Origin: a virus
Lineage: Duplodnaviria > Caudoviricetes
Virus record (IMG/VR): IMGVR_UViG_3300024259_000011
Length of the DNA stretch: 64,000 nt
Direction: 5' to 3' (one strand)
The notes under the pieces: model-generated
The model's database searches: none
Told to the model about the DNA's origin: nothing
Seen by the model: only the letters and a program-made list of their open reading frames with translations
In this document: positions 1 to 64,000 of the stretch, in pieces
How the letters are laid out: each line of letters begins with the position of its first letter
Position numbering within the stretch: position 1 is the first letter of the stretch
Translations under genes and position numbers: made by a program

Positions 1-40
1 CTGCTCAATCATAGGAACCTCTCTCTTTTCTTTGGTACAT

Positions 41-90
41 CTATTAGACGTATGGCGCCTTCATTTTATTCAATGAAAAGCAAAGAAAGT
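41..90 (-). promoter_or_regulatory. Repeated promoter cassette copy 1 (TTGAATAAAA-N-ACGTCTAA; ECF-sigma-like)
   Basis: Minus strand reads TTGAATAAAATGAAGGCGCCATACGTCTAATAG, followed by an AGAGAGG RBS and an ATG at 12 (gene runs off the window). Bases 58-90 are identical to 3108-3140. Confidence 0.7.
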
Positions 91-100
91 TGATCTTTTT

Positions 101-181
101 TTATGTCAGCGCCAATGTGGTGATAAGTGCCACCATAAATACCGTGACCATCATTCCAATGGTTAATAATATCGGCTTCAT
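101..181 (-). CDS. 26-aa hydrophobic peptide (single TM)
   Basis: MKPILLTIGMMVTVFMVALITTLALT*; start overlaps the stop of 178..375 and has AAGGAG upstream. Below the ORF-track cutoff. Confidence 0.5.
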   Translation of the reverse strand: MKPILLTIGMMVTVFMVALITTLALT

Positions 182-375
182 TTTACTCCTTCGCTCAACA
201 TGACAAGGTTACTAATCATGGCATAGCCCTCGCTCTTATATTCCGTAGCCGGAAGCCCATCCACATACCTGATCCAGACACCCTCTCGCTCCCACTCCTC
301 GGTGCGAACCACGATAGCCATACGATGTTTGTTCTTGCAGTGTGGCGCGATCTTTACTAAGTCACCTACTTTCAC
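178..375 (-). CDS. SH3/KOW-like miniprotein, MKVGDLV family
   Basis: GTG start, GGAGG RBS inside the upstream gene's end; VGDLV first strand plus beta-rich pattern. Confidence 0.8.
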   Translation of the reverse strand: MKVGDLVKIAPHCKNKHRMAIVVRTEEWEREGVWIRYVDGLPATEYKSEGYAMISNLVMLSEGVK

Positions 376-556
376 TGATAACCTCCAACCACTTCACGGG
401 TTCGTAATCAATGCCGCCGCCATCATTCCAAACGACTCCAACCCTAGGACGCCACCGATCTATCCGAGTGACCACATCGACAACGACACCGACACCACTG
501 AACACGATCATGCCATTCATGCCTGTGTCCATTGTTACCAAGTCACCGACTTTCAT
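362..556 (-). CDS. SH3/KOW-like miniprotein, MKVGDLV family
   Basis: MKVGDLVT...WLEVISESR*; 14-nt overlap with next gene. Confidence 0.85.
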   Translation of the reverse strand: MKVGDLVTMDTGMNGMIVFSGVGVVVDVVTRIDRWRPRVGVVWNDGGGIDYEPVKWLEVISESR

Positions 557-623
557 TCTTTTTGTCCGTCCTGTGCCAAACTATCCTCATTTGGCTCTAT
601 GTGGTTACCTTTTGTATCTTTAT

Positions 624-854
624 TCATTCTTCGTTCTTCAATAGAATTAGATCATCAAGATAATCATCACTTGTGTCTTCTGTCAACCCCATTGGGTTTC
701 CTTCTGGGATAGGTTTATCCCACTTTACTATGACGGAGTAAACACCTCTAGGTGGTCCCTCCATCTCTTCGATTTCTATAATTGTTCCTGTACCTCTGTT
801 GATACCACTATCAGGGTAGAACAAAGCATCACGAACTCTGGCACCAACTTTCAT
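624..854 (-). CDS. SH3/KOW-like miniprotein, MKVG family
   Basis: MKVGARVRD...GTIIEI...VIVKWD...LILL; same strand pattern as neighbours. Confidence 0.8.
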   Translation of the reverse strand: MKVGARVRDALFYPDSGINRGTGTIIEIEEMEGPPRGVYSVIVKWDKPIPEGNPMGLTEDTSDDYLDDLILLKNEE

Positions 855-883
855 ATTACTCTCACCAAATCACCGACTTGCAT
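851..883 (-). pseudogene. Truncated 10-codon remnant of an MQVGDLV module
   Basis: ATG CAA GTC GGT GAT TTG GTG AGA GTA ATA TGA (MQVGDLVRVI*); stop overlaps the ATG of 624..854. Confidence 0.6.
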
Positions 884-1070
884 TGATCACCTTCGCGCTG
901 TCTTTGATAGCATAGCCAACCAATGTCTTTCGACCATCAATAATAATCTCATAATCAGGTGGATAGCCAGCACCACTAGGGATCGCGGCAATAATCAAAC
1001 CGATGTTAGAGCGAAAGCCATACACACGGCAAGCTAGACTATTCATCCGAATCAAATCACCGACTTGCAC
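870..1070 (-). CDS. SH3/KOW-like miniprotein (true start GTG at 1070)
   Basis: MQVGDLIRM...KVINASR*; GGAGGT RBS before GTG 1070. The track's longer 870..1190 N-terminus overlaps another real gene. Confidence 0.8.
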   Translation of the reverse strand: MQVGDLIRMNSLACRVYGFRSNIGLIIAAIPSGAGYPPDYEIIIDGRKTLVGYAIKDSAKVINASR

Positions 1071-1212
1071 TAAGCACCTCCAAGAGTTTCGGCAGCATGT
1101 GGAAAACCATGCCATGCTGCGGGAAGCTGACGAGCCAGCCGTCACTTTCCCACGCCAAGATGACACCGATGTTACCATCCATAGTCTCACGTACCAAACT
1201 GCCGACTTTCAT
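1057..1212 (-). CDS. SH3/KOW-like miniprotein, 51 aa (not in ORF track)
   Basis: Translated by hand: MKVGSLVRETMDGNIGVILAWESDGWLVSFPQHGMVFHMLPKLLEVLSASR*. Confidence 0.8.
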   Translation of the reverse strand: MKVGSLVRETMDGNIGVILAWESDGWLVSFPQHGMVFHMLPKLLEVLSASR

Positions 1213-1562
1213 TAGTATGTCACCGAACGCTGAACGTGCAGAGCCTCAAAGCCACGCCCTCGGATATCGGCGGGATCATCCAACCCCTCGCCAAGACGAA
1301 TGAAGCGATAACCTTCGTCCTCATCCTCATCGTCGCACCAGTCCATAAAATCTTGAACCGCTTCCACTTCTTCATAGCCTTCATACCACTTCGCACCGTA
1401 CCAGTGGAACAGCACGCCGCCTTCACCATCATAATCATCTACGCGACGATCAGCGTGCTGATAACACATGGCGCGAGTCTCGGGACTCTTAGCCAGAGTG
1501 ACTAGAAACTGGGGCAGTACCTCTTTGCTGACTGCCAAAACTACTTCAGAACGATAACCCAT
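1212..1562 (-). CDS. Hypothetical phage protein (MGYRSEV type), first gene after promoter cassette
   Basis: 116-aa ORF with GAGAGG RBS directly after promoter copy 2. Confidence 0.75.
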   Translation of the reverse strand: MGYRSEVVLAVSKEVLPQFLVTLAKSPETRAMCYQHADRRVDDYDGEGGVLFHWYGAKWYEGYEEVEAVQDFMDWCDDEDEDEGYRFIRLGEGLDDPADIRGRGFEALHVQRSVTY

Positions 1563-1587
1563 GCAAACCTCTCTCTTTGTTGCTCAT

Positions 1588-1620
1588 ATATTAGACGTAC
1601 AGCCTTCATGTTTTATTCAA
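1588..1620 (-). promoter_or_regulatory. Repeated promoter cassette copy 2
   Basis: TTGAATAAAACATGAAGGCTGTACGTCTAATAT, then GAGCAACAAAGAGAGAGG RBS. Confidence 0.7.
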
Positions 1621-1894
1621 TCTTTCTTAAAGAAAGTTGATCTTTCTGCGCACTTACGATCTCCAAGCTGTTCATGGCAAAGTTTCTTATCAACCTGCCA
1701 TTGAACCAAAGCACATCAACCGTGCCGCCTCCGAGTAGTTTTGACCAGTTGCCGTTACGACTGACCTTCATTTCCTCTGGCAAATCACGAATCGCTACAA
1801 CCATTCCCATCACTCTAGACGGAGGCATGGGCTTGCCGCCCTTGTGCAGATTTATTACTCTGTTACCTTGTCTTACTAAATCACCGACTTTCAT
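1613..1894 (-). CDS. SH3/KOW-like miniprotein, MKVGDLV family
   Basis: MKVGDLVRQ...GMVVAI...VDVLW...LEIVSA; C-terminus reads into the promoter cassette. Confidence 0.8.
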   Translation of the reverse strand: MKVGDLVRQGNRVINLHKGGKPMPPSRVMGMVVAIRDLPEEMKVSRNGNWSKLLGGGTVDVLWFNGRLIRNFAMNSLEIVSAQKDQLSLRKIE

Positions 1895-2087
1895 TGATCA
1901 CCCTCAAGTGTGTACTTTTCTGCGTAATCGGGTAGGGCGCTGGAGCGCCCGATCCCATCCACAAAACTTTAACGTCGGTGTTGCCTGTGTACTTTCCAGT
2001 TTCGACAACCAGACCAACATCAATGGATAGACCTTTGCGCTCCCGCGCTGCCTGAAACGCATACGATACCAGATCACCTACTTGCAC
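1881..2087 (-). CDS. SH3/KOW-like miniprotein, MQVGDLV family
   Basis: MQVGDLVS...VGLVVE...VKVLW...LRVINESR*. Confidence 0.85.
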   Translation of the reverse strand: MQVGDLVSYAFQAARERKGLSIDVGLVVETGKYTGNTDVKVLWMGSGAPAPYPITQKSTHLRVINESR

Positions 2088-2250
2088 TGATCACCTCCAC
2101 ATCATCTGGGTCAGCAAGTTGTTCGCGTCCAATGCCCAGCAGGATTCTCCAATAATAAGAACCGCCCTCAAAATCGTAAGTTCCCACGATTATGCCTACG
2201 GCATATTGTCCCAGCTTCCTCTTTACTCTCACCAGATCACCGACTTTCAT
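2074..2250 (-). CDS. SH3/KOW-like miniprotein, 58 aa (not in ORF track)
   Basis: Translated by hand: MKVGDLVRVKRKLGQYAVGIIVGTYDFEGGSYYWRILLGIGREQLADPDDVEVISASR*. Confidence 0.85.
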   Translation of the reverse strand: MKVGDLVRVKRKLGQYAVGIIVGTYDFEGGSYYWRILLGIGREQLADPDDVEVISASR

Positions 2251-2440
2251 TGATTATCTCCAGTTGATCCAGCGGGGTTGAATACTCTGCCCCATCCCAC
2301 AACACATATCCGCGAGTGATAACCGTCCAGCCTTCCGAATCCAGATCGGTAGCGTAAGTATCATCACGGACGTAAATGCCCACAACAGATTTCTCGTAGC
2401 CCGTTGGAAAGTTTACTAATACCAAATCACCGACTTGCAT
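2237..2440 (-). CDS. SH3/KOW-like miniprotein, MQVGDLV family
   Basis: MQVGDLVLV...VGIYV...YVLWDG...LEIINESR*. Confidence 0.85.
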   Translation of the reverse strand: MQVGDLVLVNFPTGYEKSVVGIYVRDDTYATDLDSEGWTVITRGYVLWDGAEYSTPLDQLEIINESR

Positions 2441-2609
2441 TGATTACCTCCAGCAAGTGCGGGAACACATACCTTGAACCGCTAGCAAACAAAACTTTGG
2501 CAGCGGTGGAAGGTGAATCGGACACAGGTGAGGTGAAGCCGATCACCAAGCCAACAGATCCATCATGATCCATAAGAGTCGGCGCTTTTACTAAATCACC
2601 GACTTTCAC
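2427..2609 (-). CDS. SH3/KOW-like miniprotein, MKVGDLV family
   Basis: MKVGDLVK...VGLVIG...KVLF...LEVINASR*. Confidence 0.85.
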   Translation of the reverse strand: MKVGDLVKAPTLMDHDGSVGLVIGFTSPVSDSPSTAAKVLFASGSRYVFPHLLEVINASR

Positions 2610-3064
2610 GATACCAACTCCAAGTCACGGGTGCTCAAGCCGACGCTGCCGATGTTCTGAACGCCAAGCCAACTAATGTCACAAACATCACTGCGTTCCT
2701 TGACAACCAAGCCAGTCACACCAGCAAAGCCCCAACGCATAGCACGCTTGTTCTGCTTGCCACGAACCAGTTGACCCACGCTGAACTTGCAAGGTGGTGC
2801 CTTCATCGAGTGAAGCAGTTGTGTCAGGTTACTGCGGAACGAACCAGCAAAGTAATCGCTCTGCATATCAGAGTGATCGTTAGAGCGACGGCGATGCCAG
2901 TTGCATGCATCGTGTTCCATCGCAGAGGCTCTGTCACCGGAGTGACCGTTCGCAAGGAACGATCCGATCTCGTTTTCGTATCCCCACCAGAATCGGCTTC
3001 CGTCATACTGGACTACGACACCTAGGTACTTCTCGATCTTCTTGATTGCTGACTTGACTTTCAT
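2606..3064 (-). CDS. Hypothetical protein with C-terminal SH3/KOW-like domain
   Basis: C-terminal FSVGQLVRG...GLVV...ISW...LELVS*; first gene after promoter copy 3. Confidence 0.75.
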   Translation of the reverse strand: MKVKSAIKKIEKYLGVVVQYDGSRFWWGYENEIGSFLANGHSGDRASAMEHDACNWHRRRSNDHSDMQSDYFAGSFRSNLTQLLHSMKAPPCKFSVGQLVRGKQNKRAMRWGFAGVTGLVVKERSDVCDISWLGVQNIGSVGLSTRDLELVS

Positions 3065-3088
3065 GCTTGAACCTCTCTTTGTTGCTCA

Positions 3089-3140
3089 CTATATTAGACG
3101 TGCTAGCCCTTCATTTTATTCAATGAAAAGCAAAGAAAGT
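3089..3140 (-). promoter_or_regulatory. Repeated promoter cassette copy 3
   Basis: TTGAATAAAATGAAGGGCTAGCACGTCTAATATAG, then AACAAAGAGAGG RBS. Confidence 0.7.
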
Positions 3141-3386
3141 CTAAAAAAGATCGCGAATGTGCGTAAACTTCTTGGGCGGGTCCACAACGATAAGCGCGCC
3201 GCGATTGCGATCCGACTCCTCATAAGCATCTAAATCAAATCTAGATAGAACCTGTCTCACCAAATCCTTCATTCTCTGAGAGTTTCCAGTAATGATTTTG
3301 AATGGGGCTTCGGTTCTATGAGCAAAGGCTATCACTTGTGTTTCTACGTTCTCATGTTTTACGCCATGCAAGTCAAGCGTTTTCAT
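3141..3386 (-). CDS. Stand-alone Smr (small MutS-related) domain protein
   Basis: MKTLDLHG...FKIITGNS...G pattern; start moved to ATG 3386 to avoid overlap with the methylase. Confidence 0.65.
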   Translation of the reverse strand: MKTLDLHGVKHENVETQVIAFAHRTEAPFKIITGNSQRMKDLVRQVLSRFDLDAYEESDRNRGALIVVDPPKKFTHIRDLF

Positions 3387-3390
3387 TTTG

Positions 3391-4275
3391 TCATCCAAGG
3401 TTAATGTTTCCAATCATCAGAATCTCTCTCGCTTTCTTTGCGGTGAAGGTTCCATCGTCATGCTTCTTTCTGCGTCCTGCCGTATAGGTCACGTCAAAAT
3501 ACACTATCTTGTTGTCGCCTGTCCGGTCCTCAAAGAACCCATCGCCCACATCACGGTTAGACATGATGGCGTATGCACCCAACTCCTTAGAATCATTGAG
3601 GAATCCAATCACTCGCTGTTGCATGCTGTCATCAAAGTTCACACCATACTGAGTGAATGAGCCGCGATAGGGAGGGTCGAGAAACACAAAGGCATTTTGA
3701 TGGGTCAGTTCATGGCGCGTCTTTGCCAACACACGCCCAAAGTCACCGGACAGCAGCGTGCATCGTTGCAGTGCATGGTGCCACTCCATCACATTATCAC
3801 GGTCATAAACCTTGTCTTTCTGGTTCAACAGCCCGCTCGGAGTACCAAACCGACCATTCGTATTCTGGTTGATCTGCCAGATACCATTGAATCCTGTTTT
3901 CATCAGAAAGTATAATGTTGCAGCCTCGTCAGTCTCCGTCCACTTCTCATAATCGTAGGCATGTTCGTGTCGTAAAGCATAATAAAGCTCTTTGCGCTCG
4001 GGTTTGTCCAATGGCAGATAGCGATCCGAAAGATGGTCTAGCCTGTCGATGAACAACTCAACATCATGCTTGACAGCAGTATAAATCTGCATGATTGACT
4101 CATTGTAATCATTCAGTACAAACTTAGCCTTTGGGTTCTTCTGGTATGCCCACACAAACATAGCGCCTGCACCGACGAACGGTTCAACATACAGGTCAAA
4201 CGTATCTGGTAGATGTTCGGTATACTTTTTAATCATGCGAGTCTTACCACCCGCCCACATAAACAATGGCTTCAT
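3391..4275 (-). CDS. dam: DNA adenine methyltransferase, Dam/D12 class
   Basis: N-terminal WAGGK, EPFVGAGA (motif I), DPPY (motif IV). Confidence 0.9.
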   Translation of the reverse strand: MKPLFMWAGGKTRMIKKYTEHLPDTFDLYVEPFVGAGAMFVWAYQKNPKAKFVLNDYNESIMQIYTAVKHDVELFIDRLDHLSDRYLPLDKPERKELYYALRHEHAYDYEKWTETDEAATLYFLMKTGFNGIWQINQNTNGRFGTPSGLLNQKDKVYDRDNVMEWHHALQRCTLLSGDFGRVLAKTRHELTHQNAFVFLDPPYRGSFTQYGVNFDDSMQQRVIGFLNDSKELGAYAIMSNRDVGDGFFEDRTGDNKIVYFDVTYTAGRRKKHDDGTFTAKKAREILMIGNINLG

Positions 4276-4769
4276 ACAATCTCCATGATTCTTGCAGCGA
4301 CCTCACTAATGTTCGCATGCTTAGGTTCCATTATAGCATAGTTTGACTCACAAAGCAATAGGTTGATCTCATCTTGATACTTCTGACCTTGGAACGTTTT
4401 ACCTGAAAACACTAGAAAGAAAGGGCTGTCCACTGTGTTGTGTTCTTCTCTCACCTTGCGTTGCAGTGGCTCAGACAAGAATTTATACACACGCTCATGG
4501 GCGTTGCCTCCATTGTTCCCTGCTTTGTTCTCAATGAAAAGGCACTTGCCTGTCTTTGTATTGGTGACCTTGGAATCCAGCTTGATCCCCCTGCCCTCGG
4601 TATAGATCACCAGCTTTGGCGGCTGGTGGTGGACCGTGTAATGACTTGGCAAATGCTTTGCCAACGCAAATGCGAAAGTTTCTTCGCCAGCGGTGCCAAC
4701 TTGATTAGCTTCAAGCTGCCAGTTTTCCCTGCTAGACAAATAATGCGGCGGCTGATCATGGTAGCTCAC
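4272..4769 (-). CDS. PD-(D/E)xK nuclease, MunI-like type II restriction endonuclease candidate
   Basis: GEETF...LD...FIENK...GNAHER; the GNAHER stretch recalls the MunI family; coupled (ATGA overlap) to the methylase. Confidence 0.55.
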   Translation of the reverse strand: MSYHDQPPHYLSSRENWQLEANQVGTAGEETFAFALAKHLPSHYTVHHQPPKLVIYTEGRGIKLDSKVTNTKTGKCLFIENKAGNNGGNAHERVYKFLSEPLQRKVREEHNTVDSPFFLVFSGKTFQGQKYQDEINLLLCESNYAIMEPKHANISEVAARIMEIV

Positions 4770-5004
4770 TTGTAGCTCCTAAGTTTAATGTTTCTTCGTG
4801 TACATCGAGCACTTCACCAGTTTGCAGCATGCTGATTGTCCATCCTATCTCGGATGGCCACGCCTCGGGACACAGGCTATACATCTTAAATTCCTCTCCA
4901 GTCCTGATAGGATCTGGAATCTCACACTGCGCTAGCAACAGTACTGGACCTTGATCCAGCCAGTTATATACTCGCCCTGCCTTATATTTTGTCTTGTGTT
5001 TCAC
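4756..5004 (-). CDS. Hypothetical protein (GTG start at 5004)
   Basis: Start sits in a junction half-repeat GGAGGTTATCAGTGAAA. Confidence 0.6.
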   Translation of the reverse strand: MKHKTKYKAGRVYNWLDQGPVLLLAQCEIPDPIRTGEEFKMYSLCPEAWPSEIGWTISMLQTGEVLDVHEETLNLGATSELP

Positions 5005-5212
5005 TGATAACCTCCAAATGTTTGAACCCAAAGTCTGACCATGGCGTAGTTCGACCGGCGAATTTCACCGGTGCAATCCAGCGAATTCGGGCATGCTGAT
5101 CGCCATCAGAGCCGCATGCAGTATACTGAACAACCAGACCAACTGCTCCGATAAAATCTTTATAAACGTAACCCTTTGAGGGTCCAACATATTTGACTAA
5201 TGTGCCGATCAT
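4982..5212 (-). CDS. SH3/KOW-like miniprotein (MIGTLV...LEVISE)
   Basis: Same strand pattern and EVISE end as the array members. Confidence 0.7.
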   Translation of the reverse strand: MIGTLVKYVGPSKGYVYKDFIGAVGLVVQYTACGSDGDQHARIRWIAPVKFAGRTTPWSDFGFKHLEVISETQDKI

Positions 5213-5517
5213 GACTTATTCACCATCAACAGGGGAAAACCTGCGGGCAAGCCGCCCTCCACCATGCCGCCATGCTTCGCGATAACGTTAATGATGACTT
5301 GACGCGGAACCCAGCCATACACAGTATCGGTCGGCTTGTTCGGCGACTCACAGTACTCCATTAGCATCGGCTCACGCTCGCTCGGGAACCCGACCTCTGC
5401 TTCTGTGTAAAAGTCTGCGTTGTTCACGCGGGGCGTGCAGTATGATCCCTCATGGGCTTGCACACTCATGCTGAAGCCATCGGCGCATACTATCAAACTA
5501 TTTCTCTTTGTGCTCAT
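5209..5517 (-). CDS. Hypothetical phage protein
   Basis: MSTKRNSLIVCADGFSMSVQA...; likely start ATG 5517. Confidence 0.65.
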   Translation of the reverse strand: MSTKRNSLIVCADGFSMSVQAHEGSYCTPRVNNADFYTEAEVGFPSEREPMLMEYCESPNKPTDTVYGWVPRQVIINVIAKHGGMVEGGLPAGFPLLMVNKS

Positions 5518-5737
5518 TCTTCTCTGCCTTTTCCAAGAACATTTCATGGAAATTAAGTGTTTGTCCGTTTGTCATCCACAGCTTATAGATGGATGTAAAC
5601 TTTATGTGTGGGTCGCGCCGTGGACCCATTTGATCTTTTACTTCTTCAATGATTAAGCCCATACGACTATCGGGCAACTTCTCATCATGCGTACCATCCT
5701 TGATACGCACCAAATCTCCAACCTTAAACTTTTTCAT
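5498..5737 (-). CDS. SH3/KOW-like miniprotein (MKKFKVGDLV)
   Basis: KVGDLVRI...GLII...YKLW...; start ATG 5737. Confidence 0.75.
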   Translation of the reverse strand: MKKFKVGDLVRIKDGTHDEKLPDSRMGLIIEEVKDQMGPRRDPHIKFTSIYKLWMTNGQTLNFHEMFLEKAEKNEHKEK

Positions 5738-5979
5738 CAGCTTTTCTCTACCGTGGCTAGCCGACAATCCGCAACGTTGCAAAGAACGATGTTGCTAAAA
5801 TCAGTCAACGGACGAACCTTTGCAATCGAAAGTCCCACCTCAACAATGATACCGTGCGACTCTTTTTCTTCGTATTCCTGCGGGTTCGATGAGGCATAGT
5901 GGGTAAATGCCACCATGTCGCCAGCACTGAATCGCGGTTCAGTTGAAAGGTTATTAATATTAGCTTTGTGCTTCTTCAT
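5737..5979 (-). CDS. SH3/KOW-like miniprotein (FSAGDMV)
   Basis: GDMVAF...GIIVEV...KVR pattern. Confidence 0.6.
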   Translation of the reverse strand: MKKHKANINNLSTEPRFSAGDMVAFTHYASSNPQEYEEKESHGIIVEVGLSIAKVRPLTDFSNIVLCNVADCRLATVEKS

Positions 5980-6226
5980 AGCCGCTTAGTAACTTCACAT
6001 TATGCGAATGCACATTGTAATAAGACCTGCCTTGCGACAAGACCTTGAGTATTTGATAGTACGGACTACAACCGTCTGGTAGGCTTCCGCCAGTCGAGAA
6101 AAGGTTAATACAGTGCCAGTGAGATGCCTTCAGCACAACTGCCTGCCCATTGGGGCATGGTATAAACATTTCTTTGTCCACATGCTGTACGTGGATCAGA
6201 TCTCCTTTCTGGTATGCTCTCTGCAC
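5960..6226 (-). CDS. SH3/KOW-like miniprotein (YQKGDLI), GTG start at 6226
   Basis: GGAGG RBS before GTG 6226; GDLIHV...AVVL...VKLL. Confidence 0.55.
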   Translation of the reverse strand: MQRAYQKGDLIHVQHVDKEMFIPCPNGQAVVLKASHWHCINLFSTGGSLPDGCSPYYQILKVLSQGRSYYNVHSHNVKLLSGYEEAQS

Positions 6227-6459
6227 TAAGCCTCCGCGATGATGCAACCGGGAACACTCACGATTGCCGAGAACAGATTCTCGATTTGGAAGCGCTCTGC
6301 CATGCCCTCTGGCGAGTCAGGATCATCAATGGCAGCGAGCTTTTCGACCGCCATCGCCCATACAGAGTGTTGAGTGACATTATCACCGAACTCAGCGGCT
6401 CGCACAATCGCAGCTTCAAAGGGAGTAAGATTAGTTTCGATTTCTTCCATGTTATTCAC
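6226..6459 (-). CDS. Hypothetical protein
   Basis: 77-aa ORF coupled to neighbours by stop/start overlaps. Confidence 0.6.
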   Translation of the reverse strand: MNNMEEIETNLTPFEAAIVRAAEFGDNVTQHSVWAMAVEKLAAIDDPDSPEGMAERFQIENLFSAIVSVPGCIIAEA

Positions 6460-6818
6460 CGTGCGTACACAACGCCATATGGGGTTACAGACTTTAGACC
6501 ATTCGCGCCGTCGTTGACGTATCCACGAATAGCGGAGTTGCCCTTTGTATAAGGGGCTTTATAGGTTGCAGCCTTAAAGATTGCACCATCGGACTTGCGA
6601 ACAAACCCATACACAGAGCACTGACGACCACCGCCATGCTCTACCGGATCTTGCTTGACAACCTTCCAATAAGTCCGACCGGGGTGGACGGCTATCTCGG
6701 GCGGTGTCAGCATCGCATAGTTTTTGGCGAAATGCTCATTGACCATGACCTGAACGCCCTTTACGAAGGTGTCAAAGGCATATTCAATTTCTTCTGGACT
6801 TCTCTTGTTAAGCTGCAT
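6456..6818 (-). CDS. Hypothetical phage protein (YWKVV...SVYGFV...GAIFKAATYKAP)
   Basis: AAGGAG RBS; first gene after promoter copy 4. Confidence 0.75.
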   Translation of the reverse strand: MQLNKRSPEEIEYAFDTFVKGVQVMVNEHFAKNYAMLTPPEIAVHPGRTYWKVVKQDPVEHGGGRQCSVYGFVRKSDGAIFKAATYKAPYTKGNSAIRGYVNDGANGLKSVTPYGVVYAR

Positions 6819-6842
6819 GTAACTCTCCTTTCTTTGTTGTTC

Positions 6843-6892
6843 ACTATATTAGACGTATGGGGCTTTCATTTTATTCAATGAAAAGCAAAGAA
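6843..6892 (-). promoter_or_regulatory. Repeated promoter cassette copy 4
   Basis: TTGAATAAAATGAAAGCCCCATACGTCTAATATAG. Confidence 0.7.
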
Positions 6893-6929
6893 AAATCAAC
6901 TTTTTCCGGAGGCTCTTTGTCGTCGGAGG

Positions 6930-7229
6930 TTAATAATCATCACGCTTAACTGCGAGGATGATGGCATCAATATAGCCGGGTGGCACTTTGAGGGTAACCC
7001 TGCGCCACCCCATCCACATCGGTCCAGTATCTATGAGATCCCATATGCCCTCCTCGATTTGCTCACGGACATTCTCTCTTTCGATGATCAGTTCCAAGAG
7101 GTTGCCCCCATCGTCCGAAACAAACCTGATGTGAAACGGTTGATCATAGACCCTATTGATATGTTTCTCTAAAGCTGCTTTGGCTTCTGCTTTAGAAGCC
7201 TTCTCTCCACTGAAAAAAATGTTCGCCAT
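6930..7229 (-). CDS. Hypothetical protein
   Basis: 99 aa, AAGGAG RBS. Confidence 0.7.
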   Translation of the reverse strand: MANIFFSGEKASKAEAKAALEKHINRVYDQPFHIRFVSDDGGNLLELIIERENVREQIEEGIWDLIDTGPMWMGWRRVTLKVPPGYIDAIILAVKRDDY

Positions 7230-7289
7230 ACTCTCTCCTTATAGCGTTTACGCCCATATAATATATAGAAGAAAGCACGCGAATAAGGG

Positions 7290-7748
7290 CTAGAATGGGA
7301 TGATTAGTTCGTTGAAATTTGTCGTTTGCGGGAATAAGTACCAAACTTCGGGTGGCCAAAGGTTAATGTCGGGATATAGCTCCTTAACCATCGCAACATG
7401 ATTCAAGGCTTCCTCCATTTCCGAAAGGCTTTTTGCAAAGCTGTTCTTGTGTAACCAGCCCACAGTTAGATCGCATGCGATTCGGGTGCCACCAAAGTTC
7501 ATGCCTATCTCAAAGTCGTTAGATTTGAGAAAGGTTAGTTTTGTATCTCTTATTCTGTTGTCAAGGTGAATGGAACCCGTGGTGCGGATCCTTTCCCTTT
7601 TATCCGGTAGAACAATGTCGCCAGCGTACCAGTGCCGTATGACATTCTCTACTGTTTCTAGGTTTGTCTCATAAAATAGTGGATGCGTACCTCGGAACGT
7701 ACCAGCCATCTGCGTGTTCTTGAGCCATACTTTTGTTATCTTGCTCAT
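7290..7748 (-). CDS. Hypothetical protein
   Basis: 152 aa, ATGA overlap with upstream gene. Confidence 0.65.
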   Translation of the reverse strand: MSKITKVWLKNTQMAGTFRGTHPLFYETNLETVENVIRHWYAGDIVLPDKRERIRTTGSIHLDNRIRDTKLTFLKSNDFEIGMNFGGTRIACDLTVGWLHKNSFAKSLSEMEEALNHVAMVKELYPDINLWPPEVWYLFPQTTNFNELIIPF

Positions 7749-8116
7749 TCTCTGTCCTGTGCTTTGCCCATAATTTTGAAAAACCGAGCCTCGTACCAGT
7801 CTTTATCAAAGATAGCGCCGTGCGCCTCGGTATACTTTAACATTTCTTGAACCGTAACTGCGTCAGGTGGATCTCCAGTCCACTCAAGCGTGTACTCGCT
7901 GTCGTACATCGGCACGGCAATATGCTTCGGCGCAAACTTTCCTTTTCGCATCCACTTGATTCGTACACATTCTTCATATCGTCTGTTCTTGTCGTCCCAT
8001 GGCGACTTGGCGCGCCACAAATAGCTGCGCTTGTCAATCACCAGACCAACAGTTTCATGCCCTCTACCACCTACATTATACCACACAAGATCGCCAATTT
8101 GCAACTGCTTTTTCAC
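7745..8116 (-). CDS. Extended SH3/KOW-like protein (LQIGDLVW)
   Basis: IGDLVW...VGLVI...VRIKW, with a long insertion. Confidence 0.7.
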   Translation of the reverse strand: MKKQLQIGDLVWYNVGGRGHETVGLVIDKRSYLWRAKSPWDDKNRRYEECVRIKWMRKGKFAPKHIAVPMYDSEYTLEWTGDPPDAVTVQEMLKYTEAHGAIFDKDWYEARFFKIMGKAQDRE

Positions 8117-8365
8117 TTATTTCCCGGCGCTTGACAGCACTTCAAATGCGTACTTGGATGTGTCTAACATATGATACTCGCATGAGCGTGGAATATAAAC
8201 CACGACTGTTGGCGAATCGTCATTAGCCACATCGACAATAAGACCGTAGCAATACACGGGATTGGCTGGCCAAACGCCGCCTTCATCGTCTGCCGAAAAG
8301 ACGGCATAGCTTATAACCCAACGAACAAAATCGCCGCGATGTACCTTTGGTTGTGTGAGTTGCAC
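8117..8365 (-). CDS. SH3/KOW-like miniprotein (HRGDFVRW...FEVLS)
   Basis: GDFVRW...GLIVDV...VVVY...FEVLSS. Confidence 0.65.
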   Translation of the reverse strand: MQLTQPKVHRGDFVRWVISYAVFSADDEGGVWPANPVYCYGLIVDVANDDSPTVVVYIPRSCEYHMLDTSKYAFEVLSSAGK

Positions 8366-8372
8366 ATAGTAA

Positions 8373-8495
8373 CTAGGCTTGCCGACTACACTTTCGGACC
8401 TTTCTCATTATTGAATCCACAAGTTCTTTAGCCTCTTTATCTGTCAGCGGAGGCACCGAGTTTCTAATCGCCTCGCGAATGTACCGATACTTCAT
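8373..8495 (-). CDS. Small hypothetical protein
   Basis: MKYRYIREAIRN...; AAAGAGA upstream; short. Confidence 0.35.
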   Translation of the reverse strand: MKYRYIREAIRNSVPPLTDKEAKELVDSIMRKVRKCSRQA

Positions 8496-8844
8496 TCTCT
8501 TTCTCCTCGTCATCGTCATCTTCAAGCCTTCTGCACAAGCCATAAGTTTTGCTTCGCTCAAGTGCTTTGAAATAGTTGGGGGGGAACACATTAACAACTG
8601 CCCTCTTCACGTTTGATTGGTTGCACCCGTCAAAAGAGCCACTTGCCTTTTGTACTGCGGTGCTATAACCCCACGCTCGTTTTAGAATATACCAAACAGC
8701 CAGCTTTGCAGCCTCTATCTCGTTCTCCGATAACTTAACTATGTTCTCCTTCTTACCGACCAATACCGAGTCCGGTACTGAATTGGCGAAAGCTCTCACT
8801 TGAATGTTTAATAATTGTTCTGGGTTTAATCTGAAACGTGGCAC
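8464..8844 (-). CDS. Hypothetical protein
   Basis: GTG start with AAGGAG RBS after promoter copy 5. Confidence 0.7.
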   Translation of the reverse strand: MPRFRLNPEQLLNIQVRAFANSVPDSVLVGKKENIVKLSENEIEAAKLAVWYILKRAWGYSTAVQKASGSFDGCNQSNVKRAVVNVFPPNYFKALERSKTYGLCRRLEDDDDEEKENEVSVHSRGD

Positions 8845-8865
8845 TGTTCTCCTTGTTGCGTCTAC

Positions 8866-8899
8866 TGTCTTAGACGTATCAGGGCTTAGATTTATTCAA
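8866..8899 (-). promoter_or_regulatory. Repeated promoter cassette copy 5 (divergent)
   Basis: TTGAATAAATCTAAGCCCTGATACGTCTAAGAC; same spacing as the other copies. Confidence 0.6.
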
Positions 8900-8940
8900 T
8901 CAAGAGGGGAAATTTTTCCGGAAAGTTTCCGCTGAGAGAT

Positions 8941-9597
8941 TCATATTGTTCTCGACTCTTTATCGTTGCCGTAGAACAGCGTGTCAATACCCAACTCTCC
9001 GGTAAACCATTTCGGGGGAACATTAAAATCATATGATGGCGAAGCAACTTCCCATCCGGTCAAGGTTAATGATGGTTCAGCAAGAGTAGGAGACACGGAC
9101 AGCCGCATGCGGCGACCCACGTTAGATATTTGTTGGCATAGTATTGCCCGCTCGCCCTCGTTGATATAGTTCATGTCTTTCCATTCATGGCGTAGCACCA
9201 TCCACAACGAAGGGGCGCGGGCGCGATCTTGCATCGTCAACATCGCACCAATACCTAAGCCTAGGCTGTCAATGTTCATATAATAATCTTTACGCCATGT
9301 GGCATTTTTTTCGGTAGCTATCGTACGGTCTATTTTTAACGTCGCACAGGTCCGTCGATTGTGTCCAAGCGTGTGACAGTACGTGCAGCTTCGGGGCATC
9401 TTCGCTCTTGCACTCGCACTTTTTGATACTGCGGCGCGGCTCCTCTTATATTCAACCACCACATGATGTTCGGATCCATGCTTTTCTTCCACTCGCTCCA
9501 CATCGGCGCGGAGTTGAGGGCATGTCTGCCGATTATGACCGCGAGTATAGCAATACCCACATACAACAGATTTATTGTCATTTTTTAAGTTCCCCAT
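8941..9597 (-). CDS. Protein with two CCHC zinc knuckles
   Basis: CGYCYTRGHNRQTC and CTYCHTLGHNRRTC (CX2CX4HX4C). Confidence 0.75.
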   Translation of the reverse strand: MGNLKNDNKSVVCGYCYTRGHNRQTCPQLRADVERVEEKHGSEHHVVVEYKRSRAAVSKSASARAKMPRSCTYCHTLGHNRRTCATLKIDRTIATEKNATWRKDYYMNIDSLGLGIGAMLTMQDRARAPSLWMVLRHEWKDMNYINEGERAILCQQISNVGRRMRLSVSPTLAEPSLTLTGWEVASPSYDFNVPPKWFTGELGIDTLFYGNDKESRTI

Positions 9598-9646
9598 GTT
9601 ATTTCTCGTTTAGCTAACGTACACTAAGTAGTTTCTCAGAGATTCT

Positions 9647-9892
9647 TCATTCCGATTTTTGTCTTACAATGACGTGTGTTTCGCCATATCTTTCATAAAT
9701 TTCGTCAATAAACCACATATGATGGATGTTATCTTTCCATGGAAAGCTCACCTCGTACATACACGGCTTGTCGCCGTACTTTCTCTTCAATGTCTCGCAG
9801 TCACCTTCAAGCAACACATCTTTAATATTCTCGGGATAAATCTCTTTTATGAAGATAGTTTTCCCCAATGTATTCTTGGAGGTTTTTCCCAC
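9647..9892 (-). CDS. Hypothetical protein
   Basis: 81 aa, TAGTG overlap with upstream gene. Confidence 0.5.
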   Translation of the reverse strand: MGKTSKNTLGKTIFIKEIYPENIKDVLLEGDCETLKRKYGDKPCMYEVSFPWKDNIHHMWFIDEIYERYGETHVIVRQKSE

Positions 9893-10686
9893 TACACACC
9901 GCCGGGAGGGGATGACTTACTCCGCTTCATTTTTGCACTCTTGTGACCTTTGCCGCCGCCTGTGTCTTTATTGTTACCCTTGTTGATCAAATCAGACTTG
10001 TTCCTCGGATGCTCTCGGCGCATGCGTGTTTGAAACTCGCCATGATCTAGCTCGGGGTCTTTGCCCTCTTCCATGTCGTCAGCATAGTTGACAAGGCGTG
10101 TCACGATTGTGGCATCTGGATACTCTCGCTTCAATTCATCAACCGCTGCAATATTCTTTGGAGAGTCATCGAAGAACAAAATGTCGAGCATGCCAAGGTT
10201 AGTAATCTGATCCTCAATCCACGCCTTCTTGTGCTGCGGGTCACTGCTGCCCAGCGTAACTAGGTCGAACATACTGGAGTCAATCTGCAATACATTCTCG
10301 ATAAAGTCCATGATGTCCTCGCCGGCTGCGGGCGCTCGGGCTGTTAGGATGGCGATCTTACGCCCTGCTCCGTCGCGCTTCTCTGCGTCCACAACCTTCT
10401 GCATGATACGTGCCACTTGCTCAATCTGGCGAGGGTTAATCAACTTATCGAACTCGCTAAAATCAAAGACCTCGCCTTCCGTGTTGATGTATTCTCCCGT
10501 TGCCGGATTATATTCTGCGACAGGCTCATAGACTGCGTACTCGCTGGGCGATAACTTAAACCCTGTGCCATCGGCGCGTGTTACAAAAACATCTGCATCG
10601 GTCACAGCTAGGGTATCGTCAAAGTCGAACACCCGCAACTTAGACTCATTAAGAAAATGGTTCCATGTATCGAGATGCTTCTTCAT
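9892..10686 (-). CDS. HAD-superfamily hydrolase/phosphatase with basic C-terminal tail
   Basis: VFDFDDTL (motif I), ILTAR (II), K (III), FFDDS (IV). Confidence 0.8.
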   Translation of the reverse strand: MKKHLDTWNHFLNESKLRVFDFDDTLAVTDADVFVTRADGTGFKLSPSEYAVYEPVAEYNPATGEYINTEGEVFDFSEFDKLINPRQIEQVARIMQKVVDAEKRDGAGRKIAILTARAPAAGEDIMDFIENVLQIDSSMFDLVTLGSSDPQHKKAWIEDQITNLGMLDILFFDDSPKNIAAVDELKREYPDATIVTRLVNYADDMEEGKDPELDHGEFQTRMRREHPRNKSDLINKGNNKDTGGGKGHKSAKMKRSKSSPPGGV

Positions 10687-10689
10687 AAG

Positions 10690-13600
10690 TTACTCCGTTT
10701 CTCTTAGTACCTTTCTTATATTAGCACGGATTTTAGCTTCTGTCAAGGCTTTCTTTAAGTATGCTACTCGCTCGTCCACCGCCGAAGCGCGCTCGGCGCG
10801 CCTTCGCAGCAAATCCTCAATCTCTTCTTCGGTAGGTGCGCGTCCATTAAATGCTGCCGTCAATTCTTCGATAGCCTTTTCGCGCTCGGTCATGCGGGGG
10901 GCTCCCGCTTCTCGGGGCTCTCCAAGTGTGCCTCTCAGTGTGCCCGCGGGCTCCTTGTAGGTGTCTCTGATCGCCTCGATCTCTTCTGGGGTCATGCGGC
11001 GCCCCATCGACTGCTCTTGTCGCTTGACATACATTTCTATGTCCTCTTCTTTGCGCTTAGCCTCTCTCTCGTCTTCTGTTCCAAAAAACTTCTTTGTGAT
11101 CTCTGGGCTTTTTAGGTGCTCGCCGTTTGCTCCTCTTCTCAAGCTGTGTGGGATGTTGGCGTCAGCCATCCATGCGTCAACATTTCGCCCCCAGCCATTA
11201 GGAAGATGGGCGCCTACCTCCCACCGCGATGCGCCCATCCCCTGACTCATTGGCTTTAAGTACTTCTCGATCAAAACCTCTTTCTCGAATTCATTCATCT
11301 TTGAGTACACATCGCCATTAGACCACCACTCTACGATAGCACGGTGGTGGCTCTGCTGAATACCCATGGCGTCATAAGCATAGTCTTTCATGATCATTTT
11401 ACTCAACTCCATCGCATAGTCGGCGCCGAGGTATTCCCTTTTTAACTCCTGTGCGATCTCAAGGTTGGGTGTGAGGGCGAACTCTTGTGTCACTTCCTTG
11501 GCTGCTTGCATCACCATGTCAACATGTTTGTCTACAAACTCAACGAAGTGAAACGCGCCTTCTAGCTCCTCTTTGGAGTCTTTGCTCATAGCCACAATCT
11601 TGAGCCTGAAAAAGATGGGTTGATTTGCGGATTGTTTAGCCACACTCTCAGCAGTTCCAAATCTTAAGGCGATCTGTACGTCCTTGGCAAAACTAATGCC
11701 TTCATATTTGGGCGATGCGTATTTGTCTCCGAAAGGGAGGTCGATCTGTGTCTTTGCATAGCCGTTCGCTGCAGCTTCTAGTTTCTTCAGCCTCTCGGCA
11801 AAGAACTTAGCGTAGGATGAGTTGGTGTCAGAACCAACCCACACCCAACTGCCGGACTCTCGCCTACCCGAAAGAGCTTTCGCCATCAAGCCTGCCGGCT
11901 CAATATGCCGGGGATTTCTAGCGCCTCCAAATATGTTTGGGTGCTTCGCTAGCCAATACATCTCGCTAGCAGGATACGTCAGATTCAAAGGCATCTCGTA
12001 GTCTGAGTTGTGGGCGCCATGACCTAGGTTAAACCAGATCTCTCCTGTCGGATCGTCGTCATCGTCACCGATAATATTAAAGTTCTTGAGCCTGTCTTCA
12101 AAGTCTTCGATCTCGTTCTGTGTGTCGTCCCATGCGCTAGGTTTCGCGAAGCCTTCCTCAACCAATTTCCTTCTGACCTTCTCGTAAAACTGATCATACT
12201 TGCCGTCGAGATCTCGCATGTGATCCAAGAAGTAGTCGGCATCGTCTGGAGTGGTGCAGTCCTCGCAGTTGAACCGGTAATTGATCTCAAGACCATCCTC
12301 CGTATGATTCCAGTCTGTTTCCTCGGGGTATTCGCCAAAGTCCAAGAGGTTTTCAAAGTCCCGGTAGCCCTCATCGTTGTATGATTGGGGAATATCGTAT
12401 GTCGGGTGAACGTCGTTGCCTTCGCCATCATCACCCCAGCCCAGCGGGATTGTTAGAGTGAGGTCGCCGCTAGCTTGGACCTGCGGTGGGTACTCGGCTT
12501 CTTCCCAGTAAACGTCCGCGTAGAAGGACGCATGCTCTAAGTCGTTGGCTGCTTCATTGAGATCTTCTGCTGCGGATTCGTACTCATCGTTCATTTGTTC
12601 ATTTTCGCTTTCTTCCTCGTCGTCGGCGTCATGATGAACGTCCATCCCATCGTTGTAGGGATCGGGGAGGTCGCCTCCGCGAGCCTCAATCCCGAAAAAC
12701 ATATTGAGGATTTCCCCATCGCGAGTGTCGCCGTAGCTGCCGCCGTGTCGCGTAAGGTAGCTTTTCTCTGGGATGAAATACGTGGTTGCCTCGCCCTTAC
12801 CAGACTCGGGATCAACGTCACCCAACTCTTGAGCAAACATCTCTTTCTGTTTCTCCCACACATATTCTCTAACCGCACCGACAAAGCCGGGAACGGCGGT
12901 GCCGTATGTCCTGCTCTCGGGCGCAGCGAAGGTTAGGCTGTTCGGGTCATCGACATACTTCCTGAGTCTGACGCGAGCCTTTACGCCGATGCCGGGTACA
13001 TCGCGGTCGTGATCTCTGAAGATTTCTTCGTCGTCGAGGTCGCCAATATCTCTCGGGTCTGGCGCTCGGGTGGCTTCTTTGCTGTGCTTCTCAAGTGCAG
13101 CTTTATATTCTTCTTCAGATGTGATTCCTTCCCACGGCTTGAATAAGTCTGGGTGGCTACCGGGACCACGGGCTTCATACTTCTCGTAGTTTTTAACGTA
13201 CTGCTTGAACAACAATGGGCTGATGTTGAGAGCCTTGGCTTGAGCGAGCAGCATAACTTCTTTAAACTTCTCAGGCTTCGATGCCATCTCAACCTTCTTC
13301 TCCATTCCGTTCCACCACTTTGTGCCGGTGTTGGTCCTAGCCCACACCCACAACAACATCAACGCACCCTCGGGTGTCTCGGTGTCGTAGTCCTGACGGA
13401 TAGCTGTGATTCTCTCAGCTTGTCCTAGCTCCTGATACATCCTGTCGAGTTTCGCAATCGGTCGTTCTCTTTCCTCAGAGGGTTTCAGAAGTTTATTAAG
13501 TTCTGCCTCTGTGACTGCGTATGCGATAGGACCGTGACCCTTTGCTTCCGCAACAGCACACTTGAAGTAGTCGCTGCCCTCGCTGTGGCATGAGTGAATG

Positions 13601-14418
13601 TTACTAATGTCGCTCATGCGCAGCACGTCGATAGGGTGACGTGACAGAATAACGTGCATGTCCTCACGGTGGTGCGTTTGCCCTTCGTCGGACAGTCCTG
13701 TTTGGATTTTCTTATGGTTCTGATCTTTTGTGTAATGTGTCTGGTTCTTAGTCCACCACTCTGCTGCGCCTGCAGCTAGCTTGCCCTTCTTCTCAAGACC
13801 GCCGATGACTTTATTGATTCCCTGCTTCTGAACCTTAGTAATCTTCTCGCCTGCTCTCGGACCTTTCGGGATAACTTGCTCGACTCGGCGCTCAAGTCCA
13901 AGGTCGGCTACGTTAATCTCCACCTCGTACTCGCCGCCGCCTTCAGCAGCAAGGCGCTGACGCTTCTGCTTCGCCTTCTTTGTGGGGAACCCCCGCTCGG
14001 GTGCATCTGAGGCTTCCCATGCCTTCCACTCTTCTTTGGTTGGCTCCCACTCACCGCCGTCAGGATTGTATACCTGACCGGTTTCTTGACCCTTTTCGTA
14101 AGAGTAAATGCTCCGCTGACGCTCGCGGGCGCTGTCAGAGATTGGAGGTAGCCAGCCTTCTTCCTTGATTGCTCGCAGGATCGACTTGAGCATACGGGTG
14201 TCGTGGCTGTCCATGGGGAGAGCCACGCGCATATTGTCGCCGAAGATCTCATCGAAATCGTAGGGAAGCCCGTCAGTGTCCCGCATCCAATCATAGATCT
14301 TCTCAGCGGCATTCTTTGAGATCTCATTCATGATCTCACGGCGCTCGATGAGTGTCAGGGGCTTTGTGCTTTGTGTGAACTTCTTCCAGTTCTCTAAAAT
14401 AGTTTTGTATTCCATCAT
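10690..14418 (-). CDS. Large acidic protein (1242 aa), putative virion/internal head protein; paralog of 46421..48802
   Basis: Long ORF; shared RMSD..I.SCHS..YFKCAVAEA.GHG domain; function inferred only. Confidence 0.7.
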   Translation of the reverse strand: MMEYKTILENWKKFTQSTKPLTLIERREIMNEISKNAAEKIYDWMRDTDGLPYDFDEIFGDNMRVALPMDSHDTRMLKSILRAIKEEGWLPPISDSARERQRSIYSYEKGQETGQVYNPDGGEWEPTKEEWKAWEASDAPERGFPTKKAKQKRQRLAAEGGGEYEVEINVADLGLERRVEQVIPKGPRAGEKITKVQKQGINKVIGGLEKKGKLAAGAAEWWTKNQTHYTKDQNHKKIQTGLSDEGQTHHREDMHVILSRHPIDVLRMSDISNIHSCHSEGSDYFKCAVAEAKGHGPIAYAVTEAELNKLLKPSEERERPIAKLDRMYQELGQAERITAIRQDYDTETPEGALMLLWVWARTNTGTKWWNGMEKKVEMASKPEKFKEVMLLAQAKALNISPLLFKQYVKNYEKYEARGPGSHPDLFKPWEGITSEEEYKAALEKHSKEATRAPDPRDIGDLDDEEIFRDHDRDVPGIGVKARVRLRKYVDDPNSLTFAAPESRTYGTAVPGFVGAVREYVWEKQKEMFAQELGDVDPESGKGEATTYFIPEKSYLTRHGGSYGDTRDGEILNMFFGIEARGGDLPDPYNDGMDVHHDADDEEESENEQMNDEYESAAEDLNEAANDLEHASFYADVYWEEAEYPPQVQASGDLTLTIPLGWGDDGEGNDVHPTYDIPQSYNDEGYRDFENLLDFGEYPEETDWNHTEDGLEINYRFNCEDCTTPDDADYFLDHMRDLDGKYDQFYEKVRRKLVEEGFAKPSAWDDTQNEIEDFEDRLKNFNIIGDDDDDPTGEIWFNLGHGAHNSDYEMPLNLTYPASEMYWLAKHPNIFGGARNPRHIEPAGLMAKALSGRRESGSWVWVGSDTNSSYAKFFAERLKKLEAAANGYAKTQIDLPFGDKYASPKYEGISFAKDVQIALRFGTAESVAKQSANQPIFFRLKIVAMSKDSKEELEGAFHFVEFVDKHVDMVMQAAKEVTQEFALTPNLEIAQELKREYLGADYAMELSKMIMKDYAYDAMGIQQSHHRAIVEWWSNGDVYSKMNEFEKEVLIEKYLKPMSQGMGASRWEVGAHLPNGWGRNVDAWMADANIPHSLRRGANGEHLKSPEITKKFFGTEDEREAKRKEEDIEMYVKRQEQSMGRRMTPEEIEAIRDTYKEPAGTLRGTLGEPREAGAPRMTEREKAIEELTAAFNGRAPTEEEIEDLLRRRAERASAVDERVAYLKKALTEAKIRANIRKVLRETE

Positions 14419-14431
14419 GTTCCTGCCTTAA

Positions 14432-14788
14432 TTAATATGTGTTCTGTTCTCCATCCTCAAACGTAATGATCGTTTTGTTAGATGGGTGAGGCTCTACATG
14501 AACCTTTAAGAAGTCGCCAAGCGAATCGAAGATAGCGATGCCGCCTCTGGGTGGTGGGTAGAGCCAGTGAATGATGCAGTGACCAGACGCAAGCTCCACG
14601 CCCTCGATGACTACGCCTTCGCCTGATACTCCTGTCTCGTCGCTCTGTCGGCAGACTGTAAAAGTCCTGATACCTCTTGGCGCTAGTTTCGGTGGCGGCT
14701 TGGGCTTGAGACTTTCATCTATCTCACCCAACTCGTCAACGGTCACCATCGCAATAGTATTGTCTGTTGTTTCATTCATTCTATGCAT
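14432..14788 (-). CDS. Hypothetical phage protein (DETGVSGEGVV motif)
   Basis: 118 aa, GGGGA RBS. Confidence 0.7.
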   Translation of the reverse strand: MHRMNETTDNTIAMVTVDELGEIDESLKPKPPPKLAPRGIRTFTVCRQSDETGVSGEGVVIEGVELASGHCIIHWLYPPPRGGIAIFDSLGDFLKVHVEPHPSNKTIITFEDGEQNTY

Positions 14789-15128
14789 CCCCCACGGGAG
14801 TCAACCCCTTCATTAGTTGTGCTTCATATTCATCGGTAATCGACTTCATGATCGCTTTCTCTGCTTCTTTCATCTCTTCCATATGGTTCCACAATAAAAC
14901 ATTTTCATCTTTTACTGCATCTAGCTGATCAGACAGCTTCTTGTTGTGTACTTTAAGTAACTCAACAGTGTATCTTAATTCGTGGTTCGTCCGATGGAGA
15001 GAGGATTTCGATGTTCCCGCTCTCAAGACTTTCCGTAAAATCGCGGACATTGATTGTGTGACGCTTTTTGCCATTTCTGTTCCCCATTGAAAAAATCTCA
15101 TAATAGTATTCCCTTTGCATGTCGTCAT
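14781..15128 (-). CDS. Coiled-coil hypothetical protein (start uncertain)
   Basis: C-terminal ~70 aa look coiled-coil; 5' part overlaps 14962..15210. Confidence 0.5.
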   Translation of the reverse strand: MTTCKGNTIMRFFQWGTEMAKSVTQSMSAILRKVLRAGTSKSSLHRTNHELRYTVELLKVHNKKLSDQLDAVKDENVLLWNHMEEMKEAEKAIMKSITDEYEAQLMKGLTPVGDA

Positions 15129-15210
15129 GCCTGTGTTCTGTAAAACCTACCCAGAATTTATCCACCACGACGTGCATGTTGTGACCGATCATTACCAACG
15201 AACCAATCAT
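14962..15210 (-). CDS. SH3/KOW-like miniprotein (MIGSLV...IEILS)
   Basis: ATG 15210 overlaps the upstream stop; family pattern. Confidence 0.55.
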   Translation of the reverse strand: MIGSLVMIGHNMHVVVDKFWVGFTEHRHDDMQREYYYEIFSMGNRNGKKRHTINVRDFTESLESGNIEILSPSDEPRIKIHC

Positions 15211-15593
15211 GTTGTCGTCTCGGTTGGGACACCCCACCGGACAATGCTTAGTCCCTTGATTTTCGCCATGTCTTTTACCAAGTATCTTTTAACCCAATAC
15301 GTCGGTCGCAACTCAGAGTTAAGCTCAAACTTAATAATATATCGGTTGAACCAATACTGGTCGGTTGCTCTGGCTCGGCTCTGAGCGCCGGCACGGGCAG
15401 GATCTGTAACGGTTGTAACGCGCTCGATTGCACGCATGTCATCAATCGTCTGGTCTTTGTTACCGCCCTTCTCCTTACTAATACGAACATCCACCTCGAC
15501 CTCATACGTGCGCTGAATGTAGGTCGGATCTTTAGTGGCTGCCTCTTTAAGAGCGGCGAACCATTTGTCTGTTGCTGTTTGTGAACTCATCAT
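15207..15593 (-). CDS. Hypothetical late protein
   Basis: ACTATTTATA immediately before the ATG. Confidence 0.7.
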   Translation of the reverse strand: MMSSQTATDKWFAALKEAATKDPTYIQRTYEVEVDVRISKEKGGNKDQTIDDMRAIERVTTVTDPARAGAQSRARATDQYWFNRYIIKFELNSELRPTYWVKRYLVKDMAKIKGLSIVRWGVPTETTT

Positions 15594-15614
15594 TATAAAT
15601 AGTTTGTTAAAGGG

Positions 15615-16352
15615 TTAAAGGCGGTTTAGCAGCAAAGCAGTATCTTTCCAAGAGGTGACGCTGTGAACGTGTCCATTGGGTCGCTTTTCTACCAGTTGTG
15701 CGATTGCATAATCGTTGCCGGGAAATTCTGTTCTATCTCCTACAAAATGTATTGTAACATCTTTCGGCAAATCTTTAAAATGTTCCCGAATCACCTGTGA
15801 CTTGTCGCACCCTTTGGCAAAAATATCGATGCTTACTGCGCCACCAATCACGAAGTCCAACTTGGGATATTTGGCTTGTAGCATAGCCACAATCTCTTCT
15901 CTCTCCTTGTGCTCGGCATCGTACTGTGTATAGGCTTTGCGTTGCTTCTGGGTCGCTTTACCGCCTACAATCGAGAAGTTGATCATGCCAGTTCGCTCAG
16001 AAGCATGTTCACCGGTCTTGACGGGGTACTTAGAATCCGTGACGATTTTTGCCAATGTCGGAAACAACTTCTTTGGCGCGGTAAATTTGTTTTCATACCC
16101 GAAGAACCATGCTCGCGATTCATCGCGTTTGTTTTTGTAATACACGTTGCCCATACATGCAAAGACTCCAGCTATGCCCTCCATAACATCACCGCCTAGC
16201 TGCTCGCATAGGCGTATGAAGCTACCGCCAGAAACTAAATAAACCTCTTTGTTTTCAATCCATTTCAAGAAATCTTTGCGAAATTCTGGGGAAGCTGTTT
16301 GCTTTGGTGGTGTCAATGTCCCATCAACATCGAACAAGTAGAGGCATCTCAA
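15615..16352 (-). CDS. Phosphomannomutase-like HAD-IIB enzyme (eukaryote-type PMM)
   Basis: LFDVDGTLTP, VSGG, INFSIVG, SIDIF..G.DK, FVGD...GND. Confidence 0.8.
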   Translation of the reverse strand: MRCLYLFDVDGTLTPPKQTASPEFRKDFLKWIENKEVYLVSGGSFIRLCEQLGGDVMEGIAGVFACMGNVYYKNKRDESRAWFFGYENKFTAPKKLFPTLAKIVTDSKYPVKTGEHASERTGMINFSIVGGKATQKQRKAYTQYDAEHKEREEIVAMLQAKYPKLDFVIGGAVSIDIFAKGCDKSQVIREHFKDLPKDVTIHFVGDRTEFPGNDYAIAQLVEKRPNGHVHSVTSWKDTALLLNRL

Positions 16353-16354
16353 GG

Positions 16355-16717
16355 TTAATCATTCCCCCGATTGTAGTCATCCTGCAAGCGCACTACATCA
16401 TCAATCTCCGGAGTGCTGACCTCGATTAGTGTCACGTCTTCTTTGTCGGCGCAATAACGATGAATCATTCCGCTTCCGATGTGCTGGCTGTCTCCCTCAT
16501 TTAGTACCACCTTGATTCCAGTCTCCGTCTTGACGTGCTGGTGGTGCGGTCCTATCTCTAGCAACAGCGATCCCTTGAGGACATATATAGTCTCGTCCTT
16601 TACGACATGATACTGAAGGGAGAGTCTATGCCCTGCATTGATGTGCAGAATCTTTCCCAAATAGTTGTCGGTGATTGCCCAACGATCTTCATAGCCCCAA
16701 GGCTTATCTACTCTCAT
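16355..16717 (-). CDS. Cupin protein (mannose-6-phosphate isomerase type II C-terminal-like)
   Basis: MRVDKPWG...LSLQYH..KDET....G...H; DDVVRLQDDY. Confidence 0.75.
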   Translation of the reverse strand: MRVDKPWGYEDRWAITDNYLGKILHINAGHRLSLQYHVVKDETIYVLKGSLLLEIGPHHQHVKTETGIKVVLNEGDSQHIGSGMIHRYCADKEDVTLIEVSTPEIDDVVRLQDDYNRGND

Positions 16718-16718
16718 A

Positions 16719-17069
16719 CTATCTCCAAAATAGCTGCACACCCATAATGCAGCAGGACAAGCCGATGCAGATCATCGTCTTGGTTGTGAACATGCTTTCG
16801 TTCAAAAGCAAGTAGGTTAATATTGGGAACACAAAATACGATGCTGCGAAGCCCATGAATCTGCCCGACCATGCCTCTCCAGTCTCTTCAAAGATATAGC
16901 GTGTCGCCATCCAGAAACTGAGCCCAACAGGGATAGAGTAGATGCCAACAGCAAGCAAAGGCTTGTCCTTCCACCATTCCCACGCAAACTGAGAGTTTAG
17001 CTGAAACCATGCACAGATGTGTCCAACGATAAAAAAGCAAATGCCGTAGAAAAAGTTAATGTTAGGCAT
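16719..17069 (-). CDS. Four-TM membrane protein (DMT/SMR-like)
   Basis: Four hydrophobic segments in 116 aa. Confidence 0.65.
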   Translation of the reverse strand: MPNINFFYGICFFIVGHICAWFQLNSQFAWEWWKDKPLLAVGIYSIPVGLSFWMATRYIFEETGEAWSGRFMGFAASYFVFPILTYLLLNESMFTTKTMICIGLSCCIMGVQLFWR

Positions 17070-17529
17070 TGTTGCTCCATTTCAAATACTTGTATAGTGC
17101 GCTCGTAACCATCGAGTGCCACAGCTTGTCGTCGATTGGAATCTGAAAGTCTGAAGCTATCTCTAAGCCCTTCTCCCATGCCATCACCTCTTCTCTGAGG
17201 GTATCGATCTTGTGTGCTCGGGTCGCTCTTTTGCTGTTCAAGACTGCAGCCGGATAGCGACGAGCATGCTCCACCTCGCACTCGCGCAGAAGCACATGCC
17301 CTGTCTCATGCAGCAGCATATATAACTGTCTTTCGAGAGTTACACGGTTGTCAACTATAATAAAGTCGCCGGGAATAATGGATCGCTTACTGTGAAATAG
17401 TGCGGTTTCGCCGTCGTGTTCAAAAACAACAGGCAACCCATATTCGATATCTAGAAAGACTACAACCCTATCAATGTATTCTCTGATATCACTTTTTTCT
17501 TTTTTTGCTGCATTCATGACAGTCTTCAT
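17062..17529 (-). CDS. HExxH metallopeptidase-like protein (ImmA/IrrE-like)
   Basis: LLHETGH plus downstream EE..AW. Confidence 0.6.
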   Translation of the reverse strand: MKTVMNAAKKEKSDIREYIDRVVVFLDIEYGLPVVFEHDGETALFHSKRSIIPGDFIIVDNRVTLERQLYMLLHETGHVLLRECEVEHARRYPAAVLNSKRATRAHKIDTLREEVMAWEKGLEIASDFQIPIDDKLWHSMVTSALYKYLKWSNNA

Positions 17530-17779
17530 CTTCCAATCCTAGGTGATCTTTCAAGTCGTTGAAGCCACCAATGACTTCTTCATCCCCATTTATATCGCAT
17601 TTAACAACCAATGGTAAAGTTGGCCAACGATATTTCTTGCCGACAAAAACCTGCATCTCTGGGCTTTTATCCAGAAAGGTTAATGCATACTCATAGCCAG
17701 AACGGTCTAGCTGTTTTACAGCTTCGATAGCGTAGGGGTCGTGACCCGTGCCATACACATGATAAAACAAAATAGACAT
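17489..17779 (-). CDS. Glutaredoxin-fold protein lacking CxxC
   Basis: DPYA at the CPYC position, WPTLP (cis-Pro), IGGFNDL. Confidence 0.55.
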   Translation of the reverse strand: MSILFYHVYGTGHDPYAIEAVKQLDRSGYEYALTFLDKSPEMQVFVGKKYRWPTLPLVVKCDINGDEEVIGGFNDLKDHLGLEDEDCHECSKKRKK

Positions 17780-17781
17780 CG

Positions 17782-18075
17782 TTATCCCTGCAGGAGAGCC
17801 TTCGTCTGAATACTAAGTTTGGTCTCGATGGTGCCGATACCGCCCACAACCACAATGTCCAAGCCTCCGTGTCCACGATTCATTTGAATCTTGGTGAACT
17901 CTTGGCGCTCATCTAAGCCATCAGGCAGGATGCCTTCTTTGAGCAAAGATGTCGCACGGTGGTCTGGTCTAAGGCACACTACATAGTCTGGGTTGACAAC
18001 AACCTCGCGCAGCGTCCACTTTCCGCTCTTCTGGGTGGGCTGTTCATACAACTCCACCAGTTTAATTCCTTTCAT
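17782..18075 (-). CDS. Hypothetical protein
   Basis: 97 aa, coupled to neighbours. Confidence 0.7.
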   Translation of the reverse strand: MKGIKLVELYEQPTQKSGKWTLREVVVNPDYVVCLRPDHRATSLLKEGILPDGLDERQEFTKIQMNRGHGGLDIVVVGGIGTIETKLSIQTKALLQG

Positions 18076-18308
18076 TTCTCCTCCGGTGTGTAGGGATAGA
18101 CGTGGGCTTTCTTCACCAACATCCTGCGCCCTTTAATAAAAAGTTTAAGTCCCGCATCGGCTTCTTCCAAGAAGATTCCTGTTGTCGGTGCCTCAGTCAC
18201 CAAGACGTTCCCAGAGCCCCAGTGCCACAACTGGACATCCTGCGGAATATAGACCAGATCGCCGTGGGCGAACTGTTCGCTATCCGGTTTCTGGTGTTTC
18301 GTCTTCAT
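18072..18308 (-). CDS. SH3/KOW-like miniprotein (FAHGDLVY)
   Basis: GDLVYI...GIFL...KLF...VYP. Confidence 0.6.
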   Translation of the reverse strand: MKTKHQKPDSEQFAHGDLVYIPQDVQLWHWGSGNVLVTEAPTTGIFLEEADAGLKLFIKGRRMLVKKAHVYPYTPEEK

Positions 18309-18576
18309 TCATTTTTCCCTGAATAGCGTTGTTGTAACCTGACAGCAGCGAGGCTGCATCCTCAAGCCGCTGGTCGATGCGTGCAAGGCTCTGGCGAGTC
18401 TTATCAATAAGTTCCAGAATTTCTTCGCCCTTCAACTGATCCTTTACTGTAACGTCGTCGATATTGGCTACGTGATTGGACAGGAAAAGCAAAGACTTGC
18501 CGCTCTCTCTCATAAATTCAGTAATCAAGTCGGGAATGTTCTCCAACTCTTCTGAATAAGTAATGTTAACTCTCAT
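18280..18576 (-). CDS. Hypothetical coiled-coil protein
   Basis: 98 aa, GGAG RBS. Confidence 0.7.
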   Translation of the reverse strand: MRVNITYSEELENIPDLITEFMRESGKSLLFLSNHVANIDDVTVKDQLKGEEILELIDKTRQSLARIDQRLEDAASLLSGYNNAIQGKMNEDETPETG

Positions 18577-18599
18577 CTATACTCCAATAGATACTGTTG

Positions 18600-18929
18600 T
18601 TAGCTGCCGGAAACGATCATTCCCCAAATGCTATTCATCACCAGCGCAATAGTCAAGCTAACGATTGACCATGTGATCTTGGTGTTTGCTGCCTTCCAAG
18701 TCTCTAGCTGTTGGACCCGCGCCTCCAACTGAGCATGGCGGGCATACAAGCCCTGATCGGGGTTGTACATGGCTTCTTTGATCATAGAAATGTCATCAGC
18801 CGCTTCACTGATGTCGGACTTGATCCCGTCGATGCCGCTGCTAAGCAGATCGATCTTGGAACTCAAAGTCGCCATCGACTGGTTCAGTTCAAGCATTGTG
18901 ATCACATTTTCGGAAATATCTGGAGCCAT
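18600..18929 (-). CDS. Coiled-coil protein with C-terminal TM (holin/XhlA-like candidate)
   Basis: Heptad region then ITWSIVSLTIALVMNSIWGMIV. Confidence 0.55.
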   Translation of the reverse strand: MAPDISENVITMLELNQSMATLSSKIDLLSSGIDGIKSDISEAADDISMIKEAMYNPDQGLYARHAQLEARVQQLETWKAANTKITWSIVSLTIALVMNSIWGMIVSGS

Positions 18930-18939
18930 AGTACTTTAA

Positions 18940-20529
18940 TTAGTCCGATGTTTCGATTACCGCGTGACTGGTTGTAAATAAAGTGCCGGCTGCTGATGCT
19001 GCATTCTGCAACGCACAACGGGTGACCTTCACAGGGTCAATCACGCCAGACTCTACCATCTTTGTCAGCTTGCCAGTGTGAAAATCCCAGCCCTCATCAG
19101 GTGAAGCTGCACGGATCTTATCACAAATCAAATCAGGGCTTTCCCCTGCATTCACTGCCATCTGTCTAAGCGGGGCATGCACTGCAGCCTTTATGATCTC
19201 AATCCCACAGCGCTGCTCTTCGTTGTCAGCGTCAATCTTCAATGCTGCTGCTGCGCGAATAAGCGCTACGCCTCCGCCGGGTACAATGCCCTCTTGCTGC
19301 GCAGATCTTACTGCCTCTAGCGCATCTTCGATCCGATAACGCTTTTCAGTCATCTCGATCTCGGTGGCTGCGCCCACTCGGATCACAGCAACGCCGCTAG
19401 CGAGCCTAGTAATGCGCTCCTGCAGCTTCTCGCATTCGTGAATGGAATCAGTTACCGATAGTTCTGCCTTAAGGTTCTCAATCTGTTCCTCGATCTTGGC
19501 ATAGTCGCCTTCACCGCCGGCAACAGTCGTGCCGCCCTTGGTAATCTCGATAGTCTTGCAAGAGCCTAAGTGCTCCAAGGTTACTCCCTCCGGAGACAAG
19601 CCCTTGGAAATAGTAATGAAGGTCGCGCCTACAGATAGTGCCAAGTCCTGCATGATGTTTAGCCGATCCTCGCCATAGCGGGGTGCCTTCACTGCTGCAA
19701 CCTTGATTCCTGAGTTCATTTCCTGACGGCGAATAGCGTTCATGACCAACGCAGCCAATGCCTGACCCTCTACTTCGTCTGCAACAACAATCAATGGACG
19801 GCTGCTGCGGTCTGCGATCTCAAGCACAGGCAACAACTCATCCACTCGCTCAATCTTGGCATCGGTTACCATAATAAGTGGATTTTCATATCGAACTTGC
19901 CTGCGGCGAGAGTCTGTGATGAAAGCGGTGGCTACATATCCAGAAGCAAATCGGAAGCCTTCAATCAGATCCAAGCTTGTCTCTAAGCTCCGCGCTTCTT
20001 CGACAGTCACAGCCCCATCTTTGCCGACGCTATCGACTGCAGTTGCCACCAGTTCGCCCAACGTGCGATCATTGTTGGCAGAAATGGTCGCGACGTGAGC
20101 AATATCTTCCTTGCTCTTAATCGGCTGAGCCATGTCCTGAAGGTTAATAACTACTGCAGCTACTGCCTTGTCCATACCGCGCTTCAACTCAATTGGCGAC
20201 ATGCCTGAGGCAAGATAGCGCTGAGATTGTTCTAGAATCTCACGCGCAAGAACAGTTGCAGTTGTAGTCCCATCGCCGGCTGAAGAATTTGTTTGTGAAG
20301 ACGCTTGTTTAATGATCTGCGCTCCAACATTCTCAAACGGATCGTCCAGTTCTACGTGTTTCGCTACAGTCACGCCATCCTTGGTGATGATGGGGGTGCC
20401 GCCGGCGGTCTGTAGGATTACATTCCTGCCTCTCGGTCCCAAAGTTGCTGCTGTATAATCAGCCAGCAGGTTTACGCCATTCATAATCTTCTGGCTTAAG
20501 CCCACACCATTGTTGTACTCTTTAGACAA
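18940..20529 (-). CDS. groEL: Group I chaperonin GroEL
   Basis: TLGPRGRNV, ITKDGVTVA, AGDGTTTATV, RIEDAL, GIVPGGG, VIDPVKVTR; TTG start. Confidence 0.95.
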   Translation of the reverse strand: MSKEYNNGVGLSQKIMNGVNLLADYTAATLGPRGRNVILQTAGGTPIITKDGVTVAKHVELDDPFENVGAQIIKQASSQTNSSAGDGTTTATVLAREILEQSQRYLASGMSPIELKRGMDKAVAAVVINLQDMAQPIKSKEDIAHVATISANNDRTLGELVATAVDSVGKDGAVTVEEARSLETSLDLIEGFRFASGYVATAFITDSRRRQVRYENPLIMVTDAKIERVDELLPVLEIADRSSRPLIVVADEVEGQALAALVMNAIRRQEMNSGIKVAAVKAPRYGEDRLNIMQDLALSVGATFITISKGLSPEGVTLEHLGSCKTIEITKGGTTVAGGEGDYAKIEEQIENLKAELSVTDSIHECEKLQERITRLASGVAVIRVGAATEIEMTEKRYRIEDALEAVRSAQQEGIVPGGGVALIRAAAALKIDADNEEQRCGIEIIKAAVHAPLRQMAVNAGESPDLICDKIRAASPDEGWDFHTGKLTKMVESGVIDPVKVTRCALQNAASAAGTLFTTSHAVIETSD

Positions 20530-20554
20530 TACACACCTCTTGTTTATATTCTAT

Positions 20555-20583
20555 ATTATAACCCAACTTAGCAGGGTTGTCAA
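20555..20583 (-). promoter_or_regulatory. Consensus sigma70 promoter upstream of groEL
   Basis: TTGACA-17 bp-TATAAT, perfect match. Confidence 0.85.
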
Positions 20584-20589
20584 ATGTTA

Positions 20590-22326
20590 TTATTCACTAT
20601 CGGAAGAAATATCTTCTTCAAGCGACTGCTTAACCACCTCTGCATCACTCATCGCTTCTTGACCGTGAGTAATCGCGGTACTGCGCTGGCGTGATGAAAA
20701 GTATTCACCGATATTTGTGGTGAGGTTCTGTACACCGTCAAGAAGGTTTGCAACGCGACCCTCAAGGGTCTTCGCATAGATCTCAGCGATGGCATCAAAT
20801 CTTGACGCTGTGAAGTCTAGACTCCCATGACCTTGCAGGTTAATAGTGCCGCCTAGATTTTGAATCATCTTGAAGGACACTTCCCACTGTGAAGGATCAT
20901 CCGCTCGACCCTCTGCCAACACGCGCTCTTCTTCCATAAGGATTTTTTCACGCTGGTAGAAGGTTAATGATTCAGACAATTCCATTGGCTCTTCTTCTTC
21001 TGCGGGAACATCTGGTGGGATGTCACCATCGCGAGCAGCATCAGCTATCGATTTGTGGAGCATCCCTCGCTTAGTGTAGCCGGGAGCCTGTGTGATGATA
21101 GCCGCGATTTGTGCCCTGTCTCCTGACTTGATGGCAGCGTTAAGCTCATCGAGAGAAACGTCGCCCAGCAGCATGCGAGTCTTCTTAGAGCCTCCAGCGA
21201 TGAATTCTGGCAAGTTCTCTCTCGTAATGTCGAACTCCCAGATCTCTAGCGCGCCAACAGCGCCGGACTCTTCCTTTGTTTTATATGCCACAAGGTATTT
21301 GATGGCAGGCTCGCCACGTACGAACAAAAAGTCCACAAGGTTAGTAAAGCTTCCTTTAACACCCGTGCTCTTACCCAGCAGCTTGAGGCTCACTGGAATG
21401 TTCTTGCCGCCATACTGACTGAAGGCAACGAAGTCTTCAATGGGCAGTGTGCCCTTGACTCGTCCAGCCTCCTGATGCCCGCCGGTTAGCGCAGCCATGA
21501 ACGCTTCAAATACGAAGCCGGCTGATGACTCATTGAAGTGGTTCATTGCAGCTTTAAGGCTCTCGATAATAATCATTGTGTTGATGATAACTCGGGGGCT
21601 GGTCCTGCGCTTCGCCTTCGCTGGGTCGAGGAATTCGTTAAGGTATTGGATTCGACCTGCGATAGAAGTGCCGCCGCGAACAACCTTAAAGATATTGTTT
21701 ACCTGTTCCCGATCCATGTGTTCTGGGTTTCCCCATGCCTCGGTGGGCGTGTACTTGGGAAGTGATAGCACAAACTTTTGACCAGCAGTCTGCTCTTCGT
21801 TCATCCGCTCCATTCCTCGGGCGGTCTGCATTGTCTGTTGACTAAGCAAAGCCTTTAGCTCATCTCCGTCCATGCCACTGTCTGCCAATAGACGAATAGC
21901 CTCCATCATATCGGAGTCTACACCCACAAGCAGAAGCTGACGATAAATCGCGCTCCATTGTTCAGGAGTTAGGCGACCTTCATTCATAGCCATCTGCGGA
22001 CTTCCCTTGTCCCCAAGACCCTGTGGGTTTGAGAAGTGAAGCATCACGGAGTCCACCATCGCAACGTCAGGTTCGCCCATGATCTCTGCGACGACGCGCT
22101 CGATTGTTGCACGGTCGCCCTCCATGCCAACTGGCACATGAGTGGCAATCATCTCAGGGTTAATGTTCTGATCAAACCCTGCGGGATCTGAAGCCGCTGC
22201 GATATCGGGATATGAATCTCCGATAGTCTCTTCGATCATCTCGACCAACATCTCTAAGTTTAATGCTGGCGCCTTTGCTGTATTGAAATACTGCTCAACT
22301 AGCAGGTCTAAATCTTTCTTGCTCAT
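20590..22326 (-). CDS. Acidic late protein with central PD-(D/E)xK-like segment
   Basis: AGFVFEAFMA...PIEDFV...PVSLKLL resembles the restriction-endonuclease core; ACTAATTA motif upstream. Confidence 0.55.
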   Translation of the reverse strand: MSKKDLDLLVEQYFNTAKAPALNLEMLVEMIEETIGDSYPDIAAASDPAGFDQNINPEMIATHVPVGMEGDRATIERVVAEIMGEPDVAMVDSVMLHFSNPQGLGDKGSPQMAMNEGRLTPEQWSAIYRQLLLVGVDSDMMEAIRLLADSGMDGDELKALLSQQTMQTARGMERMNEEQTAGQKFVLSLPKYTPTEAWGNPEHMDREQVNNIFKVVRGGTSIAGRIQYLNEFLDPAKAKRRTSPRVIINTMIIIESLKAAMNHFNESSAGFVFEAFMAALTGGHQEAGRVKGTLPIEDFVAFSQYGGKNIPVSLKLLGKSTGVKGSFTNLVDFLFVRGEPAIKYLVAYKTKEESGAVGALEIWEFDITRENLPEFIAGGSKKTRMLLGDVSLDELNAAIKSGDRAQIAAIITQAPGYTKRGMLHKSIADAARDGDIPPDVPAEEEEPMELSESLTFYQREKILMEEERVLAEGRADDPSQWEVSFKMIQNLGGTINLQGHGSLDFTASRFDAIAEIYAKTLEGRVANLLDGVQNLTTNIGEYFSSRQRSTAITHGQEAMSDAEVVKQSLEEDISSDSE

Positions 22327-22333
22327 GCTCTAA

Positions 22334-23269
22334 TTAGTCTCCGATTTCTTCTTTTGCTTCATCAAGTAGCTTACAAATGTCTAAACCTGCACAATCAATC
22401 TTGCGGCTGGTCAAGTGATAGTGGCTGACGAATCCCTTGAAGGTACCTCGGGAAGCTTTGCTGTCAACTGTTGTACTGGTTCCGTGCTCATCTTCCGGTG
22501 TCTCCAACGGGATGCCGATGCCCTTGTGGATAGCTTTCCACAACGCTTTCAGTGCTTCAATCTGTACCGGATAAAAGTCGGTGAAAGGCTTGAGCTTGCT
22601 GCCGTGAACCCATGCGCCGTCCTGTATGGGTCGCTCGCCAAAACCATTCTTCTTATACCAAGCTTGATACTTAGGGTAGTACGCATTGCTGATCTCGACA
22701 CCGACAGACCTATGGTTGACCTTGCCGATGCCCGCGTGCCATGCGCCGTGTTGCGTATCTAATAGCTGATAGATCGTGCCATCGTTATCGATGCAGAAGT
22801 GTACCGAAATGCCGCGACGGGCTAATACGTTTGCACAGGACTCTGAAGACAGACAGACATCCCAATGATTGACGAACATGGTCGGCTCGCGATCTGGCTT
22901 GCCGGCATAACTATAATAAGTGCCTCTCTTTGTTCCCAGTCCATCCGGGTCATCCCAGAGTACTACCTTCTGCCAGTCAATCTCCAAGAACTTGCCATTA
23001 TGAACGATGTATTTCTTATCATCACAGCCATCATCTCCCCTTAAGTAAGGAGAACTGTATGGAATATGGTCAGAGATATCAGCTTCGCGCTCAGTCCAGA
23101 CACGCCGGAAGGTCATTGGTCCAACCAGACCATCCGCTGTGAGTCCGTTATCTTTCTGCCATTTCTTAATAGCAGCAACTAGATCATCATCATTGTAGTC
23201 ACAGCCAAACCACGAAGGCTCCCAGCCTAGGGAGTCTTGCGAAGACTTGTTGTAGAATACCTTGTCCAT
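22334..23269 (-). CDS. Endolysin: peptidoglycan-binding domain plus N-acetylmuramoyl-L-alanine amidase
   Basis: IKKWQKDNGLTADGLVGPMT (PG-binding), VNHW, SVHFCID.DG, AWHAG, SVGVEI, SH...K.DC. Confidence 0.9.
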   Translation of the reverse strand: MDKVFYNKSSQDSLGWEPSWFGCDYNDDDLVAAIKKWQKDNGLTADGLVGPMTFRRVWTEREADISDHIPYSSPYLRGDDGCDDKKYIVHNGKFLEIDWQKVVLWDDPDGLGTKRGTYYSYAGKPDREPTMFVNHWDVCLSSESCANVLARRGISVHFCIDNDGTIYQLLDTQHGAWHAGIGKVNHRSVGVEISNAYYPKYQAWYKKNGFGERPIQDGAWVHGSKLKPFTDFYPVQIEALKALWKAIHKGIGIPLETPEDEHGTSTTVDSKASRGTFKGFVSHYHLTSRKIDCAGLDICKLLDEAKEEIGD

Positions 23270-23277
23270 TCAAAACC

Positions 23278-23925
23278 TCAAACAATAATGTCCGCGATAC
23301 CGTACTCAACCGCTTCTGTGGCTGAGAGATATACATTGACCTTTCTCTCCAACAATCTCTTAAGAGTTCGCTTGGTTAGGTTAGTCTCTCGGACGAGGGC
23401 ATTGACATAGTTTTCTTGAGAGTTTCTAATCTCGTCCATTTCATTTTCTAGATTATGGAGCGAGCCATGGTTTCCGCCGATGACCGAATGGATCATTACA
23501 CGGCAGTTGGCACCGATCTTGCGCTTGCCCTTGGAGCCGGCTGCTAGCAATAGAACGCCAGCAGACATCACCTTTCCTAATCCGAATGTGTGGATCTCGC
23601 AATCCTTCTGGATCATACGCATTACATCGTAGAGAGCGAACATATCGTCGGCGCTGCCGCCGTACGTGGAGATGATAAACTCCATTGGCTCCCATTCTTC
23701 CTGTCCCTCTTCCCCAGACTTGCCTGAGTTGTGGAGGACCAGCAAGCCGCTTAGGGTCTCGCGGGACTTGCGTTCATCGATGTCTCCGTAAAGACCTACG
23801 ACGCGCATCTCCTCATCGGGCTCCATGCCCAAGGCAGCGGCTAGCTGCTCTGCGGTCAGGTCATTGCCTGACTCCTCTTCTTCTTCTTCTTTCTTCTCTG
23901 CTTCTTTTTTGGGCGACATCAACAT
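23278..23925 (-). CDS. clpP: ClpP-like serine protease, copy 1
   Basis: ISTYGG, GKVMSAG (Ser), RVMIH (His), LSATEAVEYGIAD. Confidence 0.85.
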   Translation of the reverse strand: MLMSPKKEAEKKEEEEEESGNDLTAEQLAAALGMEPDEEMRVVGLYGDIDERKSRETLSGLLVLHNSGKSGEEGQEEWEPMEFIISTYGGSADDMFALYDVMRMIQKDCEIHTFGLGKVMSAGVLLLAAGSKGKRKIGANCRVMIHSVIGGNHGSLHNLENEMDEIRNSQENYVNALVRETNLTKRTLKRLLERKVNVYLSATEAVEYGIADIIV

Positions 23926-24293
23926 TATAACTTCCTTCTGTTTTCTTCAAAATGCTTGACCGCTCCCTCCCAATCAGAAAACTTTACGAACTGTTTCCTA
24001 TATGTGGTCGGGAAGCTGGCTAAGTAATTATCTATTGCTGCCTTTTTCCACCGACCAAATTCGTAATCATCCATATTTTTTTGGCGGATAATGGTAGCTT
24101 TATCTTCTGCATCTTCTAACTTCTTATACTTCAATGCTCTGAAGAACTCTATGTCTTCGGTCGCTGATATCATCAACTTTAATGATTGTAGTCCGACTCT
24201 TTCGACGAACATACCCATCCGACCTACGGTCATTAGGTTCGTTATAGCACAGCCTACCAGATACCCGATAAGTCCGCCTAGTGCATACTCCAT
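23925..24293 (-). CDS. Hypothetical protein with N-terminal hydrophobic segment
   Basis: 122 aa, GGAG upstream. Confidence 0.65.
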   Translation of the reverse strand: MEYALGGLIGYLVGCAITNLMTVGRMGMFVERVGLQSLKLMISATEDIEFFRALKYKKLEDAEDKATIIRQKNMDDYEFGRWKKAAIDNYLASFPTTYRKQFVKFSDWEGAVKHFEENRRKL

Positions 24294-24314
24294 TGCAACT
24301 CCATTTTTAAATAC

Positions 24315-24353
24315 AACACTACCCTATAGCATACACTATAGGGCAGCAGTGTT
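24315..24353. other. Intergenic hairpin (AACACT..CCCTATAG/CTATAGGG..AGTGTT)
   Basis: 8-bp perfect inner stem plus 6-bp outer stem; terminator, processing site or operator not resolved. Confidence 0.45.
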
Positions 24354-24385
24354 AAAGCAAAATAATATTATTAGTTTTTGGCATT

Positions 24386-24883
24386 TCAGCCCTTGCGGGA
24401 CTTACTTGCCGCTACAAGGCGCTTCGCAACTCGGCGGGCTACCTCATTAATCATTGCCTCGTCTTCAGCGATAGAGACGCCAGCATCTGCAAGCTCTTGC
24501 ATAAGGGGCTCTTCCTCTTCTGGGGGAAGTTCTTCATCACCTGCGACTGGTGCCATTTCTTCGCCGTCGAGTTCTTCCTCTTCCTCACCACCTTCCATAC
24601 TGACATCTGCGCCCTGCTTCTGCAGTGCTGCTACAATGTCGGAAACTAGCTCGGTCGGATCGACCTCAACAGTCTCGCCCATTTCTTCTTCGGGCATCTC
24701 TTCATCTGGTCCTTCGTCGCCGGGGAATTCTTCTTCTCCAGCCATGGGATCGGGACCACCTAGTTCCATTTCTTCTTCACCTAACTCAGTCAAAAACTGA
24801 TCGGTAAACTTTGATTCAATTTCAGCTAGCCGCATAAACCTGCGAGTAACTGACTCTTTTAAAATTAGCTTCTTTTTGCTCAT
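24386..24883 (-). CDS. Very acidic late protein (scaffold/internal-head-like)
   Basis: LKESVTRRFMRLAE N-terminus, E/D-rich core, C-terminal NEVARRVAKRL helix; AGGAG RBS. Confidence 0.6.
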   Translation of the reverse strand: MSKKKLILKESVTRRFMRLAEIESKFTDQFLTELGEEEMELGGPDPMAGEEEFPGDEGPDEEMPEEEMGETVEVDPTELVSDIVAALQKQGADVSMEGGEEEEELDGEEMAPVAGDEELPPEEEEPLMQELADAGVSIAEDEAMINEVARRVAKRLVAASKSRKG

Positions 24884-24955
24884 CTCGTATAATCTCCTAA
24901 TAATATATTATATGAAGGCTTCGATAATAAATAGTCTATTCAATGTTAAACGGCG

Positions 24956-25210
24956 TCATCTATTAAATAAAAAGTCTTTCAAGTATTTAGCGCGGAGAGA
25001 GATCTTCTCTAAAGCACGCTTCTCGACCTGCTGTATTCTGGCTGGCGTGTACTTTAATCTTTTGCCGACCTCTTCCAAAGTCATGTTACCATGTTTATAA
25101 ACTGCCACTAAGGTACAGTTCAGGTCGCCTGTATAATCTATCCATAATCGACATTCTTTCTGTTTGCATTTTTTATTTTTTTGGAGACACGTTCTTGCGC
25201 AGCGCCTCAT
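24956..25210 (-). CDS. Cys-rich protein with sigma70 region-4-like HTH
   Basis: MTLEEVGKRLKYTPARIQQVEKRALEKI matches region 4.2; five Cys in the N-terminal part. Confidence 0.75.
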   Translation of the reverse strand: MRRCARTCLQKNKKCKQKECRLWIDYTGDLNCTLVAVYKHGNMTLEEVGKRLKYTPARIQQVEKRALEKISLRAKYLKDFLFNR

Positions 25211-25476
25211 CTCGCCTCATCCATCACATTTGCTGACGCAATCATGGCAGCATGAATCTTGGAGATTTCTTCGTATCCTTTTATCACAGTTACATGGTCA
25301 CAGCGGAACCACCCATCCTCTATCTCCGGAGGCAGGGGTGTCGTAAACTTCACCTTATGCCAACGCCACGGAGGTAGGGCGCTGGTGCGCCGTAGTTCTG
25401 ATTCCACAATAATCCCATAATAGCCCGGGCTGCTCTTGCGATTCCACAACACGATGTTTCCTAATTCATAACTCAT
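25207..25476 (-). CDS. SH3/KOW-like protein (YELGNIVLW)
   Basis: GNIVLW...YGIIVE...KVKF pattern. Confidence 0.6.
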   Translation of the reverse strand: MSYELGNIVLWNRKSSPGYYGIIVESELRRTSALPPWRWHKVKFTTPLPPEIEDGWFRCDHVTVIKGYEEISKIHAAMIASANVMDEAR

Positions 25477-25792
25477 TGTGCTCCTCTTCGATCATGTCGA
25501 ATATGTTTTCTATCTCATTTGAGTCGAGAGCGAAATGCTCTGTAAGTTTCTTGCCTTGAGCGCTCAGCTTCTTAGACTTTGCATTCTTCAGCTTGCTGTG
25601 CTTGCTCTTCTCAGACTTTAATGTTCCCAAAAACTGCATAAATTCTGGCGACTGGTTTACATAAGCATCAATACAGCCACGAAAGAAATCTGACTGACTG
25701 ATTCCATCATAGTGTAGTCGGATGCGCAAATCAGCATGAACCTTGTCGTTCTCTCTGAAAACCACTCGCTTGTTATAAAATTCATCTGACAT
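25466..25792 (-). CDS. Hypothetical protein (possible RHH-like DNA binder)
   Basis: 108 aa; VVFR..D..HADL..RL...SQSDF. Confidence 0.6.
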   Translation of the reverse strand: MSDEFYNKRVVFRENDKVHADLRIRLHYDGISQSDFFRGCIDAYVNQSPEFMQFLGTLKSEKSKHSKLKNAKSKKLSAQGKKLTEHFALDSNEIENIFDMIEEEHNEL

Positions 25793-26803
25793 TGCTTAGC
25801 CCTAGGATATGAGTGCCCGACTCAGATATACCAGCAGCCGTTTGTCGTGTGAACTTAGCCCGTGCCTGAAGTTCCGCAAGGGTGCGGGCGCCTGAATAAG
25901 AAAGCCCGCTTCTGATTCCGTTGTCTAGTTCGCCAAGCACGTCGTCCACTGAGCCTTTCATCGGAATGGTAGCTGACACGCCCTCCAGTGACGATGCGCT
26001 GCCGCGCCAATCCTGCTGTGCTTCTTCCGATGCCATGCCTCGATAAGTCTTGTGTGCTACGCCATCGATGTGTACGACCTCGGTGCCACATGATTCTCGG
26101 GTGCCGGCTAGCATAGAGCCCAACATCACAGCATCGGCGCCTGCAGCCAGTGCCTTAACAGCGTCACCACTGTTACGAATTCCTCCGTCAGCAATGATCG
26201 CGGCGTCCATGCCAGTCTTAGCGCAGTCCATGATGGTCTGCAGCCCGGGCACACCATGACCAGTTTGAATTCTGTAGAACAAATCGAGCCACCACCAATG
26301 TTGCATCTGATGGAGTTTGCACCCCACTCGGCTAGCGCGTTAAAGCCCTCAAGTGTAGCCACGTTACCCGCCATAATATGTACAGTATCACCAAACGTAT
26401 CTTTTAGCTGCTTTATAGCTGCCTCCATCAAGGAGTGGTGACCGTGAGCAACATCAATACATAAGATTTCTGCGCCCATGGCTACCACTGACCTTGCTCT
26501 GTCGTGGAAATCGCCGGTGACGCCGATGGCTGCTGCTTTAGTTCCATGCTTCTGCTGCCTGATAAGCTTGGCTTGTTTGTCAATCGAACAATAGCGGTGG
26601 ATAACTCCCAAGCCGCCGGCTAAGCCCATGCGGGAAGCCATCAATGCTTCAGTAACCGTATCCATGGGAGACGAAATGACTGGTAAATCCAGTCTAAAAG
26701 AACCCAGCATGGTGCCGATGTCAATCTCTTTCCTGCTACGGATATCAGAGTACTGAGGTACCAGCAAAACATCATCGTAGCTGAGGCTTACCATGGTTTT
26801 CAT
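25782..26803 (-). pseudogene. guaB: IMP dehydrogenase/GMP reductase (CBS-less), split by a one-base frameshift near 26272
   Basis: 5' ORF: SYDDVLLVP, SSPMDTV, GLGVIHR, IDVAHGH, AGNVAT, GGGSICST. 3' ORF continues RIQTGHGVP, IIADGGI, KALAAGAD.VMLGS..AG, YRGMAS. Confidence 0.85.
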
Positions 26804-27102
26804 TATAGTTCTCCCTTTTCATACTTCTCAACCAGTCGTTGTGCTGCCGACCAACAGTCAGGACAATACAGGCGAATGATCTTCTTCTGCTCCCTGACTA
26901 CTATGTTCCACGATGCCAGCATCTCGCGATTCTGCTTGTCGAACTCGGCTTCGCACATTAGGCATGCCTCTGGGAGTTTAGTATAAAACTCCATCTTTTC
27001 TGCGAGATCGGGGCTACCACCCTTGCGCTCTGCTGCAGCCATGCCTCGTCGCTGCTTACGGTTCACGCCTTCTCCATGGTAAAGGCGCTTGGGTTGCCCC
27101 AA
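26803..27102 (-). CDS. Hypothetical CxxC...CxxC zinc-binding protein
   Basis: CLMC and CPDC. Confidence 0.65.
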   Translation of the reverse strand: MGQPKRLYHGEGVNRKQRRGMAAAERKGGSPDLAEKMEFYTKLPEACLMCEAEFDKQNREMLASWNIVVREQKKIIRLYCPDCWSAAQRLVEKYEKGEL

Positions 27103-27551
27103 GCATCGCGATTTGTATTCTCAAACACCACGACTGCCGAAGGGAAAGGGGCGGCGTTGGTGGCGTCACCAAACTTGAGCCTGCCCTTCACAAAATGAAT
27201 CTCTTTCGCCTTCATCACATAGTCGTGCCAATACCGTGTATCAGTACGAGCCGGAATCAGCATGACAACACGGGTGTGCTGCTTCTGGGATTCAGCATAT
27301 GCCTTAGCGATCCACTGGTCGATCCCTCGACCATATGGAGGATTGATAAAAACAATGTGCCCTCCCCAATCCTTGACAAGTCCATTCTCTGCTTCTGTGT
27401 AGAAGTTGGCGCACTTAGTATTGTGGATTGTCGCGCATGGGTCGAGATCGAACGGACCAAAGCGCCAGTTCAGCTTATCAAAGAAGTCCTGTGGGGTTGC
27501 CCACTCGCCTGTCTTGGATGAAAATAATGTTTGTTGTGTTGCTGTGTTCAC
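27063..27551 (-). CDS. Phage-type DNA N6-adenine methyltransferase
   Basis: WATPQDFF, FDLDPCA, FINPPYG, LIPARTDT; likely GTG start 27551 with AAAGGA RBS. Confidence 0.9.
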   Translation of the reverse strand: MNTATQQTLFSSKTGEWATPQDFFDKLNWRFGPFDLDPCATIHNTKCANFYTEAENGLVKDWGGHIVFINPPYGRGIDQWIAKAYAESQKQHTRVVMLIPARTDTRYWHDYVMKAKEIHFVKGRLKFGDATNAAPFPSAVVVFENTNRDAWGNPSAFTMEKA

Positions 27552-27552
27552 T

Positions 27553-28155
27553 TCATGTCCTTTCGTGCTTTGCCCACTTTGAAACAAATTCTTCAAAGCT
27601 TGAGTAAGCACAATAATAGTTTTTATCTGAGTTAAAAACGATACAACACACGTTGTTGTAGAGTTTCAGATCTTTTTCAAGGTATTCGCAAAATTTGGAA
27701 ATCTTGGTTAGCTTCTTTTCCCGAGCAACGTCGGTGCCGTCGAAGTCATCCTCTACTACAAGGAGATAGCCGAGGTTAATGTCCTTGTTAACGTGGCGAA
27801 GATCCGTAGCAACTCCGATGGCTTCTTCAACGCGGTTAGAAAAGCATTTGCCCATCTTTGACATGACAATACTCTTGAGTTCTATCGCATTGCTAAAAGT
27901 GGCGCCCGTGCCGTATGCTAGATCCCAACGCTTGTTCAAAAATGCGCCGCGAATTGTGGCGCGATGCTTTTGTTCAACAACGAAGGGCGAAGGAACCGCA
28001 CGAATCAACGCATCGGTGAAGCCATCCATGTGCCTGTCTGCTTTCTTGACATCGCGCTGGTTGCCCTCATATGAGTAAATAGTGTGATAATAGTGCTCAA
28101 TGGCTTCATATAACTCACTCATCGTAGCCATTTGGCGCCTTTGCTTCCTATTCAC
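27553..28155 (-). CDS. XhoI/PaeR7I-family restriction endonuclease-like protein
   Basis: K.WD....AIELKS....GKCFSNRVEEAIGVATD....LGYLLVVED matches the XhoI/PaeR7I core as I recall it. Confidence 0.7.
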   Translation of the reverse strand: MNRKQRRQMATMSELYEAIEHYYHTIYSYEGNQRDVKKADRHMDGFTDALIRAVPSPFVVEQKHRATIRGAFLNKRWDLAYGTGATFSNAIELKSIVMSKMGKCFSNRVEEAIGVATDLRHVNKDINLGYLLVVEDDFDGTDVAREKKLTKISKFCEYLEKDLKLYNNVCCIVFNSDKNYYCAYSSFEEFVSKWAKHERT

Positions 28156-28609
28156 CGGTACTTCCTAGTGCGCCGTCACCACGGTCGCTAATTGTTATTG
28201 GATACCAACCATATAAATCATTGTCACCTTGCCTCTCCATGGCGCGGAAGTGTACAACCGGCGTCATAACAACTTGAGCAATCTTTGCATGTGCATCAAT
28301 AACTTGTGTTTTAGTTCCAACGTTATGAAGGTTAATAAATACCTCTCCGTCATAACCCGAATCAATGACACACGCTCCCACGATAAGACTGCGCTTTGCA
28401 GCCATGCCAGAGCGGTTCTTCACTTCCAGCATATAGCCGTGTGGGATTCCAAACCTGATCCCTGTGGGCAGGACGGCGCTAGTACCCGGGGCAATAGTGA
28501 TAGCCGTGTTGTCAGCAGGACTGAAATGAACATCCAGTCCCGCATCGCTTGGGTTTGCCCGAGAAGGCGGGTGTACGTTAAAGTGTGTACGGCACCATTC
28601 GATCATCAT
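28148..28609 (-). CDS. dut: Trimeric dUTPase
   Basis: SDAGLD, NRSGMA, VIDSGYDGEV, KIAQ, RGDGALGSTG. Confidence 0.95.
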   Translation of the reverse strand: MMIEWCRTHFNVHPPSRANPSDAGLDVHFSPADNTAITIAPGTSAVLPTGIRFGIPHGYMLEVKNRSGMAAKRSLIVGACVIDSGYDGEVFINLHNVGTKTQVIDAHAKIAQVVMTPVVHFRAMERQGDNDLYGWYPITISDRGDGALGSTGE

Positions 28610-28899
28610 TATTCGCTCCCAATATCAGGGTTTGCAGCAGTGGAAAGAACACTGTAAGTTTCATAAAGCTCGTCAAGATCGACTTCCCCCTTCATCAAAC
28701 GGTATGCCTTTACAGCAACGCTCATTTCATCACGGGTGAGCCACCCTTGGCGCTTGTAATCGTTTCGGAGGTCACGGCGGTGTTCCTTGTATGGTTCCAT
28801 CGCATCCTCGATCTCTTTAAGAGAGCGAATATATTCTACGATATAACGCTGGCGGCGGGCTTCTTGCTTAGACAAGACGGACTTGGCTTCGGTACTCAT
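28609..28899 (-). CDS. DsbA/GapR-like dsDNA-binding protein candidate
   Basis: Helical YIRSLKEIE..MEPYKE..RDL...K...AVKAYRL pattern; recognition by eye only. Confidence 0.45.
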   Translation of the reverse strand: MSTEAKSVLSKQEARRQRYIVEYIRSLKEIEDAMEPYKEHRRDLRNDYKRQGWLTRDEMSVAVKAYRLMKGEVDLDELYETYSVLSTAANPDIGSE

Positions 28900-28932
28900 T
28901 ATTTCTCCTTGTAGTCAATGAGTTATATGTAT

Positions 28933-28961
28933 ATAATAGCAGTTTATAGCGCTGCTGTCAA
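28933..28961 (-). promoter_or_regulatory. sigma70-type promoter
   Basis: TTGACA-17 bp-TATTAT. Confidence 0.75.
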
Positions 28962-28962
28962 C

Positions 28963-29199
28963 CTATTTCTGATCATTTTTATCAAAGTTTCGGGATCTAT
29001 AGTTTTGAAACTCGATTATGTTGTCGCGTAGAAAATCATCTGGACAACGCAGATACGCTTGTTCGTATTCTTCCATCATTTCATGCATTAATCGTTCTGT
29101 ACGCTTATTGCGTTGGCGTGCCAGAAGCAGAGTCGCCAAGAAAAAGATAGAAAAGACTACAAAAAATGAACTTAGGACTATTATGATAGCTGTATCCAT
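28963..29199 (-). CDS. Small membrane-anchored protein
   Basis: N-terminal TM; ACTAGTTA motif 4 nt upstream of the ATG. Confidence 0.65.
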   Translation of the reverse strand: MDTAIIIVLSSFFVVFSIFFLATLLLARQRNKRTERLMHEMMEEYEQAYLRCPDDFLRDNIIEFQNYRSRNFDKNDQK

Positions 29200-29216
29200 G
29201 CTCTAACTAGTTGGTT

Positions 29217-29822
29217 TTATTCAAATTTGATATCTACGTTGATATCAACGTTAAACTTTGGCATGCCAATGCTGGTAGCTAGACCGTGCTCTAAACACTC
29301 GTCTGCGTCCAAATACCAGTCGGCGTGACCCTTATCGTGAATCATTTTCAAAAAATAGGTTTTACTTTTGCCGCAATTTGCAGCCATCATGTAATAAACC
29401 TTCTTCTGTAGCCTCTCACATTCCTTAGCATCTGCCTTGATCTCTTCGACCTTCCCCCATGCGCCAGTTGATATGTCATGAATCATAACGGTGGCGTGAG
29501 GGTCCATGTACCGCATGCCCTTGTTTCCAAAGCTCATGAGGATGGCGCCGCAGGACATAGCCTTCCCCTGAACAATGGTAGCTACTGGTAGTACAGAGTT
29601 CTGGATATCTGAAATCATAGAGAGGAGGCTGTATACCTGCCCGCCATAAGAATCGATAATAACAGGAACCACAGGCTGACCAGTGTTGTGTGCCTTCGCC
29701 ATTTTCTCGGAGAAGTCTTTTGCTGTAACCTCGTTGAAGTTCCGAACCCTGATGACAACCGGGAAGTCATCTCTCAAGTCGTAGTCCTTCAACAGAGGAC
29801 TAGCGTTAATAATGTGCTTCAT
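29217..29822 (-). CDS. clpP: ClpP-like serine protease, copy 2
   Basis: IDSYGG, GKAMSCG (Ser), TVMIHD (His), DWYLDADECLEHGL. Confidence 0.85.
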   Translation of the reverse strand: MKHIINASPLLKDYDLRDDFPVVIRVRNFNEVTAKDFSEKMAKAHNTGQPVVPVIIDSYGGQVYSLLSMISDIQNSVLPVATIVQGKAMSCGAILMSFGNKGMRYMDPHATVMIHDISTGAWGKVEEIKADAKECERLQKKVYYMMAANCGKSKTYFLKMIHDKGHADWYLDADECLEHGLATSIGMPKFNVDINVDIKFE

Positions 29823-29825
29823 TGT

Positions 29826-32800
29826 TTATCCCAATAGTTTAAAGTTATGGTGGATTGAGCGGGTACTAAAGCCCCACTTAGGATCGTATTCAAGGCGTGC
29901 CATGTATGGACGATTGATTTGTACGTTGTCTCCGCGCTCGGGCTTGACGCCCCAGCACTTGATCTTAGTAGTCTTGCTAGTGGAGTCGATCACTTCTACG
30001 ATCCAATATACCTTGCCGTGCTTAGTCTTGCGCGGAACAATCTTGCGTGGCACGAACCATGCCACCTGCAGGGCGGGGTCGAACTCACCGAGTGGCGGCA
30101 CAAACCTCTCCTCCAGCCGCCGGCGAACGTTCTCGTCAAGAACCAAGTCGAATGGGAACACGCCAGTCAAGTCAACCTTATACTGAATCAACTCCTCTTC
30201 GCTGAAGTTTCCTTCGGGAGCGTATGTCTCGATATTATCTGCGAAGCGCTTCTTGTTCTTCGGACGGTCAACAGCAACTGCCGACCAGAAGTGCTTGAGC
30301 CCAGAGAAGCGGTCATCCATGAGACTGTTCAGAGCCTGACAACGAATAAGAACATCGAGTGCCTTCTTGTTCAGCTTTGAGTACGTGATGTTCTCATTGA
30401 ACAGGAAGTCTTCAATCTCACTGAACGGACGATTGGCAATCACCTGTGCAATAGCAGCATCACCCAAGCCCTTAACCGAAGTCAGAGGCTGAATAAGCGT
30501 CTTACCATCATCGCTGATCTCCCAGACGTTACCAGACTTGTTAATGTCCAGTGGAGCAATCTCAAACCCAAAGTTCTTGGCAATGTTGATTGCCTTCTCC
30601 TTGCGAGATTCCGGCTCCTTATCCAAGAAGGATGCCATCCACTCAGAAGGATAATAATTCATCAGCCACGCGCATTGGAACGAGAGGACCGAGTACGATA
30701 TTGCATGCGACTTATTGAAGCCATAACCAGAAAAGTACTCAAAAGTATCCCACAGTCCTTCAGCGTCTGCGAGCTTGATGCCCTTCTCCTGACAACCTTC
30801 AACAAACTTTTTATGAATAAGCGCTTTCTTATCATGTTTACCTGTTCCCTTCTTAGTAAGTAGCTTGCGAAGCAAGTTACCTTCATCAAGGGTCAAGTCC
30901 TTGCCCAACTTGTGAGCCAGTAGTGCGATCTGCTCTTGGAAGATCAGGAAGCCATAAGTCTCCTGAGTAATCTCTTCCACGATTGGATGCAGGTACTTGA
31001 CATACTGTGGTGCCTGCTTAGCCTCAACGTAATCCTTATCTACGCCGGCGCTCAATGGACCGGGACGGAAGATTGACGTGATGGCTGAGATGTCAATGAT
31101 ACTTGACGGCTTGGCACGAACACAGAAGTCTTGCGCGCCGTTCTCAGTAAACTGGAACACTCCACCCCACTTGCCGGCGTGAAAGATATTCGTATAAACA
31201 TTCTGATCATCGAAGTCCATCTTATCCGGGTGAAGGTTAGTATTATAGAAGCTCCGAATCTCATCGAAGGTCGGGTGCTCCGTATCATGGTGGCGCTGCA
31301 AGATATGACGAATGGCGCCCTCGATCATTCGGAGTGTGGACAGACCAAGAATATCGAACTTAATGAAGCCCATTGGTTCCAAATGCCGAACGTTCTGCCC
31401 CTCTGCCCATGGCGTCTGTCGAACGCCGCCGGAGTTGATCAGCGGCATATACTGGTCAAGGTTTTCAGCAACCACCACGCCGCCTGCATGCCGTGAACAG
31501 GAACGAACCTGACCATACAGAGCCTCAACGTGTGTCTTGACGTGCGGGTACTGATTTAGGAACTTTTGTAGCGAGCCGCTGAACTCCATGACCTCTTCAA
31601 AGGTAGGAGTGTACACCCCAGCTTTGATACCATGTCGCTGCTTCGCCGGTCCAGTTGCCTCATAGAGCATGGCGCCGGTAACTGCGTTAACCTCTGTGAA
31701 CTCAATCCCATAGAACTTTGAAATATCCTTGATCAATGAGCGTAGCTGCAACGTGTTCCAGTTGGAGATGGGAGCAACAGTATCTTCACCCCACTCTTCG
31801 ATCAACTCTTCCTTGAGTGCCATCGGGTCCGATACATCGTAATCAATATCCGGATAGTCAGTGGCATCAGAGCGTAAGAAGCGAGAGAACAGAAGCCCAT
31901 ACTTGATGGGATCAATCTGAGTGATACCCAAGGCATATGCCACAAGCGAGCCGGCAGCAGAGCCGCGACCGGGACCGGTTAGCATCTTTGCGGATGCTTT
32001 GTCGGCGATAGCCTTCATGGTCAGAAAGTACTTGCTAAAACCTCGGTCATCGATGACGGATAGCTCACGGGTGAGGCGTTCAATGTATTCGTCATCCTCA
32101 TGATAGCCGAGAGACTTCAGACCCTCAAAGCTTAGCTTGACCAGTGCATCAGTAGCGGTCAGTCCAGCGGGAACCACGAAGTCAGGAAGTCGTACAGTGT
32201 TGTCCGGAAAAAAACTTTCAATGCGGTCGTGAGCAATCTTATACCCAGTTGTGATCGACTTGAGTACCACGTCATCATCGTACTCATAGTCCGCTGCATA
32301 CTTCTCGTAACTCTCCCACATCTGATCGCCGTTCTTGGGATACAACTCGTATCCAATCTCTTCAACGTCAATCGGGAGTTCGCTGCTCTCGTATGCAGGC
32401 TTGCTCTTTCCAAGCCAGCCTAGGCGCTTATAAAGTTCGCGATCCTTCCACGCAGTAGGATTGGGGTAATGACTGTCCGCTGTTGAAACTAAGTCAACGC
32501 CAAACTCATTGTGCATTTCAATGATACACTGGTTCAGTGTGTGCTGCTCGGGAACATTGTTCCACTGCAGTTCACCATACCATCGGTCGCCAAAGATCGA
32601 TTGCATTCGACGAGTAGTCGTCCGCATACGCTCTAGGCACTGTTCTCTGTCAAAGGAGCGACTGCCTTCATCGTCAGTCTCCCAGCTATGCCAGAAATCC
32701 TGTGCATAAACTCCGCCCAAGCATGCAGAAGATGCAATGATGCCTTCCGAATACTTTTCAAGCAAAGCATAATCCATTCGGGGATAACGATAAAAGTTTT

Positions 32801-33272
32801 CACTCTTGTAGCTTTCCGAAATGAGTTTGAAAAGGTTATTAAGTCCGGTCTGATTCTGGACAACGAGGACGAGGTGTGCGCGCAGGCGAAGGACATCCTT
32901 CACAGTCTTTTTGCTCGCATCCTCGTCCTCGATAGTCGTACCAGATTGGGACTCTTCCTTTTTGTTCTTGACCTTCGCTCGCGCTTCATCATAATCAGTC
33001 CTCCACTCCGAAATAGACGGAATGAAGTAAGCCTCGACACCGAATACAGGCTTGAAGTCTTTACCTTCTGCCTGCATCTTCTTAGCATGCAGAACCTGAT
33101 GGGCTAGCCCATTCATATTACCATGATCCGTGAGAGCTAGAGCATCACAACCATTCTGGTATGCAAAGTCCATATGCTCCTGTGGATATCCGATAGCATC
33201 GAAAATAGAGCCAGCCACGCTGTGAGCGTGTAGGTTTACGAAAGGGATCTTAGATGAAACGCGAGTTGTCAT
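29826..33272 (-). CDS. dnaE: DNA polymerase III alpha subunit (family C)
   Basis: PHP: NLHAHS, LTDHGNM, FGVEAY; GPGRGSAAGSLVAY; PDIDYD; SRHAGG; KFDILGL; FNKSH; C-terminal OB. Confidence 0.97.
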   Translation of the reverse strand: MTTRVSSKIPFVNLHAHSVAGSIFDAIGYPQEHMDFAYQNGCDALALTDHGNMNGLAHQVLHAKKMQAEGKDFKPVFGVEAYFIPSISEWRTDYDEARAKVKNKKEESQSGTTIEDEDASKKTVKDVLRLRAHLVLVVQNQTGLNNLFKLISESYKSENFYRYPRMDYALLEKYSEGIIASSACLGGVYAQDFWHSWETDDEGSRSFDREQCLERMRTTTRRMQSIFGDRWYGELQWNNVPEQHTLNQCIIEMHNEFGVDLVSTADSHYPNPTAWKDRELYKRLGWLGKSKPAYESSELPIDVEEIGYELYPKNGDQMWESYEKYAADYEYDDDVVLKSITTGYKIAHDRIESFFPDNTVRLPDFVVPAGLTATDALVKLSFEGLKSLGYHEDDEYIERLTRELSVIDDRGFSKYFLTMKAIADKASAKMLTGPGRGSAAGSLVAYALGITQIDPIKYGLLFSRFLRSDATDYPDIDYDVSDPMALKEELIEEWGEDTVAPISNWNTLQLRSLIKDISKFYGIEFTEVNAVTGAMLYEATGPAKQRHGIKAGVYTPTFEEVMEFSGSLQKFLNQYPHVKTHVEALYGQVRSCSRHAGGVVVAENLDQYMPLINSGGVRQTPWAEGQNVRHLEPMGFIKFDILGLSTLRMIEGAIRHILQRHHDTEHPTFDEIRSFYNTNLHPDKMDFDDQNVYTNIFHAGKWGGVFQFTENGAQDFCVRAKPSSIIDISAITSIFRPGPLSAGVDKDYVEAKQAPQYVKYLHPIVEEITQETYGFLIFQEQIALLAHKLGKDLTLDEGNLLRKLLTKKGTGKHDKKALIHKKFVEGCQEKGIKLADAEGLWDTFEYFSGYGFNKSHAISYSVLSFQCAWLMNYYPSEWMASFLDKEPESRKEKAINIAKNFGFEIAPLDINKSGNVWEISDDGKTLIQPLTSVKGLGDAAIAQVIANRPFSEIEDFLFNENITYSKLNKKALDVLIRCQALNSLMDDRFSGLKHFWSAVAVDRPKNKKRFADNIETYAPEGNFSEEELIQYKVDLTGVFPFDLVLDENVRRRLEERFVPPLGEFDPALQVAWFVPRKIVPRKTKHGKVYWIVEVIDSTSKTTKIKCWGVKPERGDNVQINRPYMARLEYDPKWGFSTRSIHHNFKLLG

Positions 33273-33278
33273 TTATGC

Positions 33279-33491
33279 TTACGCCTCGTCGATGATGTTG
33301 TCAACGAGACGAACGAAATCAGTAGGTCCAAGATCGTTGCCATTGGCACTCTCCTGAATAACGTGATAACGAAGACCGCCAAGGCGCCGATGCAGATGAT
33401 TAATCTTCTCGCTAAGCGCTGTGACTGTTGCTTCTAGGGTTGTGTTCTTCGCGGATAGCGAAGTCTTTGGTGAGGTTTTGGGTGAGGGCAT
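33279..33491 (-). CDS. Small hypothetical coiled-coil protein
   Basis: ATG 33491 with AAGGAG RBS. Confidence 0.6.
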   Translation of the reverse strand: MPSPKTSPKTSLSAKNTTLEATVTALSEKINHLHRRLGGLRYHVIQESANGNDLGPTDFVRLVDNIIDEA

Positions 33492-33492
33492 T

Positions 33493-34404
33493 TTATTCTC
33501 CTTGTTTGATATCCATGCCAATTGGTTTGAGTGTCGAAACCGGTAAAAGATTATCCGGACGCTCGACATTTGTAGCCTCTGGCGAGGCTAAAAACTTACG
33601 GTAGTGTTGCCAGTCCTTTATAGAATGAAACCACGGTGCTTCGACTTTATTAGCTCCCTCTATTATAGCAGATTTGAACACAATGTCAAGTGAAAAGTGT
33701 CGTGCAGAGTATCTTTTTTCAAGTGGCAGCTTTTTACTGGGGTATTTCTCGTTTTCTTTGGGGGCATACCAGCCGCCCGTTCCTTTGCGCCTGACCTCGC
33801 GTCGAAAACGTTTGAAGTCTTCGGCGTCAAAAGTAAAGCTGAGTGGGTGTCCTTCACGAATCGTTTCGCCATTAGTGGTTAAGTAGAACCCTTTGTTTGA
33901 TGAGATCTCTCTACGATATGATCTTAACACAGTCGGGTCATAAATGCCAGTAGAAAATGCAACAAAATATCGATCAGGAATAATCCACTTGCTCATCTGA
34001 TTTGAAATGTGATATGCAGAGAGCGCTCCATGGAGTACGCTCCAGCCCTGACAGTCTCTCTTGTCTCTGTCGTTTGGGTGGATAGGCACATAGAAGATTG
34101 GAATCGGCTGTTTGCTTTCGCTCGGAAAAGGATCTTGTGTCCGGTTGACCCACACAGGATCTTCAACACAGTCTCCCAGTCGATGTTTAATAATGGGTGC
34201 CACGTCATCGTTGCACACAATCCAGATCGTTTCACAGCCTGCGTATGCACACTGCACTACAGCAAGTTCCAATGCTGTATAGTTTTCTGCCACCGGGACC
34301 ATACAATTCGGCAGCCCAAGGTTAATGTTTGATGCCTGTCCTGCAATCGGGATGATGCCGGCAAGGTGAAACGACTGGCTATTTCCAGTACCAGATTCAA
34401 TCAT
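33493..34404 (-). CDS. Nucleotidyltransferase-like (sugar-phosphate NTP transferase fold) protein
   Basis: LAGIIPIAG...LP..MVPV.....LE..V..C..AGCETIWIV; GxGTR signature is degenerate. Confidence 0.55.
   Translation of the reverse strand: MIESGTGNSQSFHLAGIIPIAGQASNINLGLPNCMVPVAENYTALELAVVQCAYAGCETIWIVCNDDVAPIIKHRLGDCVEDPVWVNRTQDPFPSESKQPIPIFYVPIHPNDRDKRDCQGWSVLHGALSAYHISNQMSKWIIPDRYFVAFSTGIYDPTVLRSYRREISSNKGFYLTTNGETIREGHPLSFTFDAEDFKRFRREVRRKGTGGWYAPKENEKYPSKKLPLEKRYSARHFSLDIVFKSAIIEGANKVEAPWFHSIKDWQHYRKFLASPEATNVERPDNLLPVSTLKPIGMDIKQGE
33662..33689 (-). promoter_or_regulatory. Intragenic sigma70-type promoter upstream of 33491/dnaE
   Basis: TTGACA-16 bp-TATAAT inside a coding region. Confidence 0.5.
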
Positions 34405-35285
34405 GAGTTCAATAAAACTTTAGGTATGTATGGGTTGGCTGGCTTATCATAACCCTCATGTAGCAACTCGGTCAACATTTCGGGTGGGCTGACATCGTGA
34501 TAAGTGATGTCCGGTTCGGGTCCGTATCCATGCATAGCAATCCTATCTTTTTCACGGCGGTCGAACTCAATCTTCAAAGCATAATGTTTTTGCTTACCCG
34601 TCTTGGGACAGATGCCATTCTTAGTACCGCGAATGCCCATTTCACTCATGGCGGCAACAATCGCAAACCTAGCATAAGTGGGAGAATGTTCAAACACATC
34701 TACCTGATCCTCGTCTAAATACGAAATAGCACACAAATCTTTCATATCAAGATGGTCACCGTCTAAGCGCTCAGAAGGGTAAAAAATGATTTCACGAACA
34801 AAGTCCTGAGAGGGCGTGATGATATGTGTCTCTTTATGTTTCATGCCGGAACGAACATTGAACCAATCCACGATCCTGTAAGTCTCGCAGGCTTTTGTTA
34901 TAGGAGGCATGCCATCGACCCCAAAATCATTAAATATCCACAAGCTCCCATATTTAACTTTCGTCATTCTGGAGCGATTGCTGCTTGTGATTGTCAGCAT
35001 GTTTTCTTTGCCTATGCGAACAGCCTGTACATTGTCTGCGAATGGGATCTGACCACCCATCGAGAGTAGCATGTACAGATGGTTCCACAGTTCTATCTGC
35101 TTCTTAGTCTTGTTCTTACCGAATCCATACACTGAATAATCTATTTCTTTGTCAAAGTCATCAATTGTTTTAGGTGCAGAATCACCATACCCAATGACAG
35201 GGTGCCCTGTATAGAAAGCGTAGATCAAGGCGCTCAAGCTATAGCCTATGATTACGTCATTCCATTGGTACGTGTGTTCTTTCAT
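34401..35285 (-). CDS. Hypothetical protein (degenerate Rossmann-like N-terminus)
   Basis: DVIIGYSLSALIYA; 294 aa. Confidence 0.65.
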   Translation of the reverse strand: MKEHTYQWNDVIIGYSLSALIYAFYTGHPVIGYGDSAPKTIDDFDKEIDYSVYGFGKNKTKKQIELWNHLYMLLSMGGQIPFADNVQAVRIGKENMLTITSSNRSRMTKVKYGSLWIFNDFGVDGMPPITKACETYRIVDWFNVRSGMKHKETHIITPSQDFVREIIFYPSERLDGDHLDMKDLCAISYLDEDQVDVFEHSPTYARFAIVAAMSEMGIRGTKNGICPKTGKQKHYALKIEFDRREKDRIAMHGYGPEPDITYHDVSPPEMLTELLHEGYDKPANPYIPKVLLNS

Positions 35286-35560
35286 CCATCCATGAGCGAA
35301 GCAAGAACATAGTTCTCCAATATCAGAAGGTACTTCTGTTCATGGAAATCTAGACTCTTAACCATATGTCTTTCAACCGCAATCGTGTCACCTGTCCTGA
35401 GAGTTAGGCTGCAGTCTGCTGCCTGCGCCAACACACGATAATAATCGTACTCTTTCGCTGGCGCTTTGTAATCGTCAGGTAGCACAAATCGCTGCTCTTT
35501 TTCTGCTGTGGCGCCCAACTCTTCAATCTGAATGTATCGGTTCTTTGGGGTGAGTTTCAT
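35282..35560 (-). CDS. groES: GroES-like co-chaperonin
   Basis: MKLTPKNRYIQIE...FVLPD...V.A......GD.I...V...KYLLILENYVLA; GGAGG RBS before ATG 35560. Confidence 0.7.
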   Translation of the reverse strand: MKLTPKNRYIQIEELGATAEKEQRFVLPDDYKAPAKEYDYYRVLAQAADCSLTLRTGDTIAVERHMVKSLDFHEQKYLLILENYVLASLMDG

Positions 35561-35568
35561 GCTTCCTC

Positions 35569-37548
35569 CTAAATGGTGCATGTGTCGTTGGTACAGAATT
35601 TACTTCCTGCACCAGCAGTTTCGGTTTCGATACGCTTAAGCGGCGTAATCTTACTGTTCATTTTTTTATATTCACTCTCGGTGATTGCCTCGTAGGGAGC
35701 TTGCTTGTATCCAGTCTCCTTATAAGCGAGGAAAGACACAGCCTTTAATCTCGTCTCGTACATTTCAAGCGCGCTCTTTAAGCCATCGGCTTCGTGCGGC
35801 TGAAAGGTTACTGTTACGGAAACAGAGTTATCTGCCCAGAAGTGTTGATATTGTGCTGCAATCTCAAGCTGCTCCCACATCGATACGTCCTTCTTACTCT
35901 TTTCAAAGTATGGCTCTTGGACCGGAAACTCCACAACTGTAGTGTTCGGTGAGTAGGCGTCAGGCTCCATTTTGTAACCCGCCTTACTCAATGGCTCAAG
36001 CAGATCTGAAGTGTTAGAAAAACGAATCCTGCGAATGTAGTACTCTGACTCAGGGAAGTGAATCCCCGGGGTGCTGCCATTAAGAAGAGAAACCGTGCCG
36101 CTTGGCTTGATACTCGTCATGCGTACAGAGCGCGGAATACAAAGCCAGTTTGAATATTCTTCGTCCAAGTCCTGCACACGATCATAAGCCTTGTCGCACC
36201 ATTCATAAATCTCGCGGCGTCCATGCTTGGAGAACGCCTGTACCACACCAGACTGTGACAATCCAATCCGGCGGTTCTTAAGCATGATTGCATTTGTCTC
36301 TGGCCAATGTGTGTTGACCAGCGTGACGGTCTTACCGTAGAGGTATGCGATCTTTAATGTTTTTAGATAATCATCATAGTTTTCGTGCTTAGCTGGGTAT
36401 GTCTCAACCAAGCAGCAAAGCTCGGCGTCCTCAAGCTGTTGTTCTACGCAAGGGTTGAACCCCATAACATGACGATCATCATCACGCGGATCGTCCTTAA
36501 ACCTGCCGCGTGTACGTGCGTTGTTCAGCCAGATGTATCCCGGCTCTCCGTTCTTCTGGCTCTGTGCTGCATGCCAAGAATAGTCCATGCCAACTACAGC
36601 CTCAAAGGAGTTGTTAGAGCCCCAGCGATGAGAATAAAGCTTCTCCTGATCGTTCTTCATGGACAAGTATTCCTTATCATCGTGTGCTCCCAAAGCGAGC
36701 GCGGCAGATCGACGCACATTGCCAGCGACAACACACTTACCAATAAGATTCTCTGTGTCTACAATATCCACAGAAGATGCAGCTTCGCCAATGCGAGTAT
36801 CATACAACTCCTTAAGGTTATTATGTAGAAGCAGCAGGGGTTCATGCCCTGCGGAGGTTCCGCCGAAGCCTTTGATTTGGGCGCCCATGGGTCGGATGGC
36901 ACTATAATCAAATCGGGGCACATCGCTGCCGAAGTAGTAGCCATCAAGCAGCATGCGGACAGAGTGGACCCAACCTTCGCGGCTGTCATCGATAACATGA
37001 ACATCATCAACCCACTTTGGATCGCGGATCACTGCTGTGCCGGCGCCCTTCGTGTCGAAGCCGACGCCGATGCCCACCATCAGCGCATCCATAATCCAAG
37101 CAAAAAGATATCCGCCCTTGCTGCTCAAGTCCTTTGTAGAGCGGAAAGCGCAGTTGAACAAGCCGGCGCCGGTACGCTCTTGTACGAACTTGGTGCCCAT
37201 CATCCACAGACCGCGCCCGGGTGGCGACCATTTCAGAGTAAAGAGGCGATCATAGGCATCCTTTGCTGTACGCTGTGCCTTTGCGTCGTTCCACTCAAGC
37301 CCTAGTCGGGCAACGTGTTGCTTCTGAATGTCGAACATTCCTTCGATAACGCGGCGGCAGGTCTGATGCCACTCCTCTGTGCCTGCTGCTGCAGGGTCAT
37401 GCTCCTCTAGCCTTCGCGAGTACGTTCGCTTGAAGGTCACATATCCTAGTGGACCCCATGGTACCTGCCGATCACGATAGTTGTCAAGAAATGACTCTGA
37501 TAATCTAAATCGACGCACCGAAGGGTCGCGTTCCTGTTGTTCATACAT
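35569..37548 (-). CDS. nrdJ: Adenosylcobalamin-dependent ribonucleoside-triphosphate reductase (class II, monomeric type)
   Basis: SPPGRGLW, FNCAF, GNVRRSA, NPCVEQ.L...ELCCLVE, TSIKPSGTVS, C-terminal Cys pair. Confidence 0.95.
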   Translation of the reverse strand: MYEQQERDPSVRRFRLSESFLDNYRDRQVPWGPLGYVTFKRTYSRRLEEHDPAAAGTEEWHQTCRRVIEGMFDIQKQHVARLGLEWNDAKAQRTAKDAYDRLFTLKWSPPGRGLWMMGTKFVQERTGAGLFNCAFRSTKDLSSKGGYLFAWIMDALMVGIGVGFDTKGAGTAVIRDPKWVDDVHVIDDSREGWVHSVRMLLDGYYFGSDVPRFDYSAIRPMGAQIKGFGGTSAGHEPLLLLHNNLKELYDTRIGEAASSVDIVDTENLIGKCVVAGNVRRSAALALGAHDDKEYLSMKNDQEKLYSHRWGSNNSFEAVVGMDYSWHAAQSQKNGEPGYIWLNNARTRGRFKDDPRDDDRHVMGFNPCVEQQLEDAELCCLVETYPAKHENYDDYLKTLKIAYLYGKTVTLVNTHWPETNAIMLKNRRIGLSQSGVVQAFSKHGRREIYEWCDKAYDRVQDLDEEYSNWLCIPRSVRMTSIKPSGTVSLLNGSTPGIHFPESEYYIRRIRFSNTSDLLEPLSKAGYKMEPDAYSPNTTVVEFPVQEPYFEKSKKDVSMWEQLEIAAQYQHFWADNSVSVTVTFQPHEADGLKSALEMYETRLKAVSFLAYKETGYKQAPYEAITESEYKKMNSKITPLKRIETETAGAGSKFCTNDTCTI

Positions 37549-38944
37549 TGTTACTTTTACTCCTGTTTTTTTCTTTATAATTCTTGTATTTTTCTTTCAA
37601 GTTCTCTGCTTGTTTCTTAGCAGAGTTCTCTATAATTTCTCCCGGCGTTTCACCAGTTGGCTCTAGAACCTTAATCTTTACAGACCCCGGGTCCATAAAT
37701 ATTGGATAGACGAGTCCATCTGGTCCATTTCGATTTTTAGCGACGAAAATTCGCCCTGTGTTGTTGTTTTTGTCATCAACGGTTCGCGATACAGAGAAAA
37801 TAAAGTCTGCCACAAAGCACTTATTGAAAGCTTCGCTGATCGACTCCATTGTAATAACCTCTGCATTCAATCCCGACCTGTTTGTTTGAGATGCGGTCCA
37901 CACAGGACACTTGTTTTCTTGTGCGATTCCACGTAGCTCTTCATAGATAGATTCCAGTTCATTTCTTTTCTCTTTCTGATATGTAACTGGTCGCAAAAGA
38001 TCTCCGTAGTCAACTATAATAATATCCGGCTTGATGTCTCGCTTGCGCAGCTTCTCTAAGTGAGTTGATAGCGTGCGCGTGCTAGCAGATTTTGTCGGAT
38101 ACTCTTTAATAATTAGTCTGCCTTCGATCTCTTGGACCGCTTCATACACTAATTCTTTCAATTGAAACAAATCATTTAGCGGTATACCGGTTAGGCAAGA
38201 GTCGTAGCGGTTTCCAATAGAAGCTTCAGACAGCTCTAGGGTGTAGTGAACGACCGTTTTGCCATTTTTGATCGCTTGCGCTCCCAAGTGGGTGAGTACC
38301 ATTGATTTACCAGCGCCAGTCGGGGCAATAACAACCCCTAGTTCACCAGAGCCTAGACCACCCTTGCAAAGATCATCCATTTCGCTCCAACCCATCGAGA
38401 TCGCATTGCGAGTCTTAAGCTGGAAGCGGGCTTCAAAATCTTTTATGTAATCATGACCAAAGTTGTTGTCACTGCCCAGCTTGAGGGCAGTATTGATTAC
38501 TGAGCTAATCTCGTCGAATGAAGAACTCTGAAGCAACTTCACAGACTCCATCATTGCTTCTTTAAGCTTCTGCTTTCGGCAGAAGTCTAACGACACTTCT
38601 TTAATATATCCGCGACCCTCAACCTCAGAATTGCAAATACGAGCAAAGTAGGCGCGGACCTGCTGCTTGTCGGTTTCTGTCTCATTCTCCAGTTCAGAGC
38701 GCAAGACAGTCATCATGATCTTCTGCGTTGGGTGTACGTTGTACTTCTCGCGGTACCCAAATACCTGCTTGACGAAAGCGCGAAGGTATGATAGTTCTAA
38801 AAAGTTAATGTCCAGCACCTCAGCGATCTGATCCGCGAACGGACGATCCTCCAAGACAAGTTGACATAGCCCTTCTTGAAAACCTTTTCCGAATTTGCTG
38901 AAACTAGGCTGATCTGACATTTCTTTTCCCATGGTAGAGATCAT
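37541..38944 (-). CDS. dnaB: DnaB/gp41-like replicative helicase
   Basis: IAPTGAGKS, TLEL, IIVDYGDLL, ASQTNR, VAKNRNG. Confidence 0.9.
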   Translation of the reverse strand: MISTMGKEMSDQPSFSKFGKGFQEGLCQLVLEDRPFADQIAEVLDINFLELSYLRAFVKQVFGYREKYNVHPTQKIMMTVLRSELENETETDKQQVRAYFARICNSEVEGRGYIKEVSLDFCRKQKLKEAMMESVKLLQSSSFDEISSVINTALKLGSDNNFGHDYIKDFEARFQLKTRNAISMGWSEMDDLCKGGLGSGELGVVIAPTGAGKSMVLTHLGAQAIKNGKTVVHYTLELSEASIGNRYDSCLTGIPLNDLFQLKELVYEAVQEIEGRLIIKEYPTKSASTRTLSTHLEKLRKRDIKPDIIIVDYGDLLRPVTYQKEKRNELESIYEELRGIAQENKCPVWTASQTNRSGLNAEVITMESISEAFNKCFVADFIFSVSRTVDDKNNNTGRIFVAKNRNGPDGLVYPIFMDPGSVKIKVLEPTGETPGEIIENSAKKQAENLKEKYKNYKEKNRSKSNNV

Positions 38945-38954
38945 AACTCATTTG

Positions 38955-39920
38955 TCACTTATTGTCAACCACTATTCGTCTCATACACTGAAATAATGAC
39001 GACCAATCAAATGTGCCGAAACCATCTTCGATCATCATGCCTTGAACGCCAGTTTTATTAAAAAGTTGTTCTGCGTCTTCGATAGCAAACCGAACCTTGG
39101 ACTTGCCCTGCGGGGATAGCGATGGCGCATACAACTGCATAAGCTTATAGTTCTGCTCCACCACGGCGCGTCCCTCCAGTATTGAACTGAACGCCTTGAG
39201 GTTTGACTCAGCCTCATCGCAGAAATCCATCAGTCGATCAATCGTACAGAACTCCTCATCCGCAAAGAAAGGAAAACGCTTCTTGATTGTACCAAGACCA
39301 ACGCCATTAATGCCGGGGAGATTGTCTGACGTGTCGCCAGCAATAGCCCGGGCTAGCGCCATGTTGTTCGGGTGAATGCTGTACTCTTCGACCAACCGCT
39401 TCGTGTTCATGACCTGCTTCTGAATCGGACGAAGTACTACGGTATTGTCATCACATAGCTGAAAAAAGTCTTTGTCGCTAGAAACGATAACCTTCTGCCA
39501 GTCGGCGAAACTGGAAAGCCTAGAGACAAACGCAATAACATCGTCGGCTTCTACTGCCGGAAGCATGGTCTGTGAGATAGGCATTTCGTTCAGGTACTCG
39601 ATCAAGCGAGTCTGCTGCCATACCTTATTCTTCAACTCTTCATTCTCGGTGAGGGTCCGAATATCACGATTCAAGCGAATGGGCTTGCGACCCTCTTTGT
39701 AGCCTTTGTTGACCGCCTTACGCTTTTGAGAGCCGCCAGCGCCATCCCATGCGATCACGATATGATCTGGCTTGGTTTCACGCACCAGCTTCTGAAGGAT
39801 CTTAAGGAACCCTTTTACTCCACCGATGGGCTGACCGTTGGTGGAGAGGCTAGGGTCTACGATATATGCACGAAAATACATATTTAGTGCGTCAATGATT
39901 AATACTCTTGGCTGGCTCAT
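38955..39920 (-). CDS. Stand-alone 5'-3' exonuclease/flap endonuclease (Pol I N-terminal/RNase H-like)
   Basis: LIIDA.N..FR, AWDG, EADDVI, SSDKDF.Q, GDTSDNLPGI.GVG. Confidence 0.93.
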   Translation of the reverse strand: MSQPRVLIIDALNMYFRAYIVDPSLSTNGQPIGGVKGFLKILQKLVRETKPDHIVIAWDGAGGSQKRKAVNKGYKEGRKPIRLNRDIRTLTENEELKNKVWQQTRLIEYLNEMPISQTMLPAVEADDVIAFVSRLSSFADWQKVIVSSDKDFFQLCDDNTVVLRPIQKQVMNTKRLVEEYSIHPNNMALARAIAGDTSDNLPGINGVGLGTIKKRFPFFADEEFCTIDRLMDFCDEAESNLKAFSSILEGRAVVEQNYKLMQLYAPSLSPQGKSKVRFAIEDAEQLFNKTGVQGMMIEDGFGTFDWSSLFQCMRRIVVDNK

Positions 39921-40312
39921 GGCTTATAGACTCCCATCGTCTTGTTGTCAATACTGTAAAATACGCGCTTGACGCCTACATGTCTAAGGACTGCAGCACA
40001 CATGTCGCAAGGTTTGGAAAGCCTAAGCTCTCCACCCTTACCGATGCGGCAGACGTACATTGTAGCGCCCATTGTTTTCTTGCGGTCCAGACCCAAGACG
40101 CAACCTAGCTCTGCATGGTGCGTGGCATGACCGCAGTTTCGCTGGCGAAAGCGATTCCCGAAAGAAGCATGCCTGTTCTTATTCGTGGAAAGTCCAATAA
40201 TATTGGAGCCTCGCAACAAGAGCGCGCCATGGCGATAGTCTTCGTTACTGGAACTATTTGCCATGCGAGCAGCTAGCACCATATATCTCTTGTGTCGTCC
40301 GGACAGCTTCAT
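39917..40312 (-). CDS. Cytidine/dCMP deaminase-fold protein
   Basis: HAE and SKPC..C zinc motifs; start ATG 40312. Confidence 0.8.
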   Translation of the reverse strand: MKLSGRHKRYMVLAARMANSSSNEDYRHGALLLRGSNIIGLSTNKNRHASFGNRFRQRNCGHATHHAELGCVLGLDRKKTMGATMYVCRIGKGGELRLSKPCDMCAAVLRHVGVKRVFYSIDNKTMGVYKP

Positions 40313-40324
40313 AAAATAATAAAT

Positions 40325-40362
40325 AAGGGTGCCTTCGGAGAGAGAGTACCCTTCCCGAAGGC
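40325..40362 (-). other. Two mutually exclusive hairpins before the deaminase gene
   Basis: GCCTTCGG/CCGAAGGC stem; alternative AAGGGT/ACCCTT pairing. Confidence 0.4.
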
Positions 40363-40377
40363 GTATTATGTCGCTAA

Positions 40378-40713
40378 TCAGCGATGGCGGCGATGTGCCG
40401 GGGCGCGGCGGACCCAACGTCCGGACACCCAATGTCGGTTACGACCGTAACCTACCCAATGACCGGGCGCCCATCGCGCATTGTTATGCGTACGAGCAGC
40501 AGGTCGATTAGGTCCAAAGTCGCGACCGTGAACCGGATGCGACCAGTGAGCCCGAAACACACGGGTAGCAGGAACCCACGTCCATGCAACAGTCACAGTA
40601 GGATGACCTACTGCGGCAGTAGCACGGGCGTTTGGACAATGCTGGTTGTGTGCGTTGGCAGATTGCGGGACTGCTAATGCAGCCACCGCAGCGAGCGTGA
40701 TAAGGAATTTCAT
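40378..40713 (-). CDS. Secreted protein with WxxGxW repeats
   Basis: Signal peptide MKFLITLAAVAALAVPQSANA; WAPGHW, WVSGRW; AGGAG RBS. Confidence 0.75.
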   Translation of the reverse strand: MKFLITLAAVAALAVPQSANAHNQHCPNARATAAVGHPTVTVAWTWVPATRVFRAHWSHPVHGRDFGPNRPAARTHNNARWAPGHWVGYGRNRHWVSGRWVRRAPAHRRHR

Positions 40714-40740
40714 ATTATTTCTCCTTCCTTCTTTGTTGTT

Positions 40741-40777
40741 CACTATGTTAGACGTATGAGGGCTAAGTTTTATTCAC
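40741..40777 (-). promoter_or_regulatory. Repeated promoter cassette copy 6
   Basis: GTGAATAAAACTTAGCCCTCATACGTCTAACATAGTG; overlaps the recA stop. Confidence 0.65.
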
Positions 40778-41900
40778 TCTTTTCTTCATTTTCTTCATAA
40801 AAATCTGCAGCCTCTCCGATGCGCTTATCGAACTTCATGATGACTTCTTCATCCATGACCTCCATGACGTTCTTGCGGAACTCAGGCTCCTGTAGACGCT
40901 CGGTCCACTTGGAGGCTTGGAACTTGGGTCCAACAGCTTCGCCACTTGCATCAAGCAACGAGAACCATGCGCCGGCACGGGCTAGCCGTGGCGAGCCGTT
41001 GATTGCATCAAACCAACTTTCCTCGTCTTGGACACCAATAGCGTCACCCCATAAAATACGGAAGTTACACTGGCGACCCTGAGTACCGAAGCGAGACTTT
41101 TCAAGCTTCACCTTGACCTCGGAGCCAATGCGGAAGCCCTTATCGTCAGTGACGAAAGACGCTTTTGCCTTGCGACCGGTTAGCCAGATGCGTAGCGAGT
41201 ACGCATAGATCATAGCCTTGCCGCCGGGAGTCATGTACGGAGTTGTCATAGCCTCGGATGGCGAGCGAGTGATATTGGTCTTAAGCTGGTTAAGAACAAG
41301 AAACGTACTCTGCGAGTTGGCGATAGGGACAGTCAGCTTGGACATACCCTTAGCCAGAATGCGAGCCTTCACTGCCATAGATGACAGCGGATTGAAGTCT
41401 CCCTCAACATCTGATACAGACGGGGTGAGAGCCAGCGAGTCCCAGATGAATAGCATGCGGTTGTCGTTCGATCCCAATAACTCTTCAATAGTCTCCAGAA
41501 CAAACTCAACAGAGGTTGCCTGAACATACAAAAGGTTATTAAGATCGCAGCCGGCGCGCTCAAGGAATGTTGGGTCAATAGCAGACTCGCTATCAAAATA
41601 GATAACGTCAATACCCATGTCTTGAGCATTGGCTGCAACCTGTGCTGCCATGTAGCTCTTACCGGTCGATTCTAGTCCCGCAATCTCGGTGACCTTACCA
41701 ACCGGAATGCCAGCCAATCGCCCACGGCATGTAATGGAGTCAAGCCAGCGGGAGCCGGTGCGGATCCATTCCTTCACCTCCGTTGGATTATCTTCCTTAA
41801 GGTCGTGGGCTACGTTCTGACCAGCCTTCTTGTTGATTAGATCGCGCATGTCTTTAATGGAAAGCTTGCCAGCCCCATTGGATTTCTTACTTCGTGCCAT
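40770..41900 (-). CDS. recA: RecA/UvsX recombinase
   Basis: GKVTEIAGLESTGKS, FDSE, WDS, LNQL, TPGGKA, G..V.VK..KSR. Confidence 0.95.
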   Translation of the reverse strand: MARSKKSNGAGKLSIKDMRDLINKKAGQNVAHDLKEDNPTEVKEWIRTGSRWLDSITCRGRLAGIPVGKVTEIAGLESTGKSYMAAQVAANAQDMGIDVIYFDSESAIDPTFLERAGCDLNNLLYVQATSVEFVLETIEELLGSNDNRMLFIWDSLALTPSVSDVEGDFNPLSSMAVKARILAKGMSKLTVPIANSQSTFLVLNQLKTNITRSPSEAMTTPYMTPGGKAMIYAYSLRIWLTGRKAKASFVTDDKGFRIGSEVKVKLEKSRFGTQGRQCNFRILWGDAIGVQDEESWFDAINGSPRLARAGAWFSLLDASGEAVGPKFQASKWTERLQEPEFRKNVMEVMDEEVIMKFDKRIGEAADFYEENEEKSE

Positions 41901-41930
41901 TCTCAATTTATTCTCCTGAGTTGTGATACT

Positions 41931-41959
41931 ATAGTACCATAGATTGTTTGGTTTGTCGA
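41931..41959 (-). promoter_or_regulatory. sigma70-type promoter upstream of recA
   Basis: TCGACA-17 bp-TACTAT. Confidence 0.55.
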
Positions 41960-41968
41960 GAGGTTTTT

Positions 41969-43030
41969 TTATCTAACTGCAAAGACAGTCCAAGAAACTC
42001 CCAGACTTGGATCATCATACATTCTTTCGCCGACTTTATAATGGGTCCGATTTGAATTTGAATATGTCGTACGCACTTTAGTAATTGGGCGAAGGCGGAA
42101 CTTGATATTGACATTAGGATCAGTGATATAATATTCTACGACTTCATCAATCGACTGAGTTTTCGCTAGAATATTTTGAAGGTCTGCAGGGTCGGTGATG
42201 CCGGGAGGTACATCAGCTATCAACACGGCATCTGCTCTCGCTGGATTCGTTTCCGCGCCGGCACACACAAGCGTTAAAAAGCTGCGGTAAGACTCACCCA
42301 ACACATCAGACAAATGAAGGTAAATGTTTTTTATTTTAAAAGAATTTTTCAGTAGCCCGTTCTTCCCAAAGGCTTCTGACACCGCCAAAGCTTGATGTGC
42401 TGCTCCATCTTTAGCCAGTGGGGAGGGGAAAGAGTACGAAGGGTCTGCTGCAGTCACAATCGAAAGGAATTGGTCCTTCTCTTCTTGGATCACAGATGCT
42501 TGTTCCGCTGTGATCTTTGCCAACTGCTCCTTCATGTCGTTTACAAGAATGTTACGAGCATCTTCCTCCAAGCCGACCTCGACAAGTTTTGCACGAAATT
42601 TAGCTTCATCCATCCGATTTTCTAAAAATCCAAAGTTTTCTTTCTTCATGCTTAGACCGATAGCGCCGCCGTCAGCTAGCACAAGGTTAATGTCTGCCTT
42701 TGGCTCTGGCTTGCCGCCGCCCATTTGTTTAGCGCCCACAACCATTTGCTCGCCCAAACTGCCAATGGTCATCGGAACAGGTTGACCACCGTTCGCGTTC
42801 ACAACGCTATTAACAGCAGCAACTAAGTTTCTCTCGCTATCCTGCCCAGACATTTGCTCTTGAAGTGACTCGGCTTCTGGAGCCAGAGAGCCAAAATCAT
42901 CGCAACCAATGGCAGAATCACAGATAGCAACTTCATCGTCTGCACCTGTTCCCAAATCTAACATTTCACCAGCCTCTTGCTCTTCTGTTAAGAATCTGCG
43001 CCAGCCTTCCATAATAGGTTTCATTGTCAT
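41969..43030 (-). CDS. PD-(D/E)xK nuclease-like late protein
   Basis: GGKPEPKADI...IGLSMKK; start at ATG 43030 or 43024; ACTAATTA upstream. Confidence 0.6.
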   Translation of the reverse strand: MTMKPIMEGWRRFLTEEQEAGEMLDLGTGADDEVAICDSAIGCDDFGSLAPEAESLQEQMSGQDSERNLVAAVNSVVNANGGQPVPMTIGSLGEQMVVGAKQMGGGKPEPKADINLVLADGGAIGLSMKKENFGFLENRMDEAKFRAKLVEVGLEEDARNILVNDMKEQLAKITAEQASVIQEEKDQFLSIVTAADPSYSFPSPLAKDGAAHQALAVSEAFGKNGLLKNSFKIKNIYLHLSDVLGESYRSFLTLVCAGAETNPARADAVLIADVPPGITDPADLQNILAKTQSIDEVVEYYITDPNVNIKFRLRPITKVRTTYSNSNRTHYKVGERMYDDPSLGVSWTVFAVR

Positions 43031-43875
43031 TACCCTATAATTAGTAGTTCGGATGAGGAACCCATTGTTTTTTTGCCAACACATTTGCCATCGACCCACT
43101 CGACGTTCTTCATGCCGTATGCCCACTCAGCAGTGACAAACTTGCGGTTAGAGTATAGATCACGGACCTCTGGACAATCATTGTATGACATTACCCAATC
43201 GGATCGGTCGGAAAGCAAGTTATAAAGCGCCATATGGTCAAATCCCGCGTGAAGCCCCCCTGCTTGCCCGTAGAGCATCGCAGCGTCTTCTGGCAGCATG
43301 TAGGGTGGGTCAAGGTACAGGAAGGCTCTAGGATGCCATGGGAGGCTTGTTTGAAAGTCTGCGTAGTCTACCCTGAAGTTCTCGGCGTTAAACCTGCGTA
43401 ATCGGTCGATAGACGACTGAGTGAAGCGAGCGTATGATGCTCTCTTAGACCAGCCACCAGAAAAGGTAGCGCCTGAGAAGCTAGAGCGATTGATCGCGTA
43501 GAACTTTGCCGCCTTCTCGTATGAAAACTTGAATGATGGATCTCGCAGTTCTTCACGAAGTTTAATAAAATCGTCTTTGGAACATCCTTCTACAAGTTTA
43601 GTAATGTCCTTCTCTTCAATCTCGTACTCCGTGCGTAGGGCGGTGACCTCATCAGCCAGCCTTTCGTTATCCGCACACAGCGCTTGCCAAAACCAAACAA
43701 GAGGCACCAGCTTGTCATAGCCGATAACCTCTGTACCTCTCGACGCTACCGCCAACTCAACCGAACCGCCGCCAAAGAATGGCGAACACAGACGCGAAAC
43801 GTCTTCGGGAATGTACGGCAAGATGTGCTTCACTGCACGCGATTTGCCGCCGGGATAACGAAGAGGCGTTTTCAT
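43030..43875 (-). CDS. dam: DNA adenine methyltransferase, Dam/D12 class
   Basis: LRYPGGKS, SPFFGGGS, INRSSFSG, YLDPPY. Confidence 0.92.
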   Translation of the reverse strand: MKTPLRYPGGKSRAVKHILPYIPEDVSRLCSPFFGGGSVELAVASRGTEVIGYDKLVPLVWFWQALCADNERLADEVTALRTEYEIEEKDITKLVEGCSKDDFIKLREELRDPSFKFSYEKAAKFYAINRSSFSGATFSGGWSKRASYARFTQSSIDRLRRFNAENFRVDYADFQTSLPWHPRAFLYLDPPYMLPEDAAMLYGQAGGLHAGFDHMALYNLLSDRSDWVMSYNDCPEVRDLYSNRKFVTAEWAYGMKNVEWVDGKCVGKKTMGSSSELLIIG

Positions 43876-43898
43876 TTAAACTCTGGAAGAAGGATGGC

Positions 43899-43926
43899 GG
43901 CAGACTTTTAACCGGTCTGCCAGCGG
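43899..43926. repeat. 28-bp hairpin direct repeat, copy 1
   Basis: GGCAGACttttaaccgGTCTGCCAGCGG; one mismatch to 44363..44390. Confidence 0.85.
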
Positions 43927-43932
43927 CTTTGA

Positions 43933-44217
43933 CTACTCTGTGGTAGTCCCAGTGGTGGATGCGCCCGTAGCCGCACCGACCTCGCCATCTTCAGTCACCG
44001 TTGTCCCCTCAGTAGTCGTATTGGGGGTAACAGCCGTAGAAGGCGTGTTTGCTACATTGGTGGTTGTATCACCAGTGGTGATGGTCGCCGCCGTTGTTTC
44101 GGTAGTTACGATATCATCGCCGGTCACGGCTTGCCAGCCAATAACCACGGCACCAATAACGATAGCCACAATCACACCTTGAACTCTCCTATCGGAGAAA
44201 GAAAAAAGATTAGCCAT
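43933..44217 (-). CDS. Single-TM protein with Thr-rich tail (start ATG 44217)
   Basis: MANLFSF...VIVAIVIGAVVIGW, then a T/G/E low-complexity tail. Confidence 0.65.
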   Translation of the reverse strand: MANLFSFSDRRVQGVIVAIVIGAVVIGWQAVTGDDIVTTETTAATITTGDTTTNVANTPSTAVTPNTTTEGTTVTEDGEVGAATGASTTGTTTE

Positions 44218-44218
44218 A

Positions 44219-44338
44219 TTATTCTGCTGCCTCGCTGCCTGTATCTTCAACCGCTGTATCTTCAGCGGCTGTGTCTTCGTCCTTATCCCCACACGCGAAC
44301 ATTAGCGCGAGAGGGAGAACATAAATAAAGTTCTTCAT
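44219..44338 (-). CDS. 39-aa lipoprotein (not in ORF track)
   Basis: MKNFIYVLPLALMFA-CGDKDEDTAAEDTAVEDTGSEAAE*; lipobox LMFA/C; AGGAG RBS; 15-bp tandem repeats encode EDT repeats. Confidence 0.75.
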   Translation of the reverse strand: MKNFIYVLPLALMFACGDKDEDTAAEDTAVEDTGSEAAE

Positions 44339-44362
44339 TTTGTCTCCTGTATAATGAAAAAT

Positions 44363-52007: not shown

Positions 52008-54617
52008 TTACCAAATTTTCCACCATGGATCATTGGCGCCATTATCGTCACCCTGACACGGATCTTCAGCGTCCATGTCGCCGGCTGCTATATCAGGCAG
52101 TTCTTCATCCAGTCCCAGAGCGCCCTCTATGGCGTCACCCACATCGCCCCAGAAACTGTCCTGAGAGTCTTCAACCACTTGTGCCACGTCCACTTCAGAG
52201 CAATCTGGCTCTTCGGTAGGTGCCGCTCCTGCGCCGCTGCTAACCCAAGTACATTCCAGCGTAGTATCGTACGCTCCACCGCGTTTTATCGCCGAGTTGA
52301 CTTTGATAACTTGAAAATATCCGCCCAATCCCAAACGGAACGCAATGGAGTTTCGTGTAGAAGGGTTGCCCACGCCATATGGGGGATTCACATAGACATA
52401 TTGTCCCGGGAAATGAATGTTGTTCCCGACCATCTTCAGCTTGGCGTTATAAAGCTCACGCAAGTTGGACAAGGCACCTTCTTCTGTCTGTCTAGCTTCC
52501 TTGAGCCCCTGAATGTCTGACTTGTCGAAACTGATGCTCTTGATCAGTCCGCTATCCTGTCCAATAAAGTAATGATTAATGCCTCGCTTCTCGTCGGCGG
52601 CTTGGTCACCGACTAGCCCGCCCGGATCGCCCGTTTGCATGTAATAGAGTGCATATGTAAAGCCCGGATCTTGTGGGTTAACATCTTCCCCGATCTTTGC
52701 CATTATCGCTTCGGGCGTTGGGCGTGTACCGTGAGGAGTGAGAACATCAGTTGCCGCTTTGACTGTGAAGACGGCTTGAGACACATCTCCTGTCTGGTTT
52801 GGAGCATTCGGGAAGCACTTGGGCTGGAGAGCCGGCTTAATGAGGCACTGCATGACATCCATGAGAAACCTTCTAACTGGGTAGTTATCTTTCTCTGGTT
52901 CAATAACCTTTTCATTCCAGAACTTCAGAAACAGAGTGTAGGAAATGGGGATATCGCACAAAGCAATCCGCACAAGCTTTTTGGTTCTGGGATCTGTGAA
53001 CTGAGCCGGTCCTAAGATGATAGCCATGTTCTCAAGTTCGGCTGCTTTGCTGTCCGGATTGAAAGACAAACATGCCTGCTCAACAATGTCGCCTAGGAAA
53101 CAAAAATAAATGTCATCATCGTCTACATCTGACGGGTCTGCATCTTCGGCTTCTGCTTCCGGGTTACTGAACCAGCCTTGATCGCCGATTGTGATAGTCG
53201 CGACCCCGCCCCACTGGCTGTCACTGGAGAGCGTTGGGCGCTTGCCCTCTTTGTTCTCTTGCCATTCTTCGAGGAAGCCATTGTCTAAATCTAAGTGTCG
53301 GATTTTGCCGCTAAGAGCGTCTGTGAAGCTGGCGTATGCTGCAGCCCTGTTAGTGTCTTTTAGTTCTGCTATTATCTCCCGTAGTTCTTCTGCTTCCTCG
53401 CCGGCATCTTCCGCCTCTTCATCAAGATCTTCGATGTCGCCTTCTGATGCATTTTGTTCGCTAGCACATGCTTGAGCGTCTTCGACATTTTCTATGTGCC
53501 CCTCTAACGCCTCTAGCTCCGCCTCGACATCTTCTATATTTCGGCTATCAACACCAATGCCCGCGAAGCCGGCACTCACCGTAGCATCTCCGCTGCCGCC
53601 GCCGGGAAAAAGAATATCTGCCGCCTTCGATTCCAGAGCGGCTTCCATTGCACCAACATACTCCACCGTCACGTCGCACGATCCGTCCTCCTTGATTTTA
53701 ACCTCATGTTGAATAAGATTAAGGTACATCTCCAGATTCATATTCTTTAGTATCTTAATCAGCTTTGCATCTTCTAGGTGGGTCCGGACACCTTCATCGA
53801 TTGCCCAACCGACGTTGGCTAAGACCCTATAATATCTTGGATCATATTCTTCGGCGCCAGTCTTGCCCCTGTTTCCACCCTCCGGGTGCAGGATTAACTC
53901 TAAAAAGCTGGGGTTAGTGCCCGGGACATAGTTATCTCCCGCTGCGGCTATCGAATCAAAGTCTCCCACTAAATCTTTCATAGACTGGAAGTGCATTGTC
54001 ATTTTTACACCAATGACTTTCTCACCTTCTGCCGGGTTTGTACCCGCGAACTCCCACTTAAATTCTTTTATACCGGCGCCGCCTGCACGACCGCCGGCAT
54101 CTGTTGTTAGGTCTGAGAGCCTTGACTCATCAGTAAAACCTTTGAACTTGAACTCCCGGCGGGTAGATTCACCGCCATCGGCTGCAGGTGTGACTCTCCA
54201 CAGTCTTACTTGTGGCTGCAATACAGCCTTTTGCCATGGCTTGATCCGAGTGAATGGCGCCATGCCATCCCGCTTCAAGACACCCGACAATACATCGTGA
54301 ACGGTATTCTCGGCGCTAGCAGCAAGAGCATGAAAATTCTTATAATGACACTGCTCATTTAGTCCAGCAAGAATATCTACATAATCTATTAGGAAACATT
54401 GATGATCAAAGGTTAGTTTATCTTGCTCGGGCTCTGCCTCAGATGTAGCATCGGCAGGGTCTGTTCCAGCAGCAGCAGCATCCTCGCCCGCAGTAGTGCC
54501 ATCGGTAGCTGCAGATGGATCTGCGCTAGCGGCATCAGCGGAATCCGTTCCGGAAGCGCCACCATCTTCAGTGGCGGCTTCGGCGGGATCTGTTTCTGGG
54601 ACTTCGGGATCTGCCAT
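52008..54617 (-). CDS. Baseplate hub protein (gp27/late control D-like), putative
   Basis: Position after the LysM/gp53-like gene; C-terminal NAKLKMVGN...PG..VYV...LGLGGYFQVIKV.....YDTTLEC. Confidence 0.6.
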   Translation of the reverse strand: MADPEVPETDPAEAATEDGGASGTDSADAASADPSAATDGTTAGEDAAAAGTDPADATSEAEPEQDKLTFDHQCFLIDYVDILAGLNEQCHYKNFHALAASAENTVHDVLSGVLKRDGMAPFTRIKPWQKAVLQPQVRLWRVTPAADGGESTRREFKFKGFTDESRLSDLTTDAGGRAGGAGIKEFKWEFAGTNPAEGEKVIGVKMTMHFQSMKDLVGDFDSIAAAGDNYVPGTNPSFLELILHPEGGNRGKTGAEEYDPRYYRVLANVGWAIDEGVRTHLEDAKLIKILKNMNLEMYLNLIQHEVKIKEDGSCDVTVEYVGAMEAALESKAADILFPGGGSGDATVSAGFAGIGVDSRNIEDVEAELEALEGHIENVEDAQACASEQNASEGDIEDLDEEAEDAGEEAEELREIIAELKDTNRAAAYASFTDALSGKIRHLDLDNGFLEEWQENKEGKRPTLSSDSQWGGVATITIGDQGWFSNPEAEAEDADPSDVDDDDIYFCFLGDIVEQACLSFNPDSKAAELENMAIILGPAQFTDPRTKKLVRIALCDIPISYTLFLKFWNEKVIEPEKDNYPVRRFLMDVMQCLIKPALQPKCFPNAPNQTGDVSQAVFTVKAATDVLTPHGTRPTPEAIMAKIGEDVNPQDPGFTYALYYMQTGDPGGLVGDQAADEKRGINHYFIGQDSGLIKSISFDKSDIQGLKEARQTEEGALSNLRELYNAKLKMVGNNIHFPGQYVYVNPPYGVGNPSTRNSIAFRLGLGGYFQVIKVNSAIKRGGAYDTTLECTWVSSGAGAAPTEEPDCSEVDVAQVVEDSQDSFWGDVGDAIEGALGLDEELPDIAAGDMDAEDPCQGDDNGANDPWWKIW

Positions 54618-54623
54618 ACAACA

Positions 54624-54962
54624 TTAACCTTTCAAGTATTTTAGCACAGAGTTTAAAGGCATTGGGATATGGATCGTATCTCCCATTTTAATATGAGATT
54701 CCGTTGGCTTTTTATTAAACCATGCAATAACCCACCACAATTCTGACTCTCCGTAATATTGGTGAGCGAGTTTCCAGTACTGATCTCCTGTCTTCCACAA
54801 ATGAGACACGCGATCAATGGTCGCCGAGATTTGTTCGGGTGAAGGGTAGGACATATAGGGTGTATTGTATTGACGAATGCGACGAAGACCGCGCTTCTCC
54901 AGCATCTCTGCGTAAAAGCGACTAGAATTTGTGATCACTCGCCTGCTATCATATCTTGCCAT
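54624..54962 (-). CDS. LysM-like baseplate/tail protein (gp53/X-like)
   Basis: WKTGD.YWKLA..YYG...LWWVIA.FN......G..I.IP. Confidence 0.75.
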   Translation of the reverse strand: MARYDSRRVITNSSRFYAEMLEKRGLRRIRQYNTPYMSYPSPEQISATIDRVSHLWKTGDQYWKLAHQYYGESELWWVIAWFNKKPTESHIKMGDTIHIPMPLNSVLKYLKG

Positions 54963-54985
54963 ATCTTTTTATTCAACTCCTTTTG

Positions 54986-55765
54986 TTAGCCGCCGGTTGG
55001 TTCCAGCGGTAAGTCTACTCCCGGTGTGCCTGGGGGAGCCGGCTCTGATGTAGGGTCTGTTGTCCCACCGCCAGCGCCGGCGGCTGTACCTCTCGCATTG
55101 TAGGGGAAGTTCCCTGCACCGCCGCCGCGACCGAAGCCCATTTGGTCGCCACCGGAGGCATTCTCAGCAGACCAACCCATCATGTGTGTGTGCAGGACTG
55201 TGAACTCAGCCGACAAAGTGAGCTTCAAGGGATAAAATATTCCCGGGTCTTCGTCAACGATGCCCGATTCAAAGTCTGGCTCAAAAGTAAATCCACCGAT
55301 GTAACCAATCAGCCCGGAGGTCTTTGCGTCAGAAGCAGCGGAGTTCGGTCCAGCCTCAACGTTGTGAGCAAAGTTTCCAAACTTAAACTTGAATACGGGA
55401 GACGAAGCAATAGTCTGGGAGTCTCCTCCTCCGCCTTTCGAGTATGACGGGTACAACATAGACATCAGCGTTTCACATTTTGTCATGTTTAGCTTTGCCT
55501 CTGCAATGCTTGCCGAAACAACGTCCCACTCGACGCTAATCTGTCGGGCAGTGCCTTGGAACGCAGAGATGGGATCCATACGACCATACACTGACTCGCT
55601 GTTCCATTCTGACGTATACTGATCTGAGAAGCTGTTAACCATCGCCTTAAACACGACTGATTTCTGGCTAGGAACGTGAAAGAATTCCAGCACCATAAGC
55701 TTGTCTATTGCAAGCTTACCTGTGCCATCTATATCAGCTCCAAATCGTCCAGAATATATTGACAT
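54986..55765 (-). CDS. Tail-tube initiator/baseplate protein (gp48/54-like)
   Basis: FSDQY..EW....VYGRMDP...F..T.R.I; directly after the tape measure gene. Confidence 0.65.
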   Translation of the reverse strand: MSIYSGRFGADIDGTGKLAIDKLMVLEFFHVPSQKSVVFKAMVNSFSDQYTSEWNSESVYGRMDPISAFQGTARQISVEWDVVSASIAEAKLNMTKCETLMSMLYPSYSKGGGGDSQTIASSPVFKFKFGNFAHNVEAGPNSAASDAKTSGLIGYIGGFTFEPDFESGIVDEDPGIFYPLKLTLSAEFTVLHTHMMGWSAENASGGDQMGFGRGGGAGNFPYNARGTAAGAGGGTTDPTSEPAPPGTPGVDLPLEPTGG

Positions 55766-55829
55766 ATACAACGTCCTCCCTATTCTTTATCTTCCCTATA
55801 ACTAGTCCATTCTATAAGAAGTTTCGTTA

Positions 55830-58800
55830 TTAGAAGCCCTTCAAACCATGCTTGCTGTCGATTGCGGCGTTAACGGCTCTTGCGAATTCATCGCCGTCAA
55901 GCTCCAAAACAATGTCTTGCCCCTTCTTCTCTTTTGAGCCACCGGAAGAGCGCTGTTCGCCCATCACTTGCCTAAGCGCCTCAACAAAGGCGTCCTTGGA
56001 TGGATCCTTCATCGCTTTTTGAGCAGAAGCATACTCTCTCGCAGCCTTTGCCATACCCTCGACGTTTTCTACGACCTCTGGGGTTAACTGCACCGAAGAA
56101 TCAATAAGGTTTGCTAAGCTGTCTGCAGTCACGTTGAAACTCAAGGCTTTTGTTTCCGGAATGGAATCAAGAGCGCGACCAATAGCCCAAATACCCCATG
56201 CCATGTCCCACAAGATATCCCCAACAGAGTCCATGTCGGTTAAGACCGCAAGTCCTTGAAAGATCTGCCCTAAGGCAACTGCTTTTTCTGTGGAGAGGGT
56301 TCCCATTGCGGCGCCGAATGCGTGCAATGCTTTTGTGAGATGTCTGATTCCAGTGTCAAACCATGGTACCATCGCGTATATACCAAGCTTCCATAAGCCC
56401 CAGCCAAGTGTAGGTAACGCTCTTCCTAAGGCTATTAGTCCCTCTGCCATGGGCTTCATCCTGTCAACGAAGGGTGCCATGACTCCGATGGCGCGACCAA
56501 ATAACATGAGTGGCAGCGCAAGGATCATCATGGCTGGAGCCACCAGGAGGGCACCAATAAAGAATGGCATGCCCGCCAGCATGAGCAGACCGCCGGCGAT
56601 ATAGATGCCGAAAGCGAACGCAGCGAGAGCAACACCCAGACCACTTAGAGCTTCAAAGTCCATAGCCATCCACGGTGCCACACCCATTGCCAACCAAAGC
56701 AAGCCGATACCGGCGGTCATGCCACCGATCATGAGCATCGGACCTGAGAACATTAGCCAGAAGCCTGTGCTCAAAAAGCCGTCAGTCATCGCATCTAGAG
56801 TCTTTCCAAGTGTCGCCAGCTTCGCGAAGTCCATGGACATCCATGGCTTAACCCCCATCCAAAGCAAGAGCAAGCCTGCCGTTGCGGGAATCGCGCCCCA
56901 CATCAAAAAGTACCCACCAATAAGTAGAGCGATGCCGGCGGGGATGAGCAGCCAGCCAAACGCTATCAAAGAGGCGCCGAGTTCAAGCATGTTCTCAAAC
57001 CCTATTTTCTTAAACGCATTAATACCTTTAGCTAGGACCAGTAACCCTGCGCCTAAAATCAGCGCGGCGACACCGACCAAGGTGCCACCCCAAAGGAAAG
57101 GAACAGCGGCATACATCAAGCCGATACCAAACACATATAACATAAAGGTCAGCTTGAACATTGCCTCAAACATCCCGCGCTTGGTGAAGCCTTCGATACC
57201 TTTAGCCAGCATTTGCAGACCAAAGCCCAAGAGCAGTGCTGGAATGCCGATCAACATGGCGCCAAGGAAGAACGGAATAGCGGCATACATCAATCCGTAA
57301 CCGAAAAGAACCAACATGAAGGTCAGCCCAAGCATTGCCTCAAACATTCCTCGTTTAGTGAAGCCTTCAATACCTTTAGCCAACGCTTGCAATCCGAAGC
57401 CCAACAGCAGGGCACCTATGCCCACTAAGCCGGCACCAAAGATGAATGGTATAGCAGCATACATCAGAGCGTAGCCAAAGGGAATGAGAGCAAGACCAAG
57501 ACCAATCATCATCATAATCGGGAAGTCGTCGATGCCCTCTTTAAGAGCCTTGAACCCTTGCCCCAAGAACCAAGCTGCGATACCAAAGACAAGAGCAGCG
57601 CCAGACAACTGTAGCAAGCCCATGGCAACGGGAGCCATCATTGGCGCAACTGGCGCTAAGATGGCGACGAACATAGCGATACCCATTGCCAACATCGGGA
57701 GCGCGACCATAGATGCAGCACCAAATGCTATCAAGCCAAGCAGTGCCGGCGCGATTGCCTCGGGCATTTCCATAAACGCGATAACCAGTTCCTTAAGGGA
57801 CCAGACGAGCACCGCAATAGCAAGGAACGGCGCAGCAATAGCCAAAGCCAAGCCGCCGATGGCGAAGCCTAGGGCAACAATGGCAGGAATCAGAGGGGCA
57901 GCAGCAATAGAAACTTCAACAAGACCAACTGCCAAGGCAGTCATCTTGGGGGCTGCTTCAAGAGACTCGTCGCCGGCTTCATCTGTTGCAATGGCTAGAG
58001 TTCCAGTAGCTGCAGCGAGACCGCTAGTTAATAAGGTTCGCATAAATGTCAGAGCCAGCTTTCCAGATTCAAATATAGCCATCATCTGTGATCTATAATG
58101 AATTGCTGCCATAACTCCCAGCAAAGTGATAAGGACTGGAACCAGAAAACCGCCCATCAGATCATTCAACTGTAAGAAGCCGTCCAAGAGGAAGTGAATA
58201 GCACCAACAATCGGAGCAACCGCTACTGCGAACTGCTCCATGATGCGTGTAAGTTTGTCCTGCATGTTAGCTGCAGCAGCGGCACGTTCTTCTAGCTTCT
58301 TCTGTGCCTCAGCGTTGTCCTCGACTTTTGATTGTGCTTTGTCATATTCCGAAAGGCTCTGTCCGAAAAGTTTATTAGCTTCTGTCATGTCTGAGACGCC
58401 TGCTGCATTAGCAACGGCGATTCTCTCAAACTTGTTCATGCTCGACCAACTCTTGCCGGAAAGCTGAATAGATTGAATCAGTAGGCGCACCCTCTCCTCT
58501 TCCGAGGCGTTCAAGAGTTCCATGGAGTCAAGCACACCGCCGCCGAGAATAGCATTAAGCTTTCCGGCTGATTGCGCTGCGCCCTCGAATGTATCAAACT
58601 GGGTAGTGATACCAAGAAGCGCTTGCATCTCGATACCAGTAGCCTTGGCTGCTGCTGCGACTTCCTTGAACACTGTGGTTGCTTCATCGCCGTATGCGGT
58701 GAAGACATCCGAGTTCGCTGCAAAGTCTTTAGAGATCTTGCCGGCACTCACGCCCAAATCAGCAGCCATGGCAGCGAAATCTTTCTGTACTGCAATAGCC

Positions 58801-59681
58801 TGCTCAGCGGACATGCCAAGAGACTTATTAAGGATCTCGAAGTTTGCCGCCGTGGTCGCCGAGTCAATACCCAGCCCTTTTAGTTGCGCCGTTGCTTCAA
58901 CTAGTTGTCCTTGCGCCTCTTCTGTCATCTCAGTGAACTGACTCATACCGGTGTAGAGTTGCTCGACAGCTTCGCCGGCGTCTTCCATACTGACATTCCA
59001 TTCAGCGTTATGCTGCATGGTGGTCATGATCATGTCGTTGTATTCGCCAGTACCATTAGTAAGCTTATTGACTGAAGCGAATTGCTTGTCGGCGGAAATC
59101 ACCATAGCCGCCGTTGCCTCTTGGACCTTCATCAAAGATGAGCCTAGCATGTTGGCGATGCTAAACTGCTCAGCAAGAGCGCTTGTCACCGCTTGCATGG
59201 AGCCTTCGATGCCACCGTCTAAGAATGCCCCGAAAAGCCCAGAGCGCCAGTCAGCGGATACGCCAGTGAGCGTCTTTGCATACGATTGTGCGAGTCCAGC
59301 AGCCTTTCCTTGCGCCTTGATTTGCCCTTGAATGGCTTCAAGCTTGTCTAACTCAAACTGGAGCGTTGCTTTAATCGCCGGGTCTGTCGCAGCCTTAATC
59401 TTCGCTTCAAGAATCGCCTGTTCTTGTTGGTTTTCAAGTTCTTTGAGGCGCAGATTAGCCTTGGTCATCTGACCTTGCTTCTTAGCTTGATCTAAGTTCT
59501 TCTTGATCGTTTGCGCGTACTTCTCAAGCTGTTCGTATTCGGCGTTTGCACCAGCCATGGACGCAACCAAGGCTGGACCCATCTCTTTGAACGCCTTGGT
59601 GATGTCAGCCGCACTCATCCCCATCTTGTCCAGCATGGAGGCAGCTTGTTTCAGTTGATTTGGATCTGGGGTATCAGCCAT
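55830..59681 (-). CDS. Tail tape measure protein
   Basis: 1283 aa, A/G/L/M-rich helical with hydrophobic repeats; located after tube and chaperone genes. Confidence 0.85.
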   Translation of the reverse strand: MADTPDPNQLKQAASMLDKMGMSAADITKAFKEMGPALVASMAGANAEYEQLEKYAQTIKKNLDQAKKQGQMTKANLRLKELENQQEQAILEAKIKAATDPAIKATLQFELDKLEAIQGQIKAQGKAAGLAQSYAKTLTGVSADWRSGLFGAFLDGGIEGSMQAVTSALAEQFSIANMLGSSLMKVQEATAAMVISADKQFASVNKLTNGTGEYNDMIMTTMQHNAEWNVSMEDAGEAVEQLYTGMSQFTEMTEEAQGQLVEATAQLKGLGIDSATTAANFEILNKSLGMSAEQAIAVQKDFAAMAADLGVSAGKISKDFAANSDVFTAYGDEATTVFKEVAAAAKATGIEMQALLGITTQFDTFEGAAQSAGKLNAILGGGVLDSMELLNASEEERVRLLIQSIQLSGKSWSSMNKFERIAVANAAGVSDMTEANKLFGQSLSEYDKAQSKVEDNAEAQKKLEERAAAAANMQDKLTRIMEQFAVAVAPIVGAIHFLLDGFLQLNDLMGGFLVPVLITLLGVMAAIHYRSQMMAIFESGKLALTFMRTLLTSGLAAATGTLAIATDEAGDESLEAAPKMTALAVGLVEVSIAAAPLIPAIVALGFAIGGLALAIAAPFLAIAVLVWSLKELVIAFMEMPEAIAPALLGLIAFGAASMVALPMLAMGIAMFVAILAPVAPMMAPVAMGLLQLSGAALVFGIAAWFLGQGFKALKEGIDDFPIMMMIGLGLALIPFGYALMYAAIPFIFGAGLVGIGALLLGFGLQALAKGIEGFTKRGMFEAMLGLTFMLVLFGYGLMYAAIPFFLGAMLIGIPALLLGFGLQMLAKGIEGFTKRGMFEAMFKLTFMLYVFGIGLMYAAVPFLWGGTLVGVAALILGAGLLVLAKGINAFKKIGFENMLELGASLIAFGWLLIPAGIALLIGGYFLMWGAIPATAGLLLLWMGVKPWMSMDFAKLATLGKTLDAMTDGFLSTGFWLMFSGPMLMIGGMTAGIGLLWLAMGVAPWMAMDFEALSGLGVALAAFAFGIYIAGGLLMLAGMPFFIGALLVAPAMMILALPLMLFGRAIGVMAPFVDRMKPMAEGLIALGRALPTLGWGLWKLGIYAMVPWFDTGIRHLTKALHAFGAAMGTLSTEKAVALGQIFQGLAVLTDMDSVGDILWDMAWGIWAIGRALDSIPETKALSFNVTADSLANLIDSSVQLTPEVVENVEGMAKAAREYASAQKAMKDPSKDAFVEALRQVMGEQRSSGGSKEKKGQDIVLELDGDEFARAVNAAIDSKHGLKGF

Positions 59682-59712
59682 TTGTTAGCGATCTCCTTAG
59701 GGGGTTCTCGGC

Positions 59713-60048
59713 TTACTTAAATGGCCAATCGATGCCCGTACTGCGCTCAAACTTTTTCACTGCGCCACGGAGCGCGTACTTACTACGATACGTGCGTGGA
59801 TCATCCAAGCCGTATTTCGCATAATCTTTGTAATATCTTTTTTCACCTGCCAGAGTGCGAGCAAAATCTTTTACTTGCCTCTTGTTGCCACGCACAACCA
59901 AAGGCACTTTCGCGCCACCGAACATGCGTTGCATGATCATTTTGATGCCGCCACCAAACATCGACAAAAAACTTTCGTTCATTTCGCCATTCTCGGCTGC
60001 GCCCAAGTCAATAATAATAGGAGCCAAGTCGCCGTTGTCTTCCATGGA
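59713..60048 (-). CDS. Hypothetical late protein
   Basis: GGAGG RBS before ATG 60048 (track start 60078 also possible). Confidence 0.7.
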   Translation of the reverse strand, partial: SMEDNGDLAPIIIDLGAAENGEMNESFLSMFGGGIKMIMQRMFGGAKVPLVVRGNKRQVKDFARTLAGEKRYYKDYAKYGLDDPRTYRSKYALRGAVKKFERSTGIDWPFK

Positions 60049-60094
60049 TAGTCCTCCAGATGATTTTAATAGCATCATCAGTAAATAGTTAAGT

Positions 60095-60132
60095 AAAAAA
60101 GAAAAAGGACCGGGTTTTAATTCCGGTCCTTT
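60095..60132 (-). terminator. Intrinsic terminator
   Basis: 10-bp stem AAAGGACCGG/CCGGTCCTTT followed by TTTTTCTTTTTT on the minus strand. Confidence 0.8.
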
Positions 60133-60147
60133 AAAAAAGCAACTCAG

Positions 60148-60400
60148 CTATCTGCTGGGCTTGCTTACACTTGGCATGCTTGGTCTGCTCATGGAAGGCA
60201 TGTTGGAAGATCCCTTACCTTGGGATTTTTTCATCTGTTCTGCTTCATCTTTAAACTGCTTCTGCAATCGCTCCATGAACCAGCGGCGTAGTTTTACTGG
60301 GAGGTTATATGCCTCGATGAAACTCCAGCCTCCGTGATATTTGAGCAAGAAAAATTGTTCATATACCTGTGCTATGTACTCATGACTTAGGCCAAAAAAA
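60148..60400 (-). CDS. gp51-like/GT-like chaperone C-terminal segment, probably reached by frameshift
   Basis: FFGLSHEY...VYEQFFLLKYHGGWSFIEAYNLP..LRRWF; no convincing independent start. Confidence 0.55.
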
Positions 60401-61297
60401 GTCCGCTGTAAACGGCACCTCCATTTCCTGTTCATATCCACAAGCCTCGCATGCGAAGTGTTGTCTCAAATCATAATTCGGCATTAGTGCTGCATAAGCG
60501 CTTCTCAAAAATCGGGAATCCGATGCTGGCATTACATTCACAAATCCGTGAACGTGCTGCATTAACGAGCTTCCATTGACTGCGACGATGTATGCTCTCA
60601 TCTGATCAGTCATTTGAGTGTCATGCCCTAAAAGGTCTTTTCTAATGTTCTTGGAACCCTTCTGAGCAGCCTGCATGCTCTTAGCCATTCGAGCCTCGTC
60701 ATGACCGTTTAGCATACGGACAGTAACGACTACCTCTGACTTAGGCAAGCCGATATCAAACGTAAGATTCTCGTTCTTTGTTACGCGGTTCTGGTGTTTC
60801 TCGGCATCAAAGTGATCTGTGTCGAATCCGGTTGCTTCGCCGTTCTCTAATGTGAATTCATATTCTTGAGTGGTAGAACATGCTGGACACTGAGTCTTTG
60901 TCTTATACTCTGAACCATAGCCGGAGATTCGTGCTGCCACAAGGATAGCATTCTTGTCTCCTGTTAGTAAGTCCTCTACTTTGACGCGCTTATCAACAAT
61001 AATGTTCTGCAAGAACCGGTTGATTGCTACGCCCTTCTTGAGCAAAGCCCTAGACGTAAGAATATCCTCGTCCTTCGCGGTCATATACTTGATTTCCAGA
61101 GTGTCAATCCCGCAAAGCGGATGACCCTCGGTATAGTATGCACCGGATGATGGTAGTTCTACGAACTCGGTTGGGACTACAAAATTTAGTTGTCCCGCTG
61201 GTTGTGGGGTGGACTGCGTAGCAGCCTCTTGAACGGCGGCAGTCGCATCGGGATGTTCCCGGGCGTTTGTCCGTTCGTCGTTGTTACGACCTGACAT
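60380..61297 (-). CDS. Baseplate hub/tail assembly chaperone (gp26-like)
   Basis: VELPS.G..Y, MTAKDEDIL, L.GD.NAILV.ARI..YG, CP.C, C..CG, FTADFFWP. Confidence 0.75.
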   Translation of the reverse strand: MSGRNNDERTNAREHPDATAAVQEAATQSTPQPAGQLNFVVPTEFVELPSSGAYYTEGHPLCGIDTLEIKYMTAKDEDILTSRALLKKGVAINRFLQNIIVDKRVKVEDLLTGDKNAILVAARISGYGSEYKTKTQCPACSTTQEYEFTLENGEATGFDTDHFDAEKHQNRVTKNENLTFDIGLPKSEVVVTVRMLNGHDEARMAKSMQAAQKGSKNIRKDLLGHDTQMTDQMRAYIVAVNGSSLMQHVHGFVNVMPASDSRFLRSAYAALMPNYDLRQHFACEACGYEQEMEVPFTADFFWPKS

Positions 61298-61317
61298 TAA
61301 TCCTCCAATATGGTTTT

Positions 61318-61346
61318 AGTATATAATACTTAGTCAGTTTATTCAA
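61318..61346 (-). promoter_or_regulatory. sigma70-type promoter
   Basis: TTGAAT-17 bp-TATACT. Confidence 0.6.
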
Positions 61347-61363
61347 ATGTTTTTTTAAGATGA

Positions 61364-61972
61364 TTAGTCTCCAGTCATCTCTTTGCGAGTGTCTGTTCTC
61401 CACGTTTGGGGAACTGTACTCTTATCGGGTCCACCAAGCTCTGCCCAATCGTAGCGAACCTTAACGGTAATTTCTACGATGTCATCAGACTCATAATCAA
61501 GATCGCCAAAGCTAACTTCTTTGATCCATGCGTTTTTAAGAGCCCACGTTTCAATGGACACGGGGTCCGGTTGATCGGCGCCGGAGCCGCCACTGATCTG
61601 CTCAAGAACAAGTCCGCCCAAAGCGGCAACTGCAGACGCTTTCGTGATAGTCTGAGCGGCTTTGCCGGGGGTGTCGGGAAGCTTGTATCCGGACATGTCG
61701 ATGATCTTCAAGATGTTGAGTGCCGCATCCGGGTTAACAGGATCGACAAGAGTAAACTCGACTTCGTTGTATTCCACTCGACCCGGGTAATAGAAAGAAT
61801 GGTTGATATAACTATGCTTTACCTCTGAAACTGTAAAGGTGGGCTTAGTCACCTTCTTAATAGTCCAAGCCGGGATGTTGCCAACTTCTGATGCGATGGT
61901 GAGCAACCATCTAAATTTTCTTTTGGGTTCAGTCTTTGCGCTGCTCCAAAAATCTCCTGTGTCTCCTGCCAT
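61364..61972 (-). CDS. Tail tube protein (gp19-like)
   Basis: EPKRKFRW, YYPGR..Y..V..T..D, W.L.NAWI..V.FGDLDY; downstream of the sheath gene. Confidence 0.85.
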   Translation of the reverse strand: MAGDTGDFWSSAKTEPKRKFRWLLTIASEVGNIPAWTIKKVTKPTFTVSEVKHSYINHSFYYPGRVEYNEVEFTLVDPVNPDAALNILKIIDMSGYKLPDTPGKAAQTITKASAVAALGGLVLEQISGGSGADQPDPVSIETWALKNAWIKEVSFGDLDYESDDIVEITVKVRYDWAELGGPDKSTVPQTWRTDTRKEMTGD

Positions 61973-62044
61973 TTGTTAAATCCTCCGAATGAATTCTTCA
62001 CGAACCTCTTGTGGGTTCTTTTTCTTCTATATTAAGTAGTAATG

Positions 62045-62065
62045 CGGTCGGGAAAACCCCGACCG
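62045..62065. other. Hairpin after the sheath gene
   Basis: CGGTCGGG/CCCGACCG 8-bp stem; weak U-tract on the minus strand. Confidence 0.45.
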
Positions 62066-62074
62066 TTTTCTGGT

Positions 62075-64000
62075 TTAGTCGTCGAATGCTGCGCCGGAAT
62101 CCGTAATCACGAAGTCGATGGCGATGAACTCGATTGCCTTAGCAGGCTTCAAGTAGATCTTAGCGTACATAATGTTTCTGTCGATAAGATCTGGTGTGGT
62201 TGTGCTTTCATCCAAGATAACCTTGAAGTCCATGAGTCCGAGTCGCGACTTGACGCTTCCCAAGAAAGGAGAGACTTTAGAGGTGAACTTCAGCCATGTG
62301 GACTTAACGTTCTGGTCGAAGAGCAACGTTGCCGCCATTCTTGAGACCTCGCGCTTGACATAAATCATCAAGCGACGTACGTTAATACGGTCAAGTGCTG
62401 ACTGGGTAACTTGAAGCGTCTTCTGACCGAAGATTACGATGCCCTCTGCGGGGAATTGTGCAATCGGGTTGATGTTCGCATCGTAGAGGTCATCTCTTTC
62501 CTTGGAAGTCAAGCGTTCGCTGACTGCAAGGACGGGAAGACCACCTCGACCCTCTGACAAACCACCTCGGGTGAAGCCAGCAGGAGCAAACCAAAGCTCC
62601 TGAGTCTTCTGACCATATGACATGGCACCGAGAGCGACAACGGAGGGCGGAACCCAAACACGCTGCGAAGTTTGCGGATCTGAAATCTGGACCCATGGGA
62701 AGTAGCAGGCTCCATAACTGGAGTTAAGTCCGCGTGTCCTCATGTTACTGACAGCAGTAGTGATGTTTGCACCACGGTTCTCTGCAGACTCAGTAGATTC
62801 GGTCTTGGGAGTGTATGCGTTAGCAATATCAATAATCGCCAAGCAGTCTCCACGATCCTCTGCTGTGTTGATGGCATGGTTAGTCAAGCCCGTGTGGGTA
62901 ACACCCGGGATAGCCAACAAGTCCATATCAATAACCTCGGGATCTGCGACCATATCAATAGCCTTCTTGATTGAGTAGTATGCGTAGTTAGTAGTCTCGG
63001 CAGCGTTGCTGGCAAGAACGACGTTGTTGAACGGCTCTGATTGTTTAACATCTACGCCCTCGAAACCACCGTAAAGTGGAAGAACGAAGCGGTTTGCGCC
63101 TGCATCCAGTGGTCCCTTGTAGGACGAGCTAGCAGCAGTCAGCGAAGTACCTGCAAGGCGTGAGCCAGAGAGGTAAGTGGTGTGTGCCGCTTGTCCTGAG
63201 TTCGTGGACTTGATGTCATCAAGTGTGAAGTAGAAGGAAACCTCAGTATCTGCTGACGCTGCAGCATCGTATGAGTCTACACCATAAGGAAGTGCCTGTA
63301 CAGTGTCGCCCCAACTGGTTTCAAACAGAATGTCTGAATCTTCACGGGTTGAATCAACACCCCAGTATGCGTTTCTCGCATCAGACAAACCGCCATTAGA
63401 ACTTGACTGTCTAAGGTACAGTTGTGGGAAGACGTAAGAGCCACTGAATCCAACCTCGGATGCGGCACCAGAAACGTGTACTAGGACCGAGCCAGAGGCT
63501 ACGCCACCTGCCCAGCCGCCTGCACTGTCGGGATCGCCGTTGCCGAGATCAGAACCGGGCTCACCTGAACCTCCGTCCTTGCCGAATACGTTCTGATAAG
63601 CATTGCCGAAATCGTTACCCGGGTTGGCAACCATGGTGGCTCCGCCATCACTTGCAACAGCCGCTGCAACAGAGCCAGAGTTAAGCGTGAAGCCAATAAA
63701 GCGGGGAGGTCCGTAGAAGCCGAAGGGAAGCAGAGACTGGTCTGCAGTTCCGATTTCGACTGCGTTGTTGAGTTCTACACGAACGAACTTGGACATGTTA
63801 GTGTGCTCGCCGTATTGCCTATAGCGCTTCTCGGTATCACTCCAAACGCTTCGCCTGTCGCCAATCTTACGACCAACAAAGTTCGTAGAGAACGGGTTCA
63901 GGTTACATCCTGAGAATCTTTCAACAATCTTAACAGAGTTATCGAGGTCATCCGCCTTGCGAATAACAACATCGAAGGTTCCGTACTTGTCATAGTCGTT
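62075..64000 (-). CDS. Contractile tail sheath protein (5'-partial; open to the window edge)
   Basis: LLAIPG, WFAPAGFTRG, INPI..F...G..IFGQKTLQ...SALDRINVRRL; frame stays open from 63796 to 64000. Confidence 0.93.
   Translation of the reverse strand, partial: NDYDKYGTFDVVIRKADDLDNSVKIVERFSGCNLNPFSTNFVGRKIGDRRSVWSDTEKRYRQYGEHTNMSKFVRVELNNAVEIGTADQSLLPFGFYGPPRFIGFTLNSGSVAAAVASDGGATMVANPGNDFGNAYQNVFGKDGGSGEPGSDLGNGDPDSAGGWAGGVASGSVLVHVSGAASEVGFSGSYVFPQLYLRQSSSNGGLSDARNAYWGVDSTREDSDILFETSWGDTVQALPYGVDSYDAAASADTEVSFYFTLDDIKSTNSGQAAHTTYLSGSRLAGTSLTAASSSYKGPLDAGANRFVLPLYGGFEGVDVKQSEPFNNVVLASNAAETTNYAYYSIKKAIDMVADPEVIDMDLLAIPGVTHTGLTNHAINTAEDRGDCLAIIDIANAYTPKTESTESAENRGANITTAVSNMRTRGLNSSYGACYFPWVQISDPQTSQRVWVPPSVVALGAMSYGQKTQELWFAPAGFTRGGLSEGRGGLPVLAVSERLTSKERDDLYDANINPIAQFPAEGIVIFGQKTLQVTQSALDRINVRRLMIYVKREVSRMAATLLFDQNVKSTWLKFTSKVSPFLGSVKSRLGLMDFKVILDESTTTPDLIDRNIMYAKIYLKPAKAIEFIAIDFVITDSGAAFDD

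What the first reader, a model, noticed from the sequence alone, without database searches (positions are those of the whole stretch)
41..40777. Six copies of a promoter/RBS cassette with an ECF-sigma-like signature
Seen: TGAATA-N16-CGTCTAA with invariant spacing at 41-90, 1588-1620, 3089-3140, 6843-6892, 8866-8899 and 40741-40777. Each is followed by an A-rich AACAAAG leader and a strong SD; copies 1 and 3 share 33 identical bp (58-90 = 3108-3140). Established: ECF sigma promoters typically carry CGT in the -10, e.g. B. subtilis SigM/SigW TGAAAC-N16-CGT, and repeated promoter cassettes mediate modular shuffling in T4-type phages (PeSL elements). Inference: the accessory genes are read by a host or phage ECF-type sigma, separately from the perfect sigma70 promoters used for groEL, ssb and others, and the cassette may serve as a second recombination repeat.
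Basis: partly seen in the sequence, partly recalled or inferred. Interest (0 to 1): 0.7.

Follow-up and report, generated by a model that had tools for sequence, protein, structure and literature searches.

The report
ECF-type promoter array in marine phage
An abundant uncultured ocean phage drives a block of small accessory genes from at least twelve copies of a promoter matching those read by bacterial envelope-stress (ECF) sigma factors, yet no such sigma gene was found in the phage DNA examined, so it probably borrows the host's.

Summary
Six exact TGAATAAA-N13-ACGTCTAA sites lie on the gene (minus) strand, each 25-34 nt before a start codon, and there are no degenerate copies.

- Other assemblies of the same phage (99.9% identical) continue the array past the window start. 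That gives 11 copies in about 15 kb, plus one after recA.
- The boxes are invariant in six related IMG/VR contigs, while the spacer sequence varies and its length is 15 or 16.
It equals the 5'-RACE-mapped Sinorhizobium ECF26 promoter GAATAAA-N14-CGTCTAA and the Neisseria sigmaE -10 box CGTCTAAH.
- In bacterial MAGs the same 16 bases sit directly upstream of ECF sigma genes and envelope-protein genes.
- A complete sister phage has sigma70 early promoters at orthologous positions, so the promoter class was replaced.
- No ECF sigma gene was found in the window, the relatives or an 85%-complete relative. A host RpoE/AlgU-like sigma is therefore the likeliest reader, but this is unproven because no RNA data exist.
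- A recombination role is only weakly supported.

The parts
44..72 (-). Cassette c1 core: TGAATAAA-N13-ACGTCTAA
   Evidence: Exact match. The leader and start codon at 10-12 run off the window. In three other assemblies of the same phage the sequence after this leader differs.
1591..1619 (-). Cassette c2 core
   Evidence: Exact match. It drives ORF 1212-1562. The G011 ortholog of that ORF has a sigma70 promoter instead.
3094..3122 (-). Cassette c3 core
   Evidence: Exact match. Orthologous sites in G001 and G002 keep both boxes with a spacer one base shorter.
6849..6877 (-). Cassette c4 core
   Evidence: Exact match. Conserved at the orthologous site in G001 and G002.
8870..8898 (-). Cassette c5 core, first of the array in the direction of transcription
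   Evidence: Exact match. The orthologous site is kept in G003, G002, G001 (one mismatch) and the distant G005 at 3004.
40748..40776 (-). Cassette c6 core, isolated copy overlapping the recA stop codon
   Evidence: Exact match. Kept in G004 (N16) and, by position and near-identical flanks, in G001:47924 (N15); G003:32159 (N15) was not mapped.
1212..1562 (-). Gene driven by c2 (116 aa, acidic, no family)
   Evidence: Start codon 28 nt after CGTCTAA. No Pfam or PHROG hit.
2606..3064 (-). Gene driven by c3 (152 aa, no family)
6456..6818 (-). Gene driven by c4 (120 aa, DUF7717 / phrog_5014)
8464..8844 (-). Gene driven by c5 (126 aa, GTG start, no family)
40378..40713 (-). Gene driven by c6: secreted His/Arg/Trp-rich protein with W-x-P-G-H-W repeats
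   Evidence: Signal peptide visible. A profile of four bacterial proteins that sit behind the same motif ranks this ORF and its G001 and G005 orthologs as the top 3 of 5917 phage ORFs (E 1.3e-4, 2.6e-7 and 0.004).
20530..20589 (-). Contrast: consensus sigma70 promoter (TTGACA-N17-TATAAT) before groEL

Best explanation
The cassettes are promoters of the ECF (group 4 sigma) type. TGAATAAA is the -35 box and (A)CGTCTAA the -10 box, 16 (sometimes 15) bases lie between TGAATA and CGTCTAA, and an A/T-rich tract sits upstream. Transcription would start about 6-8 nt after CGTCTAA, giving a short purine-rich leader with a strong Shine-Dalgarno. Together they make a roughly 15-kb array of small accessory genes, plus one secreted-protein gene after recA, into a regulon separate from the sigma70 and late (ACTATTTA) promoter classes. 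Such a sigma is present at a basal level and is released further by envelope damage such as infection itself. Shown here: the motif, its conservation pattern, its identity to mapped bacterial ECF promoters, its association with ECF sigma genes in bacteria, and the replacement of sigma70 promoters. Inferred: that it is transcribed, the start site, the identity of the sigma, and the link to envelope stress.
For: 1) Two invariant boxes flank a spacer that varies in sequence and is 16 or 15 bases long. This holds in 19 distinct instances from the window and relatives, and at orthologous sites. Every copy in the related contigs is on the gene strand and the reversed-pattern control gives 0. Within this phage there are 11 copies on the gene strand and none on the other strand.
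2) The motif has the same boxes and spacing as the 5'-RACE-mapped S. meliloti RpoE1/RpoE3 (ECF26) promoter of SMc01022, GAATAAA-N14-CGTCTAA. The rpoE4 promoter is GGAATA-N16-CGTCT (PMC6180224).
3) The Neisseria sigmaE -10 consensus is CGTCTAAH, with the start site 6 nt downstream and an upstream AT-rich UP element (PMC2893595).
4) In a scan of bacterial species genomes, the 16-base motif lies directly upstream of ECF sigma genes in three MAGs (Kiritimatiellia, Lentisphaerales, one unclassified). It lies near ECF sigma genes in three more, and directly upstream of a group-3 sigma gene (regions 1.2-4) in one.
5) The ECF sigma next to the motif in the delta-proteobacterial MAG L192 is closest in the PDB to 6in7 chain B and E. 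coli sigmaE, 1or7 (E 1e-33 and 8e-29).
6) In delta-like and PVC/Hydrogenedentota MAGs, 28 of 30 hits are intergenic and 22 of 30 face a gene within 170 nt. In other taxa the figures are 35 and 16 of 90. Many of the downstream genes inspected in these MAGs encode secreted proteins or lipoproteins.
7) The phage gene behind c6 belongs to the same repeat-protein family as four bacterial genes that sit behind the same motif.
8) The sigma70 scan of 1-9700 finds no more sites than chance and none at the cassettes.
9) The complete sister phage G011 is syntenic but uses TTGACA-N17-TGcTATATT promoters in the equivalent region.
10) No ECF sigma was found by Pfam in the window ORFs examined. Six-frame searches of G001-G006 found none either; G005 is 85% complete and carries the motif. 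A profile of the motif-linked bacterial sigmas also found nothing, best phage E 0.02 and that in motif-less G011.
Against: There is no transcript evidence of any kind. The host is unknown, so no host sigma with this specificity has been shown. Phage sigmas are often too divergent for Pfam. Host ECF sigmas are normally held by anti-sigma factors, which makes them an odd choice for genes sitting where sister phages have early promoters. The first base of the -35 box is always T in the phage, whereas S. meliloti ECF26 promoters usually have G. In G005 the c6-type gene follows recA without a cassette, so that gene and the promoter are not strictly linked.
Confidence: 0.55

Rival explanations
1. 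The cassettes are ECF-type promoters, but they are read by a phage-encoded sigma. This would be either a divergent protein not recognised by profiles or a gene in the unread part of the genome. The array would then be a middle class switched on after early sigma70 transcription, as in phiEco32.
For: Phage sigmas are often unrecognisable by Pfam (PMC7826278). About 128 kb of this genome was not read. The phage has many ORFs with no family. A phage sigma would explain timing without needing host stress.
Against: No sigma region 2 or 4_2 hit occurs in the window, G001-G004 or G006. G005, which is 85% complete, has only the gp55-like late sigma. A profile of the motif-linked bacterial sigmas finds nothing in about 560 kb of phage DNA. 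The gp55-like sigma and the small sigma4-like protein are also present in relatives that lack the motif. Genes shared by motif-bearing phages but absent from G011 are a thymidine-kinase-like, a UV-endonuclease-like and a dCMP-deaminase gene, the c6 gene, a structural-region ORF and one partial unassigned ORF; none looks like a sigma. Because the boxes are identical to bacterial ECF promoters, a canonical and therefore detectable sigma would be expected.
Confidence: 0.22
2. The cassettes are sigma70-dependent promoters that need a phage activator or sigma appropriation, in the manner of T4 MotA/AsiA. TTGAAT would serve as a weak -35 box and the CGTCTAA region as an activator site.
For: TTGAAT matches TTGACA at 4 of 6 positions. 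One sigma70-like promoter in the window uses TTGAAT-N17-TATACT (61298-61363). The phage encodes a small zinc-ribbon plus sigma4-like protein at 24956-25210.
Against: At 17-bp spacing the -10 position reads CGTCTA, which has no TAnnnT. The sigma70 scan calls none of the cassettes. The sigma4-like protein also occurs in phages without the motif. This model does not explain the identity to bacterial ECF promoters or the position upstream of ECF sigma genes.
Confidence: 0.08
3. The repeat is not primarily a promoter. It could instead be an operator for a repressor, a recombination or homing site, or a mobile miniature element that spreads between intergenic regions.
For: Copies c1, c3 and c4 share identity beyond the boxes. 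One G001 copy combines the c1-type leader with the c2-type gene. Assemblies diverge or end at cassettes.
Against: Orientation is strictly with the genes, and the distance to start codons is fixed. The conservation pattern is two boxes with a free spacer, with no terminal inverted repeats or target duplications. Paralogous copies are not more alike than orthologous ones (0.50 and 0.47 within genomes against 0.46 between).
Confidence: 0.05

Closest known systems
Sinorhizobium meliloti ECF26 promoters (RpoE1/RpoE3/RpoE4/RpoE6 regulons; PMC6180224, PMC3511301)
   Same: Same boxes and spacing. SMc01022 reads GAATAAA-N14-CGTCTAA, and rpoE4 reads GGAATA-N16-CGTCT. Start sites there were mapped by 5'-RACE.
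   Different: Those are a few chromosomal promoters of sulfite or stress regulons, each with its sigma and anti-sigma genes alongside. Here at least 12 copies sit in a lytic phage with no sigma gene found. The phage always has T where ECF26 promoters usually have G before GAAT.
RpoE/AlgU-type envelope-stress sigma promoters (E. coli sigmaE; Neisseria sigmaE, PMC2893595)
   Same: The -10 box CGTCTAA(H) is identical to the Neisseria consensus. Both have an AT-rich tract upstream. The bacterial genes found behind the exact motif encode secreted proteins and lipoproteins, and in one MAG a group-3 sigma gene. From my own knowledge, that last case recalls sigmaE-dependent rpoH P3 of E. coli.
   Different: The -35 box differs: GAATAAA here, against GGAACTT in E. 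coli (my own knowledge) and GTMAGBWTT in Neisseria.
phiEco32 / phage 7-11 middle and late promoters read by a phage-encoded ECF sigma
   Same: A phage promoter class that depends on an ECF-family sigma and is separate from the sigma70 early promoters.
   Different: As I recall, those phages encode the sigma (gp36 in phiEco32). PMC5333181 reports that phage ECF promoters carry an extended -10 element and no recognisable -35 element. Here both boxes are canonical and no phage ECF sigma was found.
T4 early, middle and late promoter classes and PeSL elements
   Same: A T4-like phage with gp32-like, baseplate and sheath genes, a gp55-like late sigma, distinct promoter classes and a region of small accessory genes. 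Repeated promoter-plus-leader units could act as recombination substrates.
   Different: T4 early promoters are sigma70-type, as they are in the sister phage G011. Here that class is replaced by an ECF-type box pair. There is no stem-loop partner, and evidence for cassette-bounded shuffling is weak.

Membership tests
ECF (group 4) sigma-dependent promoter | Two boxes, with GAA in the -35 element and CGT(C) in the -10 element | tested here: met
   TGAATAAA and ACGTCTAA are invariant in 19 instances. They match mapped ECF26 promoters and the Neisseria sigmaE -10 box.
ECF (group 4) sigma-dependent promoter | Rigid spacer of about 16 +/- 1 bases between the boxes | tested here: met
   N16 in all six window copies. 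N15 at some orthologous or paralogous sites in relatives. No N17 copy and nothing outside 15-16.
ECF (group 4) sigma-dependent promoter | Position and orientation of a promoter: intergenic, on the gene strand, a short distance from the start codon | tested here: met
   All copies are on the gene strand, 25-34 nt before start codons, and none is on the other strand.
ECF (group 4) sigma-dependent promoter | The same motif is used by ECF sigmas elsewhere, with autoregulation upstream of sigma genes | tested here: met
   The motif lies directly upstream of Pfam-confirmed ECF sigma genes in L216 and L223 and of their close homolog in L214 (profile only), and near Pfam-confirmed ECF sigma genes in L192, L171 and L176. 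Five such genomes carry 13 copies in total, against 0 for the reversed control and about 0.4 expected by my estimate.
ECF (group 4) sigma-dependent promoter | Transcription starts 5-10 nt after the -10 box and depends on the ECF sigma | not testable with these tools
   No RNA run is listed for this DNA.
Phage-encoded ECF sigma system (phiEco32 type) | The phage genome encodes the ECF sigma | tested here: not met
   No region 2 plus region 4_2 protein in the window, in the 8.8 kb beyond its start, or in G001-G006. About 128 kb of this genome was unread, so absence is not proven.
Phage-encoded ECF sigma system (phiEco32 type) | Promoters with an extended -10 element and no -35 element | tested here: not met
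   Both boxes are fully conserved here. The property of the phiEco32-type promoters comes from PMC5333181.
T4 PeSL-type recombination cassette | Repeated promoter units bound gene modules that differ between related genomes | tested here: inconclusive
   One leader/gene chimera between G001 and the window, and divergence of assemblies right after c1. However, the array is largely syntenic between the window and G001/G002, and the MunI-like/D12 module that G002 lacks is not bounded by cassettes.

The most novel reading that the evidence does not exclude
A lineage of widespread marine T4-like phages has replaced the sigma70 early promoters of its accessory-gene region with copies of its host's envelope-stress (RpoE/AlgU-like ECF) promoter, and it encodes no sigma of its own for them. 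The damage that infection causes to the envelope, or a pre-existing stress state of the cell, would then switch on about 15 kb of phage genes. The phage would carry more copies of this promoter than a whole host genome does.
Probability: 0.4. Interest if true: 0.75.

Novelty: new variant of a known kind. Interest (0 to 1): 0.62.

Why it matters
Lytic phages are thought to start with host sigma70 promoters and then switch by means of their own factors. A large phage regulon wired to a host stress sigma would be a different logic, in which phage genes sense the physiological state of the cell or the injury of infection. The exact motif behaves as a promoter mainly in delta-proteobacteria-like and PVC-group genomes, so it also gives a testable clue to the unknown host of a phage present in at least 14 marine metagenome studies. 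The contrast between sister phages with sigma70 promoters and this lineage with ECF-type promoters at orthologous genes is a clean natural experiment in promoter-class turnover.

Tried and rejected
- **Megablast of window 1-12000 against the phage collection:** no match. The best tblastn identity for DnaE is 31%, so no annotated relative was available.
- **RNA evidence:** no RNA holder is listed for window 1-9500.
- **Whole genome of the window:** not held.
rejected as a lineage-specific factor because homologs occur in motif-less G010, G012, G013, G015 and G018. Its neighbours P0002 and P0003 have no sigma-like hits.
unlikely, since it is conserved at 62-69% identity in complete relatives that have 0 cassette copies.
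- **Lineage-specific sigma:** the G005 ORFs shared with the window, G001 or G006 but absent from G011 are a thymidine-kinase-like, a UV-endonuclease-like and a dCMP-deaminase gene, the c6 gene, a structural-region ORF and one partial unassigned ORF.
- **sigma32 reading (TTGAA..CCCCAT):** rejected, because CCCCAT occurs in only one copy and at the wrong spacing.
- **sigma28 reading:** rejected by spacing.
- **Concerted evolution of cassettes:** not seen.
- **Mis-binned phage contigs among the bacterial hits:** none found.
- **Weak FecR_C hit in ORF 7290-7748 (E 0.023):** treated as noise.
Full report
**The observation**

The pattern TGAATA-N16-CGTCTAA occurs exactly six times, at 44-72, 1591-1619, 3094-3122, 6849-6877, 8870-8898 and 40748-40776. 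All six are on the minus strand, which carries 81 of 91 ORFs. With up to 2 mismatches there are 8 matches against 1.33 expected, and no shuffle of 100 reaches 8.

Aligning the copies and profiling 18 full-length instances from the window and relatives shows two blocks at about 1.9 bits per position. These are (t)TGAATAAA and (t)ACGTCTAA, separated by 13 poorly conserved bases. A moderately conserved A/T-rich tract lies upstream, and an A/G-rich leader with a GGAG-type Shine-Dalgarno follows.

Start codons lie 25-34 nt after CGTCTAA. A relaxed scan (up to 3 mismatches, box gaps of 12-14) finds nothing but the six perfect sites. The stated 33-bp identity between 58-90 and 3108-3140 is exact.

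**What the window is**

The window comes from a novel T4-like myovirus. It carries DnaE, a class II ribonucleotide reductase, DnaB, RecA, a gp32-like SSB, GroEL, two ClpP genes, and sheath and T4-type baseplate genes. It has no close relative among deposited phages.

Near-identical DNA is held by 20 marine metagenome runs from 14 named studies (3 runs name none). CheckV estimates for related IMG/VR contigs imply a genome of about 180-200 kb.

**Extent of the array**

Three other public assemblies of the same phage (99.9% identical over 11.5 kb) extend past the window start. They carry six more copies there, one of them with N15. The phage therefore has 11 cassettes on the gene strand within about 15 kb, none on the other strand, plus the isolated copy after recA.

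Right after the c1 leader, the window differs from those three assemblies, and a 169-kb contig ends about 340 bp past c1. Assemblies therefore break or diverge at the repeats.

**Conservation in relatives**

Exact copies, always on the gene strand, occur in six related contigs:

| Contig | Copies |
|---|---|
| G001 | 9, plus one with 1 mismatch |
| G002 | 3 |
| G003 | 2 |
| G004 | 1 |
| G005 (distant; RecA 82% and sheath 48% identity to the window) | 4 |
| G006 (distant; late sigma 62% identical to G005's) | 1 |

The reversed-pattern control gives 0. At orthologous sites the boxes are kept while the spacer sequence changes, and its length may be 15 instead of 16. This is how a two-box promoter behaves. 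It is not how a structured RNA, a coding repeat or a transposon end behaves.

**What kind of promoter**

A sigma70 scan of 1-9700 finds no more sites than chance and none at the cassettes. At 17-bp spacing from TTGAAT the -10 position reads CGTCTA.

The literature gives close matches:
- The 5'-RACE-mapped S. meliloti promoter of SMc01022 (RpoE1/RpoE3, group ECF26) reads GAATAAA-N14-CGTCTAA, the same boxes and spacing as the phage motif.
- The autoregulated rpoE4 promoter reads GGAATA-N16-CGTCT (PMC6180224).
- The Neisseria sigmaE consensus -10 box is CGTCTAAH, with the start site 6 nt downstream and an AT-rich UP element upstream (PMC2893595).

**Independent test in bacterial genomes**

- In three MAGs (Kiritimatiellia, Lentisphaerales, one unclassified) the motif lies immediately upstream of a roughly 190-aa ECF sigma gene; for two of them Pfam gave Sigma70_r2 (1.5e-11, 1.6e-10) and r4_2 (about 2e-15).
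- In three more (a delta-proteobacterial MAG, Hydrogenedentota, Planctomycetaceae) an ECF sigma gene lies within about 1.3 kb.
- In a Verrucomicrobiota MAG it directly precedes a group-3 sigma gene with regions 1.2-4.
- The delta-MAG sigma is closest in the PDB to 6in7 chain B and to E. coli sigmaE, 1or7. From my own knowledge, 6in7 is P. aeruginosa AlgU.

Among hits from delta-like and PVC/Hydrogenedentota genomes, 28 of 30 are intergenic and 22 of 30 face a gene within 170 nt. In all other taxa the figures are 35 and 16 of 90. Many of the downstream genes inspected in these MAGs encode signal-peptide proteins or lipoproteins. Five such genomes hold 13 copies of GAATAAA-N13-15-CGTCTAA, against 0 for the reversed control and about 0.4 expected by my own estimate.

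One recurrent bacterial target is a small secreted protein with W-V-P-G-H-W repeats. A profile built from four of these ranks, out of 5917 phage ORFs, exactly the gene behind cassette c6 and its orthologs as the top three.

**Who reads it**

- Pfam scans of 86 window ORFs (the ten largest individually and 76 smaller ones as a set, for which only the 25 top families of 41 were listed; 50 of them were also scanned one by one) give one sigma-like hit. It is an 84-aa zinc-ribbon plus sigma4-like protein at 24956-25210.
- Homologs of that protein occur in relatives that lack the motif.
- G005 has a 239-aa gp55-like late sigma (phrog_234, E 9e-5). It is conserved in at least 598 IMG/VR contigs.
- Twelve of those contigs were scanned, seven of them estimated at least 90% complete. 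Eleven have no cassette and G015 has one. This sigma pairs better with the ACTATTTA late motif, which is absent from the array.
- No sigma region 2 or 4_2 hit exists in G001-G006 beyond that protein.
- A profile of the motif-linked bacterial ECF sigmas finds nothing in about 560 kb of phage DNA.
- Genes specific to motif-bearing phages do not include any sigma-like ORF.

G005 together with window 9.6-39 kb covers the pan-genome by synteny. A canonical phage ECF sigma is therefore unlikely, though about 128 kb of this phage's own DNA was not read.

**Promoter-class replacement**

The complete, syntenic sister phage G011 (203 kb, terminal repeats) has strong sigma70 promoters in the equivalent small-gene region. 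They read TTGACA-N17-TGcTATATT, often with extra upstream TTGACA-like boxes. One of them sits upstream of the ortholog of the gene that cassette c2 drives here. The cassette lineage has therefore exchanged the early promoter class.

**Recombination idea**

Some copies share identity beyond the boxes. One G001 copy joins a c1-type leader to the c2-type gene. Assemblies diverge at cassettes. Against this, paralogous copies are not more alike than orthologous ones, the array is largely syntenic between relatives, and the restriction-modification-like module missing from G002 is not bounded by cassettes. The role is possible but not shown.

**Verdict**

The ECF reading is well supported by comparison and can be made more specific: RpoE/AlgU-like or ECF26-type, not SigM/SigW-type. 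A host sigma is most likely, at roughly 0.55. A hidden phage sigma stands at about 0.2.

Noticed in passing
window 24956-25210 (-): An 84-aa protein with an N-terminal Cys cluster and a sigma-70 region-4 helix-turn-helix (Pfam E 1.4e-6; phrog_351). It is conserved as an 82-105-aa ORF across this phage family, including relatives without the cassette. Its function is unknown. It may be a co-factor of the gp55-like late sigma.
   Followed up: partly
window 9625-9632, 15596-15603, 18937-18944, 22331-22338, 24928-24935, 43038-43045, 48821-48828, 60082-60089, 62033-62040 (-); 28076-28083 and 38110-38117 lie inside ORFs: The strand-specific ACTA(T/A/C)TTA motif lies just upstream of many genes outside the cassette array and is absent from 1-9600. 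It is probably the late promoter read by the gp55-like sigma. The genome therefore appears to have three spatially separated promoter classes.
   Followed up: partly
about 20-45 nt upstream of cassettes c1-c4 (e.g. window 90-110, 1640-1665) and most copies in G001 and L265: A quasi-palindromic tract, AAAAAGATCAAC-TTT or its reverse complement AAAAAGTTGATC-TTTTT, occurs in both orientations and is often doubled. Most but not all copies contain a GATC site. The phage encodes a Dam-like and a D12-class methylase. It may be an UP element or a methylation-sensitive site.
   Followed up: no
window 1-13 versus L265-L267:11540-11570: The first 13 bases of the window, which are the start of the gene after c1, differ from three other assemblies of the same phage that are otherwise 99.9% identical. 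A 169-kb ENA contig ends about 340 bp past c1. The contig end probably reflects a repeat-induced assembly junction or a real variant at the cassette.
   Followed up: partly
window 3391-4769 (-): A MunI-like restriction endonuclease (Pfam E 5.8e-5) sits next to a D12-class adenine methylase inside the cassette-driven array. This stretch has no nucleotide-level counterpart in related contig G002, so it looks like a movable restriction-modification-like module.
   Followed up: no
L265:14254-17283 (2.7-5.7 kb beyond the window start): A DUF2201 (VWA/metallopeptidase-like) gene and a MoxR-like AAA ATPase gene are each preceded by cassettes. Two cassettes stand in tandem 94 nt apart before the ATPase.
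   Followed up: no
G011 (IMGVR_UViG_3300013114_000447) 199523-203050 and 2581-4125: The early promoters of the sister phage carry two or three tandem TTGACA/TTTACAAC boxes upstream of an extended -10 element (TGcTATATT). This is an unusual repeated -35-like architecture.
   Followed up: no
window 24386-24883 (-): A 165-aa extremely acidic protein with a basic C-terminal tail lies next to the sigma4-like gene and behind a late-type motif. From my own knowledge it is reminiscent of RNAP- or clamp-binding co-activators such as T4 gp33. It has no family hit.
   Followed up: no

What the first reader, a model, noticed from the sequence alone, without database searches (positions are those of the whole stretch)
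27063..28155. XhoI/PaeR7I-like endonuclease in a genome segment apparently purged of CTCGAG
Seen (manual scan, may miss sites): roughly 50 occurrences of CTCGA followed by A, C or T and none followed by G. Established: XhoI/PaeR7I cut CTCGAG; the neighbouring methylase belongs to the phage Dam-like family rather than the methylase type usual for that system. Inference: the nuclease may be an unprotected weapon against host or competitor DNA, with self-immunity by site avoidance. Caveat: GTCGAC also seemed absent, so avoidance could reflect host R-M or general palindrome depletion.
Basis: partly seen in the sequence, partly recalled or inferred. Interest (0 to 1): 0.7.

Follow-up and report, generated by a model that had tools for sequence, protein, structure and literature searches.

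The report
Mobile XhoI-like nuclease cassette in phage
An uncultured ocean phage carries a lone restriction-enzyme-like nuclease gene that behaves as a mobile cassette, while the missing CTCGAG sites are an older trait shared by many aquatic phages that lack the gene.

Summary
Observation confirmed. The 64-kb window has no CTCGAG (7-17 expected) and 56 CTCGA followed only by A, C or T.

The refuting condition is also met. Fifteen of 64 palindromic hexamers are absent, and GGCC, CCWGG and CACGAG are nearly absent.

CTCGAG is equally missing from relatives without the nuclease: three complete 185-201 kb genomes and about 1.8 Mb of loci from three phage lineages. It is also missing from cultured aquatic T4-like phages (P-SSM2, S-PM2, HTVC008M, KVP40, Aeh1). 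T4 itself, which has modified DNA, has 19 sites. The purge is inherited restriction-site avoidance and was not caused by this gene.

The span holds two genes:
- an XhoI-family (PF04555) nuclease, 27553-28131(-), 192 aa;
- a Dam-like methylase, 27063-27551(-).

They are not a restriction-modification pair. The nuclease is an exact 593-bp cassette between the dUTPase and methylase genes. Relatives have that site empty, or filled by PvuII-like or MvaI/BcnI-like nucleases or a cytochrome c.

In two other lineages the same nuclease clade occupies slots that are empty or hold HNH/EndoVII homing-endonuclease genes in sister phages. It keeps its catalytic D..ExK, is under purifying selection and models as a homodimer.

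Best reading: a solitary, mobile, homing-type nuclease, tolerated because its carriers already lack the site. New variant of a known kind.

The parts
27553..28131 (-). XhoI-family (PF04555) PD-(D/E)XK nuclease, 192 aa (= P0001). ATG at 28131, TGA stop at 27555-27553. The longer GTG-started reading to 28155 overlaps the dUTPase stop and is probably not used.
   Evidence: Pfam PF04555, E 2.8e-11, 44.1 bits against a cut-off of 25. Public gene calls give 192 aa. D70, E84 and K86 are invariant in the clade alignment A1. AlphaFold2 model pLDDT 92.8. Nearest solved folds are type II restriction enzymes: PspGI Z 10.2, BbvCI 10.0, NgoMIV 9.8, BstEII 9.3. Homodimer model score 0.63 against best control 0.00.
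27554..28146 (-). Cassette-specific DNA (593 bp): short leader with a ribosome-binding-like AAAGG, plus the nuclease ORF. It is absent from relatives.
   Evidence: BLASTN of the window against L260, L261 and L264. Flanks align up to 28147-28150 and from 27550-27553. In L264 the two flanks abut at position 10978, an empty site. In L260 and L261 an unrelated stretch of about 318 bp fills the slot; in L260 it reads as a 110-aa cytochrome c ORF.
27063..27551 (-). Dam-like N6-adenine DNA methylase (PF05869), 162 aa, GTG start two bases after the nuclease stop. It is a lineage-conserved gene and not the nuclease's partner.
   Evidence: Pfam PF05869, E 4.5e-34; PHROG 111. It is present next to dUTPase in many relatives that have no XhoI-like gene. 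Relatives with little or no GATC (L283, L292) lack it, and in L337 the slot is not covered; relatives with it mostly keep normal GATC counts.
28148..28609 (-). dUTPase, the conserved upstream flank of the slot. In empty-site relatives its stop overlaps the methylase start (ATGA).
   Evidence: Pfam PF00692, E 7.2e-18. Junction sequences read.

Best explanation
The ORF at 27553-28131(-) encodes an intact, selectively maintained XhoI-family PD-(D/E)XK nuclease. It most likely works as a symmetric homodimer on a short palindromic site.

It is a solitary single-gene cassette of 593 bp, dropped exactly between the phage's dUTPase gene and a lineage-conserved Dam-like methylase gene. It is not half of a restriction-modification system.

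The same nuclease clade is scattered among unrelated marine phage lineages. It always sits in intergenic slots between conserved replication or nucleotide-metabolism genes. In sister phages those slots are empty or hold HNH/EndoVII homing-endonuclease genes or other restriction-enzyme folds.

The most likely mode of action is therefore that of a free-standing, homing-type endonuclease. During infection it would cut DNA that carries its site, whether co-infecting phages or the host chromosome. Its own genome would be spared because it has no such site.

Shown here: family membership, catalytic motif, fold, cassette boundaries, empty sites, sporadic distribution, absence of a cognate methylase, purifying selection, and independence of CTCGAG avoidance from the gene.

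Inferred: nuclease activity, the homing or exclusion role, and CTCGAG as the target (my estimate about 35%).

The absence of CTCGAG is a pre-existing, community-wide restriction-site avoidance. It makes such a gene harmless to its carrier and is not a consequence of the gene.
For: Family and fold:
- PF04555 above threshold.
- D70/E84/K86 invariant across 20 clade members.
- Model pLDDT 92.8, with type II restriction enzymes as top structural neighbours: Z 10.2-9.3 over about 155 of 192 residues.
- Homodimer model 0.63 against best control 0.00. The three runs agree in at least 96% of contacts and partner pLDDT is at least 85. That mark was reached by 20 of 30 proteins solved as pairs and 1 of 23 solved as single chains.

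Cassette in the window lineage:
- Exact 593-bp insert with an empty site in L264.
- None of 80 IMG/VR relatives has it, including L260 (97% protein identity over the DNA-polymerase segment queried).
- That slot holds MvaI/BcnI-family (PF15515, 3e-34), PvuII-like (PF09225; PvuII fold, Foldseek E 8.5e-7), an N4/N6 methylase, a cytochrome c or a GHKL ATPase in relatives.

Other lineages:
- PolA|ThyX slot: mostly empty, XhoI-like in L113/L013, EndoVII-type in L118/L162.
- DnaQ|DnaE-C slot: mostly empty, XhoI-like in L034/L037/L039, HNH_3 or EndoVII in others.
- Further contexts without a methylase next to it.

Maintenance: dN/dS 0.125 for L113 against L013. The carrier genotype is near-identical in 19 marine runs from at least 14 studies, 2012-2020.

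Published parallel: free-standing homing endonucleases of T4 sit in intergenic regions between conserved genes, and different ones can replace each other (PMC2988022). EndoVII-motif homing endonucleases exist in cyanophage (PMC6083498).

Avoidance is independent of the gene.
Against: - No activity, target site or gene-conversion event has been observed.
- If the enzyme still cuts CTCGAG, nearly all related phages lack the site, so it would have no homing target among them. A homing role would then need a changed specificity.
- The slot in the window's own lineage also carries non-nuclease cargo (cytochrome c, GHKL ATPase) and one apparently complete PvuII-like nuclease-plus-methylase set. It may be a general accessory hot spot and not a homing site.
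- The protein is a compact 192-aa homodimer-type enzyme without the extra DNA-binding domains typical of GIY-YIG/HNH homing enzymes.
- The gene sits among nucleotide-metabolism genes, which also fits a host-DNA salvage role.
Confidence: 0.55

Rival explanations
1. One reading: the phage genome was purged of CTCGAG because it carries an unprotected CTCGAG-cutting weapon, so self-immunity evolved by site loss.
For: All 25 non-redundant carrier loci and the window have zero CTCGAG. Among all 2080 hexamers only CTCGAG and GAGCTC are absent from every carrier. No cognate methylase is present.
Against: Non-carriers are just as free of the site:
- PolA lineage: 0 against 52-84 expected in 480 kb.
- Split-DnaE lineage: 0 against 31-84 in 689 kb.
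- Three complete relatives of 185-201 kb without the gene have 0 sites (positive controls).
- Cultured P-SSM2, S-PM2, HTVC008M, KVP40 and Aeh1 have 0 and Syn9 has 1. No cultured phage record matches the nuclease.

The closest relative, L260, has the site-free genome but a cytochrome c gene in the slot. Fourteen other palindromes are equally absent from the window.
Confidence: 0.05
2. The nuclease and the adjacent Dam-like methylase form a working phage restriction-modification pair: the methylase protects phage DNA at the nuclease's site and the nuclease destroys unmethylated host or competitor DNA.
For: The two genes are separated by one base and are co-oriented. N6-adenine methylation of DNA blocks XhoI in a published protection assay (PMC3299994, table read).
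Against: - The methylase is conserved next to dUTPase in many relatives with no nuclease.
- The nuclease clade occurs in at least four other contexts with no methylase beside it.
- The genome has no CTCGAG left to protect.
- GATC is plentiful in methylase carriers and nearly absent only in some relatives that lack the methylase, which fits a GATC (Dam-type) specificity.
Confidence: 0.06
3. The nuclease is an adaptive host-takeover enzyme. It fragments the host chromosome to feed the neighbouring nucleotide-salvage genes, and the phage is spared because it lacks the site.
For: The gene sits in an operon with dUTPase, GMP reductase, ribonucleotide reductase and the DNA polymerase. In other phages it lies next to ThyX, PolA or DnaE. 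It is under purifying selection and widespread in the ocean.
Against: - The distribution is sporadic even among near-identical relatives. That is unusual for a core takeover function.
- The slots are shared with classic selfish homing-endonuclease genes.
- If site avoidance reflects host enzymes of the same specificity, host DNA would be methylated and resistant.
Confidence: 0.2
4. The protein is a repair or recombination nuclease, structure-specific or non-specific, that only shares the restriction-enzyme fold.
For: The PD-(D/E)XK fold is shared with resolvases and NucC-type nucleases (NucC Z 9.1 and 8.4). The Pfam score is modest (44 bits) and the protein is about 50 aa shorter than bacterial members.
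Against: - The top structural neighbours are orthodox sequence-specific type II enzymes.
- It passes the curated PF04555 threshold.
- A core repair enzyme would not be present or absent among close relatives, nor swap places with HNH genes.
Confidence: 0.08

Closest known systems
XhoI / PaeR7I type IIP restriction-modification systems (Pfam PF04555 nuclease with a gamma-class N6-adenine methylase)
   Same: Same sequence family above the curated threshold, same D..ExK catalytic motif, a type II restriction-enzyme fold, and a predicted symmetric homodimer.
   Different: - 192 aa against 238-248 aa, and 44 bits against 123-305 bits for bacterial members.
- No Eco57I/N6_Mtase/TaqI_C methylase upstream, whereas all five bacterial loci tested have one.
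- Phage-borne, solitary and mobile.
- Best identity to bacterial genome hits is 26-46% over short partial segments, so CTCGAG specificity cannot be assumed.
Free-standing homing endonuclease genes of T4-like phages (seg/GIY-YIG, mob/HNH; F-CphI of cyanophage S-PM2)
   Same: - Single-gene insert in an intergenic slot between conserved replication or nucleotide-metabolism genes.
- Empty sites in relatives and a sporadic distribution.
- Different nuclease families replace one another in the same slot (PMC2988022, PMC6083498).
   Different: - The catalytic family is a type IIP restriction-enzyme family and not GIY-YIG or HNH.
- It is compact and dimeric, without an added DNA-binding domain.
- No cleavage site or gene conversion has been shown.
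I-Ssp6803I, the PD-(D/E)XK homing endonuclease
   Same: A restriction-enzyme-fold nuclease used as a mobile homing enzyme. PMC6083498 lists PD-(D/E)XK among the six homing-endonuclease families.
   Different: By my recollection it is intron-encoded and recognises a long pseudo-palindromic site. It does not appear among the top 50 structural neighbours of the XhoI-like model; it appears only as a weak hit for the PvuII-like slot protein.
Solitary restriction endonucleases in prokaryote and phage genomes (Ershova 2012, PMC3488263; Oliveira 2014, PMC4176335)
   Same: A type II nuclease gene with no linked methylase. Oliveira et al. counted 12 solitary nucleases in 831 phage genomes and noted that such genes may be lethal if the site is present in the genome.
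   Different: Here the solitary state is shown to be original (cassette insertion, other contexts) and not decay of a complete system. The gene is under purifying selection, and the carrier genome is free of the family's canonical site.
Chlorovirus-encoded restriction-modification systems that degrade host DNA (from my own knowledge)
   Same: A virus-encoded type II-like nuclease that may attack host DNA early in infection.
   Different: Chloroviruses protect themselves with cognate methylases. Here there is none, and self-protection, if needed, would be by absence of the site.

Membership tests
Pfam PF04555 (XhoI restriction endonuclease family) | Match to the family profile above the curated gathering score | tested here: met
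   44.1 bits against a cut-off of 25, E 2.8e-11, profile positions 13-163 of 191. The distant clade member L037 scores 36.6 bits.
Pfam PF04555 (XhoI restriction endonuclease family) | PD-(D/E)XK catalytic residues (D ... E-x-K) intact | tested here: met
   D70, E84 and K86, together with R100, E102 and E103, are invariant in 20 clade sequences.
Pfam PF04555 (XhoI restriction endonuclease family) | Type II restriction-enzyme fold and homodimeric assembly | tested here: met
   Structural alignment (VIA-align): PspGI Z 10.2 (rmsd 3.1, 156 aligned), BbvCI 10.0, NgoMIV 9.8, BstEII 9.3. Homodimer model 0.63 against best control 0.00. Both are models only.
Pfam PF04555 (XhoI restriction endonuclease family) | Cleavage of CTCGAG | not testable with these tools
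   No close characterised relative and no solved structure with DNA. Only indirect: CTCGAG and GAGCTC are the only hexamers absent from all carriers, but they are absent from most non-carriers too.
XhoI/PaeR7I-type restriction-modification system | Adjacent cognate gamma-class N6-adenine methylase (Eco57I / N6_Mtase / TaqI_C domains) | tested here: not met
   The neighbour is PF05869, Dam-like, 162 aa. All five bacterial loci tested have a 549-663 aa Eco57I-type methylase directly upstream. No methylase lies next to the gene in the other phage carriers.
XhoI/PaeR7I-type restriction-modification system | Nuclease and methylase inherited together | tested here: not met
   The Dam-like gene is present in many relatives without the nuclease. 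The nuclease is present in other lineages without the Dam-like gene.
Free-standing homing endonuclease genes of phages | Intergenic insertion between conserved genes, with empty sites in close relatives | tested here: met
   Three slots were examined:
- dUTPase|Dam, empty in L264;
- PolA|ThyX, empty in most of about 40 relatives;
- DnaQ|DnaE-C, empty in most of 80 relatives.
Free-standing homing endonuclease genes of phages | The same slot occupied by other homing-endonuclease families in sister genomes | tested here: met
   EndoVII-type (PF02945) in L118, L162, L354 and L361. HNH_3 (PF13392) in L347 and L376. A CHNCH-motif ORF in L346, L374 and L381.
Free-standing homing endonuclease genes of phages | Cuts cassette-less genomes near the slot and spreads by gene conversion | not testable with these tools
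   No cultured phage or host. Relatives lack CTCGAG, so any homing target would have to be a different sequence.

The most novel reading that the evidence does not exclude
Solitary restriction-enzyme cassettes (XhoI-like, PvuII-like, MvaI/BcnI-like) circulating among co-infecting marine T4-like phages are themselves a major selective force. Sister phages would restrict one another without methylases. The whole phage community would then have been driven to lose the union of the cassettes' sites. The window's subclade lacks CTCGAG, CAGCTG and CCWGG, and its members carry one or another of the three nuclease types in the same slot.
Probability: 0.08. Interest if true: 0.8.

Novelty: new variant of a known kind. 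Interest (0 to 1): 0.5.

Why it matters
The result separates two things that looked linked. The striking loss of CTCGAG, together with some 15 other sites, is classical anti-restriction site avoidance, and it is very widespread in aquatic large phages with presumably unmodified DNA. It is not evidence for a new self-immunity mechanism.

The nuclease itself is a type IIP restriction-enzyme family living as a methylase-free mobile cassette in the same kind of slots as HNH/EndoVII homing endonucleases. One slot in an abundant ocean phage lineage cycles through at least three restriction-enzyme folds.

If the enzymes are active, this gives a natural bridge between restriction enzymes and homing endonucleases. 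It would also be a source of new, small, possibly sequence-specific nucleases, and a handle on how site-free genomes become permissive for 'naked' restriction genes.

Tried and rejected
- No whole genome is held for the window. Relatives and public contigs were used instead.
- Megablast of 8 kb against cultured phages gave no match. tblastn of the nuclease against 50,697 phage records gave no match.
- PHROGs and NCBIfam do not know the nuclease.
- A sequence search of the PDB found nothing real. Foldseek against the PDB gave only weak PD-(D/E)XK hits, E at or above 5e-3. The exhaustive structural search was needed.
- Cluster look-up gave no source names for distant homologues.
- Carrier against non-carrier association of CTCGAG absence: carriers lack the site in 26 of 26 cases, but about 90% or more of non-carrier loci do too. 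There is no significant excess.
- Profile comparison of the XhoI clade with the 190/198-aa slot ORFs of L265/L266 showed no relation. Those ORFs are PvuII-fold instead.
- ORFs with NPPY/DPPY/DPPF motifs next to some carriers looked like methylases. They are DnaE C-terminal halves or, in L023, a VWA protein.
- Expression: the one metatranscriptome run holds a single 237-nt contig over 26925-27155 and nothing over the nuclease. This says nothing either way.
- Capsid-targeting leader, a lead from earlier notes: the nuclease begins MATMSELYEAIEHYY. That stretch is part of the conserved domain in all clade members and does not resemble the ...EGWRRFLTEE-type leader quoted for ORF 41969-43126. Rejected by reading only.
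- Looking for a shared target-like sequence at empty junctions gave nothing interpretable.
Full report
**1. The observation**

The window (64,000 bp, 48.4% G+C, nearly all genes on the minus strand) contains no CTCGAG. It has 56 CTCGA, followed by A 5, C 23, T 28 and G 0 times, and no GTCGAC. Markov expectations for CTCGAG are 16.5, 9.3 and 7.2 for orders 1, 3 and 4, so the absence is real.

It is far from unique. Fifteen of the 64 palindromic hexamers have zero copies, twelve of them with 6-21 expected under the third-order model. GGCC occurs 7 times against about 200 expected, CCWGG 2 against 103, and the non-palindromic CACGAG/CTCGTG 0 against 30.

**2. What lies at the coordinates**

The span 27063-28155 holds two genes.

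- The ORF 27553-28131(-) is a PF04555 XhoI-family protein (E 2.8e-11; 44.1 bits against a cut-off of 25).
- The ORF 27063-27551(-) is a PF05869 Dam-like adenine methylase (E 4.5e-34).

The nuclease's ATG is at 28131, 16 bases after the dUTPase stop. Its TGA stop lies at 27555-27553, and the methylase starts with GTG at 27551. Public gene calls agree on 192 and 162 aa.

The surrounding genes show an uncultured T4-like myophage. They include dUTPase, ClpP, a DnaE-type polymerase, ribonucleotide reductase, DnaB, GroEL, UvsX and a tail sheath protein. Identical copies of the nuclease lie on contigs of up to 202 kb. The stretch occurs near-identically in 19 marine runs from at least 14 studies, 2012-2020.

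**3. The protein**

The clade is small: 41 cluster representatives at E up to 1e-3 among 1.8 billion proteins.

- The close members (35-61% identical, 170-215 aa) come only from marine metagenome contigs with phage genes.
- Bacterial genomes hold only distant relatives. The five tested are 238-248 aa, score 123-305 bits on PF04555, and are each directly preceded by a 549-663 aa Eco57I/N6_Mtase/TaqI_C methylase.

In the phage clade D70, E84 and K86 (the PD-(D/E)XK motif) and R100, E102 and E103 are invariant.

The AlphaFold2 model is confident (pLDDT 92.8). Foldseek finds no close solved structure. The exhaustive structural search puts orthodox type II enzymes on top: PspGI Z 10.2, BbvCI 10.0, NgoMIV 9.8, BstEII 9.3. 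Bse634I, PfoI, AgeI, MunI, BsoBI and EcoRI follow.

A two-copy model gives a symmetric interface. The score is 0.63 against a best control of 0.00. The runs agree in at least 96% of contacts and pLDDT is at least 85. That mark was reached by 20 of 30 proteins solved as pairs and by 1 of 23 solved as single chains.

dN/dS between two carriers is 0.125. Other pairs are saturated at silent sites with dN 0.15-0.35.

Together this describes an intact, constrained, dimeric restriction-type nuclease. Its specificity cannot be read from sequence.

**4. Not a restriction-modification pair but a cassette**

BLASTN against relatives fetched through the polymerase gene shows that window 27554-28146 (593 bp) is an insert. 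The flanks align up to the dUTPase stop and from the methylase start.

- In L264 the two genes abut with an ATGA overlap, an empty site.
- In L260, the closest relative (97% protein identity over the polymerase segment queried, 87-89% nucleotide identity in the flanks), the slot holds a 110-aa cytochrome c ORF.

None of 80 relatives has the XhoI-like gene, while many have the Dam-like methylase. The methylase is therefore an older lineage gene.

Relatives with little or no GATC (L283, L292) lack the methylase, and in L337 the slot is not covered. Relatives with the methylase mostly have normal GATC counts. This fits an ordinary GATC specificity.

**5. The slot and the clade's other homes**

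The dUTPase|Dam slot is hypervariable. In relatives it carries the following:

- an MvaI/BcnI-family nuclease in L268/L269 (PF15515, E 3e-34);
- PvuII-like nucleases in L265/L266, whose model matches PvuII structures (E 8.5e-7, target TM 0.64) and whose profile's best PDB hit is PvuII;
- in L275, a PF09225 ORF (E 2.5e-5) with a 381-aa ORF and a PF01555 methylase;
- a GHKL ATPase in L294;
- unknown ORFs.

The XhoI-like clade itself sits in several other places, none next to a methylase:

- between PolA and ThyX (L007/L113, L013);
- after ClpP (L340);
- in an rIIB-region string of small ORFs (L344);
- between DnaQ and the C-terminal half of a split DnaE (L034, L037, L039, L342).

In the PolA lineage the PolA|ThyX junction is empty in most relatives and holds EndoVII-type ORFs in L118 and L162. 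In the split-DnaE lineage the DnaQ|DnaE-C junction is empty in most of 80 relatives. Elsewhere it holds HNH_3, EndoVII-type or CHNCH-motif ORFs.

This is the pattern described for free-standing homing endonuclease genes of T4-type phages. Those genes sit in intergenic regions between conserved genes, have a sporadic distribution, and include different endonucleases that replace each other (PMC2988022). EndoVII-motif homing enzymes are known from cyanophage S-PM2 (PMC6083498).

**6. Is the avoidance tied to the gene?**

At first sight it is. Across 25 non-redundant carrier loci (213 kb, window phage excluded), only two of 2080 hexamers are completely absent: CTCGAG (0 against 19-30) and GAGCTC (0 against 26-40). 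The controls remove the link.

| Set without the nuclease gene | Size | CTCGAG observed | CTCGAG expected |
|---|---|---|---|
| PolA lineage | 31 loci, 480 kb | 0 | 52-84 |
| Window lineage (via UvsX) | 51 loci, 612 kb | 15, in 6 loci | 85-108 |
| Split-DnaE lineage | 45 loci, 689 kb | 0 | 31-84 |

In the first two sets GAGCTC is also 0, against 99-131 and 95-131 expected.

Whole records give the same answer:

- Three complete relatives (185-201 kb) have no PF04555-like gene and no CTCGAG or GAGCTC. The search's positive controls hit at about 1e-70.
- Three other non-carrier relatives have 43, 19 and 27 CTCGAG.

Cultured phages have no homologue of the nuclease. Their counts are as follows:

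| Phage | CTCGAG count |
|---|---|
| P-SSM2 | 0 |
| S-PM2 | 0 |
| Syn9 | 1 |
| HTVC008M | 0 |
| KVP40 | 0 |
| Aeh1 | 0 |
| T4 | 19 |

By base composition alone I estimate about 12-26 sites expected in each of the first four; I made no such estimate for KVP40 or Aeh1. T4 DNA is hydroxymethylated and glucosylated (PMC2988022).

CTCGAG loss is therefore an old and widespread restriction-site avoidance of aquatic large phages. The cassette entered genomes that were already site-free. All carriers lack the site, which is compatible with 'no site, no self-harm'. Given a background of about 90% or more site-free relatives, it is not significant evidence for that idea.

**7. Mechanism and odds**

Best reading (about 0.55): a solitary, mobile, homing-type nuclease cassette. 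It would act on DNA that carries its site and be harmless to its carrier.

- If the specificity is still CTCGAG (my estimate about 35%), its targets would be the host or unrelated phages, not close relatives, because they lack the site.
- If it homes among relatives, its specificity must have shifted.

Rivals are a host-DNA salvage nuclease (0.2), a repair-type nuclease (0.08), a true pair with the Dam-like methylase (0.06), and a purge caused by the gene (0.05).

The most novel reading not excluded is that phage-borne restriction cassettes themselves drive community-wide site loss (0.08). The window's subclade lacks CTCGAG, CAGCTG and CCWGG while its members carry XhoI-, PvuII- or MvaI-like genes in one slot. 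However, cultured phages without such genes avoid CTCGAG too.

**8. Comparison and novelty**

- The nuclease is a member of the PF04555 sequence family.
- It fails the defining features of an XhoI/PaeR7I restriction-modification system: no cognate methylase and no co-inheritance.
- It meets the genomic, but not the untestable biochemical, criteria of a free-standing homing endonuclease gene.

Solitary nucleases in phages have been counted before: 12 in 831 genomes (PMC4176335). They have not, to my knowledge, been shown as type IIP-family cassettes alternating with HNH/EndoVII genes, or as several restriction folds cycling through one slot. I rate this a new variant of a known kind.

Noticed in passing
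window 25782-26803 (-), break between 26273 and 26274: The GMP reductase/IMPDH-family gene is split into two overlapping ORFs by a single missing base relative to otherwise 99.98% identical public contigs (L001, L002). Those contigs encode an intact 340-aa protein. This is either an assembly error or a fresh pseudogene.
   Followed up: partly
window, whole 64 kb: Very broad restriction-site avoidance. GGCC occurs 7 times against about 200 expected, CCWGG 2 against 103, CACGAG/CTCGTG 0 against 30, CAGCTC/GAGCTG 3 against 42, AATT 100 against 212-338, and 15 palindromic hexamers are absent. GATC (314) is not avoided.
   Followed up: partly
window 3391-4769 (-) and 41969-43875 (-): There are two more adenine methylases of the D12 class (PF02086): 3391-4275 and 43030-43875. 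Each is coupled to a possible nuclease. The first partner is a 165-aa ORF with a sub-threshold MunI match (23.4 bits against 25). The second is a 385-aa ORF with no family. The window thus encodes three methylases and up to three nuclease candidates.
   Followed up: partly
L265:8697-9269, L266:3706-4302, L268:6223-6981, L275:3446-6042, L294:7099-8622, L260:13246-13578: In relatives the dUTPase|Dam slot cycles through several cargoes: PvuII-fold nucleases, an MvaI/BcnI-family nuclease, a PvuII-like ORF with an N4/N6 methylase, a GHKL ATPase and a cytochrome c. It is a restriction-enzyme cassette hot spot. L268 and L269, which carry the MvaI-like gene, have 0 CCWGG against 23 and 18 expected.
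   Followed up: partly
cultured phage records AY939844, AJ630128, DQ149023, KC465899, AY283928, AY266303 against AF158101: CTCGAG is absent or nearly absent from P-SSM2, S-PM2, Syn9, HTVC008M, KVP40 and Aeh1, all 147-252 kb. T4 has 19. GAGCTC is also 0-1 in HTVC008M and KVP40. I do not know whether this general CTCGAG avoidance in aquatic T4-like phages has been described.
   Followed up: partly
L180-L259 and L260-L339 (window lineage); records G001-G004 and G007-G009: GAGCTC is missing from almost the whole lineage: 0 against 95-131 expected in 612 kb. This includes relatives that keep 19-43 CTCGAG sites. Only a few loci (L299, L309, L310) have any GAGCTC. The cause is unknown.
   Followed up: no
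L037:4414-8845 and about 80 relatives (L346-L425): A large marine phage lineage has its DnaE polymerase in two pieces, with a DnaQ-like exonuclease gene between them. The N piece has the PHP and NTPase domains. The C piece starts inside the finger domain. The DnaQ|DnaE-C junction is a homing-endonuclease hot spot.
   Followed up: partly
L283, L292, L337 against other L260-L339 loci: Relatives with little or no GATC (0 of 46, 0 of 97, 3 of 46 expected) show no Dam-like methylase; L337 does not cover the slot. Most relatives with the methylase have normal GATC counts. This suggests that the methylase protects GATC.
   Followed up: partly
L013:10040-10140, L113:11690-11770 against L116:11070-11145: In the PolA lineage the XhoI-like ORF ends with ...FWK-stop. 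This copies the PolA C-terminus and ThyX-start overlap seen at empty sites, so the insert recreates the native junction on its downstream side.
   Followed up: no
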